Shown here: positions 1 to 64,000 of the stretch, in pieces
Layout: each line of letters opens with the position of its first letter
How positions within the stretch are numbered: position 1 is the stretch's first letter
Assembly (NCBI RefSeq): GCF_035594765.1
Contig: NC_085844.1
Span: 31,077,923 to 31,141,922, forward strand
DNA length: 64,000 nucleotides
Source: Anolis carolinensis
Taxonomy: Eukaryota
Direction of reading: 5' to 3'
Position numbers and translations under genes: made by a program
Notes under the pieces: model-generated
Database searches by the model: none
The model's input: the letters and a program-made list of their open reading frames with translations, nothing else
Told to the model about the DNA's origin: nothing

Positions 1-1931
1 GATTTGATCACAGTGGAAGAGAAACAATTGGATCTAGATGGACAGATTCTGGTAACTCTAGTAGTTTTTCGAATATAGTTGCAGCCATGAGTAAAGGAAC
101 TGGCAGATATGGTTATGATTCTGTGGATCCATTCGAGGATAGGCTTTATTCAAATGGCTCTGAAAACAACAGTACAGATCTTTCGAAATTAAGTTATAAT
201 CATCCTAGGAGTAATTTAAATAAGATAACACATAATCAATTCAAGACATCTAATTCAGATAAATTGTACTTATTCATACGTGGTATGCCTTACACTGCAA
301 CAGAAGGTGACATACTAGCTTTCTTTGATGGTTTACAAGTGGATGGTATAATCATGTTAAAAACCAATGGGGTAAACAATGGAGATGGTCTGGTGAAATT
401 TGCTACACCGACTGATTGCACGAGAGGGTTGCAGCGTGATAGACAGTATATGCGCAACAGATTTATAGAAATATATCGCTCTGATGAAGGGACATGGATT
501 AAGAGCATGGGGAAAAAAGGATTACAAATGCATCAGGATTTCAGTGATGAACAGTTTTCTCATGATTTCAATAAAGAAAGACGCCCAGACTTCCAATCCT
601 CAAGAATGCATACCCGTTCAAAGTCTCCTCCAAGGAGGGTTGTGGCACATACCCATTCAAGATCCCCTCCTAAGAGGATTGCGGCACGTACCGTTTCGAG
701 GTCTCCCCCAAGAAGTGTTATGACACACAGCCATTCAAGGTCTATATCAAGGAGGGCTGTGGCACGCACTCATTCAAGGTCTCCACCAAGGAGGATTACA
801 GCACGCTCTCGTTCACCTTTATCTGGTTCAAGCCGGTCTCCTTCACCTCATAATGGGGAACATTATATACATGTCAAAAAATTGCCATTTCCTATTGAAA
901 AGAGAGAATTGAGAGCATTCTTTGAAGACCTAGATATACCTGACAGTCATATTACATTCCTTAAGATACCTGACAATAGACCAAACAAAGATGCAGTTGT
1001 GATGTTCAGATCAATGAGAGACTATTATTCTGCACTAGGTTATCACAAGTACCCTCTTCGTGGGCAAGAAATTTTACTTTTCCCCATTTCTAAAGAAGCA
1101 GTGATGCAGCTTGCTGGATTTTCTGAAAATGAAAAATCCCCAGAAAGATATCACATTGCAAACGAGAAAGGTGACTGGGATAGATATTCTGATCCAAAGA
1201 CATGTGTGTATGTTAGAAACTTTCCATATGATGTGACAAAACGTGAAGTCCGCACGTTTTTTGCAGGATTTAATATTAGCAATTATGACATTCATTTGCT
1301 TTACGATGACAAAGGAATTGGACTGGGAGAAACACTGGTCAAGTTCAGAACTGAAGATGATGCTCGGAAAGCTGAAAGCTTAAATCGCCGTCGGTTTTTG
1401 GGGACAGAGGTGCTTTTGAGATGTATATCTGAGAAGCAAATGAAAGAGTTTGGTGTTAATGTTCCACCAGTGTCAGATGGAAAGATGCAGGATCATATCC
1501 GTTCATATGAAAGAGGTCAACAAGGGAACCAAAAGCATCCATCTGATTATAGACATCCACCTAGTGATCTTATCAGCACATCTGATAATTTTAAAGATTC
1601 TGCTCCATTTACAGAGTTTGGTGAAGGTGCTCGTGGAAATTTTCCAGGTGGACGCTTCATGTCAGATTCTAATGTCAGTGGTAGTTCAAATTGCTTCACT
1701 CTGATTAAATTAAAGAATATACCATTTCAAGCAACACCAAATGAAATTCTGGACTTTTTTCATGGGTATAAGATTATTCCAGAATCTCTTTCAATCCAGC
1801 ACAACCAATATGGACTGCCTTCTGGTGAAGCTGTTATCGCCCTAGTAAATTATAATGAAGCCATGGCAGTTGTTAATGAATTAAATGATAGGCCACTCGG
1901 CCAACGCAAAATTAGATTAACTTTGGTATAG
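1..1931 (+). CDS. RBM12B: RBM12B copy 1 (5' end lies left of the window); multi-RRM RNA-binding protein
   Basis: Frame is open from base 3 (FDHSGRET...) to TAG at 1929-1931. RRM motifs LFIRGMPY, IHVKKLPF, VYVRNFPY and IKLKNIPF, and the C-terminal LNDRPLGQRKIRLTL, match the RBM12/RBM12B family. Colinear with the two full copies; synteny with TMEM67 and FAM92A. Confidence 0.92.
   Translation, partial: FDHSGRETIGSRWTDSGNSSSFSNIVAAMSKGTGRYGYDSVDPFEDRLYSNGSENNSTDLSKLSYNHPRSNLNKITHNQFKTSNSDKLYLFIRGMPYTATEGDILAFFDGLQVDGIIMLKTNGVNNGDGLVKFATPTDCTRGLQRDRQYMRNRFIEIYRSDEGTWIKSMGKKGLQMHQDFSDEQFSHDFNKERRPDFQSSRMHTRSKSPPRRVVAHTHSRSPPKRIAARTVSRSPPRSVMTHSHSRSISRRAVARTHSRSPPRRITARSRSPLSGSSRSPSPHNGEHYIHVKKLPFPIEKRELRAFFEDLDIPDSHITFLKIPDNRPNKDAVVMFRSMRDYYSALGYHKYPLRGQEILLFPISKEAVMQLAGFSENEKSPERYHIANEKGDWDRYSDPKTCVYVRNFPYDVTKREVRTFFAGFNISNYDIHLLYDDKGIGLGETLVKFRTEDDARKAESLNRRRFLGTEVLLRCISEKQMKEFGVNVPPVSDGKMQDHIRSYERGQQGNQKHPSDYRHPPSDLISTSDNFKDSAPFTEFGEGARGNFPGGRFMSDSNVSGSSNCFTLIKLKNIPFQATPNEILDFFHGYKIIPESLSIQHNQYGLPSGEAVIALVNYNEAMAVVNELNDRPLGQRKIRLTLV
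609..803 (+). repeat. 39-nt (13-aa) tandem RS-like repeat x5 inside RBM12B, also present in copies 2 and 3
   Basis: HTRSKSPPRRVVA / HTHSRSPPKRIAA / RTVSRSPPRSVMT / HSHSRSISRRAVA / RTHSRSPPRRITA. Confidence 0.9.
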
Positions 1932-2310
1932 ATAAAAAGATGGCTTGAAAATATTTGCATTGTTAATGTTGAGAAATGACATTTTCAAGTAGAAGTTTAC
2001 TATTTGTAAATACTTTTGACTGGTTTTAAAATTTAGGCCACTATTGTGTGGGATTTTATTAGACACTACTGGATCACCTTGGTAGTTCATGAAAACATGA
2101 CTTTGAAAGTATTTTGTTTTTTATCCCATAACCCCATGCAGATGTCTAATTTGTCTTTATTAATTCAATATAGCTGCACTTAGAGCTAGAAATTATGTTC
2201 TTCTGTGTATGTTAACAAGAAGACCCACCGTTTTTCTTGAATTCTTGTCCATTATTATGTTCAGTGGTATTTTGAGTATCTTTTTCATGCTGGTTCAGCA
2301 TTTCTTTTAA

Positions 2311-2316
2311 AATAAA
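2311..2316 (+). terminator. Candidate polyadenylation signal of RBM12B copy 1
   Basis: AATAAA ~380 nt after the stop with T-rich sequence downstream; same site present in copies 2 and 3. Confidence 0.45.
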
Positions 2317-4209
2317 AATATATCTATTGAAAATTGTGCTTATTTTTATTTGGTACAGTCTGGACACTTAAGAACTTACCTTGCTTAATAATGTGTACCT
2401 TGCTTAATAATGTGTTATTAAGATGTTATGTAATGTATGTGTGATTTTTATGATTGGAAACCGCCCTGAGTCCCGGGAGATAGGGCAGTATATAAATAAA
2501 GTTTTATTATTATTTTACTATTATTAAGTTAGGGCTGCATTTTGACAATGAATATATCCCATGTTTACCTTTGTAGCACTTGCAGAATATACTTAATAGA
2601 GGAAATACAGTGTAAGATAACATAGGAGGATTTCTTTTGCATTGTGTAGCTCTTCTGTGCACTTCAAGCCCATAGAGTAGCGGATGACCTGAAACAGGTT
2701 TACAAAATGTTGTTGCTTTGAGGAAAAAAAAATGAGTGCTTTTAAAAATCACGATGGAATAATAGTTCAGAACAGTTATAGGAAGGATTTATGGAGAAAC
2801 AAGTATAATTTTTCAGATTATAAAAAAAACCTGGTTTACTCATGAATTTTAACTGGTTAACCAAATCCCCATGCTAAGTCTATGAGACGCAAAACATTAA
2901 GAGTCCCTCCAGGCACTATCTCAAGCAGATATTGACAGGTTTGTAGCCGGGGGTGGGGGTGTGTGCTAGGGGTTCAACCCCCCCCCCTGAAATTTTCAAA
3001 ACCCCTCCCAAATTTTTTTAATGGCTACGGCCCTGCATAGAAGTATACAAAATACATGAACCTGGGGCCTGTGTGAAATTCAGATTTTCTTTCAATAGAT
3101 TCAATAGCACAGTATCTTTGTATTGGTAAGCCTAACTGGTTTTTAAGAAAAGCTTATCGAAACCTTCTTAGACTATCCTTTCCTGTCCAGCCTGTCTGTT
3201 CCAAGACATTATTTCAAAATGTTTGTACCTTTTTACATAGGAAGATGAAAAAAAATACTTATATATGGTATAGCTTTTCAAAGGAGTTAGTTTTCTCAGT
3301 ATATTTACAGTTTCAGATTTGTTGAGATGACTGGTTACGTAGGTTATTTTATAAGATATCCAAGCATATTTCTATGCCTTTATCTGTGGATATTCTAGAA
3401 TTTGTGGAAGTAACAGGTTGTTGAATGTGTGCTTCTTAAATTAACTATTGTTTATTTATTTAATATTTACTATATTTATACCCTGCTCTTAATCCCAAAG
3501 GGAACTCAGTGTGGCTTACAGAGTATGGCAAAGTTCAATGCCACATTATACAACAAATATATCAAATTATAAAACAATTAAAACATATAAATGCAATAAA
3601 CCAGATTGCTGACCTTGGGATGCTGAAATGTAGGCTGGTCTAAATCGAGTTCGGCAGCACCAAGCAGCCGGAGTGAGTGCCCAGAAGCTGAGTTAGGTGC
3701 AGCAAGGGAAACAAACGCTGCCCCTTCCCCCAAAGCCCCTGGTCATGGTACCTTCACTTCTTGCTTTTGTCTGAGGCCCCGCGGGAGTGGTTCTTTTTAT
3801 GCTCCAGCCTTTGGGCTCCAGCCTCTTGATTGCCATGATATAAAAATACAGTAAAATGGCAAGATACTAATAACACACCAGTGAAGTTTTTCATTTGGTT
3901 CAACAGCAGCAATCCACAAATTTGTATCCCTGTCACTTCAGTTACACTTTTAGGTATTCAGCATTACTGATGCAATTTTAAAACAACAAAGTTGAGGGTA
4001 ACTAAACTAGGATTTTTCTGCCTTACCCTTGTAAACTGTTTGAAAAGAAGAACCACTCCTTGATCTGTTGCATCTTGCTGTTAAATGACATCTTTTGTGA
4101 AGTAGGCTCTTGTCTGCAAATGTTTATGTGAAAAATAAATGATTACTCTTTAGTTGCCACATGTTTTCATGGCCTTTTTTTGCTGCAGCAGCAGGTTAAC
4201 AGGACTGTC

Positions 4210-4537
4210 ATGGGGCCTCTGGTGGCACAGTGTGTTAAAGTGCTGAGCTGCTGAACTTGCGGACCAAAAGGTCCCAGGATCAAATCCTGGGAGCGGAATG
4301 AGCGACCGCTGTTAGCCCCAGCTCCTGCCAACCTAGCAGTTCGAAAACATGCAAATGTGAGTAGATCAATAGGTACCGCTCCGACGGGAAGGTAACGGCG
4401 TTCCATGCAGTCATGCTGGCCACATGACCTTGGAGGGGTCTATAGACAACGCCGCCTCTTCGGCTTAGAAATGGAGATGAGACCAACCCCCAGAATCGGT
4501 CATGACTGGACTTAATGTCAGGGGAAACCTTTACCTT
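4210..4537 (+). mobile_element. Sauria SINE, full length
   Basis: tRNA-like head GGGGCCTCTGGTGGCACAG, body GTGAGTAGATCAATAGGTACCGCT, ACCTTT tail; near-perfect TSD TAA(C/T)AGGACTGTC. Confidence 0.9.
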
Positions 4538-4908
4538 TAATAGGACTGTCGCCTGCTTGCTCCTCAAAACTGCCCTTCAAAACCACTGCTCTTATATTGT
4601 TTCACTGATATAAATCTATTTTATGCGTATAATGTGTTTAATAGACCTTCTGTTGCCATTCTGTTGTGTGTTGAGCACATACTACAGGTGGAAGACATGG
4701 ATTACAAACCCTTACATAATTTTTCCAAGATTTACAGGGCACTTCAATTTGTGGCAGGTGTTACCCCAGACTTCCTTAGTTTCACAGCAATATCTATAGG
4801 GTTATATGGTGGTTAGATGCACTATATTACTTAAGCATTGGGAGGTGAATGCACATTCTAGGGCTAAATTGTTTGGGAATGATATCTTTAAAAAGCATTC
4901 TTGTAGAG

Positions 4909-5593
4909 CAGGGGTTCCCAAACTAAGGCCCCCGGGGCCGGATGCGGCCCTCCAAGGTCATTTACCTGGCTCCTGCCCTCAGTTTTATAATGTAATATTT
5001 TTATATCATTTTAAATAATATAATATATTGTATATACATATAATATTGATAATAATATTATAATGTTATACAATACTAATAATAATACCATATAATAATA
5101 TTAATTATATGATATATATTACATATAATATTACAGTATAGTGGTATAGTTCAATATAGTGCTAATATTGTGCTATGCTAATAATATAATACATTGTATG
5201 TACATACACCTGCTCTGAGTCCCCTTCGGGGTGAGAAGGGCGGGATATAAATGTAATAAATAAATGTAGTAAATGAATAAATAAATACATAATTTTAGAC
5301 TTAGGCTCGCCCAAACTCTGAAATGACTTGAAGGCACATAACAACAACAACAATCCTAATTAACTTGACTATCTCACTGGCCAGAAGCAGGCCCACACTT
5401 CCCATTGAAATCCTGATAGGTTTATGTTGGTTACAATTGTTTTCATTGTTGTTGTTGTTTTGTACTACAAATAAGACATGTGCAGTATGCATAGGAATTT
5501 GTTCATTTTTTCCCCTCCAAATGATAATTCGGCCCCTCCACAGTCTGAAGGATTGTGAACCGGCCCTCTGCTTTATAAGTTTGAGGACCCCTG
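4909..5593. mobile_element. Non-autonomous hAT element (Charlie/OC1-like TIRs)
   Basis: TIRs CAGGGGTTCCCAAACT...AGTTTGAGGACCCCTG; 8-bp TSD TTGTAGAG (4901-4908 / 5594-5601); empty site at 38304-38311. Confidence 0.9.
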
Positions 5594-5804
5594 TTGTAGA
5601 GACTAGGGACAAGAAGCAGGAAATAACTGTTATGACCAAGAAAATGGATAGAAACACTTAATCTAATAAGGGACTCTTTTAGTAATTTTCCTTGCCTGAC
5701 AAGGTTTTAATAGTTCAAGGGATCTTTGTTTCTTCAGGCCTGCCTGGCCTAGATCCAAATCCCCAAGGCCATTTACCTGCCCTAAACTTTAGACTTCGGT
5801 CTAA

Positions 5805-7119
5805 AGCATATCTGCCAAGACTGGAATCCTCAAGGTGGCTATCATTTTCAGTTGTGCACCCTGTCCTGCCTTTTGGTTTGGCCTCAGCTCTGAGGGTATT
5901 TGCCAAATTATTGATGGTTGCAGGGCATACATCTGTTCCCATATCTGGACGATGTTCTTGTGAGAGCCATGTCTTTTTAGGGAGCTTTGCAGGATAGACT
6001 ATAAAAGTGAGCATGAATTGGTTTCGGTCTCATGATTTTTTGATAAACCAAGAAAAGCCAGCTGGTTCTCTTTAACAATCATCCACCCAGGGGCTGTGAT
6101 TGATATGGCTAAGAGCATGATTTACATCTCAGAAGAGATGTAACAATCTGGAATCAGAGATACAAAGTGTTCTAAACTGAATGTTTTCATGGCCTTAGAT
6201 TTCTTCGCCCCATGATTCAGATTGTACTTTGGCCCAAATGCCACCCAAATCCCCCGTGGTTTTGCAGTCACGTCAATCTATGATCACAAGACACAGTTAT
6301 ATATTATTGCTCTTTTCATATCAGGTCACAGAGTACCATTGTATTCCGACCTGTCTAATCTTCAGAAGCGCTCTCCATTTGGAGAGCCCCTTAATATCAC
6401 ACTAAGTATAAATGTCAGTCTTCTGGATTGAGCTTATTGGCAGGGAAGATTGGTTCAAGGACTTGGAGGTCACAGCATGAATTGGAGCTGAGTGGCCCAT
6501 CTAGTTCTCCACTTTGCCACATTATTCAAGGGGAAACATCTACTGGTCCCCACAGACAGCACAACCACACAAACATTAAAAATATAGGAGATCAAGTCTT
6601 TCTCACGTTACAGGAAGACGTCTCCTGTTCCAACAGTCTGAGAGAACAGTCCTTTTCAGTGCGAAATGTCCAGGGAATCATCAATTTCTAGGCAGAAGCT
6701 TATGACTGGGGAACATGGTTATTTTCTCAGCATGATAGCAGGATCAGATTCTGTGCAGTGGATACGTTTGTGTTGCTGACAAATCCCCAGAGCCACAAAA
6801 TCCTCACCAGGCTTCCCTGTTCAGGCACAAAGGGCAAGGATGCTCGATAGTGTCAGTGGCACAGGGTCTTGTGTTTGACTTCCCCCTTTCTCATATCCAG
6901 GCTGGTTAGGAAGAAGTCTCAAATCATTCTCACTGTGCCTTATTGACTCGGGAGACTGGTTTTCTGCCCTGACAGCCAAAGTCACTGTCCTGAACACCAG
7001 GACTTGATAATGCAGGAACCCATTCAACATTCAGATGCGACTTGCCTCCAGTCAGCCACATGGAGGTTTAACAGAAATCAGAAAAATTGGTTATGTGAAT
7101 TTTATGATCAGCATAGATC
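5805..7119 (+). mobile_element. Degenerate DIRS1-like retrotransposon (RT-RNaseH relic), cut by the duplication junction
   Basis: LPFGLASALRVFAK from 5866; PYLDDVLV with YLDD at 5942-5953; FLINQEK; RNaseH-like GKHLLVPTDSTT from 6531; many frameshifts. Confidence 0.7.
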
Positions 7120-7280
7120 AAAGGTACAAGATTGCATCTAATTTTTCATCCCATGAGTGGAGTGATTTCTATGTGTAAAACTCTCTTGCTAATGAAGGGT
7201 CCTTTTGCTCACAAAATTGAAAATTGGAAACAACTCACAGAACTTCTCTGTTGGAAAAAACGGACTATCAAAATTAATTA

Positions 7281-7403
<123 letters not shown>

Positions 7404-7488
7404 TCAAACCATTTGAAAATTAACTAAGATAACTTGAAAAAGTTTTTGTAACTGAAGCTGTCTGCTTTATTAGATGTGAAACACTCAC

Positions 7489-7574
7489 TGTGTCTTCTGG
7501 ACATTTCTCACAGGTAATAGATCCACCGTTATTAGTAATGATCTTGAATCCTGGTTGACAAGCACAAGATGTAT
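7489..7574 (-). CDS. TMEM67: TMEM67 (meckelin) exon 2, orphan duplicate A
   Basis: tttcag|AT ACA TCT TGT...GAC ACA|gtgagt; peptide (D)TSCACQPGFKIITNNGGSITCEKCPEDT resembles human [29 protein letters not shown]; phase fits exon 1; no exon 3 in the unit. Confidence 0.9.
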
Positions 7575-8415
7575 CTGAAATACATAGAATTGCTAATTGT
7601 ACCAAACAGCTACAAATTAAAAAGAAAATTAACAATACTCTTTCTTTAAATCTAAAGTGTCTTCTATTAAATTTCACAGTTGCTTTAAAACAACTCCAAA
7701 TTTCCCATAATCCCTGTCATTTAAATAGTTTGTGTGTGTGTCTATGTATATATAAAATGCACATGTTTTATTGATTAGCTTTTCGGCCTTATCGAAACAT
7801 TTAGCGAACACATTTAGCACATACACATACAGCATATAATCCACATTACAAAGTTAAAATAAGCAAGCTGTTAACAAAGGGTCAAGATCCTGATCCAGAT
7901 CAAACATCTGCATCACCTCTACAATTTACACCAAACTTCTCCAAATAATGTAGTTCTCAACTGACTTGCTGTAAATAGAAAAAGGGCTATTTTATATGTT
8001 ATTTTAGCATTCTGGTCAACCAGTAAAATGTAATTGTAATAAAGGATCTCAGTGTGTCTTTTGTATAATTTATGGTTCTAGGTATTGGATTCTCTCTTTC
8101 TTACACAAGTTAAACGGTATATGTGTGCTATGTTCTACTTCTGCAGCTCTACAGATGCAAAATAGTTCATTATAGGGGACTTGATTAAATCTTCCATGTC
8201 TGACCATTGTGTCCAGCTGTTCAAATCTACTTTTGGTAAAAACCCTCCCGAGGTGTTTAAGCATTTCTGTATTTAGAAATAGGTCTGTTTGAAAAGTATG
8301 TTTCAAAAGACTTAGCCATTTCAATGAGCCAGCTTTGCAGAGGGTAGCAATGTCTTTCTAAGCTTTTATATTAGTATTCATTGTACAACAATATTTGGAT
8401 CTAGTTCTTCTAGGA

Positions 8416-8542
8416 CAGTGGTTCTCAACCTGTGGGTTCCCAGGCCTACAACTGCCAGAAATCCCAGCCAGTTTACCAGTTGTTGGAATTTCTGGGAGTT
8501 GAAGGCCAAAACATCTGGGGACCTACATGTTGAGAACCACTG
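8416..8542. mobile_element. hAT MITE with SPIN-like TIRs
   Basis: CAGTGGTTCTCAACCTGTGG...GTTGAGAACCACTG; 8-bp TSD TTCTAGGA. Confidence 0.85.
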
Positions 8543-8550
8543 TTCTAGGA

Positions 8551-8840
8551 GATTTAGATATAGAATCGGAAGTCCACAACTCTTAATGTATTTTGTCAAT
8601 TGAACTAGCCAAGAGGTCTGACGTTGATTTTTTTTTTGTCTGCTCTAACAGGCACAGTTTTGGTAGTCTCTCATTTGCTGTGGCATTCAATTTTACCCAG
8701 TAGTTGTATGCCCTAGATTTGGATAAACCACCAACTGTATATACGCCCAGTTCTGCTCTTACTGCGCCAATTGGGGTCCTTTTGTCCACTCTCAGGAAGC
8801 TTCGCAGGCACTGTGATTGAGATGGGTCTAATAATGGTAC
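8551..8840 (-). mobile_element. Old LINE ORF2 C-terminal fragment
   Basis: Minus-strand peptide FLRVDKRTPIGAVRAELG...YNYWVKL...RLPKLCL resembles the post-RT region of non-LTR elements; interrupted by a SINE and a MITE. Confidence 0.5.
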
Positions 8841-8844
8841 CTGT

Positions 8845-9057
8845 CCTGCCAACCTAGCAGTTTGAAGACATGCAAATGTGAGTAGATCAATAGGTACCGC
8901 TCCGGCGGGAAGGTAACGGCGCTCCATGCAGTCATGCTGGCCACATGACCTTGGAGATGTCTATGGACAACGCCGGCTCTTCGGCCTAGAAAAGGAGATG
9001 AGCACCAACCCCCATGGTTGGTCACGACTGGACTTAACGTCACGGGAAACCTTTACC
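8845..9057 (+). mobile_element. Sauria SINE, 5'-truncated
   Basis: Matches the 3' half of the SINE at 4210-4537; ACCTTTACC tail. Confidence 0.85.
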
Positions 9058-9315
9058 TATAGGCCCCAAACTTCAGCTCCATATAAAAGCATAGTTAGTG
9101 ATGAATTCTGACTGGAAAAGCCTATGATAATGTGGCATGTCTCATTAAGAGCCACATCCACTGTTTTAGCGTGGTGAGATATCGCCCACACTGGGCATGC
9201 GTAGTCAGCAGCAGAGTAGCAAAGCATAAGGGCAGTATAGTGCTGTTAGGAATTGTTGTAAAGTCCAAAACTGGAGAGCCAAAGTTTGCCCATGCCTGGT
9301 ATAGTGCATCTACAC

Positions 9316-9478
9316 CAGGCATGGGCCAACGTGGGCCCCCGAGGTGTTTTGGCCTTCAACTCCCACCATTCCTAACAGCCTCAGGTCCTCTCCTTTTCCC
9401 CCTCAGCCGCTTAAGGGCTTAGGAATGGTGGGAGTTGAAGCCCAAAACACCTGGAGGGCCCACGTTGGCCCATGCCTG
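9316..9478. mobile_element. hAT MITE (CAGGCATGGG TIR family)
   Basis: Long TIR CAGGCATGGGCCAACGTGGGCCC; 8-bp TSD ATCTACAC. Confidence 0.9.
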
Positions 9479-9679
9479 ATCTACACTGAAGAGTTAATAC
9501 ATTTTGACACCACTTTAATTGCCGTGGCTCAATGCTATGGCTCATGGGTGTTCTAGGTTGGCTTCATCAAACTACAACTCCCGAGATTTCATAGCACTGA
9601 GCCATGGGAGTTAACGTGGTGTCAAACTGCATTCCTTCTACTGTGCAGATGCCCGTCGCGTCCGCCCCTGTGGTCTCAC

Positions 9680-9866
9680 CCCTGTGGCCTTTGGTCTGGG
9701 ATGCCCCGCACTGCCCACAGGAGAGAGTGGCGATGTCGAAGTACTGAGTGGCGGCGCAGCTCTGAGGCTGCCGCCAAGGGAGGAAGAAGGCCTGGCCGCC
9801 CGCGAGGCCTGCGTGCAGCGGGAGCAGGAGCAGCGCCATTCCCAGCCAGCGCCTCGGCGTCGCCAT
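9680..9866 (-). CDS. TMEM67: TMEM67 exon 1 (signal peptide + start of Cys-rich domain), orphan duplicate A
   Basis: MATPRRWLGMALLLLPLHAGLAGGQAFFLPWRQPQSCAATQYFDIATLSCGQCGASQ resembles human [33 protein letters not shown]; donor AGG G|gtgaga; CpG-rich. Confidence 0.92.
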
Positions 9867-9872
9867 GGTAAC
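9859..9872. promoter_or_regulatory. RFX X-box overlapping the TMEM67 start codon (A)
   Basis: GTCGCCATGGTAAC fits GTNRCC-N0-3-RGYAAC; TMEM67 is a ciliary gene. Confidence 0.7.
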
Positions 9873-10061
9873 TGAGGCCTCCCTTTCAGCCACGCCCACC
9901 CGCTCAGGGCCGTCTCGTTAAGGGTTGCGCCCCACTTTGGGACTTCAACTCCCAGAAGGCTTAGCTGGTGTAGCCAATGGACGGTGATCCTGGGAGTTGA
10001 AGTCCGAAAAAAATCCCTAGAGGCAGTCCCTGAAACTCATGCCTACGGGAAGCCACGAGGA

Positions 10062-10579
10062 TTAGAAAGAACGGAGCTGGACCACTCTTAACAACCACTA
10101 TGTCAGACTACACAGAGAAACCACTGAAATCCACAAGAGTGGGGGTAATTTCAACAGAAAGGAGGAAACCACGAAAATGAACAAAATCTGGCTACCAGTA
10201 TTTAAAAAAACGCTAAAAGCAGAACAGTAGATAAAAAGCAACACTAAAAAACAGGGGAATACCAGACCAGAAAAAAATCAGGGCCAGCTAACACCTCCCA
10301 ACAAAGGATTCCCCCAGGCAGGAATCAGCCAGGACCTGAAGCTGCAAGGTTATTCAGTGCTAATCAAGGTGATTTAATTGCAACATCCACACTTCCACTA
10401 ACAGACAAGAGTTCTTTCTCCCACCCTGGACCTTCCGCAGATAAACCTCCCTTGCCTGGTTTCCAATATAGCTCACAATGTCAGAGATGCCTGCCATAGA
10501 TGTGGGTGAAATGTCAGGAGAGAATGCTTGAACATGCTTGAAAATGGCCACGCAGCCTGGAAAACTCACAGCAACCCAT
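10062..10579 (+). mobile_element. Penelope-like retroelement fragment
   Basis: Terminal motif GATGCCTGCCATAGATGTGGG...GGAAAACTCACAGCAACCCA, shared with other copies in the window. Confidence 0.7.
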
Positions 10580-10944
10580 GGAAAAAGTTTGTGTAGCCTA
10601 TTTTGCTATAGTTTTTCAATGAATATCTGCGTGATTATCAAGAAAAAAGTGCCAATCCACAGCAGAAATCATGGGATCAGAAAGGCATTTATTGGAAAGC
10701 AAAGCTCCCTTGGCATCACTGGGCAGATACCATGGCAAGCACACCTTACTTGCTTAGACTGGCATTACAATCCTTTCAAAATCAATGTGAATTTAACAGG
10801 AATTTGAAAAAAGAACAGGAAATGACACCCACTCAAAGTATGTTTATTTGTATTACAAAGGCTCTTACAAAGTTTCATTATCCAACATTAACTCCAATCA
10901 GGGCTCTGAACTAGAAAAAACGGTCTATGCCTTTCAGGCCCAGA

Positions 10945-11280
10945 GAAGAAAGGGGGGGGGGGGGAGAAAAGAAATTGGCTGCTGCTAGGTGACATGTTTA
11001 TGCAGGGAAAGGAGAAAGGAAAGCAAGAGGAAAGGACAGGAAAAGGAGAAGGGAGGAAAAAGGAAAGGAAGAGAAAGGAAAAGGGACAGGGTATGAGGGG
11101 AAGAAAAGAGAAAGAAAGGACAAAAGGAGGAAGAAAAATGGTGGGAAGGAAGAGAAAGGAAAGGAAAGGTATGAGGGAAAGGAAGAAAAAGAGGGGGAGA
11201 AAGGAGGGAAAGTAAGGGAAAGATAGAAAAGAGAGGGAGAAATGTGCACCAGGGAAACGGGAGAAGGAAGACAAAAAGAA
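10945..11280 (+). repeat. GA-rich low-complexity tract
   Basis: Almost pure purine GAAAG-type sequence; repeated at ~25203-25540. Confidence 0.9.
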
Positions 11281-11354
11281 AATGTATAGTTCTATATATA
11301 AAAACAGCTCAAAAGTAAATACCTGGCTGAGCCATGGCTAGAGGTGGCCAAATA

Positions 11355-11677
11355 CAGTAGGGTCTGACTTATCCAAGCTAAACGGGCCGGCAGAAGCTTG
11401 GATAAGTGAATATCTTGGATTATAAGGACTGATCAAGGAAACGCCTATTAAACATCAAATTAGGTGATGATTTTACAAATTAAGCACCAAAACATCATGT
11501 TAGACAACAAATTTGACAGAAAAAGTAGTTCAATACGCAGTAATGTTCTGTTGTAATTACTGTATTTACGAATTTAGCACCAAAATATCACGATATATTG
11601 GAAACATTGACTACAAAAATGGCTTGGATTATCCAGAGGCTTGGATAAGCGAGGCTTGGATAAGTGAGACTCTACTG
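11355..11677. mobile_element. Tc1/mariner-type MITE
   Basis: TA|CAGTAGGGTCTGACTTATCCAAGC...GCTTGGATAAGTGAGACTCTACTG|TA. Confidence 0.85.
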
Positions 11678-11752
11678 TAGGTACAAATTTAAGTGCACAG
11701 CACAAGCGCGTTGCCAAGATCCTCCAAGCTGCTTCTAAAACAGCGAAGGAAT

Positions 11753-12519
11753 TGGGTTGCTGTGAGTTTTCCGGGCTGTATGGCCATGTTCCAGAAGCAT
11801 ACTTTCCTGACGTTTCACCCACATCTATGGCAGGCATCCTCAGAAGTTGTGAGGTCTGTTGGAAACTATGCAAGTGGATATATATATCTGTGGAATGTCC
11901 AGGGTGAGAGAAAGCACTCTTGTCTGTTGGAGGCAAGTGTGAATGTTGCAATTGGCCACCTTGATAGTCTGGCAGCTTCAAAGCCTGGCTGCTTCCTGCC
12001 TGGGGGAATTCTTTGTTGGGAGGTGTTATAGTAGGCCCTGATCGTTTCCTGTCTGGAATTCCCCCCCCCCTTTTTTTTAGTGTTGTTAGTGTTGTTCTTT
12101 ATTTACTATTCTAATTCTAGAGTTTTAAAATAGTGGTAGCCAGCTTTTGTTCATTTTCATGGTTTCCTCCTTTCTGTACCAGTATCAAAAAAAAAAAAAA
12201 ACTCTAAAAGGAGAACAGTAAAGAAAAAGCAACACTCAAAAACAGGGGAATACCAGACCAGAAACTATCAGGGCCAGCTAACACCTCCCAACAAAAGATT
12301 TCCCCAGGCAGGAATCAGCCAGGCCCTGAAGCTGAAAGATCATTCAATGCTAATCAAGACGGTTAATTGCAACATTCACACTTTCTGCAAAGAGACAATA
12401 ATTCTTTGTACTACTCTGGACATTCAACAAATAGGCTTCTGTCATAGATGTGGGCAAAACGTCAGAAGAGAATGCTTCTGGAACATGGCCATACAGCCCA
12501 GAAAACTCGTAACAGCCCA
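11753..12519. mobile_element. Penelope-like element as an inverted pair
   Basis: 11753-~12180 is approximately the reverse complement of ~12181-12519. Confidence 0.75.
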
Positions 12520-12649
12520 AAATGTATCGTTCTATATATAAGAACAGCTGAAGAGTAAATTCCTGGCTGAGCCGTGGCTGCAGGCGGCCAAATAGTTACA
12601 CATTAATGTGCAGAGCAATAAGAATAAAAAAGAGACAGTAACAGGAAAG

Positions 12650-13400
12650 GTTTCGCAGGCGCGTTGCCAACATCCTCCGACCTGCTTCTAAAACAGCTAA
12701 GGAACTACCACCATCTTCCCGCCAAGCGAGGCCAATTTCTTTTTCAAGCATGCGCCCTTGCTACCTGCCGGAAGGAGAAAGTCGAACGGGGTCGATTGGC
12801 GACAGCTTCGACTTCCGCTAGTGTTCGCTTTTCGGCGCCTACCGTAGAAGCCGCAGCTGCCTGAGTGCGCACGCGCAGTCTCGAGGAGGCGGCTGCCATT
12901 TTGTCCCTTCCTCAGGCGACGGCGGTTGCTGCTTTCCTTGGAAAGAAAAGAAACGGCGTCACCGGAGCTCAGTTGGCAGAGGGGAGAGGTTGCTGGGCTC
13001 GGTGGTGGTGGAGGTTGAGGTTGTATGACAGACACGTTGCGGTTTCCTTCCCCCTTTCCCTCCGAGGAAAGAACCGGAGCCGGGGTGCCCGGAGGGAGGG
13101 GCTCGCTCGTTGCCTTGACCCGCGTCGGCCTGGTTAGTAGAAAGGCGGTCCCGCGCGCGGGGTGGGCGGCTTCGGTGAAGGGACGGTCCCTGTGGAAAGG
13201 ATTTAGGGCTCTTTGTGGACCACGAGCGGAACCTCAAAAATCCAATGCGGTTCTAGGCCGCGTCAATGGGAGCCTGGTGCGTGGAGGAAGGGAAGCCCCA
13301 GGCCTGATCTGCCCTGCGTTGGCCAGGCCTCGCCCGGGAAACCCTGTGTCCCGATCTGGGCGTGACGATTCAAGAAGGATATATTGACCAGCCGAGAAAG
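12650..13400 (+). promoter_or_regulatory. CpG-island promoter / probable non-coding first exon of RBM12B copy 2
   Basis: CpG-dense; NRF1 consensus TGCGCACGCGCA at 12866-12877; YY1-like GCCATTTTG at 12895-12903; divergent from TMEM67 exon 1. Confidence 0.75.
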
Positions 13401-13419
13401 GTGGTCAAAATGAGCCCTG

Positions 13420-13760
13420 TGAGGAGTGGTTAAAAGAGCTGGGCCTTGGAGAAAAGAAGTCTGAGAAGGAGACATGAGAGCCACCTTTGTAGATTTCGAA
13501 GGAATATCTGCTCTGGAGACTAGGGCACGACACAGTGGATTCAAATGGTTAAAAAAAGGAGTTCCTCCTAAACATTAGGAAGAAATTCTTGATAGTAAGA
13601 GCTGCTCAAGAAAGCAATACAGTGCCTCGGAGCGTGGAGGCGTCTTCTTTGGTGGTTTTTATGCGGAGGATGGATGGGGGTGCTTTGCTGGCATGTTCCT
13701 GCAGGGCAGAAGGAGGTTGGACTGGATGGCCCTTGGAGGCTCTTCCAACTCCATGATTCT
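13420..13760 (+). mobile_element. CR1 LINE 3' end fragment
   Basis: AAACATTAGGAAGAAATTCTTG...GGACTGGATGGCCCTTGGAGGCTCTTCCAACTCCATGATTCT, typical of a CR1 3' end. Confidence 0.7.
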
Positions 13761-16063
13761 GTGTCCCTCCCAAATTGTGGGACCTTCTTTCTCCCTTGTC
13801 ACGTTTCATTGGGTGCAATGGTGGCATCTGAGCTACTTTGATGGCCCTCCAGGTTGGAGGGGGAAGGTTTGCTGATGGTATTTTATTTTTGCATCAAGGC
13901 ATTCCTGTCAAGTCACAGAGTCTCTTCGCAGAAATCCTTGGTACATCCTCCAATGGTTGTGTATAAAATTATTTTCTCCTCAGGCCTCCAAATCACAGAA
14001 CATTATATGCTCTCCCATGTGTACTCGGTTGGCCATATGGGAATCTCTCAAGAGTGTGCTGGATCATTCTGAAGTGGTTTTCTTAGGAGCATGTTGCTGG
14101 ATTTGAGTGGAATATACAGAAACTACCAGAGAACAACACAGGACATAAAACACAGTGATGAGTCTTGTCTCCTGGAGGTTGCCTTGCCGCTTTCCTAGCC
14201 CATGTTTACTTGGAAAAGAAGTGGTCAGGCATAGTTGCTCAGGAAGCCATGGTTTCTCTACTTGGAGTGTAATCTGTGGAAGTCACTATGCCTGGATATC
14301 CCAGAGTTCTGCCATACTGTTTATTCCAGGTGGAAAATAGGATTCTCTTTGCAACAAACCACATTTTGAAAAGATCAGAGGAAGTCCTGCTTGAGTAATG
14401 AGCAAAGTTCAATGATATGCCTGTCTTCACCTGTTATAACAGGAATCTCAATATTTGCCTCCTTTTCTTGAGATATAGGCAGGAATAAAAAGCTGGAAGA
14501 GTTTATTAGCCAGGAATATTTGTTTTGGGAATGTATCACTTCGGACTTTCAAATAACATGCATCATTTGGGTCAAGTTACACAGAGAACTACTTGTTTCA
14601 GCTCGCCCCCAAACCTTGTCAGAGGCTCTATCTCCAGTGACCATTTTATATAGGTACAAATTGGTATTTTAAAAAAATGATTCCGCTTTGCAGATGATTC
14701 CATAGGAAATGCTGGGGTCAGTTTAAGTCCTGGATGTTTTGCACACTTGAGTTCAGTGATACAAGTGTGTAGGTATAAGAGTGCGGCTTTAACAACGTAT
14801 TTGATCTTTTAATACTTTTGACTTGCATATAAATTGGTAACCTGTTTTTCGTCTTCAGAGATATTGAAAACTTAGCTTGCATGCATCTTGTGGATTTAAC
14901 TGCATTGGAGACATCTGTAGAAAAAATTGGTATAACTTTACAGTACATAGGCCTCACTAGTTTTATACTGAATTATACTTGTAGAAAATATCAATTGTAA
15001 CTAATTTTGTTGCATTTGTTGTCATAAGCTTGTATAGTTTCACAGTTGAGAAACTATAACAATGCTGTATTGAGTTTTTGAACAATGGATTATTAAGATA
15101 AATGGAAATGTTGCCGTTGATTTTTTTTTCTGCTATATAGATTGGGTCTCTAGAAAACAAATGAATTAAAACACTTCAAATTTGGGAAGATTTTTTTTTT
15201 TAAAGAAACCAGCCCGGACTGATTTTATATGATGTCTTTAGGTGGGTACAATAGGTGTGTTCCAGGTATTATCCAAAACCTGAATATTTGACGTCATAAG
15301 GCTAATAGTCTTTGGCTTTTTGGTCTTGTTCATCGATCACCAAATGACTTGGGTACTTGTAGTAATTGTCTTTTAATAGGGCATTGAAAGTGAAATATTT
15401 CCCTGCAAATATTAGAGAGATAATTTAGAAAATGTCTAGTGAACTCAGTGGAACGTACTTCCAGATAAACTTGCATATGATTTGATGTTGTAAGATTATG
15501 TTTGATTCTGCTGGATTCATGGTGTGAAGACAATAATTTGAGAGGAAACTTGAGCGCATGTTATCAGTATAATTTCATCGGATTTCTGATTTGGGGATTT
15601 TTCTTGCAACATAACCATCTTTGCAAGGCACAATTCAGTGTTGATGAAAAATAAGCCACTATCTTCAGAAGAAAACGAATTAAAGAGGACTAGAAAAAAT
15701 CTATATTTTTATATGAGACTTCATCTTTCAAGGATTTTGAGTGGTTCTTTGACTTTTCAACAATACTTGGATCTCTTGGAGAATAACCTGGAATTCTCAT
15801 TACTTTCTGGAGTCATTCTAACATGAGAGTATTATGTCATCCAAAATGGATTCGTAAAACAAGATGCTGTACAACTGCGTTTCATTACCACTCATTTTTT
15901 GCATACATCTCTGAATTGGGAATGGATTCTCGCATAAAACCACACATTTTTATTTCTCACTGGTTTTGTGTTACTGGTTGTGGTTGAGGATATTCCACAA
16001 TAATGACAATCAGATGTAAAACTACTTCGTAGCAGTTAATTATGTTTCATTTTCTTTCCACAG

Positions 16064-16104
16064 TTGATTTCACAGACTTTATCAGGCCTTTCAAGAAGAA
16101 ACAG
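16064..16104 (+). other. Probable 5'UTR exon of RBM12B copy 2
   Basis: tttctttccacag| ... ACAG|gtaagc; 41 nt, with an alternative acceptor at 16076. Confidence 0.6.
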
Positions 16105-16675
16105 GTAAGCTTCTAGAAGCTTAATACTTCTGTTCTCTCAGGTCATGGCTTTTTCCAAACTTGTAGCAAAAAAAGGAAGAGGTATGGTTGGATCCTAATC
16201 AAAAGAAAAAATAAATAAAGGGGAAACGATGGATAAACTTAATGATTTACTAGTTGTGTGTGATGTCTGAAAATCGAATTGGTTTCATTTTTGTTTGGAA
16301 GTGCTGAAACATCTTTTCTGGTTACAATGTTTTCTATGCTTTTGATATCAGAGTAGGGGTTATTTAATTTCTGGTGGATTATAACTTAATGTGAAAGCTA
16401 CTGTATAGTCAGTCATAGTCAGAGCGACTAAAATTGTTGCTTTAATGATTGGGAGCACTTGTAGAATAGTCCAGTGCTGTATACTGAGATGTTAATTGTT
16501 AGCAGGTGTAGAGATGAAATAGGGCTCTCGTGGTTGCATATGAAGGAGTTACTTTTTCATTTTGAATACTTTCAAATAGTATGGCTTGAAACGACACTGT
16601 TCCAGTGTAATTAAGCTTGTTGTCATGTGTACGTTTTTGTCCACAGGTCATTTTTTGCTGTGGGTTGAACTCAGA

Positions 16676-18868
16676 ATGGCTGTAGTCATCCGTTTACAGG
16701 GGCTTCCTGTTGTTGCGGGTCCTGCAGATATTCGCCATTTGTTCTCAGGATTGAATATTCCTGATGGAGGTGTATATATCACTGGAGGAGAAAAAGGAGA
16801 AGCTTTTGTTATATTTGAAACAGATGAAGATGCACGGCAAGCAATGAGTTATTCGGAGAGGTATATAAAAAACTCACGTATTGGGTGTTTTCTCAGCAGC
16901 AAAACAGAAATGCAGAACGTGATAGAACTCAATAGGAAAAGATTTGATCACAGTGGAAGAGAAACAATTGGATCTAGATGGATAGATTCTAGTAACTCTA
17001 GTAGCTTTTCGAATATAGTTGCATCCATGAGTAAAGGAACTGGCAGATCTGGTTATGATTCTGTGGATCCGTTTGAGGATAGGCTTCATTCAAATGGCTC
17101 TGAAAACAGCAGTACAGATCTTTCGAAATTAAGTTATAATCATCCTAGGAGTAATTTAAATAAGATAACACATAATCAATTCAAGACATCTAATTCAGAT
17201 GAATTGTACTTATTCATACGTAGTATGCCTTACACTGCAACAGAAGATGACATAATTGCTTTCTTTGATGGTTTACAAGTGGATGGTATGATCATGTTAA
17301 AAACCAATGGGGTAAACAATGGAGATGGTCTGGTGAAATTTGCTACACCGACTGATTGCACGAGAGGGTTGCAGCGTGATAGACAGTATATGCGCCACAG
17401 ATGTATAAGAATATATCGCTCTAATGAAGGGACATGGATTAGGAGAATGGGGAAAAAAGGATTACAAATGCATCAGGATTTCAGTGATGAACAGTTTTCT
17501 CATGATTTCAATAAAGAAAGACGCCCAGACTTCCAATCCTCAAGAATGCATACCCGTTCAAAGTCTCCTCCAAGGAGGGTTGTGGCACATACCCATTCAA
17601 GATCCCCTCCTAAGAAGATTGCGGCACGTACCGTTTCGAGGTCTCCCCCAAGAAGTGTTATGACACACAGCCATTCAAGGTCTATATCAAGGAGGGCTAT
17701 GGCACGCACTCATTCAAGGTCTCCACCAAGGAGGATTACAGCACGCTCTCGTTCACCTTTATCTGGTTCAAGCCGGTCTCCACCTCATAATGGGGAACAT
17801 TATATACATGTCAAAAACTTGCCATTTCCTATTGAAAAGAGAGAATTGAGAGCATTCTTTGAAGACCTAGATATACCTGACAGTCATATTACATTCCTTA
17901 AGATACCTGACAATAGACCAAACAAAGATGCAGTTGTGATGTTCAGATCAATGAGAGACTATTATTCTGCACTAGGTTATCACAAGTACCCTCTTCGTGG
18001 GCAAGAAATTTTACTTTTCCCCATTCCTAAAGAAGCAGTGATGCAGCTTGCTGGATTTTCTGAAAATGAAAAATCCCCAGAAAGATATCACATTGCAAAC
18101 GAGAAAGGTGACTGGGATAGATATTCTGATCCAAAGACATGTGTGTATGTAAGAAACTTTCCATATGATGTGACAAAACGTGAAATCCACACGTTTTTTG
18201 CAGGATTTCATATTAACAATTATGACATTCATTTGCTTTACGATGACAAAGGAATTGGACTGGGAGAAACACTGGTCAAGTTCAGAACTGAAGATGATGC
18301 TCGGAAAGCTGAAAACTTAAATCGCCGTCGGTTTTTGGGGACAGAGGTGCTTTTGAGATGTATATCTGAGAAGCAAATGAAAGAGTTTGGTGTTAATGTT
18401 CCACCAGTGTCAGATGGAAAGATGCAGGATCATATCCGTTCAGATGAAAGAGGTCAACAAGGGAACCGAAAGCATCCATCTGATTATAAACATCCACCTA
18501 GTGATCTTATCAGCACATCTGATAATTTTAAAGATTCTGCTCCATTTACAGAGTTTGGTGAAGATGTTCGTGGAAATTTTCCAGGTGGACGCTTCATGTC
18601 AGATTCTAATGTCAGTGGTAGTTCAAATTGCTTCACTCTGATTAAATTAAAGAATATACCATTTCGAGCAACACCAAATGAAATTCTGGACTTCTTTCAT
18701 GGGTATAAGATTATTCCACAATCTCTTTCAATCCAGCACAACCAATATGGATTGCCTTCTGGTGAAGCTGTTATCGCCCTAGTAAATTATAATGAAGCCA
18801 TGGCAGTTGTTAATGAATTAAATGATAGGCCAATCGGCCAACGCAAAATTAGATTAACCTTGGTATAG
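16676..18868 (+). CDS. RBM12B: RBM12B copy 2, 730 aa, single coding exon
   Basis: Starts MAVVIRLQGLP (RBM12 family N-terminus); acceptor ttttgtccacag| at 16646/16647; five RRMs; intact. Confidence 0.95.
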   Translation: MAVVIRLQGLPVVAGPADIRHLFSGLNIPDGGVYITGGEKGEAFVIFETDEDARQAMSYSERYIKNSRIGCFLSSKTEMQNVIELNRKRFDHSGRETIGSRWIDSSNSSSFSNIVASMSKGTGRSGYDSVDPFEDRLHSNGSENSSTDLSKLSYNHPRSNLNKITHNQFKTSNSDELYLFIRSMPYTATEDDIIAFFDGLQVDGMIMLKTNGVNNGDGLVKFATPTDCTRGLQRDRQYMRHRCIRIYRSNEGTWIRRMGKKGLQMHQDFSDEQFSHDFNKERRPDFQSSRMHTRSKSPPRRVVAHTHSRSPPKKIAARTVSRSPPRSVMTHSHSRSISRRAMARTHSRSPPRRITARSRSPLSGSSRSPPHNGEHYIHVKNLPFPIEKRELRAFFEDLDIPDSHITFLKIPDNRPNKDAVVMFRSMRDYYSALGYHKYPLRGQEILLFPIPKEAVMQLAGFSENEKSPERYHIANEKGDWDRYSDPKTCVYVRNFPYDVTKREIHTFFAGFHINNYDIHLLYDDKGIGLGETLVKFRTEDDARKAENLNRRRFLGTEVLLRCISEKQMKEFGVNVPPVSDGKMQDHIRSDERGQQGNRKHPSDYKHPPSDLISTSDNFKDSAPFTEFGEDVRGNFPGGRFMSDSNVSGSSNCFTLIKLKNIPFRATPNEILDFFHGYKIIPQSLSIQHNQYGLPSGEAVIALVNYNEAMAVVNELNDRPIGQRKIRLTLV

Positions 18869-20430
18869 ATAAAAAGATGGCTTGAAAATATTTGCATTGT
18901 TAATGTTGAGAAATGACATTTTCAAGTAGAAGTTTACTATTTGTAAATACTTTTGACTGGTTTTAAAATTTAGGCCACTATTGTGTGGGATTTTATTAGA
19001 GACTACTGGATCACCTTGGTAGTTCATGAAAACATGACTTTGAAAGTATTTTGTTTTTTATCCCATAACCGCATGAAGATGTCTAATTTGTCTTTATTAA
19101 TTCAATATAGCTGCACTTAGAGCTAGAAATTATGTTCTTCTGTGTATGTTAACAAGAAGACCCACCGTTTTTCTTGAATTCTTGTCCATTATTATATTCA
19201 GTGGTATTTTGAGTATCTTTTTCATGCTGGTTCAGCATTTCTTTTAAAATAAAAATATATCTATTGAAAATTGTGCTTATTTTTATTTGGTACAGTCTGG
19301 ACACTTAAGAACTTACCTTGCTTAATAATGTGTTATTAAGATGTTATGTAATGTATGTGTGATTTTTATGATTGGAAACCGCCCTGAGTCCCGGGAGATA
19401 GGGCAGTATATAAATAAAGTTTTGTTATTATTTTATTATTATTAACTAGGGCTGCATTTTAACAATGAATTTATCCCATGTTTACTTTTGTAGCACTTGT
19501 AGAATATACTCTTTGTATTGGTAAGCCTATCTGATTTTTAAGAAAAGCTTATCGAAATCTTCTTAGACTATCCTTTCCTGTCCAGCCTGTCTGTTCCAAG
19601 ACATTACTTCAAAATGTATGTACCTTTTTACATAGGAAGATGAAAAAAATACTTATATATGGTGTAGCTTTTCAAAGGAGTTAGTTTTCTCAGTATATTT
19701 ACAGTTTCAGATTTGTTAAGATGACTGGTTATGTAGGTTATTTTATAAGATATCCAAGCATATTTCTATGCCTTTATCTGTGGATATTCCAGAATTTGTG
19801 GAAGTAACGGGTTGTTGAATGTGTGCTTCTTAAATTACCTATTGTTTATTTATTTAATATTTACTATATTTATACCCTGCTCTTAATCCCAAAGGGAACT
19901 CAGTGCGGCTTACAGAGTATGGCAAAGTTCAATGCCGCATTATACAACAAATATATCAAATTATAAAACAATTAAAACATATAAATACAATAAAACAGAT
20001 TGCTGACCTTGGGATGCTGAAATGTAGGCTGGTCTAAATGGAGTCCGGCAGCACCAAGCAGCCGGAGTGAGTGCCCAGAAGCTGAGTTAGGTGCAGCAAG
20101 GGAAACAAACGCTGCCCCTTCCCCCAAAGCCCCTGGTCATGGTACCTTCACTTCTTGCTTTTGTCTGAGACCCCGTGGGAGTGGTTCTTTTTATGCTCCA
20201 GTCTCTGGGCCCCAGCCTCTTGACTGCCACGATATAAAAATACAGTGAAATGGCAAGATACTAATAACACTCCAGTGGAGTTTTTCATTTGGTTCAACAG
20301 TAGCAATCCACAAATTTGTATCCCTGTCACTTCAGTTATACTTTTAGGTATTCAGCGTTACTGATGCAATTTTAAAACAACAAAGCTGTGGGAAACTAAA
20401 CTAGGATTTCTCTGCCTTACCCTTGTAAAC

Positions 20431-21379
20431 AGCAGAGGGCATGATTTTCTTGGGAAAGCTGGGCTCTAACAACTACAGAGATGGATCTTGTAGTCTGGCA
20501 CAGTTTGGCAATGGTCATGCTGACCTGCACACTGGAGGTATTGCTTGTTTCTCTGGACTTTGCAGAAGCATATCTGCCAAGACTGGAATCCTCAAGGTGG
20601 CTATTCCGACCTGTCTAATCTTTAGAAGCGCTCTCCATTTGGAGAGCCCCCTAATATCACACAAAGTATAAATGTCAGTCTTCTGGATTGAGCTTATTGG
20701 CAGGGAAGATTGGTTCAAGGACTTGGAGGTCACAGCATGAATGGGAGCTGAGTGGCCCATCTAGTTCTCCACTTTGCCACATTATTCAAGGGGAAACATC
20801 TACTGGTCCCCACAGACAGCACAACCACACAAACATTAAAAATATAGGAGATCAAGTCTTTCTCACGTTACAGGAAGACGTCTCCTGTTCCAACAGTCTG
20901 AGAGAACAGTCCTTTTCAGTGCGAAATGTCCAGGGAATCATCAATTTCTAGGCAGAAGCTTATGACTGGGGAACATGGTTATTTTCTCAGCATGATAGCA
21001 GGATCAGATTCTGTGCAGTGGATACGTTTGTGTTGCTGACAAATCCCCAGAGCCACAAAATCCTCACCAGGCTTCCCTGTTCAGGCACAAAGGGCAAGGA
21101 TGCTCGATAGTGTCAGTGGCACAGGGTCTTGTGTTTGACTTCCCCCTTTCTCATATCCAGGCTGGTTAGGAAGAAGTCTCAAATCATTCTCACTGTGCCT
21201 TATTGACTCGGGAGACTGGTTTTCTGCCCTGACAGCCAAAGTCACTGTCCTGAACACCAGGACTTGATAATGCAGGAACCCATTCAACATTCAGATGCGA
21301 CTTGCCTCCAGTCAGCCACATGGAGGTTTAACAGAAATCAGAAAAATTGGTTATGTGAATTTTATGATCAGCATAGATC
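20431..21379 (+). mobile_element. DIRS1-like relic, second copy
   Basis: Near-identical to 38816-39761 and, from ~20603, to 6342-7119. Confidence 0.65.
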
Positions 21380-21540
21380 AAAGGTACAAGATTGCATCTA
21401 ATTTTTCATCCCATGAGTGGAGTGATTTCTATGTGTAAAACTCTCTTGCTAATGAAAGGTCCTTTTGCTCACAAAATTGAAAATTGGAAACAACTCACAG
21501 AACTTCTCTGTTGGAAAAAACAGACTATCAAAATTAATTA

Positions 21541-21663
<123 letters not shown>

Positions 21664-21748
21664 TCAAACCATTTGAAAATTAACTAAGATAACTTGAAAA
21701 AGTTTTTGTAACTGAAGCTGTCTGCTTTATTAGATGTGAAACACTCAC

Positions 21749-21834
21749 TGTGTCTTCTGGACATTTCTCACAGGTAATAGATCCACCGTTATTAGTAATG
21801 ATCTTGAATCCTGGTTGACAAGCACAAGATGTAT
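21749..21834 (-). CDS. TMEM67: TMEM67 exon 2, orphan duplicate B
   Basis: Same sequence and splice sites as 7489-7574. Confidence 0.9.
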
Positions 21835-22675
21835 CTGAAATACATAGAATTGCTAATTGTACCAAACAGCTACAAATTAAAAAGAAAATTAACAATACTC
21901 TTTCTTTAAATCTAAAGTGTCTTCTATTAAATTTCACAGTTGCTTTAAAACAACTCCAAATTTCCCATAATCCCTGTCATTTAAATAGTTTGTGTGTGTG
22001 TCTATGTATATATAAAATGCACATGTTTTATTGATTAGCTTTTCGGCCTTATCGAAACATTTAGCGAACACATTTAGCACATACACATACAGCATATAAT
22101 CCACATTACAAAGTTAAAATAAGCAAGCTGTTAACAAAGGGTCAAGATCCTGATCCAGATCAAACATCTGCATCACCTCTACAATTTACACCAAACGTCT
22201 CCAAATAATGTAGTTCTCAACTGACTTGCTGTAAATAGAAAAAGGGCTATTTTATATGTTATTTTAGCATTCTGGTCAACCAGTAAAATGTAATTGTAAT
22301 AAAGGATCTCAGTGTGTCTTTTGTATAATTTATGGTTCTAGGTATTGGATTCTCTCTTTCTTACACAAGTTAAACGGTATATGTGTGCTATGTTCTACTT
22401 CTGCAGCTCTACAGATGCAAAATAGTTCATTATAGGGGACTTGATTAAACCTTCCATGTCTGACCATTGTGTCCAGCTGTTCAAATCTACTTTTGGTAAA
22501 TACCCTCCCGAGGTGTTTAAGCATTTCTGTATTTAGAAATAGGTCTGTTTGAAAAGTATGTTTCAAAAGACTTAGCCATTTCAATGAGCCAGCTTTGCAG
22601 AGGGTAGCAATGTCTTTCTAAGCTTTTATATTAGTATTCATTGTACAACAATATTTGGATCTAGTTCTTCTAGGA

Positions 22676-22802
22676 CAGTGGTTCTCAACCTGTGGGTTCC
22701 CAGGCCTACAACTGCCAGAAATCCCAGCCAGTTTACCAGTTGTTGGAATTTCTGGGAGTTGAAGGCCAAAACATCTGGGGACCTACAGGTTGAGAACCAC
22801 TG
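22676..22802. mobile_element. hAT MITE, SPIN-like TIRs (duplicate)
   Basis: Copy of 8416-8542; TSD TTCTAGGA. Confidence 0.85.
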
Positions 22803-23103
22803 TTCTAGGAAATTTAGATATAGAATCGGAAGTCCACAACTCTTAATGTATTTTGTCAATTGAACTAGCCAAGAGGTCTGACGTTGATTTTTTTTTGTCT
22901 GCTCTAACAGGCACAGTTTTGGTAGTCTCTCATTTGCTGTGGCATTCAATTTTACCCAGTAGTTGTATGCCCTAGATTTGGATAAACCACCAACTGTATA
23001 TACGCCCAGTTCTGCTCTTACTGCGCCAATTGGGGTCCTTTTGTCCACTCTCAGGAAGCTTCGCAGGCACTGTGATTGAGATGGGTCTAATAATGGTACC
23101 TGT

Positions 23104-23316
23104 CCTGCCAACCTAGCAGTTTGAAGACATGCAAATGTGAGTAGATCAATAGGTACCGCTCCGGCGGGAAGGTAACGGCGCTCCATGCAGTCGTGCTGGC
23201 CACATGACCTTGGAGATGTCTATGGACAACGCCGGCTCTTCGGCCTAGAAATGGAGATGAGCACCAACCCCCATGGTTGGTCACGACTGGACTTAACGTC
23301 ACGGGAAACCTTTACC
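23104..23316 (+). mobile_element. Sauria SINE 3' half (duplicate)
   Basis: Copy of 8845-9057. Confidence 0.85.
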
Positions 23317-23574
23317 TATAGGCCCCAAACTTCAGCTCCATATAAAAGCATAGTTAGTGATGAATTCTGACTGGAAAAGCCTATGATAATGTGGCATGTC
23401 TCATTAAGAGCCACATCCACTGTTTTAGCGTGGTGAGATATCGCCCACACTGGGCATGCGTAGTCAGCAGCAGAGTAGCAAAGCATAAGGGCAGTATAGT
23501 GCTGTTAGGAATTGTTGTAAAGTCCAAAACTGGAGAGCCAAAGTTTGCCCATGCCTGGTATAGTGCATCTACAC

Positions 23575-23737
23575 CAGGCATGGGCCAACGTGGGCCCCCG
23601 AGGTGTTTTGGCCTTCAACTCCCACCATTCCTAACAGCCTCAGGTCCTCTCCTTTTCCCCCTCAGCCGCTTAAGGGCTTAGGAATGGTGGGAGTTGAAGC
23701 CCAAAACACCTGGAGGGCCCACGTTGGCCCATGCCTG
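23575..23737. mobile_element. hAT MITE (duplicate)
   Basis: Copy of 9316-9478; TSD ATCTACAC. Confidence 0.9.
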
Positions 23738-23938
23738 ATCTACACTGAAGAGTTAATACATTTTGACACCACTTTAATTGCCGTGGCTCAATGCTATGGC
23801 TCATGGGTGTTCTAGGTTGGCTTCATCAAACTACAACTCCCGAGATTTCATAGCACTGAGCCATGGGAGTTAACGTGGTGTCAAACTGCATTCCTTCTAC
23901 TGTGCAGATGCCCGTCGCGTCCGCCCCTGTGGTCTCAC

Positions 23939-24125
23939 CCCTGTGGCCTTTGGTCTGGGATGCCCCGCACTGCCCACAGGAGAGAGTGGCGATGTCGAAG
24001 TACTGAGTGGCGGCGCAGCTCTGAGGCTGCCGCCAAGGGAGGAAGAAGGCCTGGCCGCCCGCGAGGCCTGCGTGCAGCGGGAGCAGGAGCAGCGCCATTC
24101 CCAGCCAGCGCCTCGGCGTCGCCAT
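23939..24125 (-). CDS. TMEM67: TMEM67 exon 1, orphan duplicate B
   Basis: Same peptide and donor as 9680-9866. Confidence 0.92.
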
Positions 24126-24131
24126 GGTAAC
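24118..24131. promoter_or_regulatory. RFX X-box overlapping the TMEM67 ATG (B)
   Basis: GTCGCCATGGTAAC. Confidence 0.7.
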
Positions 24132-24320
24132 TGAGGCCTCCCTTTCAGCCACGCCCACCCGCTCAGGGCCGTCTCGTTAAGGGTTGCGCCCCACTTTGGG
24201 ACTTCAACTCCCAGAAGGCTTAGCTGGTGTAGCCAATGGACGGTGATCCTGGGAGTTGAAGTCCGAAAAAAATCCCTAGAGGCAGTCCCTGAAACTCATG
24301 CCTACGGGAAGCCACGAGGA

Positions 24321-24838
24321 TTAGAAAGAACGGAGCTGGACCACTCTTAACAACCACTATGTCAGACTACACAGAGAAACCACTGAAATCCACAAGAGTG
24401 GGGGTAATTTCAACAGAAAGGAGGAAACCACGAAAATGAACAAAATCTGGCTACCAGTATTTAAAAAAACGCTAAAAGCAGAACAGTAGATAAAAAGCAA
24501 CACTAAAAAACAGGGGAATACCAGACCAGAAAAAAATCAGGGCCAGCTAACACCTCCCAACAAAGGATTCCCCCAGGCAGGAATCAGCCAGGACCTGAAG
24601 CTGCAAGGTTATTCAGTGCTAATCAAGGTGATTTAATTGCAACATCCACACTTCCACTAACAGACAAGAGTTCTTTCTCCCACCCTGGACCTTCCGCAGA
24701 TAAACCTCCCTTGCCTGGTTTCCAATATAGCTCACAATGTCAGAGATGCCTGCCATAGATGTGGGTGAAATGTCAGGAGAGAATGCTTGAACATGCTTGA
24801 AAATGGCCACGCAGCCTGGAAAACTCACAGCAACCCAT
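24321..24838 (+). mobile_element. Penelope-like fragment (duplicate)
   Basis: Copy of 10062-10579. Confidence 0.7.
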
Positions 24839-25612
24839 GGAAAAAGTTTGTGTAGCCTATTTTGCTATAGTTTTTCAATGAATATCTGCGTGATTATCAA
24901 GAAAAAAGTGCCAATCCACAGCAGAAATCATGGGATCAGAAAGGCATTTATTGGAAAGCAAAGCTCCCTTGGCATCACTGGGCAGATACCATGGCAAGCA
25001 CACCTTACTTGCTTAGACTGGCATTACAATCCTTTCAAAATCAATGTGAATTTAACAGGAATTTGAAAAAAGAACAGGAAATGACACCCACTCAAAGTAT
25101 GTTTATTTGTATTACAAAGGCTCTTACAAAGTTTCATTATCCAACATTAACTCCAATCAGGGCTCTGAACTAGAAAAAACGGTCTATGCCTTTCAGGCCC
25201 AGAGAAGAAAGGGGGGGGGGGGAGAAAAGAAATTGGCTGCTGCTAGGTGACATGTTTATGCAGGGAAAGGAGAAAGGAAAGCAAGAGGAAAGGACAGGAA
25301 AAGGAGAAGGGAGGAAAAAGGAAAGGAAGAGAAAGGAAAAGGGACAGGGTATGAGGGGAAGAAAAGAGAAAGAAAGGACAAAAGGAGGAAGAAAAATGGT
25401 GGGAAGGAAGAGAAAGGAAAGGAAAGGTATGAGGGAAAGGAAGAAAAAGAGGGGGAGAAAGGAGGGAAAGTAAGGGAAAGATAGAAAAGAGAGGGAGAAA
25501 TGTGCACCAGGGAAACGGGAGAAGGAAGACAAAAAGAAAATGTATAGTTCTATATATAAAAACAGCTCAAAAGTAAATACCTGGCTGAGCCATGGCTAGA
25601 GGTGGCCAAATA

Positions 25613-25935
25613 CAGTAGGGTCTGACTTATCCAAGCTAAACGGGCCGGCAGAAGCTTGGATAAGTGAATATCTTGGATTATAAGGACTGATCAAGGAAAC
25701 GCCTATTAAACATCAAATTAGGTGATGATTTTACAAATTAAGCACCAAAACATCATGTTAGACAACAAATTTGACAGAAAAAGTAGTTCAATACGCAGTA
25801 ATGTTCTGTTGTAATTACTGTATTTACGAATTTAGCACCAAAATATCACGATATATTGGAAACATTGACTACAAAAATGGCTTGGATTATCCAGAGGCTT
25901 GGATAAGCGAGGCTTGGATAAGTGAGACTCTACTG
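25613..25935. mobile_element. Tc1/mariner MITE (duplicate)
   Basis: Copy of 11355-11677; TA TSD. Confidence 0.85.
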
Positions 25936-26010
25936 TAGGTACAAATTTAAGTGCACAGCACAAGCGCGTTGCCAAGATCCTCCAAGCTGCTTCTAAAACA
26001 GCGAAGGAAT

Positions 26011-26778
26011 TGGGTTGCTGTGAGTTTTCCGGGCTGTATGGCCATGTTCCAGAAGCATACTTTCCTGACGTTTCACCCACATCTATGGCAGGCATCCTCA
26101 GAAGTTGTGAGGTCTGTTGGAAACTATGCAAGTGGATATATATATCTGTGGAATGTCCAGGGTGAGAGAAAGCACTCTTGTCTGTTGGAGGCAAGTGTGA
26201 ATGTTGCAATTGGCCACCTTGATAGTCTGGCAGCTTCAAAGCCTGGCTGCTTCCTGCCTGGGGGAATTCTTTGTTGGGAGGTGTTATAGTTGGCCCTGAT
26301 CGTTTCCTGTCTGGAATTCCCCCCCCCTTTTTTTTAGTGTTGTTAGTGTTGTTCTTTATTTACTATTCTAATTCTAGAGTTTTAAAATAGTGGTAGCCAG
26401 CTTTTGTTCATTTTCATGGTTTCCTCCTTTCTGTACCAGTATCCAAAAAAAAAAAAAAAACTCTAAAAGGAGAACAGTAAAGAAAAAGCAACACTCAAAA
26501 ACAGGGGAATACCAGACCAGAAACTATCAGGGCCAGCTAACACCTCCCAACAAAAGATTTCCCCAGGCAGGAATCAGCCAGGCCCTGAAGCTGAAAGATC
26601 ATTCAATGCTAATCAAGACGGTTAATTGCAACATTCACACTTTCTGCAAAGAGACAATAATTCTTTGTACTACTCTGGACATTCAACAAATAGGCTTCTG
26701 TCATAGATGTGGGCAAAACGTCAGAAGAGAATGCTTCTGGAACATGGCCATACAGCCCAGAAAACTCGTAACAGCCCA
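26011..26778. mobile_element. Penelope-like inverted pair (duplicate)
   Basis: Copy of 11753-12519. Confidence 0.75.
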
Positions 26779-26908
26779 AAATGTATCGTTCTATATATAA
26801 GAACAGCTGAAGAGTAAATTCCTGGCTGAGCCGTGGCTGCAGGCGGCCAAATAGTTACACATTAATGTGCAGAGCAATAAGAATAAAAAAGAGACAGTAA
26901 CAGGAAAG

Positions 26909-27659
26909 GTTTCGCAGGCGCGTTGCCAACATCCTCCGACCTGCTTCTAAAACAGCTAAGGAACTACCACCATCTTCCCGCCAAGCGAGGCCAATTTCTT
27001 TTTCAAGCATGCGCCCTTGCTACCTGCCGGAAGGAGAAAGTCGAACGGGGTCGATTGGCGACAGCTTCGACTTCCGCTAGTGTTCGCTTTTCGGCGCCTA
27101 CCGTAGAAGCCGCAGCTGCCTGAGTGCGCACGCGCAGTCTCGAGGAGGCGGCTGCCATTTTGTCCCTTCCTCAGGCGACGGCGGTTGCTGCTTTCCTTGG
27201 AAAGAAAAGAAACGGCGTCACCGGAGCTCAGTTGGCAGAGGGGAGAGGTTGCTGGGCTCGGTGGTGGTGGAGGTTGAGGTTGTATGACAGACACGTTGCG
27301 GTTTCCTTCCCCCTTTCCCTCCGAGGAAAGAACCGGAGCCGGGGTGCCCGGAGGGAGGGGCTCGCTCGTTGCCTTGACCCGCGTCGGCCTGGTTAGTAGA
27401 AAGGCGGTCCCGCGCGCGGGGTGGGCGGCTTCGGTGAAGGGACGGTCCCTGTGGAAAGGATTTAGGGCTCTTTGTGGACCACGAGCGGAACCTCAAAAAT
27501 CCAATGCGGTTCTAGGCCGCGTCAATGGGAGCCTGGTGCGTGGAGGAAGGGAAGCCCCAGGCCTGATCTGCCCTGCGTTGGCCAGGCCTCGCCCGGGAAA
27601 CCCTGTGTCCCGATCTGGGCGTGACGATTCAAGAAGGATATATTGACCAGCCGAGAAAG
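26909..27659 (+). promoter_or_regulatory. CpG-island promoter of RBM12B copy 3
   Basis: Copy of 12650-13400; NRF1 site at 27125-27136. Confidence 0.75.
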
Positions 27660-30321
27660 GTGGTCAAAATGAGCCCTGTGAGGAGTGGTTAAAAGAGCTG
27701 GGCCTTGGAGAAAAGAAGTCTGAGAAGGAGACATGAGAGCCACCTTTGTAGATTTCGAAGGAATATCTGCTCTGGAGACTAGGGCACGACACAGTGGATT
27801 CAAATGGTTAAAAAAAGGAGTTCCTCCTAAACATTAGGAAGAAATTCTTGATAGTAAGAGCTGCTCAAGAAAGCAATACAGTGCCTCGGAGCGTGGAGGC
27901 GTCTTCTTTGGTGGTTTTTATGCGGAGGATGGATGGGGGTGCTTTGCTGGCATGTTCCTGCAGGGCAGAAGGAGGTTGGACTGGATGGCCCTTGGAGGCT
28001 CTTCCAACTCCATGATTCTGTGTCCCTCCCAAATTGTGGGACCTTCCTTCTCCCTTGTCACGTTTCATTGGGTGCAATGGTGGCATCTGAGCTACTTTGA
28101 TGGCCCTCCAGGTTGGAGGGGGAAGGTTTGCTGATGGTATTTTATTTTTGCATCAAGGCATTCCTGTCAAGTCACAGAGTCTCTTCGCAGAAATCCTTGG
28201 TACATCCTCCAATGGTTGTGTATAAAATTATTTTCTCCTCAGGCCTCCAAATCACAGAACATTATATGCTCTCCCATGTGTACTCGGTTGGCCATATGGG
28301 AATCTCTCAAGAGTGTGCTGGATCATTCTGAAGTGGTTTTCTTAGGAGCATGTTGCTGGATTTGAGTGGAATATACAGAAACTACCAGAGAACAACACAG
28401 GACATAAAACACAGTGATGAGTCTTGTCTCCTGGAGGTTGCCTTGCCGCTTTCCTAGCCCATGTTTACTTGGAAAAGAAGTGGTCAGGCATAGTTGCTCA
28501 GGAAGCCATGGTTTCTCTACTTGGAGTGTAATCTGTGGAAGTCACTATGCCTGGATATCCCAGAGTTCTGCCATACTGTTTATTCCAGGTGGAAAATAGG
28601 ATTCTCTTTGCAACAAACCACATTTTGAAAAGATCAGAGGAAGTCCTGCTTGAGTAATGAGCAAAGTTCAATGATATGCCTGTCTTCACCTGTTATAACA
28701 GGAATCTCAATATTTGCCTCCTTTTCTTGAGATATAGGCAGGAATAAAAAGCTGGAAGAGTTTATTAGCCAGGAATATTTGTTTTGGGAATGTATCACTT
28801 CGGACTTTCAAATAACATGCATCATTTGGGTCAAGTTACACAGAGAACTACTTGTTTCAGCTCGCCCCCAAACCTTGTCAGAGGCTCTATCTCCAGTGAC
28901 CATTTTATATAGGTACAAATTGGTATTTTAAAAAAATGATTCCGCTTTGCAGATGATTCCATAGGAAATGCTGGGGTCAGTTTAAGTCCTGGATGTTTTG
29001 CACACTTGAGTTCAGTGATACAAGTGTGTAGGTTTAAGAGTGCGGCTTTAACAACGTATTTGATCTTTTAATACTTTTGACTTGCATATAAATTGGTAAC
29101 CTGTTTTTCGTCTTCAGAGATATTGAAAACTTAGCTTGCATGCATCTTGTGGATTTAACTGCATTGGAGACATCTGTAGAAAAAATTGGTATAACTTTAC
29201 AGTACATAGGCCTCACTAGTTTTATACTGAATTATACTTGTAGAAAATATCAATTGTAACTAATTTTGTTGCATTTGTTGTCATAAGCTTGTATAGTTTC
29301 ACAGTTGAGAAACTATAACAATGCTGTATTGAGTTTTTGAACAATGGATTATTAAGATAAATGGAAATGTTGCCGTTGATTTTTTTTTCTGCTATATAGA
29401 TTGGGTCTCTAGAAAACAAATGAATTAAAACACTTCAAATTTGGGAAGATTTTTTTTTTAAAGAAACCAGCCCGGACTGATTTTATATGATGTCTTTAGG
29501 TGGGTACAATAGGTGTGTTCCAGGTATTATCCAAAACCTGAATATTTGACGTCATAAGGCTAATAGTCTTTGGCTTTTTGGTCTTGTTCATCGATCACCA
29601 AATGACTTGGGTACTTGTAGTAATTGTCTTTTAATAGGGCATTGAAAGTGAAATATTTCCCTGCAAATATTAGAGAGATAATTTAGAAAATGTCTAGTGA
29701 ACTCAGTGGAACGTACTTCCAGATAAACTTGCATATGATTTGATGTTGTAAGATTATGTTTGATTCTGCTGGATTCATGGTGTGAAGACAATAATTTGAG
29801 AGGAAACTTGAGCGCATGTTATCAGTATAATTTCATCGGATTTCTGATTTGGGGATTTTTCTTGCAACATAACCATCTTTGCAAGGCACAATTCAGTGTT
29901 GATGAAAAATAAGCCACTATCTTCAGAAGAAAACGAATTAAAGAGGACTAGAAAAAATCTATATTTTTATATGAGACTTCATCTTTCAAGGATTTTGAGT
30001 GGTTCTTTGACTTTTCAACAATACTTGGATCTCTTGGAGAATAACCTGGAATTCTCATTACTTTCTGGAGTCATTCTAACATGAGAGTATTATGTCATCC
30101 AAAATGGATTCGTAAAACAAGATGCTGTACAACTGCGTTTCATTACCACTCATTTTTTGCATACATCTCTGGATTGGGAATGGATTCTCGCATAAAACCA
30201 CACATTTTTATTTCTCACTGGTTTTGTGTTACTGGTTGTGGTTGAGGATATTCCACAATAATGACAATCAGATGTAAAACTACTTCGTAGCAGTTAATTA
30301 TGTTTCATTTTCTTTCCACAG

Positions 30322-30362
30322 TTGATTTCACAGACTTTATCAGGCCTTTCAAGAAGAAACAG
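30322..30362 (+). other. Probable 5'UTR exon of RBM12B copy 3
   Basis: Copy of 16064-16104. Confidence 0.6.
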
Positions 30363-30933
30363 GTAAGCTTCTAGAAGCTTAATACTTCTGTTCTCTCAGG
30401 TCATGGCTTTTTCCAAACTTGTAGCAGAAAAAGGAAGAGGTATGGTTGGATCCTAATCAAAAGAAAAAATAAATAAAGGGGAAACGATGGATAAACTTAA
30501 CGATTTACTAGTTGTGTGTGATGTCTGAAAATCGAATTGGTTTCATTTTTGTTTGGAAGTGCTGAAACATCTTTTCTGGTTACAATGTTTTCTATGCTTT
30601 TGATATCAGAGTAGGGGTTATTTAATTTCTGGTGGATTATAACTTAATGTGAAAGCTACTGTATAGTCAGTCATAGTCAGAGCGACTAAAATTGTTGCTT
30701 TAATGATTGGGAGCACTTGTAGAATAGTCCAGTGCTGTATACTGAGATGTTAATTGTTAGCAGGTGTAGAGATGAAATAGGGCTCTCGTGGTTGCATATG
30801 AAGGAGTTACTTTTTCATTTTGAATACTTTCAAATAGTATGGCTTGAAACGACACTGTTCCAGTGTAATTAAGCTTGTTGTCATGTGTACGTTTTTGTCC
30901 ACAGGTCATTTTTTGCTGTGGGTTGAACTCAGA

Positions 30934-33126
30934 ATGGCTGTAGTCATCCGTTTACAGGGGCTTCCTGTTGTTGCGGGTCCTGCAGATATTCGCCATTTGT
31001 TCTCAGGATTGAATATTCCTGATGGAGGTGTATATATCACTGGAGGAGAAAAAGGAGAAGCTTTTGTTATATTTGAAACAGATGAAGATGCACGGCAAGC
31101 AATGAGTTATTCTGAGAGGTATATAAAAAACTCACGTATTGGGTGTTTTCTCAGCAGCAAAACAGAAATGCAGAACGTGATAGAACTCAATAGGAAAAGA
31201 TTTGATCACAGTGGAAGAGAAACAATTGGATCTAGATGGATAGATTCTAGTAACTCTAGTAGCTTTTCGAATATAGTTGCATCCATGAGTAAAGGAACTG
31301 GCAGATCTGGTTATGATTCTGTGGATCCGTTTGAGGATAGGCTTCATTCAAATGGCTCTGAAAACAGCAGTACAGATCTTTCGAAATTAAGTTATAATCA
31401 TCCTAGGAGTAATTTAAATAAGATAACACATAATCAATTCAAGACATCTAATTCAGATGAATTGTACTTATTCATACGTAGTATGCCTTACACTGCAACA
31501 GAAGATGACATAATTGCTTTCTTTGATGGTTTACAAGTGGATGGTATGATCATGTTAAAAACCAATGGGGTAAACAATGGAGATGGTCTGGTGAAATTTG
31601 CTACACCGACTGATTGCACGAGAGGGTTGCAGCGTGATAGACAGTATATGCGCCACAGATTTATAAGAATATATCGCTCTAATGAAGAGACATGGATTAA
31701 GAGCATGGGGAAAAAAGGATTACAAATGCATCAGGATTTCAGTGATGAACAGTTTTCTCATGATTTCAATAAAGAAAGACGCCCAGACTTCCAATCCTCA
31801 AGAATGCATACCCGTTCAAAGTCTCCTCCAAGGAGGGTTGTGGCACATACCCATTCAAGATCTCCTCCTAAGAGGATTGCGGCACGTACCGTTTCGAGGT
31901 CTCCCCCAAGAAGTGTTATGACACACAGCCATTCAAGGTCTATATCAAGGAGGGCTGTGGCACGCACTCATTCAAGGTCTCCACCAAGGAGGATTACAGC
32001 ACGCTCTCGTTCACCGTTATCTGGTTCAAGCCGGTCTCCACCTCATAATGGGGAACATTATATACATGTCAAAAAATTGCCATTTCCTATTGAAAAGAGA
32101 GAATTGAGAGCATTCTTTGAAGACCTAGATATACCTGACAATCATATTACATTCCTTAAGATACCTGACAATAGACCAAACAAAGATGCAGTTGTGATGT
32201 TCAGATCAATGAGAGACTATTATTCTGCACTAGGTTATCACAAGTACCCTCTTCGTGGGCAAGAAATTTTACTTTTCCCCATTTCTAAAGAAGCAGTGAT
32301 GCAGCTTGCTGGATTTTCTGAAAATGAAAAATCCCCAGAAAGATATCACATTGCAAATGAGAAAGGTGACTGGGATAGATATTCTGATCCAAAGACATGT
32401 GTGTATGTAAGAAACTTTCCATATGATGTGACAAAACGTGAAGTCCGCACATTTTTTGCAGGATTTAATATTAGCAATTATGACATTCATTTGCTTTACG
32501 ATGACAAAGGAATTGGACTGGGAGAAACACTGGTCAAGTTCAGAACTGAAGATGATGCCCGGAAAGCTGAAAGCTTAAATCGCCGTCGGTTTTTGGGGAC
32601 AGAGGTGCTTTTGAGATGTATATCTGAGAAGCAAATGAAAGAGTTTGGTGTTAATGTTCCACCAGTGTCAGATGGAAAGATGCAGGATCATATCCGTTCA
32701 TATGAAAGAGGTCAACAAGGGAACCGAAAGCATCCATCTGATTATAGACATCCACCTAGTGATCTTATCAGCACATCTGATAATTTTAAAGATTCTGCTC
32801 CATTTACAGAGTTTGGTGAAGGTGCTCGTGGAAATTTTCCAGGTGGACGCTTCATGTCAGATTCTAATGTCAGTGGTAGTTCAAATTGCTTCACTCTGAT
32901 TAAATTAAAGAATATACCATTTCGAGCAACACCAAATGAAATTCTGGACTTTTTTCATGGGTATAAGATTATTCCAGAATCTCTTTCAATCCAGCACAAC
33001 CAATATGGACTGCCTTCTGGTGAAGCTGTTATCGCCCTAGTAAATTATAATGAAGCCATGGCAGTTGTTAATGAATTAAATGATAGGCCAATCGGCCAAC
33101 GCAAAATTAGATTAACTTTGGTATAG
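30934..33126 (+). CDS. RBM12B: RBM12B copy 3, 730 aa
   Basis: MAVVIRLQGLP start; acceptor at 30904/30905; intact ORF. Confidence 0.95.
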   Translation: MAVVIRLQGLPVVAGPADIRHLFSGLNIPDGGVYITGGEKGEAFVIFETDEDARQAMSYSERYIKNSRIGCFLSSKTEMQNVIELNRKRFDHSGRETIGSRWIDSSNSSSFSNIVASMSKGTGRSGYDSVDPFEDRLHSNGSENSSTDLSKLSYNHPRSNLNKITHNQFKTSNSDELYLFIRSMPYTATEDDIIAFFDGLQVDGMIMLKTNGVNNGDGLVKFATPTDCTRGLQRDRQYMRHRFIRIYRSNEETWIKSMGKKGLQMHQDFSDEQFSHDFNKERRPDFQSSRMHTRSKSPPRRVVAHTHSRSPPKRIAARTVSRSPPRSVMTHSHSRSISRRAVARTHSRSPPRRITARSRSPLSGSSRSPPHNGEHYIHVKKLPFPIEKRELRAFFEDLDIPDNHITFLKIPDNRPNKDAVVMFRSMRDYYSALGYHKYPLRGQEILLFPISKEAVMQLAGFSENEKSPERYHIANEKGDWDRYSDPKTCVYVRNFPYDVTKREVRTFFAGFNISNYDIHLLYDDKGIGLGETLVKFRTEDDARKAESLNRRRFLGTEVLLRCISEKQMKEFGVNVPPVSDGKMQDHIRSYERGQQGNRKHPSDYRHPPSDLISTSDNFKDSAPFTEFGEGARGNFPGGRFMSDSNVSGSSNCFTLIKLKNIPFRATPNEILDFFHGYKIIPESLSIQHNQYGLPSGEAVIALVNYNEAMAVVNELNDRPIGQRKIRLTLV

Positions 33127-34987
33127 ATAAAAAGATGGCTTGAAAATATTTGCATTGTTAATGTTGAGAAATGACATTTTCAAGTAGAAGTTTCTATTTG
33201 TAAATACTTTTGACTGGTTTTAAAATTTAGGCCACTATTGTGTGGGATTTTATTAGACACTACTGGATCACCTTGGTAGTTCATGAAAACATGACTCTGA
33301 AAGTATTTTGTTTTTTATCCCATAACCCCATGCAGATGTCTAATTTGTCTTTATTAATTCAATATAGCTGCACTTAGAGCTAGAAATTATGTTCTTCTGT
33401 GTATGTTAACAAGAAGACCCACCGTTTTTCTTGAATTCTTGTCCATTATTATGTTCCGTGGTATTTTGAGTATCTTTTTCATGCTGGTTCAGCATTTCTT
33501 TTAAAATAAAAATATATCTATTGAAAATTGTGCTTATTTTTATTTGGTACAGTCTGGACACTTAAGAACTTACCTTGCTTAATAATGTGTACCTTGCTTA
33601 ATAATGTGTTATTAAGATGTTATGTAATGTATGTGTGATTTTTATGATTGGAAACCGCCCTGAGTCCCGGGAGATAGGGCAGTATATAAATAAAGTTTTA
33701 TTATTATTTTACTATTATTAAGTTAGGGCTGCATTTTGACAATGAATATATCCCATTTTTACCTTTGTAGCACTTGCAGAATATACTTAATAGAGGAAAT
33801 ACAGTGTAAGATAACATAGGAGGATTTCTTTTGCATTGTGTAGCTCTTCTGTGCACTTCAAGCCCATAGAGTAGCGGATGACCTGAAACAGGTTTACAAA
33901 ATGTTGTTGCTTTGAGGAAAAAAAAATGAGTGCTTTTAAAAATCACGATGGAATAATAGTTCAGAACAGTTATAGGAAGGATTTATGGAGAAACAAGTAT
34001 AGGGAAGAATGATTTATTACTACATAGAAGCAGGCCTGTAGTGAGTATATAAATAAAGTTTTGTTATTATTTTATTATTATTAACTAGGGCTGCATTTTA
34101 ACAATGAATTTATCCCATGTTTACTTTTGTAGCACTTGTAGAATATACTCTTTGTATTGGTAAGCCTATCTGATTTTTAAGAAAAGCTTATCGAAATCTT
34201 CTTAGACTATCCTTTCCTGTCCAGCCTGTCTGTTCCAAGACATTACTTCAAAATGTATGTACCTTTTTACATAGGAAGATGAAAAAAATACTTATATATG
34301 GTGTAGCTTTTCAAAGGAGTTAGTTTTCTCAGTATATTTACAGTTTCAGATTTGTTAAGATGACTGGTTATGTAGGTTATTTTATAAGATATCCAAGCAT
34401 ATTTCTATGCCTTTATCTGTGGATATTCCAGAATTTGTGGAAGTAACGGGTTGTTGAATGTGTGCTTCTTAAATTACCTATTGTTTATTTATTTAATATT
34501 TACTATATTTATACCCTGCTCTTAATCCCAAAGGGAACTCAGTGCGGCTTACAGAGTATGGCAAAGTTCAGTGCCGCATTATACAACAAATATATCAAAT
34601 TATAAAACAATTAAAACATATAAATACAATAAAACAGATTGCTGACCTTGGGATGCTGAAATGTAGGCTGGTCTAAATGGAGTCCGGCAGCACCAAGCAG
34701 CCGGAGTGAGTGCCCAGAAGCTGAGTTAGGTGCAGCAAGGGAAACAAACGCTGCCCCTTCCCCCAAAGCCCCTGGTCATGGTACCTTCACTTCTTGCTTT
34801 TGTCTGAGACCCCGTGGGAGTGGTTCTTTTTATGCTCCAGTCTCTGGGCCCCAGCCTCTTGACTGCCACGATATAAAAATACAGTGAAATGGCAAGATAC
34901 TAATAACACTCCAGTGGAGTTTTTCATTTGGTTCAACAGTAGCAATCCACAAATTTGTATCCCTGTCACTTCAGTTATACTTTTAGG

Positions 34988-35661
34988 CAGGGGTCCTCAA
35001 ACTTTTGAAGCAGAGGGCCGGTCCACAATCCTTCAGACTGTTGTGGGTCTGAATTATCATTTGAAAAAAAAATACAAATTTCTATGCATACTGCACATGT
35101 CTTATTTGTAGTGAAACAACAACAACAACGAAAGAACAATACAATATTTAAAAATGAAAACAATTTTAACCAACATAAACCTATCAGGATTTCAATGGAA
35201 AGTGTTGGCCTGCTACTGGCCAATGAAATAGTCAAGTTAATTAAGATTGTTGTTGTTATGTGCCTTCAAGTCATTTCAGACTTTGGCCAGTCCCAAGTCT
35301 AAAATTAATTATTTATTTACTGCATTTATTTACTACATTTATATCCCAGCAGGTATATGTACATACAATATATTATATTATTAGCATAGCACAATATTAG
35401 CATTATATAATTCTATATTGAACTATATCACTATACTATTATATGTTATGTAATATATAACATATAATTAATATTATTATATGGTATTATTATTAGTCTT
35501 ATATTGTATAACATAGTATTATTATCAATATTATATGTATATACAATATTATATTATTAAAACTAATACAAAAATATTATATTGTAAAACTGAGGGCGGG
35601 GGCCAGGTAAAGACCTTGGAGGGCCGCATCTGGCCCCCGGGCCTTAGTTTGGGGACCCCTG
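34988..35661. mobile_element. Non-autonomous hAT element (same family as 4909-5593, opposite orientation)
   Basis: CAGGGGTCCTCAAACT...AGTTTGGGGACCCCTG; TSD CTTTTAGG; empty sites at 3947-3954 and 20341-20348. Confidence 0.9.
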
Positions 35662-35935
35662 CTTTTAGGTATTCAGCGTTACTGATGCAATTTTAAAACA
35701 ACAAAGCTGTGGGAAACTAAACTAGGATTTCTCTGCCTTACCCTTGTAAACTGTTTGAAAATCAGCCATGTGAAAGAAGAACCACTCCTTGATCTGATGC
35801 ATCTTGCTGTTAAATGACATCTTTTGTGAAATAGGCTCTTGTCTGCAAATGTTTATGTGAAAAATAAATGATTACTCTTTAGTTGCCACATGTTTTCATG
35901 GCCTTTTTTTGCAGCAGCAGGTTAACAGGACTGTC

Positions 35936-36265
35936 ATGGGGCCTCTGGTGGCACAGTGTGTTAAAGCGCTGAGCTGCTGAACTTGCGGACCAAAAGGTCC
36001 CAGGTTTAAATCCTGGGAGCGGAATGAGCGCCCGCTGTTAACCCCAGCTCCTGCCAACCTAGCAGTTCGAAAACATGCAAATGTGAGTAGATCAATAGGT
36101 ACCGCTCCAACGGGAAGGTAACGGCGTTCCATGCAGTCATGCTGGCCACATGACCTTGGAGGGGTCTATGGACAACGCCGGCTCTTCGGCTCAGAAATGG
36201 AGATGAGCACCAACCCCCAGAGTCGGTCACGACTGGACTTAACATCAGGGGAAACCTTTATCTTT
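35936..36265 (+). mobile_element. Sauria SINE (paralog of 4210-4537)
   Basis: Same insertion site and flanks. Confidence 0.9.
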
Positions 36266-36384
36266 ATTAGTACTGTTGCCTGCTTGCTCCTCAAAACTGC
36301 CCTTCAAAACCACTGCTCTTATATTGTTTCACTGATATAAATCTATTTTATGTGTATAATGTGTTTAAGAGATCTAAAGACCTT

Positions 36385-36545
36385 AAAGGCACCAATTCTC
36401 ATCTGATCATGGAAGCTATGCAGGGTCATCTGCAGTTCTTGGATTGGAGTCTGTTAACGAGTATCAAAGGAAGGAACTAAGAACACTACTTCTGAGTATT
36501 CCTTATCTTTACAAACTATGAAATTCATGCTATTGAAGGTGCATG
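36385..36545 (+). mobile_element. Degenerate 5S rRNA-derived SINE (5S-Sauria-like)
   Basis: CTCATCTGATCATGGAAGCTATGCAGGGTC...CTTGGATTGGAG resembles 5S CTCGTCTGATCTCGGAAGCTAAGCAGGGTC...CTTGGATGGGAG. Confidence 0.6.
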
Positions 36546-38769
36546 CAGACATACACACACAATGGCTTTGAAATGTTTTTCATCTTGTTTTTTGTTTACA
36601 TTGCCTTATTCCAGTATTCTGAAGAAGTGGTGTATATGTGGCATAGCCATCACTGCATACAACCTTTAAGGTTAAAATATTACCACCCTGAATTGTAGTT
36701 TTATAAAAGTTAATAATTCTACTCTAAAATAAAATATTCTTGATAGCATATACATTATTTAAATGGGTTTCCTGTACAGCTAGAGGAGCATTGTAACTTG
36801 AGTGTCCAGCTTTTGTAAGACTGCTAATTAAGAAATATGTATGGTCTTGCTGTGGATTGCTGTTTTTCAGACCACATTACATTTTGCTGTAACTACAATA
36901 CATGGATATGTAGAATAAATGGGGGTGAGAATTAGTTGATAGATGAGTGTTGCATAGTTTGCTTATCCTGGGCTTTTCCCCACTTAATTTGAATAGTCAG
37001 TATAGTTCAACCAAAAGTGACTTAATATCATTAAGAATTCACCTGAGTTTAAGCAGTGCAGGGGAGAGTGAGTACCGTTTCATAAATACTTAAATGTGTT
37101 TTTAGAGGGGGATAAGAGACCTCACAGTAAAAAAAAAAAATTCATAAAATCAGCCATCTTTATAACACTGATAAGGCAATGTAGATGTTCCAATAAAAGG
37201 GAAAAAATATTGTCGCAAATCTCCATACCATTGAATTAAATATAGGTTCAGTGTCTATAATAGAAATTTTCTAATGATGAAGGCATATTCATCCAGCATA
37301 CTGTTGTTTAGTCCATTATTTTGTATTGCAAATCATGTCTGACAGGTCTGCGTGTTTTAATTAAGCAGAATGATTATATAATAAAGCTAAGCTAAACTGT
37401 ATTCCTTATTGCCCATTTATGGCAAAGAATGAAGGTGGTTATTCTCTGGGTTAGAGGAGAACACACACAACTTGGGTTTCTTCCACCACTGTCCAGAGAC
37501 AGGTGGAAAGAACAATTGTCTGAAACGGGCTTTGTTTACACCTCCTTTTCAACCATCTTAAGCGACCAGTTCTTTCTCCTGCCTGTGCCCGGAGTCTTTT
37601 CTGGATGTATTTCTGGCTTGCCTCTGGCTTGCCCAATTAGATCTATAATCTTTTTGCTTTCTTTCCCTCTCATTTCATAAATAGGATTATTTGCAAAGCC
37701 TCCTCCTGGGACCTACTCATTAGAAGCCCCAGTCCTCCAAAGAAGATTTTGATAAGGCTGTCTTCTGCTCATAGTAGCAAAAAGAAAGCAGAATCTCATA
37801 TTCATTACTCTGAAGATTCAGATTGTGATTCCAGTATTCATTTCCTACCCCATGGATGTTATTGCTAAGAAGGGAGGAATGGTTGGAATCAGGTTACCTG
37901 TTGTGAATTCATTTGGCACCTTCTTGGTTTCAGGGCCTTGGCCCAAAAGAAGGCTTTTGCAAGGAGGCCAAGGAAAAGCAAACTGAGGACTTCTTAAAAG
38001 AAGGCCCTTTAAGCCTTGGCAATCATTGCTTCATCAGCTAGTTCACTAGTTATGCATGCCATTCTGTTGTGAGTTGAGCACATACTATAGGTGGAAAACT
38101 TGGATTACAAACCCTTGCATAATTTTTCCAAGATTTACAGGGCACTTCAATTTGTGGCAGGTGTTACCCCAGACTTCCTTAGTTTCACAGCAATATCTAT
38201 AGGGTTATATGGTGGCTAGATGCACTACATTACTTAAGCATTGGGAGGTGAGTGCACATTCTAGGGCTAAATTGTTTGGGAATGATATCTTTAAAAAGCA
38301 TTCTTGTAGAGACTAGGGACAAGAAGCAGGAAATAACTGTTATGACCAAGAAAGGGGATAGAAGCGCTTAATCTAATAAGGGGCCCTTTTAGTCATTTTC
38401 CTTGCCTGACATGGTTTTAATAGTTCAAGGGATCTTTGTTTCTTCAGGCCTGCCTGGCCTAGATCCAAATCCCCAAGGCCATTTACCTGCCCTAAACTTT
38501 AGACTCTGGTCGCCCAAAGTCTGAAACGAGTTGAAGACAAATAACAATCCTAATTATCTTGACTATCTGATCAGCCAGGAGGAGGCCCCCACTTCCCATT
38601 GTAATACTGGTAAGTTTATGTTGGCTAAAATTGTTCATTTTAAATATTGTAAATATTGTAGTGTATATTACATTGTAGTTTGTCTCCCCCCCCCCCCCCC
38701 AAATCTATAGTCCAGAAGTCTGAGGGACTGTGAACCGGCCCTCCGCTTAAAAAGTGTAATGATCCCTGC

Positions 38770-40250
38770 CCTAAAGGATGGAGGTTGACAGCAGTTCTGA
38801 AGTTGAGATGCCTCCAGCAGAGGGCATGATTTTCTTGGGAAAGCTGGGCTCTAACAACTACAGAGATGGATCTTGTAGTCTGGCACAGTTTGGCAATGGT
38901 CATGCTGACCTGCACACTGGAGGTATTGCTTGTTTCTCTGGACTTTGCAGAAGCATATCTGCCAAGACTGGAATCCTCAAGGTGGCTATTCCGACCTGTC
39001 TAATCTTTAGAAGCGCTCTCCATTTGGAGAGCCCCCTAATATCACACAAAGTATAAATGTCATTCTGGATTGAGCTTATTGGCAGGGAAGATTGGTTCAA
39101 GGACTTGGAGGTCACAGCATGAATTGGAGCTGAGTGGCCCATCTAGTTCTCCACTTTGCCACATTATTCAAGGGGAAACATCTACTGGTCCCCACAGACA
39201 GCACAACCACACAAACATTAAAAATATAGGAGATCAAGTCTTTCTCACGTTACAGGAAGACGTCTCCTGTTCCAACAGTCTGAGAGAACAGTCCTTTTCA
39301 GTGCGAAATGTCCAGGGAATCATCAATTTCTAGGCAGAAGCTTATGACTGGGGAACATGGTTATTTTCTCAGCATGATAGCAGGATCAGATTCTGTGCAG
39401 TGGATACGTTTGTGTTGCTGACAAATCCCAAGAGCCACAGAATCCTCACCAGGCTTCCCTGTTCAGGCACAAAGGGCAAGGATGCTCGATAGTGTCAGTG
39501 GCACAGGGTCTTGTGTTTGACTTCCCCCTTTCTCATATCCAGGCTGGTTAGGAAGAAGTCTCAAATCATTCTCACTGTGCCTTCTTGACTCGGGAGACTG
39601 GTTTTCTGCCCTGACAGCCAATGTCACTGTCCTGAACACCAGGACTTGTTAATGCAGGAACCCCTTCAACATTCAGATGCGACTTGCTTCCAGTCAGGCA
39701 CATGGAGGTTTAACAGAAATCAGAAAAATTGGTTATGTCAATTCTATGATCAGCATAGATCTTTCTTGCCAGAGGCTGGCAACTGTAAATTTTTAAGGTC
39801 ACATAGAAACTATTAATGGTATAAATCAAATTACCTTCGAAGTCCACTATATTTTTTGTTTTGCATCTCCTGGCTTTCCAGAGAAAGGTCTGGATTTAGG
39901 TCTGAGTCTTAATACATGAAATTGACAACTTGCATTGGTCTTATCTGCAGCTTTGCCATGGGACCCCATTTTCTTCTCCCCCCATGTTTAGCAGTTTCTT
40001 AGGAACATATCCCCTCCACTTAGGGACTGTTTTCCATCATGAACACAAAGAATGCCACATTTAGTACTTATTGTGAAGGTACCTTCTGGGTAATTGAGAG
40101 GTTGAATCCACCCTTTCCCAGCATAACTGCTCACGTTTTGGTTCTAAGATGCAATGGCTTCTTTACTTTTCCTGTTTTATTGTTTCTCTGGGTTGTCTGC
40201 ATTCAGGTTTGCTAATAAGTGAACTGGTCTCTAAGAAGAGGAATCAGTCT
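38770..40250 (+). mobile_element. DIRS1-like relic continuing into a tyrosine-recombinase-like region (may begin further left, ~37400)
   Basis: RNaseH-like motif as at 6531; FPEKGLDLGLSLNT at 39875-39916 resembles the DIRS YR N-terminal FLQxGLxxGLSxxT; boundaries approximate. Confidence 0.6.
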
Positions 40251-40678
40251 ATTTTCAAGTGTTACAAGGCATCGTTGTTCCTCCTGCCTTGCGAGAAACA
40301 TAACTTGTGTGGAAATCTACTCTTGGAATTACCCTTCACAAGTACCCAATATGGATTTTTCATCAGCTGCTGAACTGACTTCCATAATCAAACTCTGCAA
40401 GAAACAAATGAAGATGTAGAAATGATACATAGTCTTATAAATTTTAAAGGAAACTAGAGAATTGTTCCTTTCTATGTGTGTGTGTTTTTTAAAAAAGAAA
40501 AAAAAAGAATACCAATACTCTGAAAACACATCTCTCCACATGCTGGATTGAAACTTCCAGTATTTCTCACAATTGGCCAAGTTAGTTAGGGTTGTGGTCC
40601 AATATCCTATGTAAAGCCACACTATTCCCTCTCTCTACTCCTATCATAAACCCAAACTTGCTGACTCACTTATGTAGA

Positions 40679-40684
40679 TTTATT
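40679..40684 (-). terminator. Candidate CIBAR1 polyA signal
   Basis: AATAAA on the minus strand ~210 nt after the stop. Confidence 0.45.
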
Positions 40685-40894
40685 AAAGAATCATTAATAC
40701 AACTTACATTTAGTATTTAAGGCAATAATCCCTTTAAATGTCAAGTCATCAAGAAATTGCAAGTTGGCCAAGTAACAAATGTCTTTCTTAAAGTAGGCAG
40801 TTCTTTAAATTGAAATATAATTGGCGGACTATGATAGCTAAATAACAAGCATCAATACAATACAAATGCAGTGAAAACATTCTGGTGACAAATA

Positions 40895-41002
40895 CTATCT
40901 TTCATCCTTGGTGCTTTCTAGTTCCTCATCTTCATCCTCATCTTCATAGTCATAATCCTCATCATCCTCTTCTTCATCCTTTTTCAACCGATTCCTTGAA
41001 AT
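40895..41002 (-). CDS. CIBAR1: CIBAR1/FAM92A exon 9 (acidic tail, stop)
   Basis: tagcag|ISRNRLKKDEEEDDEDYDYEDEDEDEELESTKDER*; NAGNAG alternative start at 41005. Confidence 0.85.
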   Translation of the reverse strand: MSRNRLKKDEEEDDEDYDYEDEDEDEELESTKDER

Positions 41003-41506
41003 CTGCTACCAGAGAATGTAACAAATCAGAGTATTTTGATAATTACGTTAAAGAGAAAATAGAATTAAGCTTTATAAAAGCAGTTACTTTGCATTTTGAA
41101 AACCTAGTACCTTACATTGAAAACAAGGTTTTTGAAGAAAGGAAAAATGTGGTCTATTGGTAGAAAACAATCATATTAAAGGGGCTGGAGAGCCTGTGGA
41201 CAGCATGAAGTCCATGTCTGAATTTCATATGGCCTCCTACCTCATCCTTGAAGAAGCAAGGAAAGAACATTCTCTGCCCCGAGAGAGAAAGCAAAAATAC
41301 TTTGAAAGCAGAGATCAAAGGATCAATGAAAATAGCTGTCTTGGTTATGGGAGTATGGAAACACATTTACCCTGATGTTAGGGCAGCTAGATATGCAAAA
41401 CATCTTTTGAGCATTCCTGTGTTTAGAGTTCACTTTAAGAAACAAGAGCCAGCTTATATTCTTGAGTCAATTCAAAGAATGTAACATAGTAAAGTATTCA
41501 AGCTAC

Positions 41507-41626
41507 CTGAACAATTCCAGTGCAATGTTTGGAAGAACTAGTTCTCTGAAGAGGAGACTTTGAATTGGCACGTACAATGTCCAAACGTGACTGATGATCT
41601 GGTGGATATAGTGAACTCCGAAACAC
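41507..41626 (-). CDS. CIBAR1: CIBAR1 exon 8
   Basis: cag|VFRSSLYPPDHQSRLDIVRANSKSPLQRTSSSKHCTGIVQ|gtagct. Confidence 0.92.
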
Positions 41627-41934
41627 CTGTTCAAACAAGTTTTCATTCAGAATATACATTAAACTAGTGGTTTTAAAATATTATATATTACATGAATCAT
41701 TTCTGCATCACTTTTCTTTCCATATCCTTATATTTAAAGAAGTTTTAAAAAACTAAAATAATGGCTTCTGAAATGTCCTTCAAAGGACATCCTAATTTGT
41801 ATTGCTACAGGGTGTATCCAATAGGCAAATGAACAGCTTCTGTTACCAGGAGGGATTTGGGTGGATTGAACAACCTCCAGAACAAATTTGGATTGGAAAA
41901 GCAAAGGTTAGGAGGAACCAGTTTGTTATGCGTG

Positions 41935-42370
41935 CAGTAGTGTCTTGGGTATCCGAGATAAAGGGGTGGGCCTAATCTTGGATAACTGAACTCCTCGGAT
42001 AAGGCGAGGGCTCGCCGAGGGACGTCTCCCTGGATCTCCCTCGGCCAGGCCCTTGCTGGAGGAAAGAGTTTCCTCCAGCAAGGGCTTGGCCGAGGAAAAC
42101 CCGCGGCATGGATTTCCCTCGGCCAGGCCCTTGCTGGAATCCTCCAGCAAGGGCCTGGCCGAGGGAGATCCAGGGAGACGTCCCTCGCGAGCCCTCACCC
42201 CTTGGGAAGCACGAGCGCTGCTAGCAGCGATCACGGGGCGCTTCCTTCTCCTCCCTCTTCTCTCGAGCTCCCTTCGCTCGAGAGGAGGAAGAGGGAGGGG
42301 TGCCCCCGGCGGCGCCACAGATGATACGGAGGCTCAGATTAGCGGGGCTTGGATTACCGAGACTCTACTG
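41935..42370. mobile_element. GC-rich Tc1/mariner-type MITE
   Basis: Ends CAGTAGTGTCTTGGGTATCC / GGATTACCGAGACTCTACTG|TA; internal palindromes. Confidence 0.7.
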
Positions 42371-42406
42371 TATATGCAGATGTCTGCTGGGGCAATGCTG
42401 CATGTA

Positions 42407-42943
42407 CGAGGGTTGAAGGAAAAGTAATGCCTCCATATTCGTTACTTAGGTTTGGATGTGAATATTTTAATCAATCAAACACAGAAATAGTCCTTAGAAT
42501 GTGCTCTTTAACTATCACTATTCACTTTTCAACATAATCACCAGACAATTGGATACATTTCTGCCAACGATGAACTTTGTTTGTCATGCAATTCAGATGT
42601 TCCCACCTCAACATCTTTAAACTTACTCGCCCAACGACGCACAGTACTCACATCAACACAATCACTATAAACAGCTTGCATTCTCTGATGAATCTCCTTT
42701 AGAGTGACACCTTCTGCTGTCAAGAATTCAATAACTGCACGTAGCTTAAGTCGCATTGACTGACCATCTGCGCAGGATTCCATACTTCGCACTTTAACAA
42801 CACAACCATTCAATGCTAAGGCTTTCCGCCAAATGGAACTGTAGAGGAGAGTCTACTGAACAAGCCAGTACCTGCCGCATACCAGTACTGCCATCTGTTG
42901 AGGAGCTATGAAGGTGGAGGCATTACTTTTCATTTAACCCTTG
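42407..42943 (-). mobile_element. Internally deleted mariner transposon
   Basis: TA-flanked TIRs CGAGGGTTGAAGGAAAAGTAATGCCTCC; N-terminal HTH peptide LRAVIEFLTAEGVTLKEIHQRMQAVYSDCVDVSTVRRWASKFK. Confidence 0.85.
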
Positions 42944-43210
42944 TAGTCTTTAGTTTGCTTCAAAATAGTTTTTATTTTAAGCAATCTGATAAGTCACTAA
43001 AAGAATACAACCGCATACACTGCTGGCATTCTCAACCATCATGTTTACTAAATGATAGACCAATGGCGTGAAAACTACTGGTGCTACAGAAAGACCTTTG
43101 AATTCAATATTGTGTGAAACCGTGCAGAAATACACTTGTCTGGGTTACAGTCATGATGTTTCATAAAAATCTCCAGTGCAACCTTACATACAATACAGCT
43201 GGTCTCTTAC

Positions 43211-43324
43211 CTGTAAGTCCTCATTTTCATCAATATTTTGTATACTTTGGAAGGCAGCAGTGTAAATCTCTAAGGCTTTTCCATGGAAGAGCATTTCTAT
43301 TGTTATAAATTCTGAAAATATGTT
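43211..43324 (-). CDS. CIBAR1: CIBAR1 exon 7
   Basis: tttcag|NIFSEFITIEMLFHGKALEIYTAAFQSIQNIDENEDLQ|gtaaga. Confidence 0.93.
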
Positions 43325-44094
43325 CTGAAAACAAGTCAAGGTAAAAAGTGTTAATGTTAGTTGCCATTATTCTCTAGTTACTGATATAGTTTAATGGCAA
43401 TATGTACATGAATTGTCACAATGTAGAAAAGCTAGCAGGTTGGTTACGTTAAATAAGATTGACATACGGTTTACATATATTAGCCCCTGCACAGTTAGAA
43501 CACAAGATCTTCTTGTAGGAAGTCATTTCTCCTTCATCTGACACTGAAATCAGCCAGACTAGTGAACTTCTATCCAAGATGGCAAACCCCACTGTAATTT
43601 CTGCCCTATGGTAGAAATATTCCCCATTATGAATATACAACTATGGTCTAGTATTTATCTGATAGGGAACATTCAGCCTTCTAGATTTTGATGAACTACT
43701 CAACAAATCAAGGCATGCCACCGGAGGTCAACACCTGGAGGGCCAATTTCCCCAGCCCTGGCCTACCTGAAGCTATTATTCTCGGTGAGCTATTACTGCT
43801 CAGGTTGTCCAGGTATGTAGAATTTTGTAGAATTAGTATGCTATGTATGATCTGAAAACATTTTAATGGGATTACAAGTCTAAAATTGTAATCAAATAGT
43901 CCATGGCTTGCTGCCATTGCCATTGATTTACTGCTGTATTAACTCTTGTTTTATTGTCTTACTGTGTTTTATTATTTTTTTGTATATTGTTCAATGTATT
44001 TATGCTGTTGTTTTTTAAATTGTGCTAGTTGGGCCTTGCCTCATGTGAGCTGCTCCGGGTCCCCGTGGGGAGATGGTGGCAGGGTATAAATAAA

Positions 44095-44095
<1 letters not shown>

Positions 44096-44140
<45 letters not shown>
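44096..44140. repeat. (TTA)n microsatellite tail of a short retroposon
   Basis: About 15 TTA units after ATAAATAAAG. Confidence 0.9.
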
Positions 44141-44141
<1 letters not shown>

Positions 44142-44276
44142 AAGCCAGACTGCCAATATGCCATGAGTGGAGATGATGGGAGCTTGTGAACCAACCCATC
44201 TGGAAGCCATGAGTTTAGGGAAGGCTGTGTTAGCCCCTTCCATTTAGCATAAAGCTGACATTTCATTTTATCTCTG

Positions 44277-44551
44277 AAGCCCCCGGTGGTGTAGTGGATT
44301 AAAGCCTTGTGACTTGAAGGTTGGGTTGCTGATCTGAAAGCTGCCAGGCTCGAATCCCACCCAGGGAGAGCGCGGATGAGCTCCCTCTATCAGCTGCAGC
44401 TCTATGCGGGGACATGAGAGAAGCCTCCCACAAGGATGATAAAAACATCAAAACATCCGGGCATCCCCTGGGCAATGTCCTTGCAGATGGCCAATTCTCT
44501 CACACCAGAAGCGACTTGCAGTTTCTCAAGTCGCTCCAACACGAAAAAAAA
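44277..44551 (+). mobile_element. tRNA-derived SINE (second Anolis-type family)
   Basis: Head GCCCCCGGTGGTGTAGTGG; tail GTCGCTCCAACACGAAAAAAA; related copies at 53979-54265 and 55785-56037 on the minus strand. Confidence 0.8.
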
Positions 44552-44778
44552 TCTGTGCAATGCACTAATGTTCTCTTAGGTGCTCATGAGAAATGCTCTG
44601 TGCATATGGATGCATATACATAAACCTCCTTTATGTGAGTAGGCTGGTCCATGCATTTTAACAGATTTAACTGCAAATTGTTCTGACAACCAATCAATTT
44701 CAACCAAATAAATTATCTGAATAATATGTATTTTGGATATTGTAAGGCTACTGTTTCATATTCAAACTAAATACAAAC

Positions 44779-44883
44779 CTTTATGTCTTTTATTTTTTGT
44801 TTTTCAAAGTTGTCAATGGTTTCTTCCAAATGTCTAGTTGTTCGAGTGGCATCTAGTGAAGCTCTCTGTAATTCACTTTCAGC
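44779..44883 (-). CDS. CIBAR1: CIBAR1 exon 6
   Basis: ttttaag|AESELQRASLDATRTTRHLEETIDNFEKQKIKDIK|gtttgt. Confidence 0.93.
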
Positions 44884-45508
44884 CTTAAAATGTAAATAAT
44901 AATTATTTCTTAAATACATGTTAGCTTTTAACTACAGAATTTATTAGGTTGTACTTAAATGGAAATTACAACAATTGTCATTTACCAAAATATAGTATTT
45001 ATCTACTGAAATATGTTTCCAAGATTTGAGAAACATAACAGGCTTTATGTAATGTATGGAAGTTACAAATACACTTAATTATGTTTGCTATTGTTTTAAG
45101 TTAGCTATGAATGCACAATAGAAAGCCAGTAGGATGTTATAGGGAAAACATTAATGAGAAGTTTTCTGGAAATGGGTTTACCTTAAAGATCACATATTTC
45201 TTCTTCTTTTTTCTAAGATAATATTTCAGAAATGTAATTAGGTTTTATGTGTATGGATTTGTCCATATGTGAACATTAACCAAAAGAAGCATTCATTCAG
45301 AAATTCTCAAGTACAGAAGATTCTCAAATACAGAATATGCTATAGATTCATCTTTCTGCATTAAGTGATCTTAAAGTTAAGAACAGAATAGTGCAAAGAG
45401 GGCTTCTGCATAAATCACCAAGATAACTAATAATATATAGTTTAAAGACAGAGGAAGGACGTTTAGAAAGGTGAGAAGGAATTGGGTTGTTCAAGATCAA
45501 GCATGCTG

Positions 45509-48500
45509 TCAGGCTTGGAAGAAAACGAATATGGGATGAGATACTCAAAAAATCTGCTGCAGAACCAATAATATACAACAAAAGAAGAGTAGTGATCATG
45601 AAAGAATCTTCGCTAGGAATACTTAACAGGAGAAGAAAATACTCATTCCTCACAGAAGTATTAAAAAAGAGAGAACATCAGATTTTGTTGGGAGAAACCC
45701 GAAGGCCTAATGGTCACATATCAAGAATCAAGACATTGGCTGACATCAATAGAAAAAGCCAAGACATTCTATCAAAGATACATGAAAAAGAAAGGTAAGG
45801 AGATGGCAGACCCAAATGAGATAGAGGAAGAAAAGGATTGTTCAAACACGGAAGCCGAAGATGAATTCTTACTGGAACTGAAAACTATCAGAGACAAGCG
45901 GGAGAAGAAAAAAAAGATTAAGGGAATTCTCCCCAGAAAACTACACCTTGTACACTCCCCCGGCGGGTCGGAAAGGAGAACAAGCAGAGAATGATGAAGA
46001 TGATGGAACTCAAAATATACTCAAATAACTTAAACGGAATAAATTCAGCATAAAAAAGGAACAGAGTCTTTAATTTGTTAAAAAAAAGGCAGATATGACC
46101 TGATTGCAATACAGGAGACACACATTTGTAACAGACATGTTGCACACCTGGTAAATAAAACATTAGGGAAGGAATTCTACTCATCTTCAAATGAGAAAAA
46201 AAGAGTAGTAGTAATATATGTAAATGAAAAAATCCCAGCTAATTTGGCTTTTAAAGATTCTGAAGGGAGATTTGTAGCGATTAAAATTGAAATAAGTAAT
46301 CTTTTATAAAAATTTGTAACATTTATGCCCTGAATGGACCGAAAGTAAATTTTTGTAAAAACCTCCAGGAAAGAATAAGAGAACAAGAATTCGATGAGCT
46401 GATATTAATTGGGGACTTTAATGGGGTAATTCCAAAATTCGATAGAACATCAATTAAAACCAAAGACAAGAACGAGAAGGCAGGAAAACTACCACAAATC
46501 TTCCTTAAACTCAAAGAAAACTTTCACCTGGAAGATATATGGCGTCTGCAAAACCCAGACAACAGGGATTACACATACTACTCAAATAGACATCAGTCTT
46601 GGTCCCGCATTGACATGGTTTGGACTACAAGAATGTTAGCTACAAAAATTAAGAAAATAGAAATATTACCAAGAGTGAACTCAGATCACTGCGCTCTAAA
46701 AATTCAAGTCAATGAACATCAAAGACAATATAAATGGAGATTAAAAGATAACCTAATAAAAAGACCCAAAGGATATAGAAAATATTAGGAAACTTCTGAA
46801 AGAATATCTGCAACTAAACTATATAGAAGATATACCTAAACAAACAGTGTGGGATGCCTGGAAATCAGTAATGCGGGGCTGTTTAATATCACAGAATCAG
46901 GCACAGAATAAATTAAGACTCAAAGATTATAATAAAGTAATGGACGAAATGAGGAAAAAAGAAAAGATGCTTGAAACCTTATCTACAGACAAAACAATAA
47001 GTAGAGAGATAGTAATATTTTAAAAAACCTAGAATTGCTAGATAGTGAAAATATTGCCAAATCACTGAAATATATAAACCAAGATTACTTCCAAAATGCC
47101 AACAAAATTGGGAAATGGTTGGCAAGAAAAATTCAAAACAAAAGACAAACCCAATATATCACTAAGATTAAAAAAGACGGAAAAGTATTTTATGAAAACA
47201 AAACTATAAGTCAACAATTTAGAGACTATTATGAGAAATTATATGCCGCAGAAGAAATCAACAATAATGAAATTGTCTCCTATCTAGGAAAGCTAAAACT
47301 AGAAAAACTAACAGATGAACAGAGATTAGACCTAAATAAAGAAATCACGAATGAAGAAATAAACAATGCCATCCGCAATCTACAAAATAACAAGGCCCCA
47401 GGACCTGACGGCTTTACGGCAATCTTTTACAAAACTTACAAAGAACTGACTTCACTTCTAAAAGAGATTATGAACGACGCACTGACAAAGCAAAAAATCC
47501 CTTAAACATGGGAAGGAGCCAGTATAACGTTAATCCATAAGGAAAACACGGACCCCGAAAACGTTAAAAACTATCACCCAATCACACTATTGAATGTGGA
47601 TTATAAGATTTTCACATCAATACTGGCAGACAGACTAAAACGTTTTTTGACAAATTGGATAAATGAAGATCAAACCGTTTTTTTTGCCTAACAGACAGTT
47701 ACGGGACAACATAAGAAATCTCATAAATACAATTGAATACTATGACAAAAATAATGAAAAAGAGTTTGCATTGATGTTTATAGACGCGGCAAAGGCTTTT
47801 GATAAAGTAAGCTGGAATTTCGTCTTTAGAACTGTGGAGGAAGTAGATATGGGATATCAATTTATTAATGCAATTAAGGCAATATACAAAAAGCAGGAAG
47901 CAAAAATCATAGTAAAGGGCCAAGAAAACTCAGAAATAGTAAAAATGTATAGAGGAACGAGACAAGGCTGTCCCCTATCTCCCTTGCTTTTTATAATGGC
48001 ATTGGAACTGTTGTTAAAAAACATAAGAGAAGATAAAAATCTAACAGGCATGAAAATAAGAAAGGAAGAATATAAACTGCAGGCATATGAAGACGATCTG
48101 GTACTTATAATTGAAAACCCACTAGGCAAAATTCAAATATGAATTAAGAAAGTTGAGGATTTCGGAAAATTAGCAGGCTTCAAACTAAATACAGAGAAAA
48201 CCAAAATACTAACAAAGAATATGACCAAGGATAGGGTCAAAGAATTAGAGGAAGAATCAAAATAGAGAACAGAGAAGAAGATGAAATACTTAGGGGTCAT
48301 TATTACTACAAACAATACTAATCTCCTTAAAAACAACTACGAGGATAAATGGAAAAATATCCAAAAATTGGAAATACCTAAATGTCTCACTTCTAGGGAG
48401 AATTGCAATTATAAAAATTAATATTTTGCCGAAATTACTGTTCCTCTTTCAGAACCTTTCCATCATATGAAATAACCACTTGTTCAATAAATGGCACAAA

Positions 48501-49963
48501 GAAATCTCACAATTTATATGGAATGGAAAGAAGCCCAGAATTAAAACAAAAATACTCACAGATAAAAACAAAAGAGGGGGACTAGGGCTGCCAAATATGA
48601 GACTGTACTATGAGGCATGCGCCCTTACGTGGATCAAAGATTGAGCAACATTAGAAAGGAAAAAACTACTAGACCTGGAGGGACATGATCTGAGGTTTGG
48701 GTGGCATGGATACCTTTGGTACCAAAAAAAGAAAGTGGAAAGAAACTTTAATAATCATTTTATAAGGGCAGCGCTAATTAGAGTTTGGGAGAAACACAAG
48801 ATGAGATTTTATAATAAAACTCCATTATGGATATCTTGGGTTGAGGCTAAACATAAGAAAGAATTGGGAGACAATAAATGGCTCACATATAAACAAATCA
48901 TGAAGGCGCAAGATAAAGACCAGACAATAAAGACATATGATGAAATCAAGCCATCGAACCTGAAGATAACCTGGTTCCAATATTACCAAATTAAAGAATG
49001 TTATAAAGAAGATAAAGTAAAGGGCTTCATGGTCAAAGAGAATATTCGGGATACAATAATGAAAAAGAAACAAAAAACTATAAAAATATTATATAATCAA
49101 TTATTAGAGTGGGACACAGAAACAGAACTGATTAAATCCTGCATGATACAATGGGCCAAAGACCTCAACAGGACAATTAAACTTGAGGAATGGGAAAACA
49201 TGTGGAACAAAAAGCTAAAATACACTGCTTAAATATACTTAAGAGAAAATTGGCTCAAAATGTTTCACAGGTGGTATCTCACCCCTGAGAAGCTGGCAAA
49301 ATTCTATAGGAACGTATCAAACAAATGCTGGAGATGTGAAACAATGAAAGGTACGTTCCTCCATCAGTGGTGGTTATGTAAGAAAATCCAGAAGTTCTGG
49401 GAAGAAGTTAGGAAGAGTATAGAAGAAACCCTCCAGGTCAATATTAAAATGAAACCAGAATACTTCCTCTTGAGTATCACTGACATCAAATTAAACAAAA
49501 ACCAAGAGAAATTGTTCTTTTATCTAACCATGCCGCTAGAATTATCATAGCCAAAAAATGGAGACAAAAAGAAATACCAGACATACATGAATGGACTACT
49601 AAAGTATTTGAGATTATGCAAATGGACATTCTCACAAAAAGAATTATATTAGGACATAAAATAACAGACTGGTCAAGAGTCAAGAACTTCCTAGAGAAGC
49701 AATGAACACCATTATAGAATCAATATGAGAAGTCAGTAAGATAATGATACTTATAAACATAAAAGACAGAAGGAGGGGAACTATATAAGATGGATATGAA
49801 ACATGCCTGAAAGGAATGAATTGGAAGGCAAATACTTTTTTAAAAATATATTTTTCTTCTTTTTTCCCTTTCTCCTTTTTTTCTCATTCTATCTTTCCTA
49901 TACCCACCATTGTTCTCACTCTTTCTATGTACAGAAACACTTAATAAAAACATTATATAAAAA
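45509..49963 (+). mobile_element. L1-clade LINE, 5'-truncated in ORF1, ORF2 disrupted; antisense in CIBAR1 intron 5
   Basis: 16-bp TSD AAGATCAAGCATGCTG (45493-45508 / 49964-49979); APE motifs (GDFN, SRID, SDH); KAPGPDGF; GTRQGCPLSPLLF; YEDD; CCHC CWRC...HQWWLC; AATAAA and A tail. Confidence 0.95.
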
Positions 49964-50709
49964 AAGATCAAGCATGCTGCAGAAAAAACCCCCTCCAAAG
50001 ATAGCACAAAACTCAGAAGATTAAAAAGTCTAGGAGGCTGACAGTATTATGTTACAGAGGAAACAGAAAGAAAAATGTTGGAAGAAATATCAGTCGGTAG
50101 ATGCAAAAACTTAGGACTTCAAAGGTTTATGATTACATTAGAAACTAGTGTTGAAAACAACTAATACAAATGGCTGGTGTGATTATAGTGTACTAAGGGA
50201 GCTTTTTAGGGAGGAATTTTAAAAGCAAAGAGGGAGTGTGTGTAATGAAGGACAGTAGCATATGGAAGACATTATCATTGCATGCATGGAGGAAACAATG
50301 ATATGCTTCATTGTTGTTTGACACAACACTATTTTCTTATATTCCAGAGAGAAAGTGAAAGGCTCTATAATTTTATTTGTCAAAAGTTTCAAAAATAAAA
50401 AGTGACAGTTGGTATTCCATACACAGTTCATTAAGAATCCAATAATGCTAAAAACATTTTATCTAGTGAAACAAGAAAGAGTAGGAACTGAAAATAATAC
50501 CAGTCTTTTATGGTTTAACTAGATCAAATGTTTTTAGCAGTATTGGATTTTAATTAACATCAACCAATAACATTTATCTGCACTACAGCAGCCAATAATA
50601 ATATAGATACAGCTGGTGTACTGTCCACTCACCTAGAAGAATACAAAGAAATATATAAAGTAAAAGTATCAGTGCTAAACTTTTGTGTTTTCTCTAATAG
50701 AAGACCCAC

Positions 50710-50715
50710 CTGAGA
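50710..50715 (-). CDS. CIBAR1: CIBAR1 exon 5: 6-nt microexon (Ser-Gln)
   Basis: tttccttcactgctaaatacag|TCTCAG|gtgggt; supplies the SQ of conserved RH(V/I)ISQAE that exons 4 and 6 lack. Confidence 0.8.
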
Positions 50716-51084
50716 CTGTATTTAGCAGTGAAGGAAAGAATACCAAATTAAGGAAAATGTTTTTTGAGATATTGAAAGTACATAAAGTCATATATACTGG
50801 GTTTTATAAGATGTTCAGAGAAATAATTACTGGTTATATTTTTTAAAGAAAAAACTCAACTTTCAACAAAATAGTAGGAAGAAAAGGTTCTAGCCTTTTT
50901 CTCAAGAGTCTCACTGGTAGATAATTCCTTCTGAATCAAGTTCATTTGATACAACAGCCACTAACCAATCACAGACTATTTGAAGAGATGATAAGTGGCT
51001 GTGAAGGGATTACCTGCACACACACACACACACTGCTGCAAAGGTAAATAATCTACTTGTTACTTAGCAGTATGCAAAAGATAC

Positions 51085-51186
51085 AATAATGTGCCGATCT
51101 GATGGATTTCGCTGACGTGTCCTTTCAAGCTGAGACAACTGTTTTGCTTCTCGATTCCTTGCTGTTAACGTTGCTTTGAGATCCTC
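51085..51186 (-). CDS. CIBAR1: CIBAR1 exon 4
   Basis: gcag|EDLKATLTARNREAKQLSQLERTRQRNPSDRHII|gtatctttt. Confidence 0.92.
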
Positions 51187-51540
51187 CTGCAATTATATTC
51201 ATAAGATAGAATCTGTGTTACAACAGAGAATTTCAGAAGGTATTACTATTGTTATTGTTATTTCTTCTCTTTTTTTCTTTCAAGACTGAGATCCGAATCT
51301 ACTCACAACCTTTAAAACCATACAATTTAAAAAGGTACAGATTAAAAACGTGTGAGTTCTTGATAACTAATGTACTAATCAATCAACACAGTAAGCATTC
51401 AACTTTATCTAATAAAAAGGCACGCACTTAAGACTATTAATCAATTAGATTATATATTACAGCCAAACATTACTGCTTCCAAATTAAACATACCTGCATT
51501 AAAAAACTGGGCAATTACAAGCATCACATAAAAGCAATTA

Positions 51541-51869
51541 AAAAGGTAAAGGTTTCCCCTGACGTTAAGTACAGTCATGCCTGACTCTGGGGGTTGGTGC
51601 TCATCTCTATTTCTAAGCCGAAGAGCCGGCGTTGTCTGTAGACACCTCCAAGGTCATGTAGCCGGCATGACTGCATGGAGCGCCGTTACCTTCCCGCCGG
51701 AGCAGCACCTATTGATCTACTCACATTGGCATGTTTTTGAACTGCTAGGTTGGCAGGAGCTGGAGCTAACAGCGGCCGCTCCTGCTGCTCCCGGGGTTTG
51801 AATCTGGGACCTTTTGGTCTGCAAGTTCAGCAGCTCAGCGCTTTAACACACTTCGCCACCGGGGCTCCT
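51541..51869 (-). mobile_element. Sauria SINE
   Basis: AAAGGTAAAGGT tail on the left; reverse complement of the family body. Confidence 0.9.
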
Positions 51870-52517
51870 ATATAAAAGCAATAGCCCCTTCCTATTGATG
51901 TTCTCCAGCAACTAGTATTTAAAAATGTATTCACTGACATATTTTTACTTATTTGTCAGATCCCTTTTTATGACAGTCTAGATTAATGAAAACATGTCAC
52001 TCACGTAGGCCCTTTTATCTTATTACGGTGCAAGCTAGCCATCCTGGTAGTCTCTATTCAATCACAATTTAGTGCAAGTAAGGAAACAACTGTGATCACG
52101 AGGAAATGAAACTATGATTTTATGTTAATTTAATATTTCAGTGATATAATGCTGGTAATGTTAGTTTCATAGTTGGAAACCAAGAAATTCGTTAACTAAG
52201 AGCTTTCTGGATTAATTTGCTTGTACTTCAAATGATCTCTATTACCCATTTGTTTGTTTTATATTAAGTAACATACAATAACAAAATGTATCCATTGTAT
52301 AAAAGCAGGCCTGGCTCTTTTGAATTCTATGCCATTCAGCTTCAGTGGATGAGACCAGGTCCATGTCTGGAAAATGTAATGAAATGCTCTGTTCACAGAT
52401 ACCAGAACTGATTTATTTGATGTTTTTATACTTAAAACAATGCTTAGATATTTGGAGATGTCTTCTCTGAAAGGAACTACCTTAAATATACATAGGAAAA
52501 TAAAATTCATCACCTAC

Positions 52518-52586
52518 TCTTTTAAGTTTTATGATTGTCCCATAACATTTCAGAGGCTCAACTACTTTAGCTTCAAGTCTTTCTAC
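52518..52586 (-). CDS. CIBAR1: CIBAR1 exon 3
   Basis: ttacag|VERLEAKVVEPLKCYGTIIKLKR|gtaggt. Confidence 0.93.
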
Positions 52587-53355
52587 CTGTAAGAAGAAGT
52601 GATGAACAATAATTTTAACAAATCATCTTGACTATGAAACTTTTATATCAGGGAAACTGACAAAACAATTAATGGTTGAAGAATACCTAAAGTTCTGTGT
52701 AAGGAAATCCAAACTGGCTCTCAGTATGACACATATTAAATCTGTGCATTTTGTTACTGAAGGTACAGTTGATCAATGTTTAAGTAATATATTAAATTGC
52801 AAAACAACTGAAGTGTCAGGAAAAACACCTTTTTATAATGCTGAGGAAATATGTATTAATATACAATGATGATGATAAATTGATTTATTACCCGCCTCTC
52901 CCAGTGGCTTAAGGCAGGGTACAACAAAGTCAAAAACACATAAACATAAAATATATACAATTAATTACACAGATAAAAACATAAACATATATAAAACTTG
53001 CACCAAACATAGCTACAGAATTAACCCAGAGTCCCCGTTGGGGAGATGGTGGCGGGGTATAAATAAAGTTTATTATTATTATTATTATTATTATTAACAT
53101 ATTGCAATAGAATATATACAATGTAATATATAAAAGTAACATGTAGAAGGAGAACTATGCTTAATAGTTTCTCATTTCTTTTTCCATTAATCCATCAAAA
53201 TCAAATAACCAGGACTTTAAGATGCAACATACTATTAGCTTCATCAACTGTGCCAGTTAATGTATTATGATCAAAGTTTGATTTGTGTAGATACTGCAAA
53301 ATTCAAAAATACCTTGTCATTAGTAGGAGAAAAAGCAATTACTGTATCTTAAAGA

Positions 53356-53673
53356 GGAGCCCCTGATGGCGCAGTGGATTAAACTGCTGAGTTGCTGAAC
53401 TTACTGACCGAAAGGTCGGCGGTTTGAATCCAGGGAGCGGAGTGAACTCCCGCTGTCAGCTCCAGCTTCTACCAACCTAGCAGTTTGAAAACATGTAAAT
53501 GTGAGTAGATCAATAGACATCACTTCGGTGAGAAGGTAACGGCGCTCCATGCCATCATGCTGGCCACATGACCTTGAAGGGGTCTACAGATAATGCCGGC
53601 TCTTCAGCTTAGAAATGGAGATGAGCACTAACCCGCTAGACTAGACTTCATGTCAGGGGGAAACCTTTACCTT
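53356..53673 (+). mobile_element. Sauria SINE
   Basis: Head GGAGCCCCTGATGGCGCAG; ACCTTTACCTT tail; flanking repeat TATCTTAAAGA. Confidence 0.9.
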
Positions 53674-53978
53674 ATATCTTAAAGAATTTGCTGTAGTTGG
53701 TTTATTAACAGATCTTGTTGTTTCCTAGGGTTGGATCCAGAATAACACAGAAATCAACATTAAAAGCTAGTCAACTTGCCCATTAATGTGTGTATATTGT
53801 AATGGAAACCCATCAACCAGTAAGATGGAGCCCTTCACACTCACCCATTTCTTCTGGCAAATATTGGGGTGTTGTAACAGGGACTTTATTGTACAAATTG
53901 AAGTCTTTTTTTCTTTTGCAATGCTGAATGTATCATATAGCTAACCACCTTTGATTCCACCTGTTTAGTCTAAATTGC

Positions 53979-54265
53979 TTTTTTTCGTGTCAGGAATGAC
54001 TTGAAAAACTGCAAGTGGCTTCTGGTGTGAGAGAATTGGCCATCTGCAAGGACATTGCCCAGGGACGCCTGGATGTTTTGATGTTTTACCATCCATGTGG
54101 GAGGCTTATCTCATGTTCCCGCATGGAGCTGGAGCTGATAGAGGGAGCTCATCCGCGCTCTCCCCAGGTTGGATTCGAACCAGCAACCTTCAGGTCAGCA
54201 ACCCAACCTTCAAGTCATCAGTCCTGCCAGCACAAGGGTTTAACCCACTGTGCCACTGGGGGCTT
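53979..54265 (-). mobile_element. tRNA-derived SINE
   Basis: Reverse complement of the 44277-44551 family. Confidence 0.8.
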
Positions 54266-54367
54266 CTAGCCCCCGGTCTAAACTGCTTAAAGGTACGCAC
54301 TGAAAAAATAGGCAGTAATTTAAGGTATTAATATTCTACAACAAAGTGCACAAATGAAATCATATAC

Positions 54368-54602
54368 CTCTGCCTGGCGATAATCCTGAAGTTTGGAAAA
54401 CTCATTTGCAAAATTTTTCAGCCCAAGCTTTAAATTTGGAGTCTCTGTAGCTGCGTATGCATGTATCTCATTTACTAGAAGATCTGCTTTGTCTCGTAGT
54501 CTGGCAGTTTTTCGTACATATCCTGCAAATATTTGACACAGTTCTCCAAAATGTTTTTCCACATTAGTTACAGCTTCTCGTGCTTGTTTTGTCTGATTGT
54601 CC
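54368..54602 (-). CDS. CIBAR1: CIBAR1 exon 2 (BAR domain)
   Basis: NVEKHFGELCQIFAGYVRKTARLRDKADLLVNEI...LQDYRQAE closely matches human FAM92A1; ag/gt borders, 235 nt. Confidence 0.95.
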
Positions 54603-55784
54603 CTAGACAGAAAAAGTTAAAACAGAAAGGTCAGAGAACATGTCATCAGGCTACAAAGTTGACAATACCTGCAGTTAGTTTAATCTTTGCTTGTTTAAAG
54701 TGAAGTAACAACAGACATTTAGATATAAAATGTACCCTATTAATAATGGATCTAGCTGAATAATAGTCTTTTAGGTACATATATATTTTAATGAGAAGTA
54801 CTACTAGTAGAAAAATCACTTTTCAAGGAATGCCTCATTCTGCATTCATATTATCAATGACAAATGTATTCCCTTAAGGGAAACATGTGAAAATATTTCA
54901 TTTTGTCCTACAAAGCCTTGTGCGGAAGGACAGGTTGAAAGTGTTTCTTGGAATCATCCACTGAACTTCAATCTACAATTTCTATGTCTAAAATCGTATT
55001 TACAGTGGGACGGTGGTATCTGCTGGGGATCCTCTGTTGATACCAAAATCCATGAATAATTGGATTTAATTGGATAATAATCCATGAATAACCCCATTGT
55101 ATTGAATGATGTAGTAAAATATTCTCCCATAAATAAAATCAAGGGAGGAGGATATTTTCAAACTATGTATGGTTGAATCCGTAGTTAAGAAATCTGTATA
55201 TGGAGGGCTGACCCTACCAGCTCTTTGTGTACTTTTGTCTGTAATTCATTGACTAGATTGACTATTGGTGTTATTATATTCTCTATAAGAATTTTATAGA
55301 ACACATTTAAAATTGAAAGGCATACCATGTACCACTGAAACAAAATCCTTAAAATATAAGTATGTAGTTAAAAGAGCATAGAATGAAACACCTGACTGAT
55401 CCAAATTACTCAAAATATAACCCAGTTCACTGGATGGTTTCCCACTGGCAAGATGTTTACACTGCTATCAGATTTTCAAGCTTTGAGTTCTATGCAATAG
55501 TTGTGCATCTTCCACAGGGAGAACTGTATGGAGTTATCTAGGTTAATTCTAGGAAGAAAGGGGGTAACAGCATCAAAGACCATTTCGGCTTGCCTATTCT
55601 GAAGGGGGTATTACTAGATCTGGAGAACGTGGGAGAGATTTAAGCAATAAGCTGCCCAGAAAATGTGGCTGTGTTTCCAGTATATGTCCCAAAACACAAG
55701 AATGGCAAACCTGCAATCCTGAGGATGAACACTTTTAAAGGTAGTGATGATATACTGAAATATTTCCAGCTTCCTGTAGATTGC

Positions 55785-56037
55785 TTTTTTGGTGTCAGAA
55801 GTGACTTGAGAAACTGCAAGTCACTTTTGGTGAGAGAATTGGCTGTCTGAAAGGACGTTGCCCAGGGGACACCCAGATGTTTTACCATCCTGTGGGAGGC
55901 TTCTCTCATGTCCCCACATGGGAAGCTGGAGCTGACAGATGAGAGCTCACCCTGCTCCCCAGATTTGAACTGCAGACCTTTTGTTCAGCAGTCCTGCTGG
56001 CATAAGGGCTTAACCCAATTGTGCCACATGGGGCTCC
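55785..56037 (-). mobile_element. tRNA-derived SINE
   Basis: Same family as 53979-54265. Confidence 0.75.
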
Positions 56038-57218
56038 TGTGGATTGCTGAAAGAACGTGAATTTCTGGAAGGTCTCAGAATGCACTGAGAGTGCCTCTAC
56101 ACTGTAGAATTAATGCAGTTTGGGCACTTTTAATTGCCATGCCTCAGTAGTATAGAATCCTGGGAGTTGTGGTTTGGTGAGGCACCGTCCTTCTTTGGCA
56201 GAGAAGGCTCAAGAACCTGTAAAACTACAACTCCCAAGATTCCATAGCATTACGTCATGACAGTTAAAAGCGATGTCAAATTGCTTTAAATCTTGTTTTA
56301 CAAAGCCTTGAGTCTTCTCTGCCTTTGGTGCCTCCAAACTACATATCCCAAGATTCCACAGCCTTGAGCCATGGCAGTGAAAGTGGAATCCAGCAGCATT
56401 AATTCTATAGTGTAGATGCACCCTAATAGAGTTGGAGCAAAGAAGTGTCTTCTGCATTATGTTCACTGAAAAGGTGCTGGTCTTGGCCTATAAAGACCTA
56501 AACGGTTCTGGTCCAATTTACCTGTTTGAATACATCTCCTCCTATGAGCCAACAAGAGCTTTAAGATCAGCTGGGGAGGCCCTGTTCTCAATCCCACCTT
56601 CTTCGATGGGGGATTGGTGGGGACAAGAGCCTTCTCAGTGGTGGCCCCTCAGTTGTGGAACTCCCTTCCCAGTGACATTAGACTGGCTCTATCTCTCCTG
56701 GCTTTAAAAAAAGGTTGACTCTTTACACAAGCGTTTGAAGAAGACATTATGGATTTCGAAACAGTCTGAATAAGAATTATGAGGAAGGATTACAGATAAA
56801 TGGAATTTTGCACTTTATGTTTTAAATCTCTGGGTTGTTGTGTGTTTTCCAGGCTGTATGGCCATGTTCCAGAAGCATTCTGAGGTTTCGCCCACATCTA
56901 TGGCAGGCATCCTCAGAGGTTGTGAGATATAGCCGCCTTGAGTCCCCTCCGGGGTGAGAAAAGCGGGGTAAAAATGTCGGGGGGAAAACCCCCCCCCCCC
57001 AAAAAACAAAAAAACCCCGAACTCAAGTGATGGAGGCAAGCCTTCACCGCGCATGCGCATACAAGACGTGACTCCCTCGCAGGCCTGAAGGCCGACAGAC
57101 TTCTTTGGGTCTCTCGGATACAAACCCTCCCCAGCCTAAACTGACGCCCCGTATCCCTTCCACTCGAAGAGGCCCGGCCCCCTGCCTTCTAGCTGTTCCC
57201 TTTCTACGGAGCGCTTAC

Positions 57219-57250
57219 CGGGCATCCAGCCCTCGGCCCAGCATCAACAT
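57219..57250 (-). CDS. CIBAR1: CIBAR1 exon 1 coding part
   Basis: gccgccATG TTG ATG CTG GGC CGA GGG CTG GAT GCC CG|gtaagc; phase fits exon 2; CpG island. Confidence 0.85.
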
Positions 57251-57339
57251 GGCGGCAGCAACAGCAACAGCAGCCAAGGCAGCGCGAGGGCGACCGTTCG
57301 GCAAAAGAGCCAGGCGCGCGCTGGCTGGGCTGCCAGACC

Positions 57340-57353
57340 GTTCCCATGGAAAC
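57340..57353. promoter_or_regulatory. RFX X-box in the CIBAR1 promoter/5'UTR
   Basis: Near-palindromic GTTCCCATGGAAAC 90 nt upstream of the ATG; NRF1 site CGCGCATGCGCA at 57048-57059 in intron 1. Confidence 0.6.
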
Positions 57354-59292
57354 CGAGCAGCGCCGCCTCCGCGAGGCGAGGCCTAGGCCCCCTTCCAAGC
57401 CTCCCACGCAGCCTCCCTTCCTCTGTTTATGGCTTCGTTTTAAACTGTCGTTTTTGTTATATATATACTGCCTTCTCTGGTTAAAGCCTTCTCTGTCTCA
57501 TCTCAAAACAAAATATTACAAACAATCCTCTCAGGAGTGTCCTAGGCTGCAGTTTGACACCACTTTAACTGCCATGACTTAATACTATGAAATCATGGGA
57601 GCTGTAGTTTTACAAAGTCTTTAGCTTTTTCTGCCAAAGAATGCTGGGGCCTCACCAAACTACAACTCCCATGATTACATAGCATCGAGGCATGTCAGTT
57701 CAAGTTGCTTCAGATGTCATTCATTCAACAGTGTGGAGCAAATTTGGGCCCTCCAAGTGTTTTGGATTCCAACTCACAATTTCAAACAGCCTTCAAGTGT
57801 TAGGAATTGTGGGGGTTAAAGTTCCAAGACACCTGAATGGCTGAATTGTTGGAAATGACAATCATCTTCAAGGCTTCTATATAATGTGTGTTCACCTGTG
57901 ATCCTGTTGTTTACTGTTTCCTGTACTAGGCTTAATATCAAGGGGAAACCTTTGCCTGTACCTTTTACATATTTAATAAAGGCTATAATTAACAACTTGG
58001 TGTCCTTAAGCTAAAGTCACTTGATATCATATACATAGGACATTTGGTATTTAGATGTGTACATCTCCAAATAAACATAGGGATTATTTGTTAACATATA
58101 TCTGACAAATCTGTTCTTATGCATGTCCTTATCTACACGCTTCACAATTTTTTCCCCTGCAAGTATAAACTTCAACAGTTTGAGTGAAACAACAATTCCA
58201 CTATTAAATCCACAATACTGGAACTCCTTTCAGACACTTGATAACAGCTGATTTTTCTTGAAAGTTTCTTTGAATTAATTTTCTCTGGTGAGGGGGATGT
58301 AAATTTTTAATAAACTTTAGTACGATCTGTACATTTTAAAATGTTTCTTCCACACACTTTGTTATGATTAAAGTTTATTTTATAATTATTTTATTAATCA
58401 TAGTCATCAAGTGGGCCAAGGCACCCCCTACATATATGGAGAGAATAAGCAGAGAATCGAGAAAGAAACATGATTTCTCTTTTTCCTAAACTCAAAAGGG
58501 AATAGGACCCAAGAGTTCTCAGTTCCCGGTCCCTAGGACAGATGGCATATGGCTTGCTCACAAAATCTTGAAATATTGCTTTTAATTTACTGACCTTAAT
58601 CGTTTTCCCTTTTCAAAAACACATATTAGTGCAAAAGAATAGACTTAATTTTATTCTTAATTATCAGAGTACATCATTTCAGTACCTAAACTCTGTACAG
58701 ATGGAAAATGTTAGCTTTTAGTCAGCGACAATTAGAAAATTATGAATTAATTGAAGGCAACAAATCAGAACTCACATAAAGTAGCATATGAGAGGGGAGG
58801 CCAGTTTGGGTGAGAGTATTCCTTGCAGGTATTTTGTTATGCCACCAAATACCATAATGAAACTCTGATGTCTTAATTAATGAATGTTATTATATTATGT
58901 GCTTTGAACAGAGAACCCTTAGATACATGTGCTTAACAAGACAGCATTCACAGTTAAGAATTCCATAAGTGAGTGTAGGTTTAAAATGACAGAAATCACT
59001 ATTGGTACTCGATTTGAAGAACTGGGTATATAATCCATGAAAGATTGTGTGAAAATAAAAACCAGTTAGGGTTCATCTACACTGCAGAATTTATACAATT
59101 TGACACCACTTAACAGCCATGGCTAAATGCTATGGAATCTTGGGAACTGCAGTTTTACAAGCTCTTGATTTTCTCTAGTTCACCAAACTACAACTCATAG
59201 GAAACAATGTCTCTTCTGGAGCTGGCGACTGCCACAGGTCTTCCTTGGTCCTCCTCCAGAAAGCCATCTGGACTTCCCACCATGGTCTAAAT

Positions 59293-59469
59293 CAGGCATG
59301 GGCAAACTTTGGCCCTCCAGGTGTTTTGGACTTCAACTCCTACAATCCATAATAGTCTACTGGCTGTTTTGGACTTCAACTCCCACAATCCCTAATAGTC
59401 TACTGGCTGTTAGGAATTGTGGGAGTTGGAGTCCAAAATACCTGGAGGGCCAAAGTTTGACCATGCCTG
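59293..59469. mobile_element. hAT MITE (CAGGCATGGG family)
   Basis: TIRs with 8-bp TSD GTCTAAAT. Confidence 0.88.
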
Positions 59470-62019
59470 GTCTAAATGCACTCTATCAGAGTTCATAGAT
59501 TTTGCCGGGGGGGGGGGGGGGGGGGTGGTGGTGGTCTTAGGCTTGACATCACTTTGAACTGGGTTATATCAGTCCACACTGCCATATAATGCATGTAAAT
59601 GTGGATTTTATACAGCTCTGTAGGAGATGCCTTAGTTGGTTTTTTTCAGGGAGAGAACCATTTAGGAGTGGTAAGAGAATGGCGAGAACCACAAATCCTT
59701 CTGGAAAAGCCTCCAGAATGCTTATAAAAAGTAACATTTACAAGTAACTTTACACCAATAAAGTAATGTTGTTCCTTCTCATATTGCTTCTGAAATGTAG
59801 CATTGGCCTACTCCTGTGACAAAGATTAGAGTAAGATAACTTGTAACATGATGCTGGCAATTTCCTGATTCTCAACTGACACTCTTTAAATTTTCAGCTC
59901 ACATTCTAAGTTACTTCAATACAAGAACTTTGGGGAATGAAGGAAAAAATCATGTCGGGGAGAATGGAAAATTCCTTTTTGGGAAGGGGCAATGGCTTCA
60001 ATTTGTTCCCCCACCTGCCTTTATCAAAAGCAGACATCAACAGCAGATCTGTTTTATTTATGCATCTGCATGCATCCTTGTCTTACAAACTATTCTGTTC
60101 ACAGTAAGGACAGCTGTATATTAGTGAGAGCTGTTGCTGTCTAGTTTTTTTTGTATATGTTTTATTCAGTGGAACTTTGATCTATCATGCATCTCTCTAG
60201 CCTGAATCCAGCTTTCTCTGCTGTCAAAAATGCTATTCTGCCTGCTCTTCCATTTAAAGCACCAATGATACATTTAGAAGCCTTGTGAAGGATACACATG
60301 TGTTTGCAATTTGAGGGTCAGTTTAACTACCCTTTCTGTGTTTGGAAATCATTATGTTATATTTCCAGCAAAAATGCATTTGGATTCATTCTGGAAGGAG
60401 TTTCTTAAAAAGAGCAATCTGGATCCAATTATGTAATTGGTGGTTGCACATATTCAGAGTTAGGACCATGATAATATCCATTAGATTTTTTTTCTTGCAG
60501 AAGCATTTGCACAAACTTGATAAACAAGTAGTTCTGCAAGAGCTAGTTCACTGGTGGCACATCCCTTGTCCAGTTGCTTTGCACAATTGCATGTACACAG
60601 CTGCAATCAAATTCAACTGCATTTGTGGGAATTTTCACTGCTAGCATTAAACTGGCATACAGTAGATTCTCAGGCCCCATCAACACTGACATATAGCCCA
60701 GTTTTTGAATCCAGGTTATCTGCTTTGAACTGTGTAGATTCATATAATCCAGTTTAAAGAAAATACTTTGCATTCAGAAACTGGATTATATGGCAGTGTA
60801 AATCCATCCTCATTTAACTGGCACCCATGGGTAAATGTAAGTTCTGATTGCTTGAGAATAAGCTTAACTAATACTATCACCATAGTATACCATAAACACT
60901 ATATTTACTTGATATTAATATTGAAATAAAGTAATTAAAAGCAAATTAAGACAAATAAAGATAAGCCTAATTTAAGGAAATAAAATTTTACTGTATTATA
61001 AAAATAGCTTTGTGAATGCAGTATGATTACCTTTGATTCCCCCCTTCAGTTGCTTGAGAGTTTCAGTTGCTTGAGTTCTCGTTAACTGAGAGTCAACTGC
61101 ATATACCTGTAAGAGATATGTTAAATCTCTATTTTTATATTGCTATTCAGTCTTTACTAACAAGTCCACCCTAATTATACCTCAGGACCAGTTGCTTTGT
61201 ATAAAGACTGGAATCCTGCATTGGGATATACATCTGTCATGCACTTATGTTTCCTGGTGCTCCCTGCACAAACTGTCTTTTTAAGTGATGCATGACATTT
61301 TTGTGCTGTTGGAAAGTAGAGGAACCAATAGAAACGCTTCCAGCTATTTTCCTACAGATGGACATGTTGCAACAGGTATCTGCATGATGATCTGAGGATC
61401 CTTTGGAGATCTTTATAGATGACATTCTTGCAGCCCATCCTGCCACAGGGAAATAGCTGCACATGCCTCTGCTGATCTGGTGACGCACAAATGGTCATGT
61501 TGTTGTTGTGTTGTATTTCAAAAAGAATGGATGGGGGAGATTTTGCTTGTCACACAATCAGTAAACAATTACAACATTTGCTATAACAAAAGAGTGGGTT
61601 ATGATAGCACAAGTTGGATGTCTGCTATTGTAACTCACTACAAAGTGCTGATAAAGTACATGTGGATCCTTGCTGTGGTGTACCTTCAAGTCATTTCTGA
61701 CTTTTGATGACCCTAAGATGAACATATCACAGGGTTTTCTTGCACATTCATTCAGAGGGAAATGGTTTATGCCTCCTTCTGAGGCTGGAAGGGTGTGACT
61801 TATTGAAGGTCACCCTGTGGATTTCCATGACTGAACAGGGATTTGAACCCTGGTATCTCAGAGTTGTAGTCTAACATTCGGACCACTACACCGTGCTAGA
61901 AAGTCCTTCAAATTGAACATCATTCTGGAATGCATTTATCTTGAAAAAAAATCTACCATTGGGCATGTGACATGGAAATAACAAGGCATGCGTTTTTTTG
62001 TCCATTTGGAATAAAGCTC

Positions 62020-62353
62020 CAGCTTCCCCGGTGGCGAAGTGTGTTAAAGCACTGAGCTGCTGAACTTGCAGACCGAAAGGTCCCAGGTTCAAATCCGGGG
62101 AGCGGAATGAGCGCCCACTATTAGCTCCAGCTTCTGCCAACCTAGCAGTTCGAAAACATGTCAATGTGAGTAGATCAATAGGTACCGCTCTGGCGGGAAG
62201 GTAACGGGGCTCCATGCAGTCATGCCGGCCAAATGAACTTGGAGGTGTCTACGAACAACGCCCGCTCTTCGGACTTAGAAATGGAGATGAGCAACAACCC
62301 CAGAGTTGGACATGACTGGACTTAACGTCAGGGGAAACCTTTACCTTTACCTT
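62020..62353 (+). mobile_element. Sauria SINE
   Basis: Full body and (ACCTTT)3 tail. Confidence 0.9.
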
Positions 62354-63416
62354 TTTTTGTGAACATCAACATATACTGTATATAAATTTTGGCTGGGATC
62401 TTGCATCACTGTAATGTGCAAGTTTATGATGACAAAGTTATGTTGCTGATATGATAGGTAATGCTTCTAGTTAATTGTGATAATGCACAGCAGGGCACTT
62501 TACAAGACATCCTCTTGTGCAACAAGGGCTTCAAGGGAGCAACATACCACAACAAGCAACATGTCTCATTTTGCAGTGGAATACATTTTGTGCACCAGGA
62601 TTATTGTGCAATCGTTACACTGTTAGTGCCATGCAGTCATCCCAGATGTATATTATCTACATCTCTAGTGCCCCCCATTGAGAATGTAAGCTTTATGCTA
62701 CATTGAGATTCACCTTTACCTTATCCCAATTCAGTTTATGATGATGTAAAATGCCTAACAGGATGACAGCTTTCATAATAAAAATGCAGAATTAAATATT
62801 ATAGTATGAAGGGATAAACTGATTACACTGCATTAACTTTGGCTGCTTTTGCTGTGATATTGGAATCTTTTAAAACTTTACTTAAGAGGGTGTGAAGAGG
62901 CTGAAGTGCTTGCTTGCATTGCATTAATTTTCTCTCTGTATTAAATTTCACAGTGGTTGACACTGGGTGGTGCTGTTGCCTAAGGTCCCTCAATGCCCAT
63001 CCCTCAGCTGAGAAATACCTAGCATTGTTGTTAGTTAAGAGTTTCAGGGGAGGGGGTCTTGGGAACAACAGGAGAGCTTGTCTTGGCTTCTGATCAGAGC
63101 AAAATCAGAATAACAGTTGCACGCCAGTGTTACTGTCAGCCTGAGTTTCCTGAAAGAAGAATGCCTGGATACTTTGCCATTTTCTTCTTTGTTCCTTCTT
63201 CCTAAACTTGTACATCTCTTTAGGCAGCATCTGTTACACTTGTATCTTCTTCACATCACAGCTACATCATCCATTTTACTAGTTGTAAGATCTAGAAGAG
63301 GTGTTCCTGTCTCAAAAGTTGATAATATACAAGCTGGCAGTTTGTTTCTTGAATGTAGTACTTGTAATAGCTGATATATTTTTAAAAAAAATCATAGCAC
63401 TTTTAATTTTTATTAG

Positions 63417-63465
<49 letters not shown>

Positions 63466-63750
63466 TAATGAGGCAGGAAGCAGCCAGGCTTTGAAGTTGC
63501 AAGGCTATTCAGTGCTAATCAAGGTGGCCAATTGCAACATTCACACTTGACTCAAACAGAGTTCTTTCTCCTGGACATTCCACAGATATAGAAACCCCAC
63601 TTTCCCAGTTTCCAACAGACCTCACAACCTCTGAGGACGTCTGCTATCGATGTAGGCAAAACATAAGGAGAAAATGCTTCTGGAACATGACCATACAGCC
63701 CAGAAAACTCACAACCACCCAGTGATTCTGGCCACGAAAGCCTTCGACAA
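63417..63750 (+). mobile_element. (TAA)n microsatellite followed by a Penelope-like fragment
   Basis: About 17 TAA units, then sequence homologous to ~10315-10579. Confidence 0.7.
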
Positions 63751-64000
63751 CACAACAATAATAATAACAACAATGTTTTATATACCGTGCTTTACCTCTC
63801 CCGAAGGAGACTCAAAGTGGCTTACAATTAAAAGTATGACCACACAATTTAAAATATACAAATATGCAAACATTAAAACAGAATTAAACACAACAGTTTT
63901 TAAAATTCACAGTTAAAATCTATTAAAACATATTCAAAACTAAGTTAAAACAACATTGTGAATATTTGTCCTGAGTATAAGATATTAACAAACAGCAAAA

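Follow-up and report, generated by a model that had tools for sequence, protein, structure and literature searches.

We describe a head-to-tail array of three open RBM12B coding exons in the lizard Anolis carolinensis that, with a probability of about 0.85 by our estimate, represents a genuine tandem segmental duplication of recent origin in the A. carolinensis lineage, subsequently reshaped by unequal crossing-over and gene conversion. The stretch of DNA analyzed (hereafter the window; 64,000 nucleotides at ~31.08-31.14 Mb of CM069370.1, assembly rAnoCar3.1) contains zero N and thus is gapless. The gene order is TMEM67 (intact, minus strand), RBM12B-1, TMEM67 exons 1-3 with RBM12B-2, TMEM67 exons 1-3 with RBM12B-3, and CIBAR1. 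The features of the array, in window positions, are as follows.

1-1931, plus strand: coding exon of RBM12B copy 1, whose CDS begins 264 nt beyond the left window edge; whole product 731 aa (P0123)
1932-7119, plus strand: 5.2-kb tail of unit 1 (3' UTR plus the DNA that follows it), with indels unlike those of the other two tails
7119/7120: junction 1, downstream unit end joined to TMEM67 intron 3
7298-7391, minus strand: TMEM67 exon 3 copy of unit 2, 94 nt, ending in phase 1, AG acceptor and GT donor intact; matches Meckelin (7fh1) residues 105-135, E = 8.5e-11
7489-7574, minus strand: TMEM67 exon 2 copy of unit 2, 86 nt; matches Meckelin residues 75-107, E = 7.5e-6
9601-10200: CpG island over the TMEM67 start of unit 2, orphan TMEM67 promoter
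9680-9866, minus strand: coding part of TMEM67 exon 1 of unit 2, ATG at 9866, 187 nt, ending in phase 1
12601-13600: CpG island of unit 2, with CpG o/e reaching 0.98; candidate for the RBM12B promoter and its first non-coding exon
16676-18868, plus strand: RBM12B copy 2 CDS, 730 aa (P0122)
18869-21379, plus strand: unit 2 tail, cut to 2.5 kb by two unit-specific deletions with joints at 20340/20341 and 20430/20431
21379/21380: junction 2, a recurrence of the joint at 7119/7120
21558-21651, 21749-21834 and 23939-24125, minus strand: TMEM67 exons 3, 2 and 1 of unit 3, ATG at 24125
23801-24400: CpG island over the TMEM67 start of unit 3, a repeat of the unit 2 island
26801-27800: CpG island of unit 3, candidate RBM12B promoter
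30934-33126, plus strand: RBM12B copy 3 CDS, 730 aa (P0121)
33127-39761, plus strand: unit 3 tail, 6.6 kb, passing into the unduplicated right flank at 39761/39762
40895-43126, minus strand: 3' part of CIBAR1/FAM92A (295-aa product, PF06730), CDS end at 40895; right neighbor, outside the array

Each RBM12B copy retains an open single-exon frame with several RRM domains, as expected of this family, whose N-terminal RRM opens at the initiator methionine (three RRM_1 stretches in copies 2 and 3, and two in copy 1 as cut by the window edge). The three intact tandem frames proposed in the initial annotation are upheld by the ORFs, by self-BLAST and by the identity of their products to the public proteins P0123, P0122 and P0121. 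The precomputed domains (PF28442, PF00076 and PF28441) are the same as in named RBM12B proteins, and the database matches, from 98% down to ~35% identity, are named RBM12B in reptiles, birds, mammals and amphibians; the best of these come from A. carolinensis itself at 98%, followed by RBM12B of other squamates, and RBM12 appears among the matches only from E = 1e-117 downwards. The whole CDS lies in one exon, and the expected location between TMEM67 and CIBAR1/FAM92A was confirmed, with the Meckelin gene on the left and the FAM92 gene, which ends 1.1 kb from the array, on the right. A strong splice acceptor at 16646/16647, just 5' of the copy 2 ATG (16676), is consistent with a putative non-coding exon upstream of this copy. 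The ATG with which the 747-aa RBM12B models begin is probably intronic.

The left limit of the array falls outside the window and was mapped on L001, where window position 1 corresponds to L001:10266. Translation of L001:10001-12196 yields exactly P0123, the product of copy 1, and directly to the left lies the intact TMEM67 (Meckelin) gene, which encodes 983 aa with the Meckelin Pfam domain, has its CDS start at L001:3418, and starts 6.6 kb upstream of RBM12B copy 1. Because the intact TMEM67 abuts copy 1, the array does not extend leftward, as had initially been considered possible, and the assembly contains exactly three RBM12B copies.

Self-BLAST comparison recovered the predicted ~14.26 kb periodicity of the two complete units, with 6342-19510 aligning to 20602-33787 at 99.33% identity over 13.2 kb (offset 14,260); the partially included unit 1 aligns over 1-2807 to 31199-34001 at 98.7% identity and over 1-2593 to 16941-19510 at 97.0% identity. 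The unit tails (6342-7119, 20430-21379 and 38815-39761) are homologous and end at the same base in all three units, while differing by kilobase-size indels. The two junctions match over 161 aligned bases, except for one base near the right end, and homology to the true right flank stops at exactly the junction base. Thus, the units are arranged head-to-tail and share one novel junction at each boundary, the signature of tandem segmental duplication. Pfam searches of ten ORFs detected no transposon protein domains near the breakpoint or in the unit 3 tail, Rfam searches detected no RNA families in the window, and no tRNAs or short tandem repeats were found.

The 5' end of TMEM67 in each full unit, previously assigned as exons 1-2, matches Meckelin exon by exon on the minus strand and actually comprises exons 1-3, with intact splice sites and frame. 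The two cassettes cover Meckelin residues ~26-135 (~122 codons), and the 99-aa frame from the ATG at 9866 is 100% identical to the frame of the parent TMEM67. There are no other TMEM67 matches in the window, and neither cassette approaches a full-length Meckelin (~980-1000 aa, with PF09773 and the transmembrane region). Because they contain only exons 1-3, and the complete 983-aa gene is located to the left of the window, the cassettes of units 2 and 3 are gene fragments. TMEM67 exon 3 and exon 2 of the following unit are both phase 1 and hence frame-compatible. The annotated 270-aa minus-strand model, which starts at the ATG at 24125 and ends at 2510, is a by-product of the duplication of the TMEM67 5' exons and does not represent a novel gene family. 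We infer that the orphan promoter and exon 1-3 cassettes would give rise at most to truncated, probably non-functional putative transcripts that would cross, in antisense orientation, the RBM12B unit on their left side.

Every RBM12B copy comes with its own CpG island, and the islands reported in each of the two full units do repeat, ~14.2 kb apart. A short block at 13316-13395, within the 12601-13600 island, is retained in Phrynosoma; this island may act as the RBM12B promoter and first exon, for which we consider it a candidate.

Divergence is unevenly distributed along the units. Between units 2 and 3, only 6 of 7,500 bases differ in the upstream part, vs 31 of 2,000 in the tract around the stop codon (p = 5e-16). 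Unit-specific sites within the CDS include codons 183, 243, 451, 504 and 590. Across 8139-17400, unit 1 is the odd one out at 72 of the 84 variable sites, and the junction-proximal tails of units 1 and 2 are identical (0 differences in 478 positions). The site patterns vary by region (chi-square p = 1e-12), such that different pairs of units are closest in different blocks; this mosaic divergence shows that the copies have exchanged sequence, and a protein from an earlier annotation, which is a mosaic with a pattern different from those of the assembly copies, suggests the same. These observations speak to exchange among copies rather than to the still fluctuating copy number proposed in the initial annotation. 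The divergent tract begins inside the CDS and runs ~330 bp past the stop codon, and synonymous sites are raised equally; because of these features, it points to an exchange tract rather than to selection on the protein. On the same grounds, positive selection on the CDS was ruled out as the cause of the raised divergence.

The history we propose includes three steps. A single head-to-tail duplication would have created one novel junction. The duplicated segment would have begun in TMEM67 intron 3, taken in the promoters of both TMEM67 and RBM12B along with the entire RBM12B gene, and ended ~1.1 kb before the CIBAR1 stop codon. The third unit would then have arisen by unequal crossing-over between these first two, with the same junction used again, and non-allelic gene conversion would have patched tracts among the units. 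This simple two-step model of unit gain leaves unexplained the 9 private sites in the 1.8 kb 3' tract of unit 3, which may derive from exchange with a diverged allele absent from the assembly. The likely effect of the duplication, to the extent that it can be predicted from sequence, would be an increase or diversification of RBM12B dosage while constraint is relaxed.

Adaptive diversification, whereby positive selection would drive the copies to new RNA-binding specificities, appears unlikely. The dN/dS of 1.07 between copies 1 and 2, the derived replacements at sites that are invariant elsewhere (for example, the RRM2 change Gly183Ser that copies 2 and 3 share), the ten derived changes in copy 2, and the fast evolution of RBM12B in squamates, with 76% identity between A. 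carolinensis and A. sagrei, could all be taken in its favor; however, dN/dS for the other two pairs is 0.46 and 0.58 (small counts), the values fit relaxed constraint after duplication, and the most divergent tract does not respect the stop codon. A broader scenario, which we regard as similarly doubtful, would combine a copy-number-variable, still-exchanging cluster, incipient divergence of RNA-binding specificity (for example, through the same RRM2 replacement in copies 2 and 3), and orphan TMEM67 promoters driving spliced antisense transcripts through the adjacent RBM12B copy. In such a scenario, splicing of these transcripts would link exon 3 of a given unit, in frame, with exon 2 of the following unit, as the 270-aa model hints. 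If true, the duplication would have given rise to a regulatory circuit of its own or to a novel secreted fragment from the Meckelin N terminus.

Two further alternatives concern the reality and the age of the array. That the third unit is a haplotype variant placed in tandem by the assembler, the animal itself carrying two units or even just one, we consider highly improbable, even though units 2 and 3 are nearly identical over 7.5 kb (6 differences, within the allelic range) and the earlier annotation, which includes P0126 and P0127, yields only two distinct RBM12B protein types. Independent support comes from Logan contigs of public runs, of which the longest bridging piece is under 1.1 kb and the depth gives no copy number. 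At junction 2, contigs from two studies span the joint (run X13, 20825-21665; run X3, 21327-21888); the unit-2-specific deletion joints are both bridged by X3 and X13, and one each by X4 and X10 (three to four independent studies). Because contigs of independent public runs bridge them, the junction and the unit 2 deletion joints are not private to one assembly. The earlier annotation also speaks against an artifact of a single assembly, in that its proteins comprise both a copy-1-like and a copy-2/3-like form. Furthermore, unit 2 has a junction on both sides and its own tail with the two private joints, the three tails differ by kilobase indels, the window has no gaps, and long reads of the kind that we assume to be usual for such assemblies probably exceed the 14.3-kb unit in length. 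The least probable alternative, in our view, is an old duplication common to iguanian lizards and kept near-identical by concerted evolution. Several RBM12B-like genes are found on one chromosome, adjoining TMEM67, in Sceloporus undulatus and Phrynosoma platyrhinos, and the anole units clearly exchange sequence, so that conversion would cluster the paralogs by species. However, identity among the anole units exceeds 99% through introns, intergenic DNA and repeats, not only through the genes, and junctions 1 and 2 are identical, whereas the phrynosomatid paralogs are deeply diverged from one another in the tree, the two located Sceloporus copies are 56 kb apart, and no TMEM67 cassette was found within 10 kb of the second one.

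A young tandem duplication, lineage-specific as the initial annotation had surmised, is also the reading that agrees with phylogeny: in a quick tree, the A. carolinensis copies are monophyletic (support 100) and sister to A. sagrei. The paralogs of the other squamates (S. undulatus, P. platyrhinos and Paroedura picta) represent separate events on this tree, and the Sceloporus copies fall into separate clades and are far more diverged than the anole copies, which are 95-97% identical at the protein level and reside in 14.3-kb units. The presence of several RBM12B genes on one chromosome, next to TMEM67, in these other squamates shows that the locus duplicates repeatedly; in squamates, RBM12B is thus an RNA-binding protein gene that both evolves fast and has been duplicated time and again. 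A literature search found no papers on RBM12B arrays in reptiles.

The closest mammalian parallel in our comparison is the mouse pair Rbm12b1 and Rbm12b2, likewise a lineage-specific extra copy of RBM12B, with both symbols used in mouse expression studies; the mouse, compared here by gene symbols, has two copies vs three in the anole. Segmental duplications that carry a whole gene along with the truncated 5' end of its neighbor and grow by unequal crossing-over are a known class. The anole array resembles this class in that its units are head-to-tail and reuse a single junction, exchange tracts form a mosaic, and an orphan promoter is present together with the first exons of the neighboring gene. 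The duplication is real but ordinary, of a known kind, and by itself opens no new biological question; its value lies in providing, for a model lizard, a clean and well-bounded case of gene duplication at a very young stage, with one reused junction, a second step dated by divergence, and visible conversion tracts. Nothing is unusual in the mechanism, and what sets this case apart from others of its class is the gene pair involved and the in-frame fit between TMEM67 exon 3 and exon 2.

The three RBM12B copies arose by a real tandem duplication that is young, specific to its lineage and of a familiar type, and all three genes are already represented in public annotation as gene models. The initial annotation was largely right, with three corrections: this assembly holds exactly three copies, the duplicated part of TMEM67 comprises exons 1-3, and a fluctuating copy number is so far conjectural. 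The principal features are as follows (unit n carries RBM12B copy n).

up to 1931, RBM12B copy 1, running off the left edge (731 aa, public protein P0123)
7119/7120, junction of units 1 and 2
9866-9680, minus strand, TMEM67 exon 1 of unit 2, from the ATG (187 nt, phase 1)
7574-7489, minus strand, TMEM67 exon 2 of unit 2 (86 nt)
7391-7298, minus strand, TMEM67 exon 3 of unit 2 (94 nt, ends in phase 1)
16676-18868, plus strand, RBM12B copy 2 (730 aa, public protein P0122)
21379/21380, junction of units 2 and 3
24125-23939, 21834-21749 and 21651-21558, minus strand, TMEM67 exons 1, 2 and 3 of unit 3
30934-33126, plus strand, RBM12B copy 3 (730 aa, public protein P0121)
39761/39762, right end of the array

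Self-BLAST of the window, which contains no N, aligned 6342-19510 with 20602-33787 (99.33% identity over 13.2 kb, period 14,260), and 1-2807 and 1-2593 with 31199-34001 (98.7%) and 16941-19510 (97.0%), respectively. Together with the junction alignment, this bears out the repeat, period, junction positions and three open frames proposed initially. The tails 3' of the coding exons are homologous and end at the same final base in all three units, but kilobase indels make their lengths differ (5.2, 2.5 and 6.6 kb in units 1, 2 and 3). Past 7119 and 21379, the sequence jumps into the start of the next unit, whereas past 39761 unique flank continues; the two junctions are identical over 161 aligned bases except for one base near the right end.

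In the flanking DNA around copy 1 (L001, where 10266 is window position 1), an intact minus-strand TMEM67 gene (983-aa product, Meckelin Pfam family) starts its coding sequence at L001:3418, 6.6 kb before the ATG of copy 1, and the upstream parts of units 2 and 3 match L001:1302-9359 at 98.9% identity. TMEM67 is thus the immediate left neighbour, as had been expected, and the array, as assembled, has exactly three RBM12B genes; the suggestion that the array might extend further left is not upheld. On the right, a minus-strand FAM92 (CIBAR1) gene (295 aa) ends its coding sequence at 40895, 1.1 kb beyond the array, giving the expected order TMEM67/RBM12B/CIBAR1. In the intact TMEM67, the part of intron 1 left of L001:1302 has no aligned counterpart in the duplicated units (L001:1-1301 compared with 7120-7741). 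The parent intron is longer there by at least 1.3 kb, part of which is a dispersed repeat (L001:8-261), reflecting either a post-duplication insertion in the parent or a deletion in the unit from which units 2 and 3 descend.

The coding exons, with RRM_1 domains, are those of RBM12B: matches, all named RBM12B, are 98% identical in A. carolinensis, 76% in A. sagrei and 46-60% in other squamates, and RBM12 stands far lower among the matches listed. The three long open frames encode proteins that belong, as exact members, to a single 90% cluster of A. carolinensis proteins; these proteins map to record CM069370.1 (256,973,922 bp) of GCA_035594765.1, on which the window spans about 31,077,923-31,141,922. 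Two public 747-aa forms (P0124 and P0001) start at ATG 16625, which precedes a strong polypyrimidine/CAG acceptor at 16646/16647; the start regions of the 747-aa models are 16625-16676 and 30883-30934. Because this acceptor lies between the two ATGs, the upstream ATG is probably intronic, the 730-aa form from ATG 16676 is the likelier product, and RBM12B probably has an upstream non-coding exon. Each full unit contains two CpG islands, and each of the three intact genes has its own island. The array may raise the amount or the variety of RBM12B protein.

In units 2 and 3, the minus strand has three pieces without stop codons that match human Meckelin (PDB 7fh1).

residues 26-76, minus strand, piece 1 (E 6e-8)
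residues 75-107, minus strand, piece 2 (E 7.5e-6)
residues 105-135, minus strand, piece 3 (E 8.5e-11)

As read from the sequence, the AG and GT sites of these exons are all canonical. Hence, the full units do carry the 5' end of TMEM67, as initially described, but exon 3 accompanies exons 1-2, which places the left breakpoint inside TMEM67 intron 3. Both fragments consist of the promoter and exons 1-3, and the orphan promoters would fire leftward, antisense to the preceding RBM12B unit. Public annotation includes a 270-aa minus-strand model without a Pfam family that runs from the unit-3 TMEM67 ATG (24125) to a TAA at 2512-2510, crossing the whole of unit 2 in antisense orientation to RBM12B copy 2 and ending downstream of copy 1. 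Since phase 1 applies both to the end of exon 3 and to the start of exon 2, a splice joining exon 3 of one unit to exon 2 of the following unit would preserve the frame; the model itself probably results from the duplicated TMEM67 5' exons.

A false duplication in the assembly is quite improbable, given contig bridges in public sequencing runs, proteins of earlier annotations and the private structure of each tail. Among Logan contigs, the depth of which carries no copy-number meaning, junction 2 is bridged in runs X13 (20825-21665) and X3 (21327-21888). Contigs of X3 (19967-20604) and X13 (20073-20604) span both deletion joints specific to unit 2 (20340/1 and 20430/1), and those of X4 and X10 span one each; these four runs come from four different studies, and three of them contain the unit-2 type of 3' coding sequence with 1-2 differences per 0.9-1.1 kb. 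Among earlier-annotation proteins, one form resembles copy 1 (5 differences) and another combines copies 2 and 3 in a different mosaic (12 and 11 differences, respectively). An old 984-aa model (P0002, MetaClust) is a fusion, with gaps inside it, of parts from two RBM12B copies, a sign of confusion over the array in earlier assemblies or annotations.

To trace divergence, the three units were aligned and every variable site was classed by the odd-one-out unit.

Variable sites by odd unit (unit-2 coordinates)
8139-17400: unit 1, 72; unit 2, 7; unit 3, 5
17401-19200: unit 1, 7; unit 2, 24; unit 3, 9
19873-20372: unit 1, 19; unit 2, 0; unit 3, 1
20902-21379: unit 1, 0; unit 2, 0; unit 3, 10

The patterns of the first two segments differ (chi-square p = 1e-12), and in the last no base out of 478 distinguishes the tail of unit 1 from that of unit 2. 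Units 2 and 3 show 6/7,500 differences over 9121-16623 compared with 31/2,000 over 17124-19124 (Fisher p = 5e-16), and about 2 kb around TMEM67 exon 1 is identical in all three units. The tract of raised divergence begins 725 bp inside the coding sequence (16676-17400 has 1 difference) and extends beyond the stop codon, where 503 bp hold 6 differences, and synonymous divergence (dS 0.019) is elevated to the same degree as non-synonymous; it is therefore an exchange tract, and selection on the protein is ruled out as its cause. The pattern of divergence between units suggests that about 0.9% divergence accumulated after a first duplication, that a much more recent unequal crossover, located in the indel-rich region near 20.36-20.9 kb, would have produced the third unit, and that patchy non-allelic conversion came last.

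Nei-Gojobori dN/dS values, resting on 28-44 substitutions, are 1.07 (copies 1-2), 0.46 (copies 1-3) and 0.58 (copies 2-3). Polarised against A. sagrei and ten other species, derived replacements number 10 in copy 2, 7 in copy 1, 7 in copies 2 and 3 jointly and 1 in copy 3 alone. They include Gly183Ser in RRM2 of copies 2 and 3, and Ser451Pro, Val504Ile, Arg605Lys and Glu682Gln in copy 2, all at positions invariant in all outgroups. These data fit relaxed constraint after duplication; adaptive change is not demonstrated.

Several other elements were observed in the window. A dispersed repeat of about 215-320 bp, with copies 80-93% identical and present in both orientations, occurs in unit tails, TMEM67 intron 1 and CIBAR1 introns (4221-4539, 8844-9058, 23103-23317, 35947-36269, 51542-51864, 53356-53680 and 62026-62353) and draws enormous contig depth in public runs near 22600-23800. 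A plus-strand RVT_1 reverse-transcriptase ORF (47663-48139, within 47035-49550, E 1.6e-18), in an A-rich stretch of a CIBAR1 intron, is a LINE-like retrotransposon relic. The minus-strand ORF 42538-42810 encodes a Mos1-type transposase HTH domain (HTH_48, E 4.5e-6) and neighbours an imperfect, GC-rich palindrome of some 200 bp (42003-42199) that scores as a CpG island. The CpG island at 57001-57600 lies to the right of the exons of CIBAR1 and is probably its promoter, a position that would match a minus-strand gene with a coding sequence ending at 40895.

In a quick maximum-likelihood tree of 33 rows, hand-picked from matches and cluster members (the rest of the 120 matches listed, including mammals, amphibians, fishes and nameless Logan proteins, were left out), the A. 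carolinensis proteins form one group with support 100, sister to A. sagrei, in agreement with the lineage-specific origin initially proposed; the phrynosomatid paralogues and two Paroedura genes are separate duplications. We found no paper on such an array in reptiles; for mouse, Rbm12b1 and Rbm12b2 are in use as gene symbols in the literature. In Sceloporus, one RBM12B copy adjoins TMEM67 exons 1-3, whereas another, 56 kb off, has no TMEM67 piece within 10 kb; in Phrynosoma, one copy adjoins an intact Meckelin gene. Thus, the squamate loci and the tree indicate that this locus duplicates repeatedly in squamates and that the anole event is its own.

What the first reader, a model, noticed from the sequence alone, without database searches (positions are those of the whole stretch)
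7489..24131. Orphan TMEM67 promoter + exon 1-2 cassettes: alternative starts or antisense drivers
Seen: both cassettes keep the ATG, X-box, open frame (91 codons) and all splice sites. Exon 2 ends in phase 0 and no exon 3 follows in the unit. They fire on the minus strand toward the 3' end of the preceding RBM12B copy. Inference, option (a): exon 2 splices across the array to exon 3 of the intact TMEM67, giving a UGT1A/protocadherin-like set of variable starts with RBM12B genes nested antisense in the intron. Option (b): they make RFX-dependent antisense RNA over RBM12B in ciliated cells or testis. Their intactness may only reflect recent duplication.
Basis: partly seen in the sequence, partly recalled or inferred. 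Interest (0 to 1): 0.75.

Follow-up and report, generated by a model that had tools for sequence, protein, structure and literature searches.

The report
Truncated meckelin copies riding RBM12B triplication
In a lizard genome, a head-to-tail triplication of the RNA-binding gene RBM12B carried along two copies of the front end (promoter and exons 1-3) of the neighbouring cilia gene TMEM67; these stubs are likely transcribed by-products that end in recruited junk exons, not a set of alternative gene starts.

Summary
The cassettes are real, but the description is wrong on a key point: each holds exons 1-3; exon 3 lies at 7391-7298 and 21651-21558. They are the junction remnants of a three-unit RBM12B array. 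Both junctions are identical, with 5-bp microhomology; the intact TMEM67 starts 6.8 kb left of the window. A 2,027-bp block with promoter and exon 1 is identical in all three copies. The cassettes differ from the intact gene by one residue and from each other by none, so there are no variable starts. RefSeq already models them as short meckelin-like proteins spliced into cryptic exons in the RBM12B 3' flank; I rebuilt all three models exactly from GT-AG sites. I obtained no direct stranded RNA proof. Intactness is expected without selection (46-64%). This is a 3'-truncated partial duplicate of the NOTCH2tv/SRGAP2B kind. New here: RBM12B has amplified repeatedly in squamates, and short meckelin-like records lie on the same contigs in Pogona, Lacerta and Sceloporus, ending at different exons. 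Earlier scan notes held nothing on this.

The parts
9651..10962 (-). Cassette A: TMEM67 promoter and CpG island, inside the 2,027-bp block (8935-10962) identical in all three units
9859..9872 (-). X-box-like near-palindrome overlapping the ATG (cassette A); RFX binding untested
   Evidence: consensus recalled
9680..9866 (-). Cassette A exon 1 CDS (187 nt; signal peptide and start of the cysteine-rich domain)
7489..7574 (-). Cassette A exon 2 (86 nt; carries T76 where the intact gene has N76)
7298..7391 (-).
7112..7119 (.). Duplication junction A: RBM12B 3' flank joined to TMEM67 intron 3; 5-bp perfect microhomology at 7115-7119
   Evidence: bridged by contigs in 3 of 4 runs laid
4027..4113 (-). 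Cryptic exon C1 (87 nt) recruited from the RBM12B-1 3' flank in RefSeq models
2503..2688 (-). Cryptic terminal exon C2 with stop (2512-2510) and AATAAA at 2508-2503
1..1931 (+). RBM12B copy 1 CDS (starts 265 bp left of the window; 731 aa, intact)
12701..13400 (+). CpG island, presumed RBM12B copy 2 promoter, about 3 kb from the TMEM67 ATG, head-to-head
   Evidence: TSS not mapped
16676..18868 (+). RBM12B copy 2 CDS (730 aa, intact, RRM_1 domains)
21372..21379 (.). Duplication junction B, identical to junction A over the 101 bp compared
21558..21651 (-). Cassette B exon 3
21749..21834 (-). Cassette B exon 2
23939..24125 (-). Cassette B exon 1 CDS; X-box-like motif 24131-24118; CpG island 23901-24300
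30934..33126 (+). RBM12B copy 3 CDS (730 aa, intact)
39754..39761 (.). Right end of the duplicated unit (donor of the junction's left half)

Best explanation
The two cassettes are 3'-truncated copies of TMEM67 (promoter plus exons 1-3) at the junctions of a three-unit RBM12B tandem array, and they are likely transcribed as a by-product into short messages that end in recruited flank exons and likely have no selected function. SHOWN: the unit runs from TMEM67 intron 3 to the RBM12B 3' flank; TMEM67 and RBM12B are head-to-head, with the ATG about 3 kb from the next CpG island; both junctions are the same; three RBM12B ORFs are intact; promoter and exon 1 are identical in all units. INFERRED: one microhomology-mediated duplication, then an unequal crossover made the third unit, and conversion or crossover homogenised the promoter block. 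Because the promoter is identical, the cassettes likely fire when TMEM67 does. The exon 3 donor has no exon 4 nearby and takes the next usable acceptor. For A this is C1 (3.2 kb away), then C2 with a stop and polyA signal, giving a predicted 157- or 210-aa product with a signal peptide, 11 of the 22 CRD cysteines and an unrelated tail. For B, whose flank has lost both cryptic acceptors, the next is exon 2 of cassette A (14 kb away, in frame), as in the 270-aa model. If anything in the array is under selection it is more likely RBM12B copy number or sequence.
For: Exon 3 present, breakpoint in intron 3. Exactly three exon-1 copies and three RBM12B copies in the genome; all 15 Meckelin-family hits fall in one gene. 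Exons 2-3 differ from the intact gene at 3 of 180 sites against 38 of 1,298 in the neighbouring introns (intron 3 remnant, intron 2, distal intron 1), so no clear exon-specific constraint. The identical 2,027-bp block includes repeat-derived sequence (0 of 5,000 permutations gave so long a run), which fits conversion rather than purifying selection. A neutral cassette stays intact in 46-64% of simulations (10% indels assumed). Three RefSeq models are reproduced letter for letter from window pieces with GT-AG sites. Their tails have no meckelin similarity, so they were probably built from transcript alignments (inference; pipeline behaviour recalled). In humans all 3'-truncated duplicates studied were transcribed, tracked the parent's expression and often fused to downstream exons (PMC6169893 sections 6-7). 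Short meckelin-like records in other lizards end at different places, as expected of passengers.
Against: No direct stranded RNA evidence. In one search none of the 15 joints shown (of 247) is exon 3-C1, exon 3-exon 2 or exon 1-exon 2, and the one spliced exon 2-3 joint (X5) could come from the intact gene. Transcription rests on predicted models. An exon 3-to-exon 2 join could equally come from a circular RNA mapped onto the duplication. The modelled message would have its stop in the last exon and so would escape decay, and similar stubs recur in several lizards, so a function is not excluded. I could not view DNA around the other species' records.
Confidence: 0.68

Rival explanations
1. The cassettes are effectively silent; the RefSeq models come from reads of the intact gene, circular RNA or RBM12B read-through mis-assigned among near-identical copies.
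For: No cassette-specific splice joint among the 15 of 247 joints shown; contigs across the junction are unstranded and may be DNA or plus-strand read-through from RBM12B-2, whose flank is short.
Against: The promoter is identical over 2 kb. An exon 3-C1 join cannot come from the intact gene, which lies downstream of C1 on the minus strand. The models persist in two annotation versions, with alternative use of the C1 donor.
Confidence: 0.1
2. NOTCH2NL-like function: the cassettes make a secreted N-terminal meckelin fragment, or by cross-unit exon 3-to-exon 2 splicing a meckelin with a repeated 60-aa disulfide module, that modulates Wnt5a/ROR2 signalling or meckelin dimerisation.
For: Signal peptide kept and no strong later hydrophobic segment. 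Exons 2+3 are a 180-nt phase 1-1 module with 8 cysteines, which would keep register if the 11 disulfides pair in sequence (PMC8565905 says 'arranged in sequence'; the pairing is my inference). The 270-aa model has this repeat. The CRD N-terminus contacts the partner protomer. A shed N-terminal fragment is hypothesised to act like an SFRP (PMC12119803). Short meckelin-like records occur in three other lizards.
Against: Only residues 1-122 of a CRD that spans about 37-280 in human; C116 loses its presumed partner. Mutations that abolish Wnt5a binding map to interfaces the fragment lacks. Tails and end points are not shared between species. No constraint signal. The closest human case, NOTCH2tv, gives no stable protein.
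Confidence: 0.08
3. One reading: the cassettes are kept as RFX-driven antisense regulators of the upstream RBM12B copies.
For: Convergent geometry; modelled transcripts enter the RBM12B-1 3' flank; X-box-like motif at the ATG. A B-to-A read-through would cross all of RBM12B-2 antisense (270-aa model).
Against: The geometry follows automatically from duplicating one gene of a head-to-head pair. The A message ends near 2500, outside the RBM12B CDS (ends 1931). One run's RBM12B 3' contig ends at 2318 (X20), so mature overlap may be nil. RFX control of this promoter was not found in a paper listing (listing only).
Confidence: 0.07
4. One reading: cassettes act as alternative starts spliced across the array to the body of the intact TMEM67, like UGT1A or protocadherin clusters.
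For: The exon 3 donor (phase 1) is frame-compatible with exon 4 of the intact gene; same strand and order.
Against: Nothing is variable: identical promoter and exon 1, one residue different. The jump is 20.6 kb from A, past C1, C2, five minus-strand AATAAA hexamers and the intact gene's own promoter and exons. All four A. carolinensis meckelin records that include exon 2 carry N76, not T76.
Confidence: 0.04
5. The array is an assembly artefact (false duplication or merged haplotypes).
For: A and B are 99.85% identical; 2 kb is identical in all three.
Against: Units differ by large indels and 19-34 RBM12B residues. Contigs from three separate studies bridge the junction; two of them also hold cassette-type intron 1 without the 3-kb insert. 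Older records hold two RBM12B copies and the T76 cassette. The third unit is less firmly shown than the second.
Confidence: 0.03

Closest known systems
3'-truncated human segmental duplicates (SRGAP2B/C, ARHGAP11B, NOTCH2NL; Dougherty et al. 2018, PMC6169893)
   Same: Parent's promoter and 5' exons retained, 3' end lost, downstream flank exons fused; expression expected to follow the parent.
   Different: Here the stub is a passenger at the junction of a short local tandem array of a neighbouring gene; no function and no direct long-read evidence.
NOTCH2tv / NOTCH2NLR (bioRxiv 10.1101/2025.03.14.643395)
   Same: Promoter and first exons made identical to the parent by gene conversion; N-terminal piece of a cysteine-rich ectodomain with a novel tail.
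   Different: 654 kb from its parent rather than 17-31 kb; protein instability shown there, untested here.
Recruited non-coding sequence after tandem duplication in Drosophila yakuba (Rogers et al. 2017, PMC5460883)
   Same: A duplicated 5' gene fragment activates adjacent sequence at a tandem junction; usual fate is loss.
   Different: Vertebrate, multi-exon, antisense into a neighbouring paralog's flank.
UGT1A / clustered protocadherin / GCNT2 variable-first-exon clusters (PMC1885805)
   Same: Tandem promoter-plus-5'-exon units upstream of one gene body, same strand, compatible phase.
   Different: No sequence or promoter diversity, three-exon rather than single-exon units, whole antisense genes and polyA sites between units, no evidence of splicing to the constant exons.

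Membership tests
Variable-first-exon cluster (UGT1A/Pcdh) | Tandem array of 5' units upstream of one set of constant exons, same strand and phase | tested here: met
Variable-first-exon cluster (UGT1A/Pcdh) | Variable exons encode diverged N-terminal domains | tested here: not met
   exon 1 0 of 187 differences; exons 1-3 one residue; A = B
Variable-first-exon cluster (UGT1A/Pcdh) | Each variable exon has a distinct promoter | tested here: not met
   1,000 bp upstream identical in all three
Variable-first-exon cluster (UGT1A/Pcdh) | Each unit is spliced to the constant exons | tested here: inconclusive
   0 of 4 long A. carolinensis records with exon 2 carry the cassette residue; contigs cannot phase it
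3'-truncated partial duplicate with recruited exons | Parent's promoter and 5' exons duplicated, 3' exons absent | tested here: met
3'-truncated partial duplicate with recruited exons | New exons and polyA signal available from flanking, non-parental sequence | tested here: met
   C1, C2 with GT-AG sites, stop and AATAAA; three RefSeq models reproduced exactly
3'-truncated partial duplicate with recruited exons | Transcripts demonstrated from the duplicate | tested here: inconclusive
   predicted models only; contig data unstranded, 15 of 247 joints shown
Functional truncated paralog (SRGAP2C/NOTCH2NLB type) | Stable protein that acts on the parent or its pathway | not testable with these tools
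   fold of the 270-aa model uninformative, pLDDT 33
Functional truncated paralog (SRGAP2C/NOTCH2NLB type) | Signature of constraint on the retained frame | tested here: inconclusive
   3 of 180 exonic against 38 of 1,298 intronic differences; too young to test
Regulatory cis-antisense transcript | Overlap with the sense gene and an effect on its expression | not testable with these tools
   modelled A message ends about 570 bp beyond the RBM12B stop; no stranded data

The most novel reading that the evidence does not exclude
Lizards have repeatedly and independently made soluble meckelin CRD fragments by amplifying the TMEM67-RBM12B head-to-head locus (Anolis exons 1-3, Pogona 1-4, Lacerta about 1-6). 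In the anole, cross-unit exon 3-to-exon 2 splicing also lengthens the disulfide arch by in-frame 60-residue modules. These would be NOTCH2NL-like modulators of Wnt5a/ROR2 signalling or meckelin dimerisation.
Probability: 0.07. Interest if true: 0.72.

Novelty: new member of a known kind. Interest (0 to 1): 0.24.

Why it matters
As it most likely stands, this is an ordinary passenger of gene duplication that RefSeq has already modelled, and it warns that reads and primers for anole TMEM67 exons 1-3 and for RBM12B report three loci. The more useful lead is the driver: RBM12B, a little-studied RNA-binding protein, appears in several copies in at least five squamate lineages and evolves fast (79% identity between two anoles, against 95% for meckelin). 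That pattern is worth a selection study. If the bold reading held, lizards would offer natural replicates for the open question of whether a shed meckelin N-terminus acts as a soluble Wnt modulator (posed in PMC12119803).

Tried and rejected
Run search: no holder on record as RNA; 18 of 24 rows held part of the stretch; run types are guesses. Laying contigs: only 4 of 24 runs, repeats swamped the joint and loose-end tables (15 of 247 joints, 24 of 1,946 loose ends shown), the look-up of joined forms in other runs was not given, and contigs carry no strand. Missing joints and the low cover at 5837-6135 in X12 are not evidence either way. X4's contig depths for one-, two- and three-copy stretches (5.7, 11.5, 18) look like DNA, but the tool warns depth is no copy number and X4 may not be independent of the assembly. 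Fold of the 270-aa model with a 6-row alignment: pLDDT 32.7, meaningless; no fold search run on it. My first exon 2 bounds were off by two, corrected. The three-way alignment misplaced the 3-kb insert and the 3' flanks; divergence figures come from the block alignments. Positive selection on RBM12B among the three copies: not shown (pN/pS 1.07, 0.46, 0.58 on 9-12 synonymous differences; mosaic pattern). The careful tree did not finish; the quick tree is reported. The Varanus 205-aa record has no contig and was not counted as a cassette. Earlier scan findings: none near this place, none with either gene name. Papers: no report of this locus in searches; subscription journals and supplements were not searched.
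Full report
WHAT THE WINDOW IS. The window is G000:C4:31,077,923-31,141,922. Protein records on a contig of the same length are named Anolis carolinensis. Gene order on the + strand is TMEM67 (minus; ATG 6,847 bp left of the window; all 15 Meckelin-family hits in one gene), RBM12B copies (plus), then FAM92-family exons (minus, window 43,214-54,607). Self-comparison shows a tandem array. Unit 0 runs from -12,566 to 7,111, unit A from 7,112 to 21,371, unit B from 21,372 to 39,761. A genome search finds three full-length copies of TMEM67 exon 1 and three identical RBM12B N-termini plus one distant paralog.

CHECK OF THE OBSERVATION. The two cassettes exist as described for ATG, exon 1, exon 2, 91 codons, phase 0 and splice sites. 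The claim that no exon 3 follows is wrong. Exon 3 (94 nt) sits 97 bp after exon 2 in both units, so the frame is 122 codons, ends in phase 1, and the break is in intron 3. The X-box-like motif overlaps the ATG in all three copies. The consensus is recalled and, with one mismatch, matches 21 times in the window, so it is only compatible with RFX control. A paper search gave five listings; I read none of them.

HOW THE ARRAY AROSE. Both junctions are identical and join the RBM12B 3' flank to TMEM67 intron 3 through 5 bp of perfect microhomology. One microhomology-mediated duplication followed by unequal crossing-over explains this (inference). A and B differ at 14 of 9,316 aligned sites; unit 0 and B at 87. 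The differences are uneven: about 2.5% around exons 2-3 and distal intron 1, 1.3% in the RBM12B intron, and none over 2,027 bp (8935-10962) covering promoter and exon 1. No run that long arose in 5,000 permutations. The block includes repeat-derived DNA, which favours conversion or recent crossover over selection; homogenisation during assembly cannot be excluded. The intact gene has about 3 kb in intron 1 that the cassettes lack. The RBM12B copies are mosaics of each other, and two older records show other mosaics, which fits continuing exchange.

NO VARIABLE STARTS. Exons 1-3 differ from the intact gene at 3 of 367 nt (N76T and two silent changes); A and B are identical. UGT1-type clusters are defined by diverged variable exons, each with a distinct promoter, spliced to constant exons (PMC1885805, passages). 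The first two features fail. All four A. carolinensis meckelin records that include exon 2 have N76 (models follow the genome, so this is weak). A join from cassette A to exon 4 would span 20.6 kb.

WHAT THE CASSETTES PROBABLY MAKE. A search with exon 1 returned five proteins, two of them short anole records; their clusters add a third. XP_016848296.1 (157 aa) is exons 1-3 plus C1 read through its donor. XP_016848295.1 (210 aa) is exons 1-3, C1, C2. XP_016848295.2 (270 aa, this assembly) is exons 1-3 of B, exons 2-3 of A, C1, C2. All three are reproduced exactly from window pieces with canonical sites; C2 has its stop followed at once by AATAAA. C1 and C2 are not repeats; they occur only in the array's flanks. 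Unit A's flank has lost both acceptors, which explains why the B model jumps to exon 2 of A. These tails cannot come from protein homology, so transcript support is likely (inference; that the annotation pipeline needs alignments for such isoforms, and that the .1 records come from an earlier assembly of another animal, is recalled). The exon 3-to-exon 2 join could also be a circular RNA mapped onto the duplicate.

DIRECT SEQUENCING EVIDENCE IS THIN. No listed run is on record as RNA. I laid 4 of the 24 runs, all contigs. Contigs bridge the junction in X4, X5 and X12 (three studies). X12 has a 616-nt contig with no difference from cassette A over 7312-7927, where the intact gene differs at 19 sites and by the 3-kb insert; X5 has a similar one with one difference. 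So cassette-type sequence exists beyond this assembly. X5 holds a spliced exon 2-3 joint, allele unknown. None of the 15 joints shown (of 247) is cassette-specific. Strand and level cannot be read from contigs.

IS INTACTNESS MEANINGFUL? No. Exons 2-3 differ at 3 of 180 sites, neighbouring introns at 38 of 1,298. At this divergence a neutral cassette keeps ATG, frame and splice sites in 46-64% of 20,000 simulations per setting (10% indels assumed), and A and B count as one test.

COULD A PRODUCT WORK? Anole meckelin aligns end to end with human meckelin 7FH1. The human CRD spans residues 37-280 with 11 disulfides arranged in sequence, and its N-terminus packs into the partner protomer (PMC8565905, passages). 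The anole protein has 22 cysteines in 37-255; exons 1-3 hold 11. The stub therefore has under half the domain and probably one orphan cysteine, and lacks the interfaces where mutations abolish Wnt5a binding. It keeps a hydrophobic N-terminus and has no strong later hydrophobic segment. Exons 2+3 form a 60-codon phase 1-1 module with eight cysteines, so a repeated module could keep the disulfide ladder (my inference). A fold of the 270-aa model was uninformative. Whether the naturally shed, much larger N-331 fragment acts as a soluble Wnt modulator is stated as unknown (PMC12119803, passages).

THE WIDER PATTERN. All three RBM12B frames are intact. RBM12B is 79% identical between A. carolinensis and A. 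sagrei, meckelin 94.6%. The A. sagrei cluster holds isoforms of what looks like one locus, by consecutive accessions, so the array probably postdates that split. Several RBM12B-like records share a contig in Sceloporus (3 clusters), Phrynosoma (2), Paroedura (2), Lacerta (2 sequence types) and Pogona (including a fused two-copy model). In a quick tree of 34 selected rows (most bird, amphibian and fish hits left out), copies group by species in Anolis, Pogona, Lacerta and Paroedura (SH-aLRT 100), with one older pair shared by Sceloporus and Phrynosoma. Conversion can also make copies group by species. Short meckelin-like records lie on the same contigs. Pogona has 157 aa ending at the end of exon 4 with three residues different from its full-length meckelin; Lacerta has 233 aa with a novel tail after about residue 205; Sceloporus has 176 aa and may be a split model. 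I could not see the DNA around these. Different end points suggest separate events. With the genes about 3 kb apart head-to-head, most duplications of RBM12B with its upstream region will break inside TMEM67, so recurrence is expected without selection on the stubs.

COMPARISON WITH WHAT IS KNOWN. In human brain, all 3'-truncated duplicates examined were transcribed, followed the parent's expression and often fused to downstream exons (PMC6169893, abstract and sections 6-7). NOTCH2tv has a converted promoter and first exons identical to NOTCH2, a novel tail, and no stable protein (bioRxiv 2025.03.14.643395, passages). Duplicated 5' fragments recruit flanking sequence in Drosophila, and the usual fate is loss (PMC5460883, abstract and section 8). 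PMC2568002 (passages) notes only that RBM12 and RBM12B split in fish. Searches found no paper on this locus. Supplements were not read.

VERDICT. Observation partly confirmed; option (a) rejected; option (b) right on direction but unsupported as a function. Best reading: transcribed passengers of an RBM12B triplication (0.68). New member of a known kind, already modelled in RefSeq. Interest 0.24, owed mainly to the recurrent RBM12B amplification. Bold reading (soluble or lengthened CRD modulators): probability 0.07, interest 0.72 if true.

Noticed in passing
window 1-1931, 16676-18868, 30934-33126: Three intact RBM12B paralogs, mosaic: copy 3 matches copy 2 in codons 103-245 and mostly copy 1 after that. 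Copy 1 against copy 2: 35 non-synonymous and 9 synonymous differences (pN/pS 1.07).
   Followed up: partly
P0016-P0020, P0024, P0043-P0046, P0143-P0151: RBM12B appears amplified in at least five squamate lineages and evolves far faster than its neighbour meckelin (79% against 95% between two anoles).
   Followed up: partly
P0154, P0155, P0158: Short meckelin-like records on the same contigs as multiple RBM12B copies in Sceloporus, Lacerta and Pogona, ending at different exons.
   Followed up: partly
window 8935-10962 and equivalents in units 0 and B: 2,027-bp block identical in all three units, covering the TMEM67 promoter and exon 1; short reads and CAGE cannot separate the three promoters.
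   Followed up: yes
L002:8000-10000 and L001:1-963: About 3 kb in intron 1 of the intact TMEM67 is absent from both cassettes. Some 2 kb of it has two further copies at 90-95% identity within L002 (one inverted), and it ends in a tandem repeat of about 75 bp.
   Followed up: no
window 46300-49232 (+): Broken open frames resembling a LINE endonuclease and reverse transcriptase (recognised by eye, not searched), lying between FAM92-family exons.
   Followed up: no
window 43214-54607 (-): FAM92-family (CIBAR1, name recalled) exons, single copy here, just right of the array.
   Followed up: partly
window 609-794, 17549-17738, 31807-31992: A 39-bp (13-residue) Ser/Arg/Pro-rich repeat inside each RBM12B CDS; the same region is longer in A. 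sagrei and Pogona proteins.
   Followed up: no
P0014: A 984-aa unnamed protein record stitches pieces of two RBM12B copies and the intergenic DNA; it looks like a gene-prediction artefact of this array.
   Followed up: no
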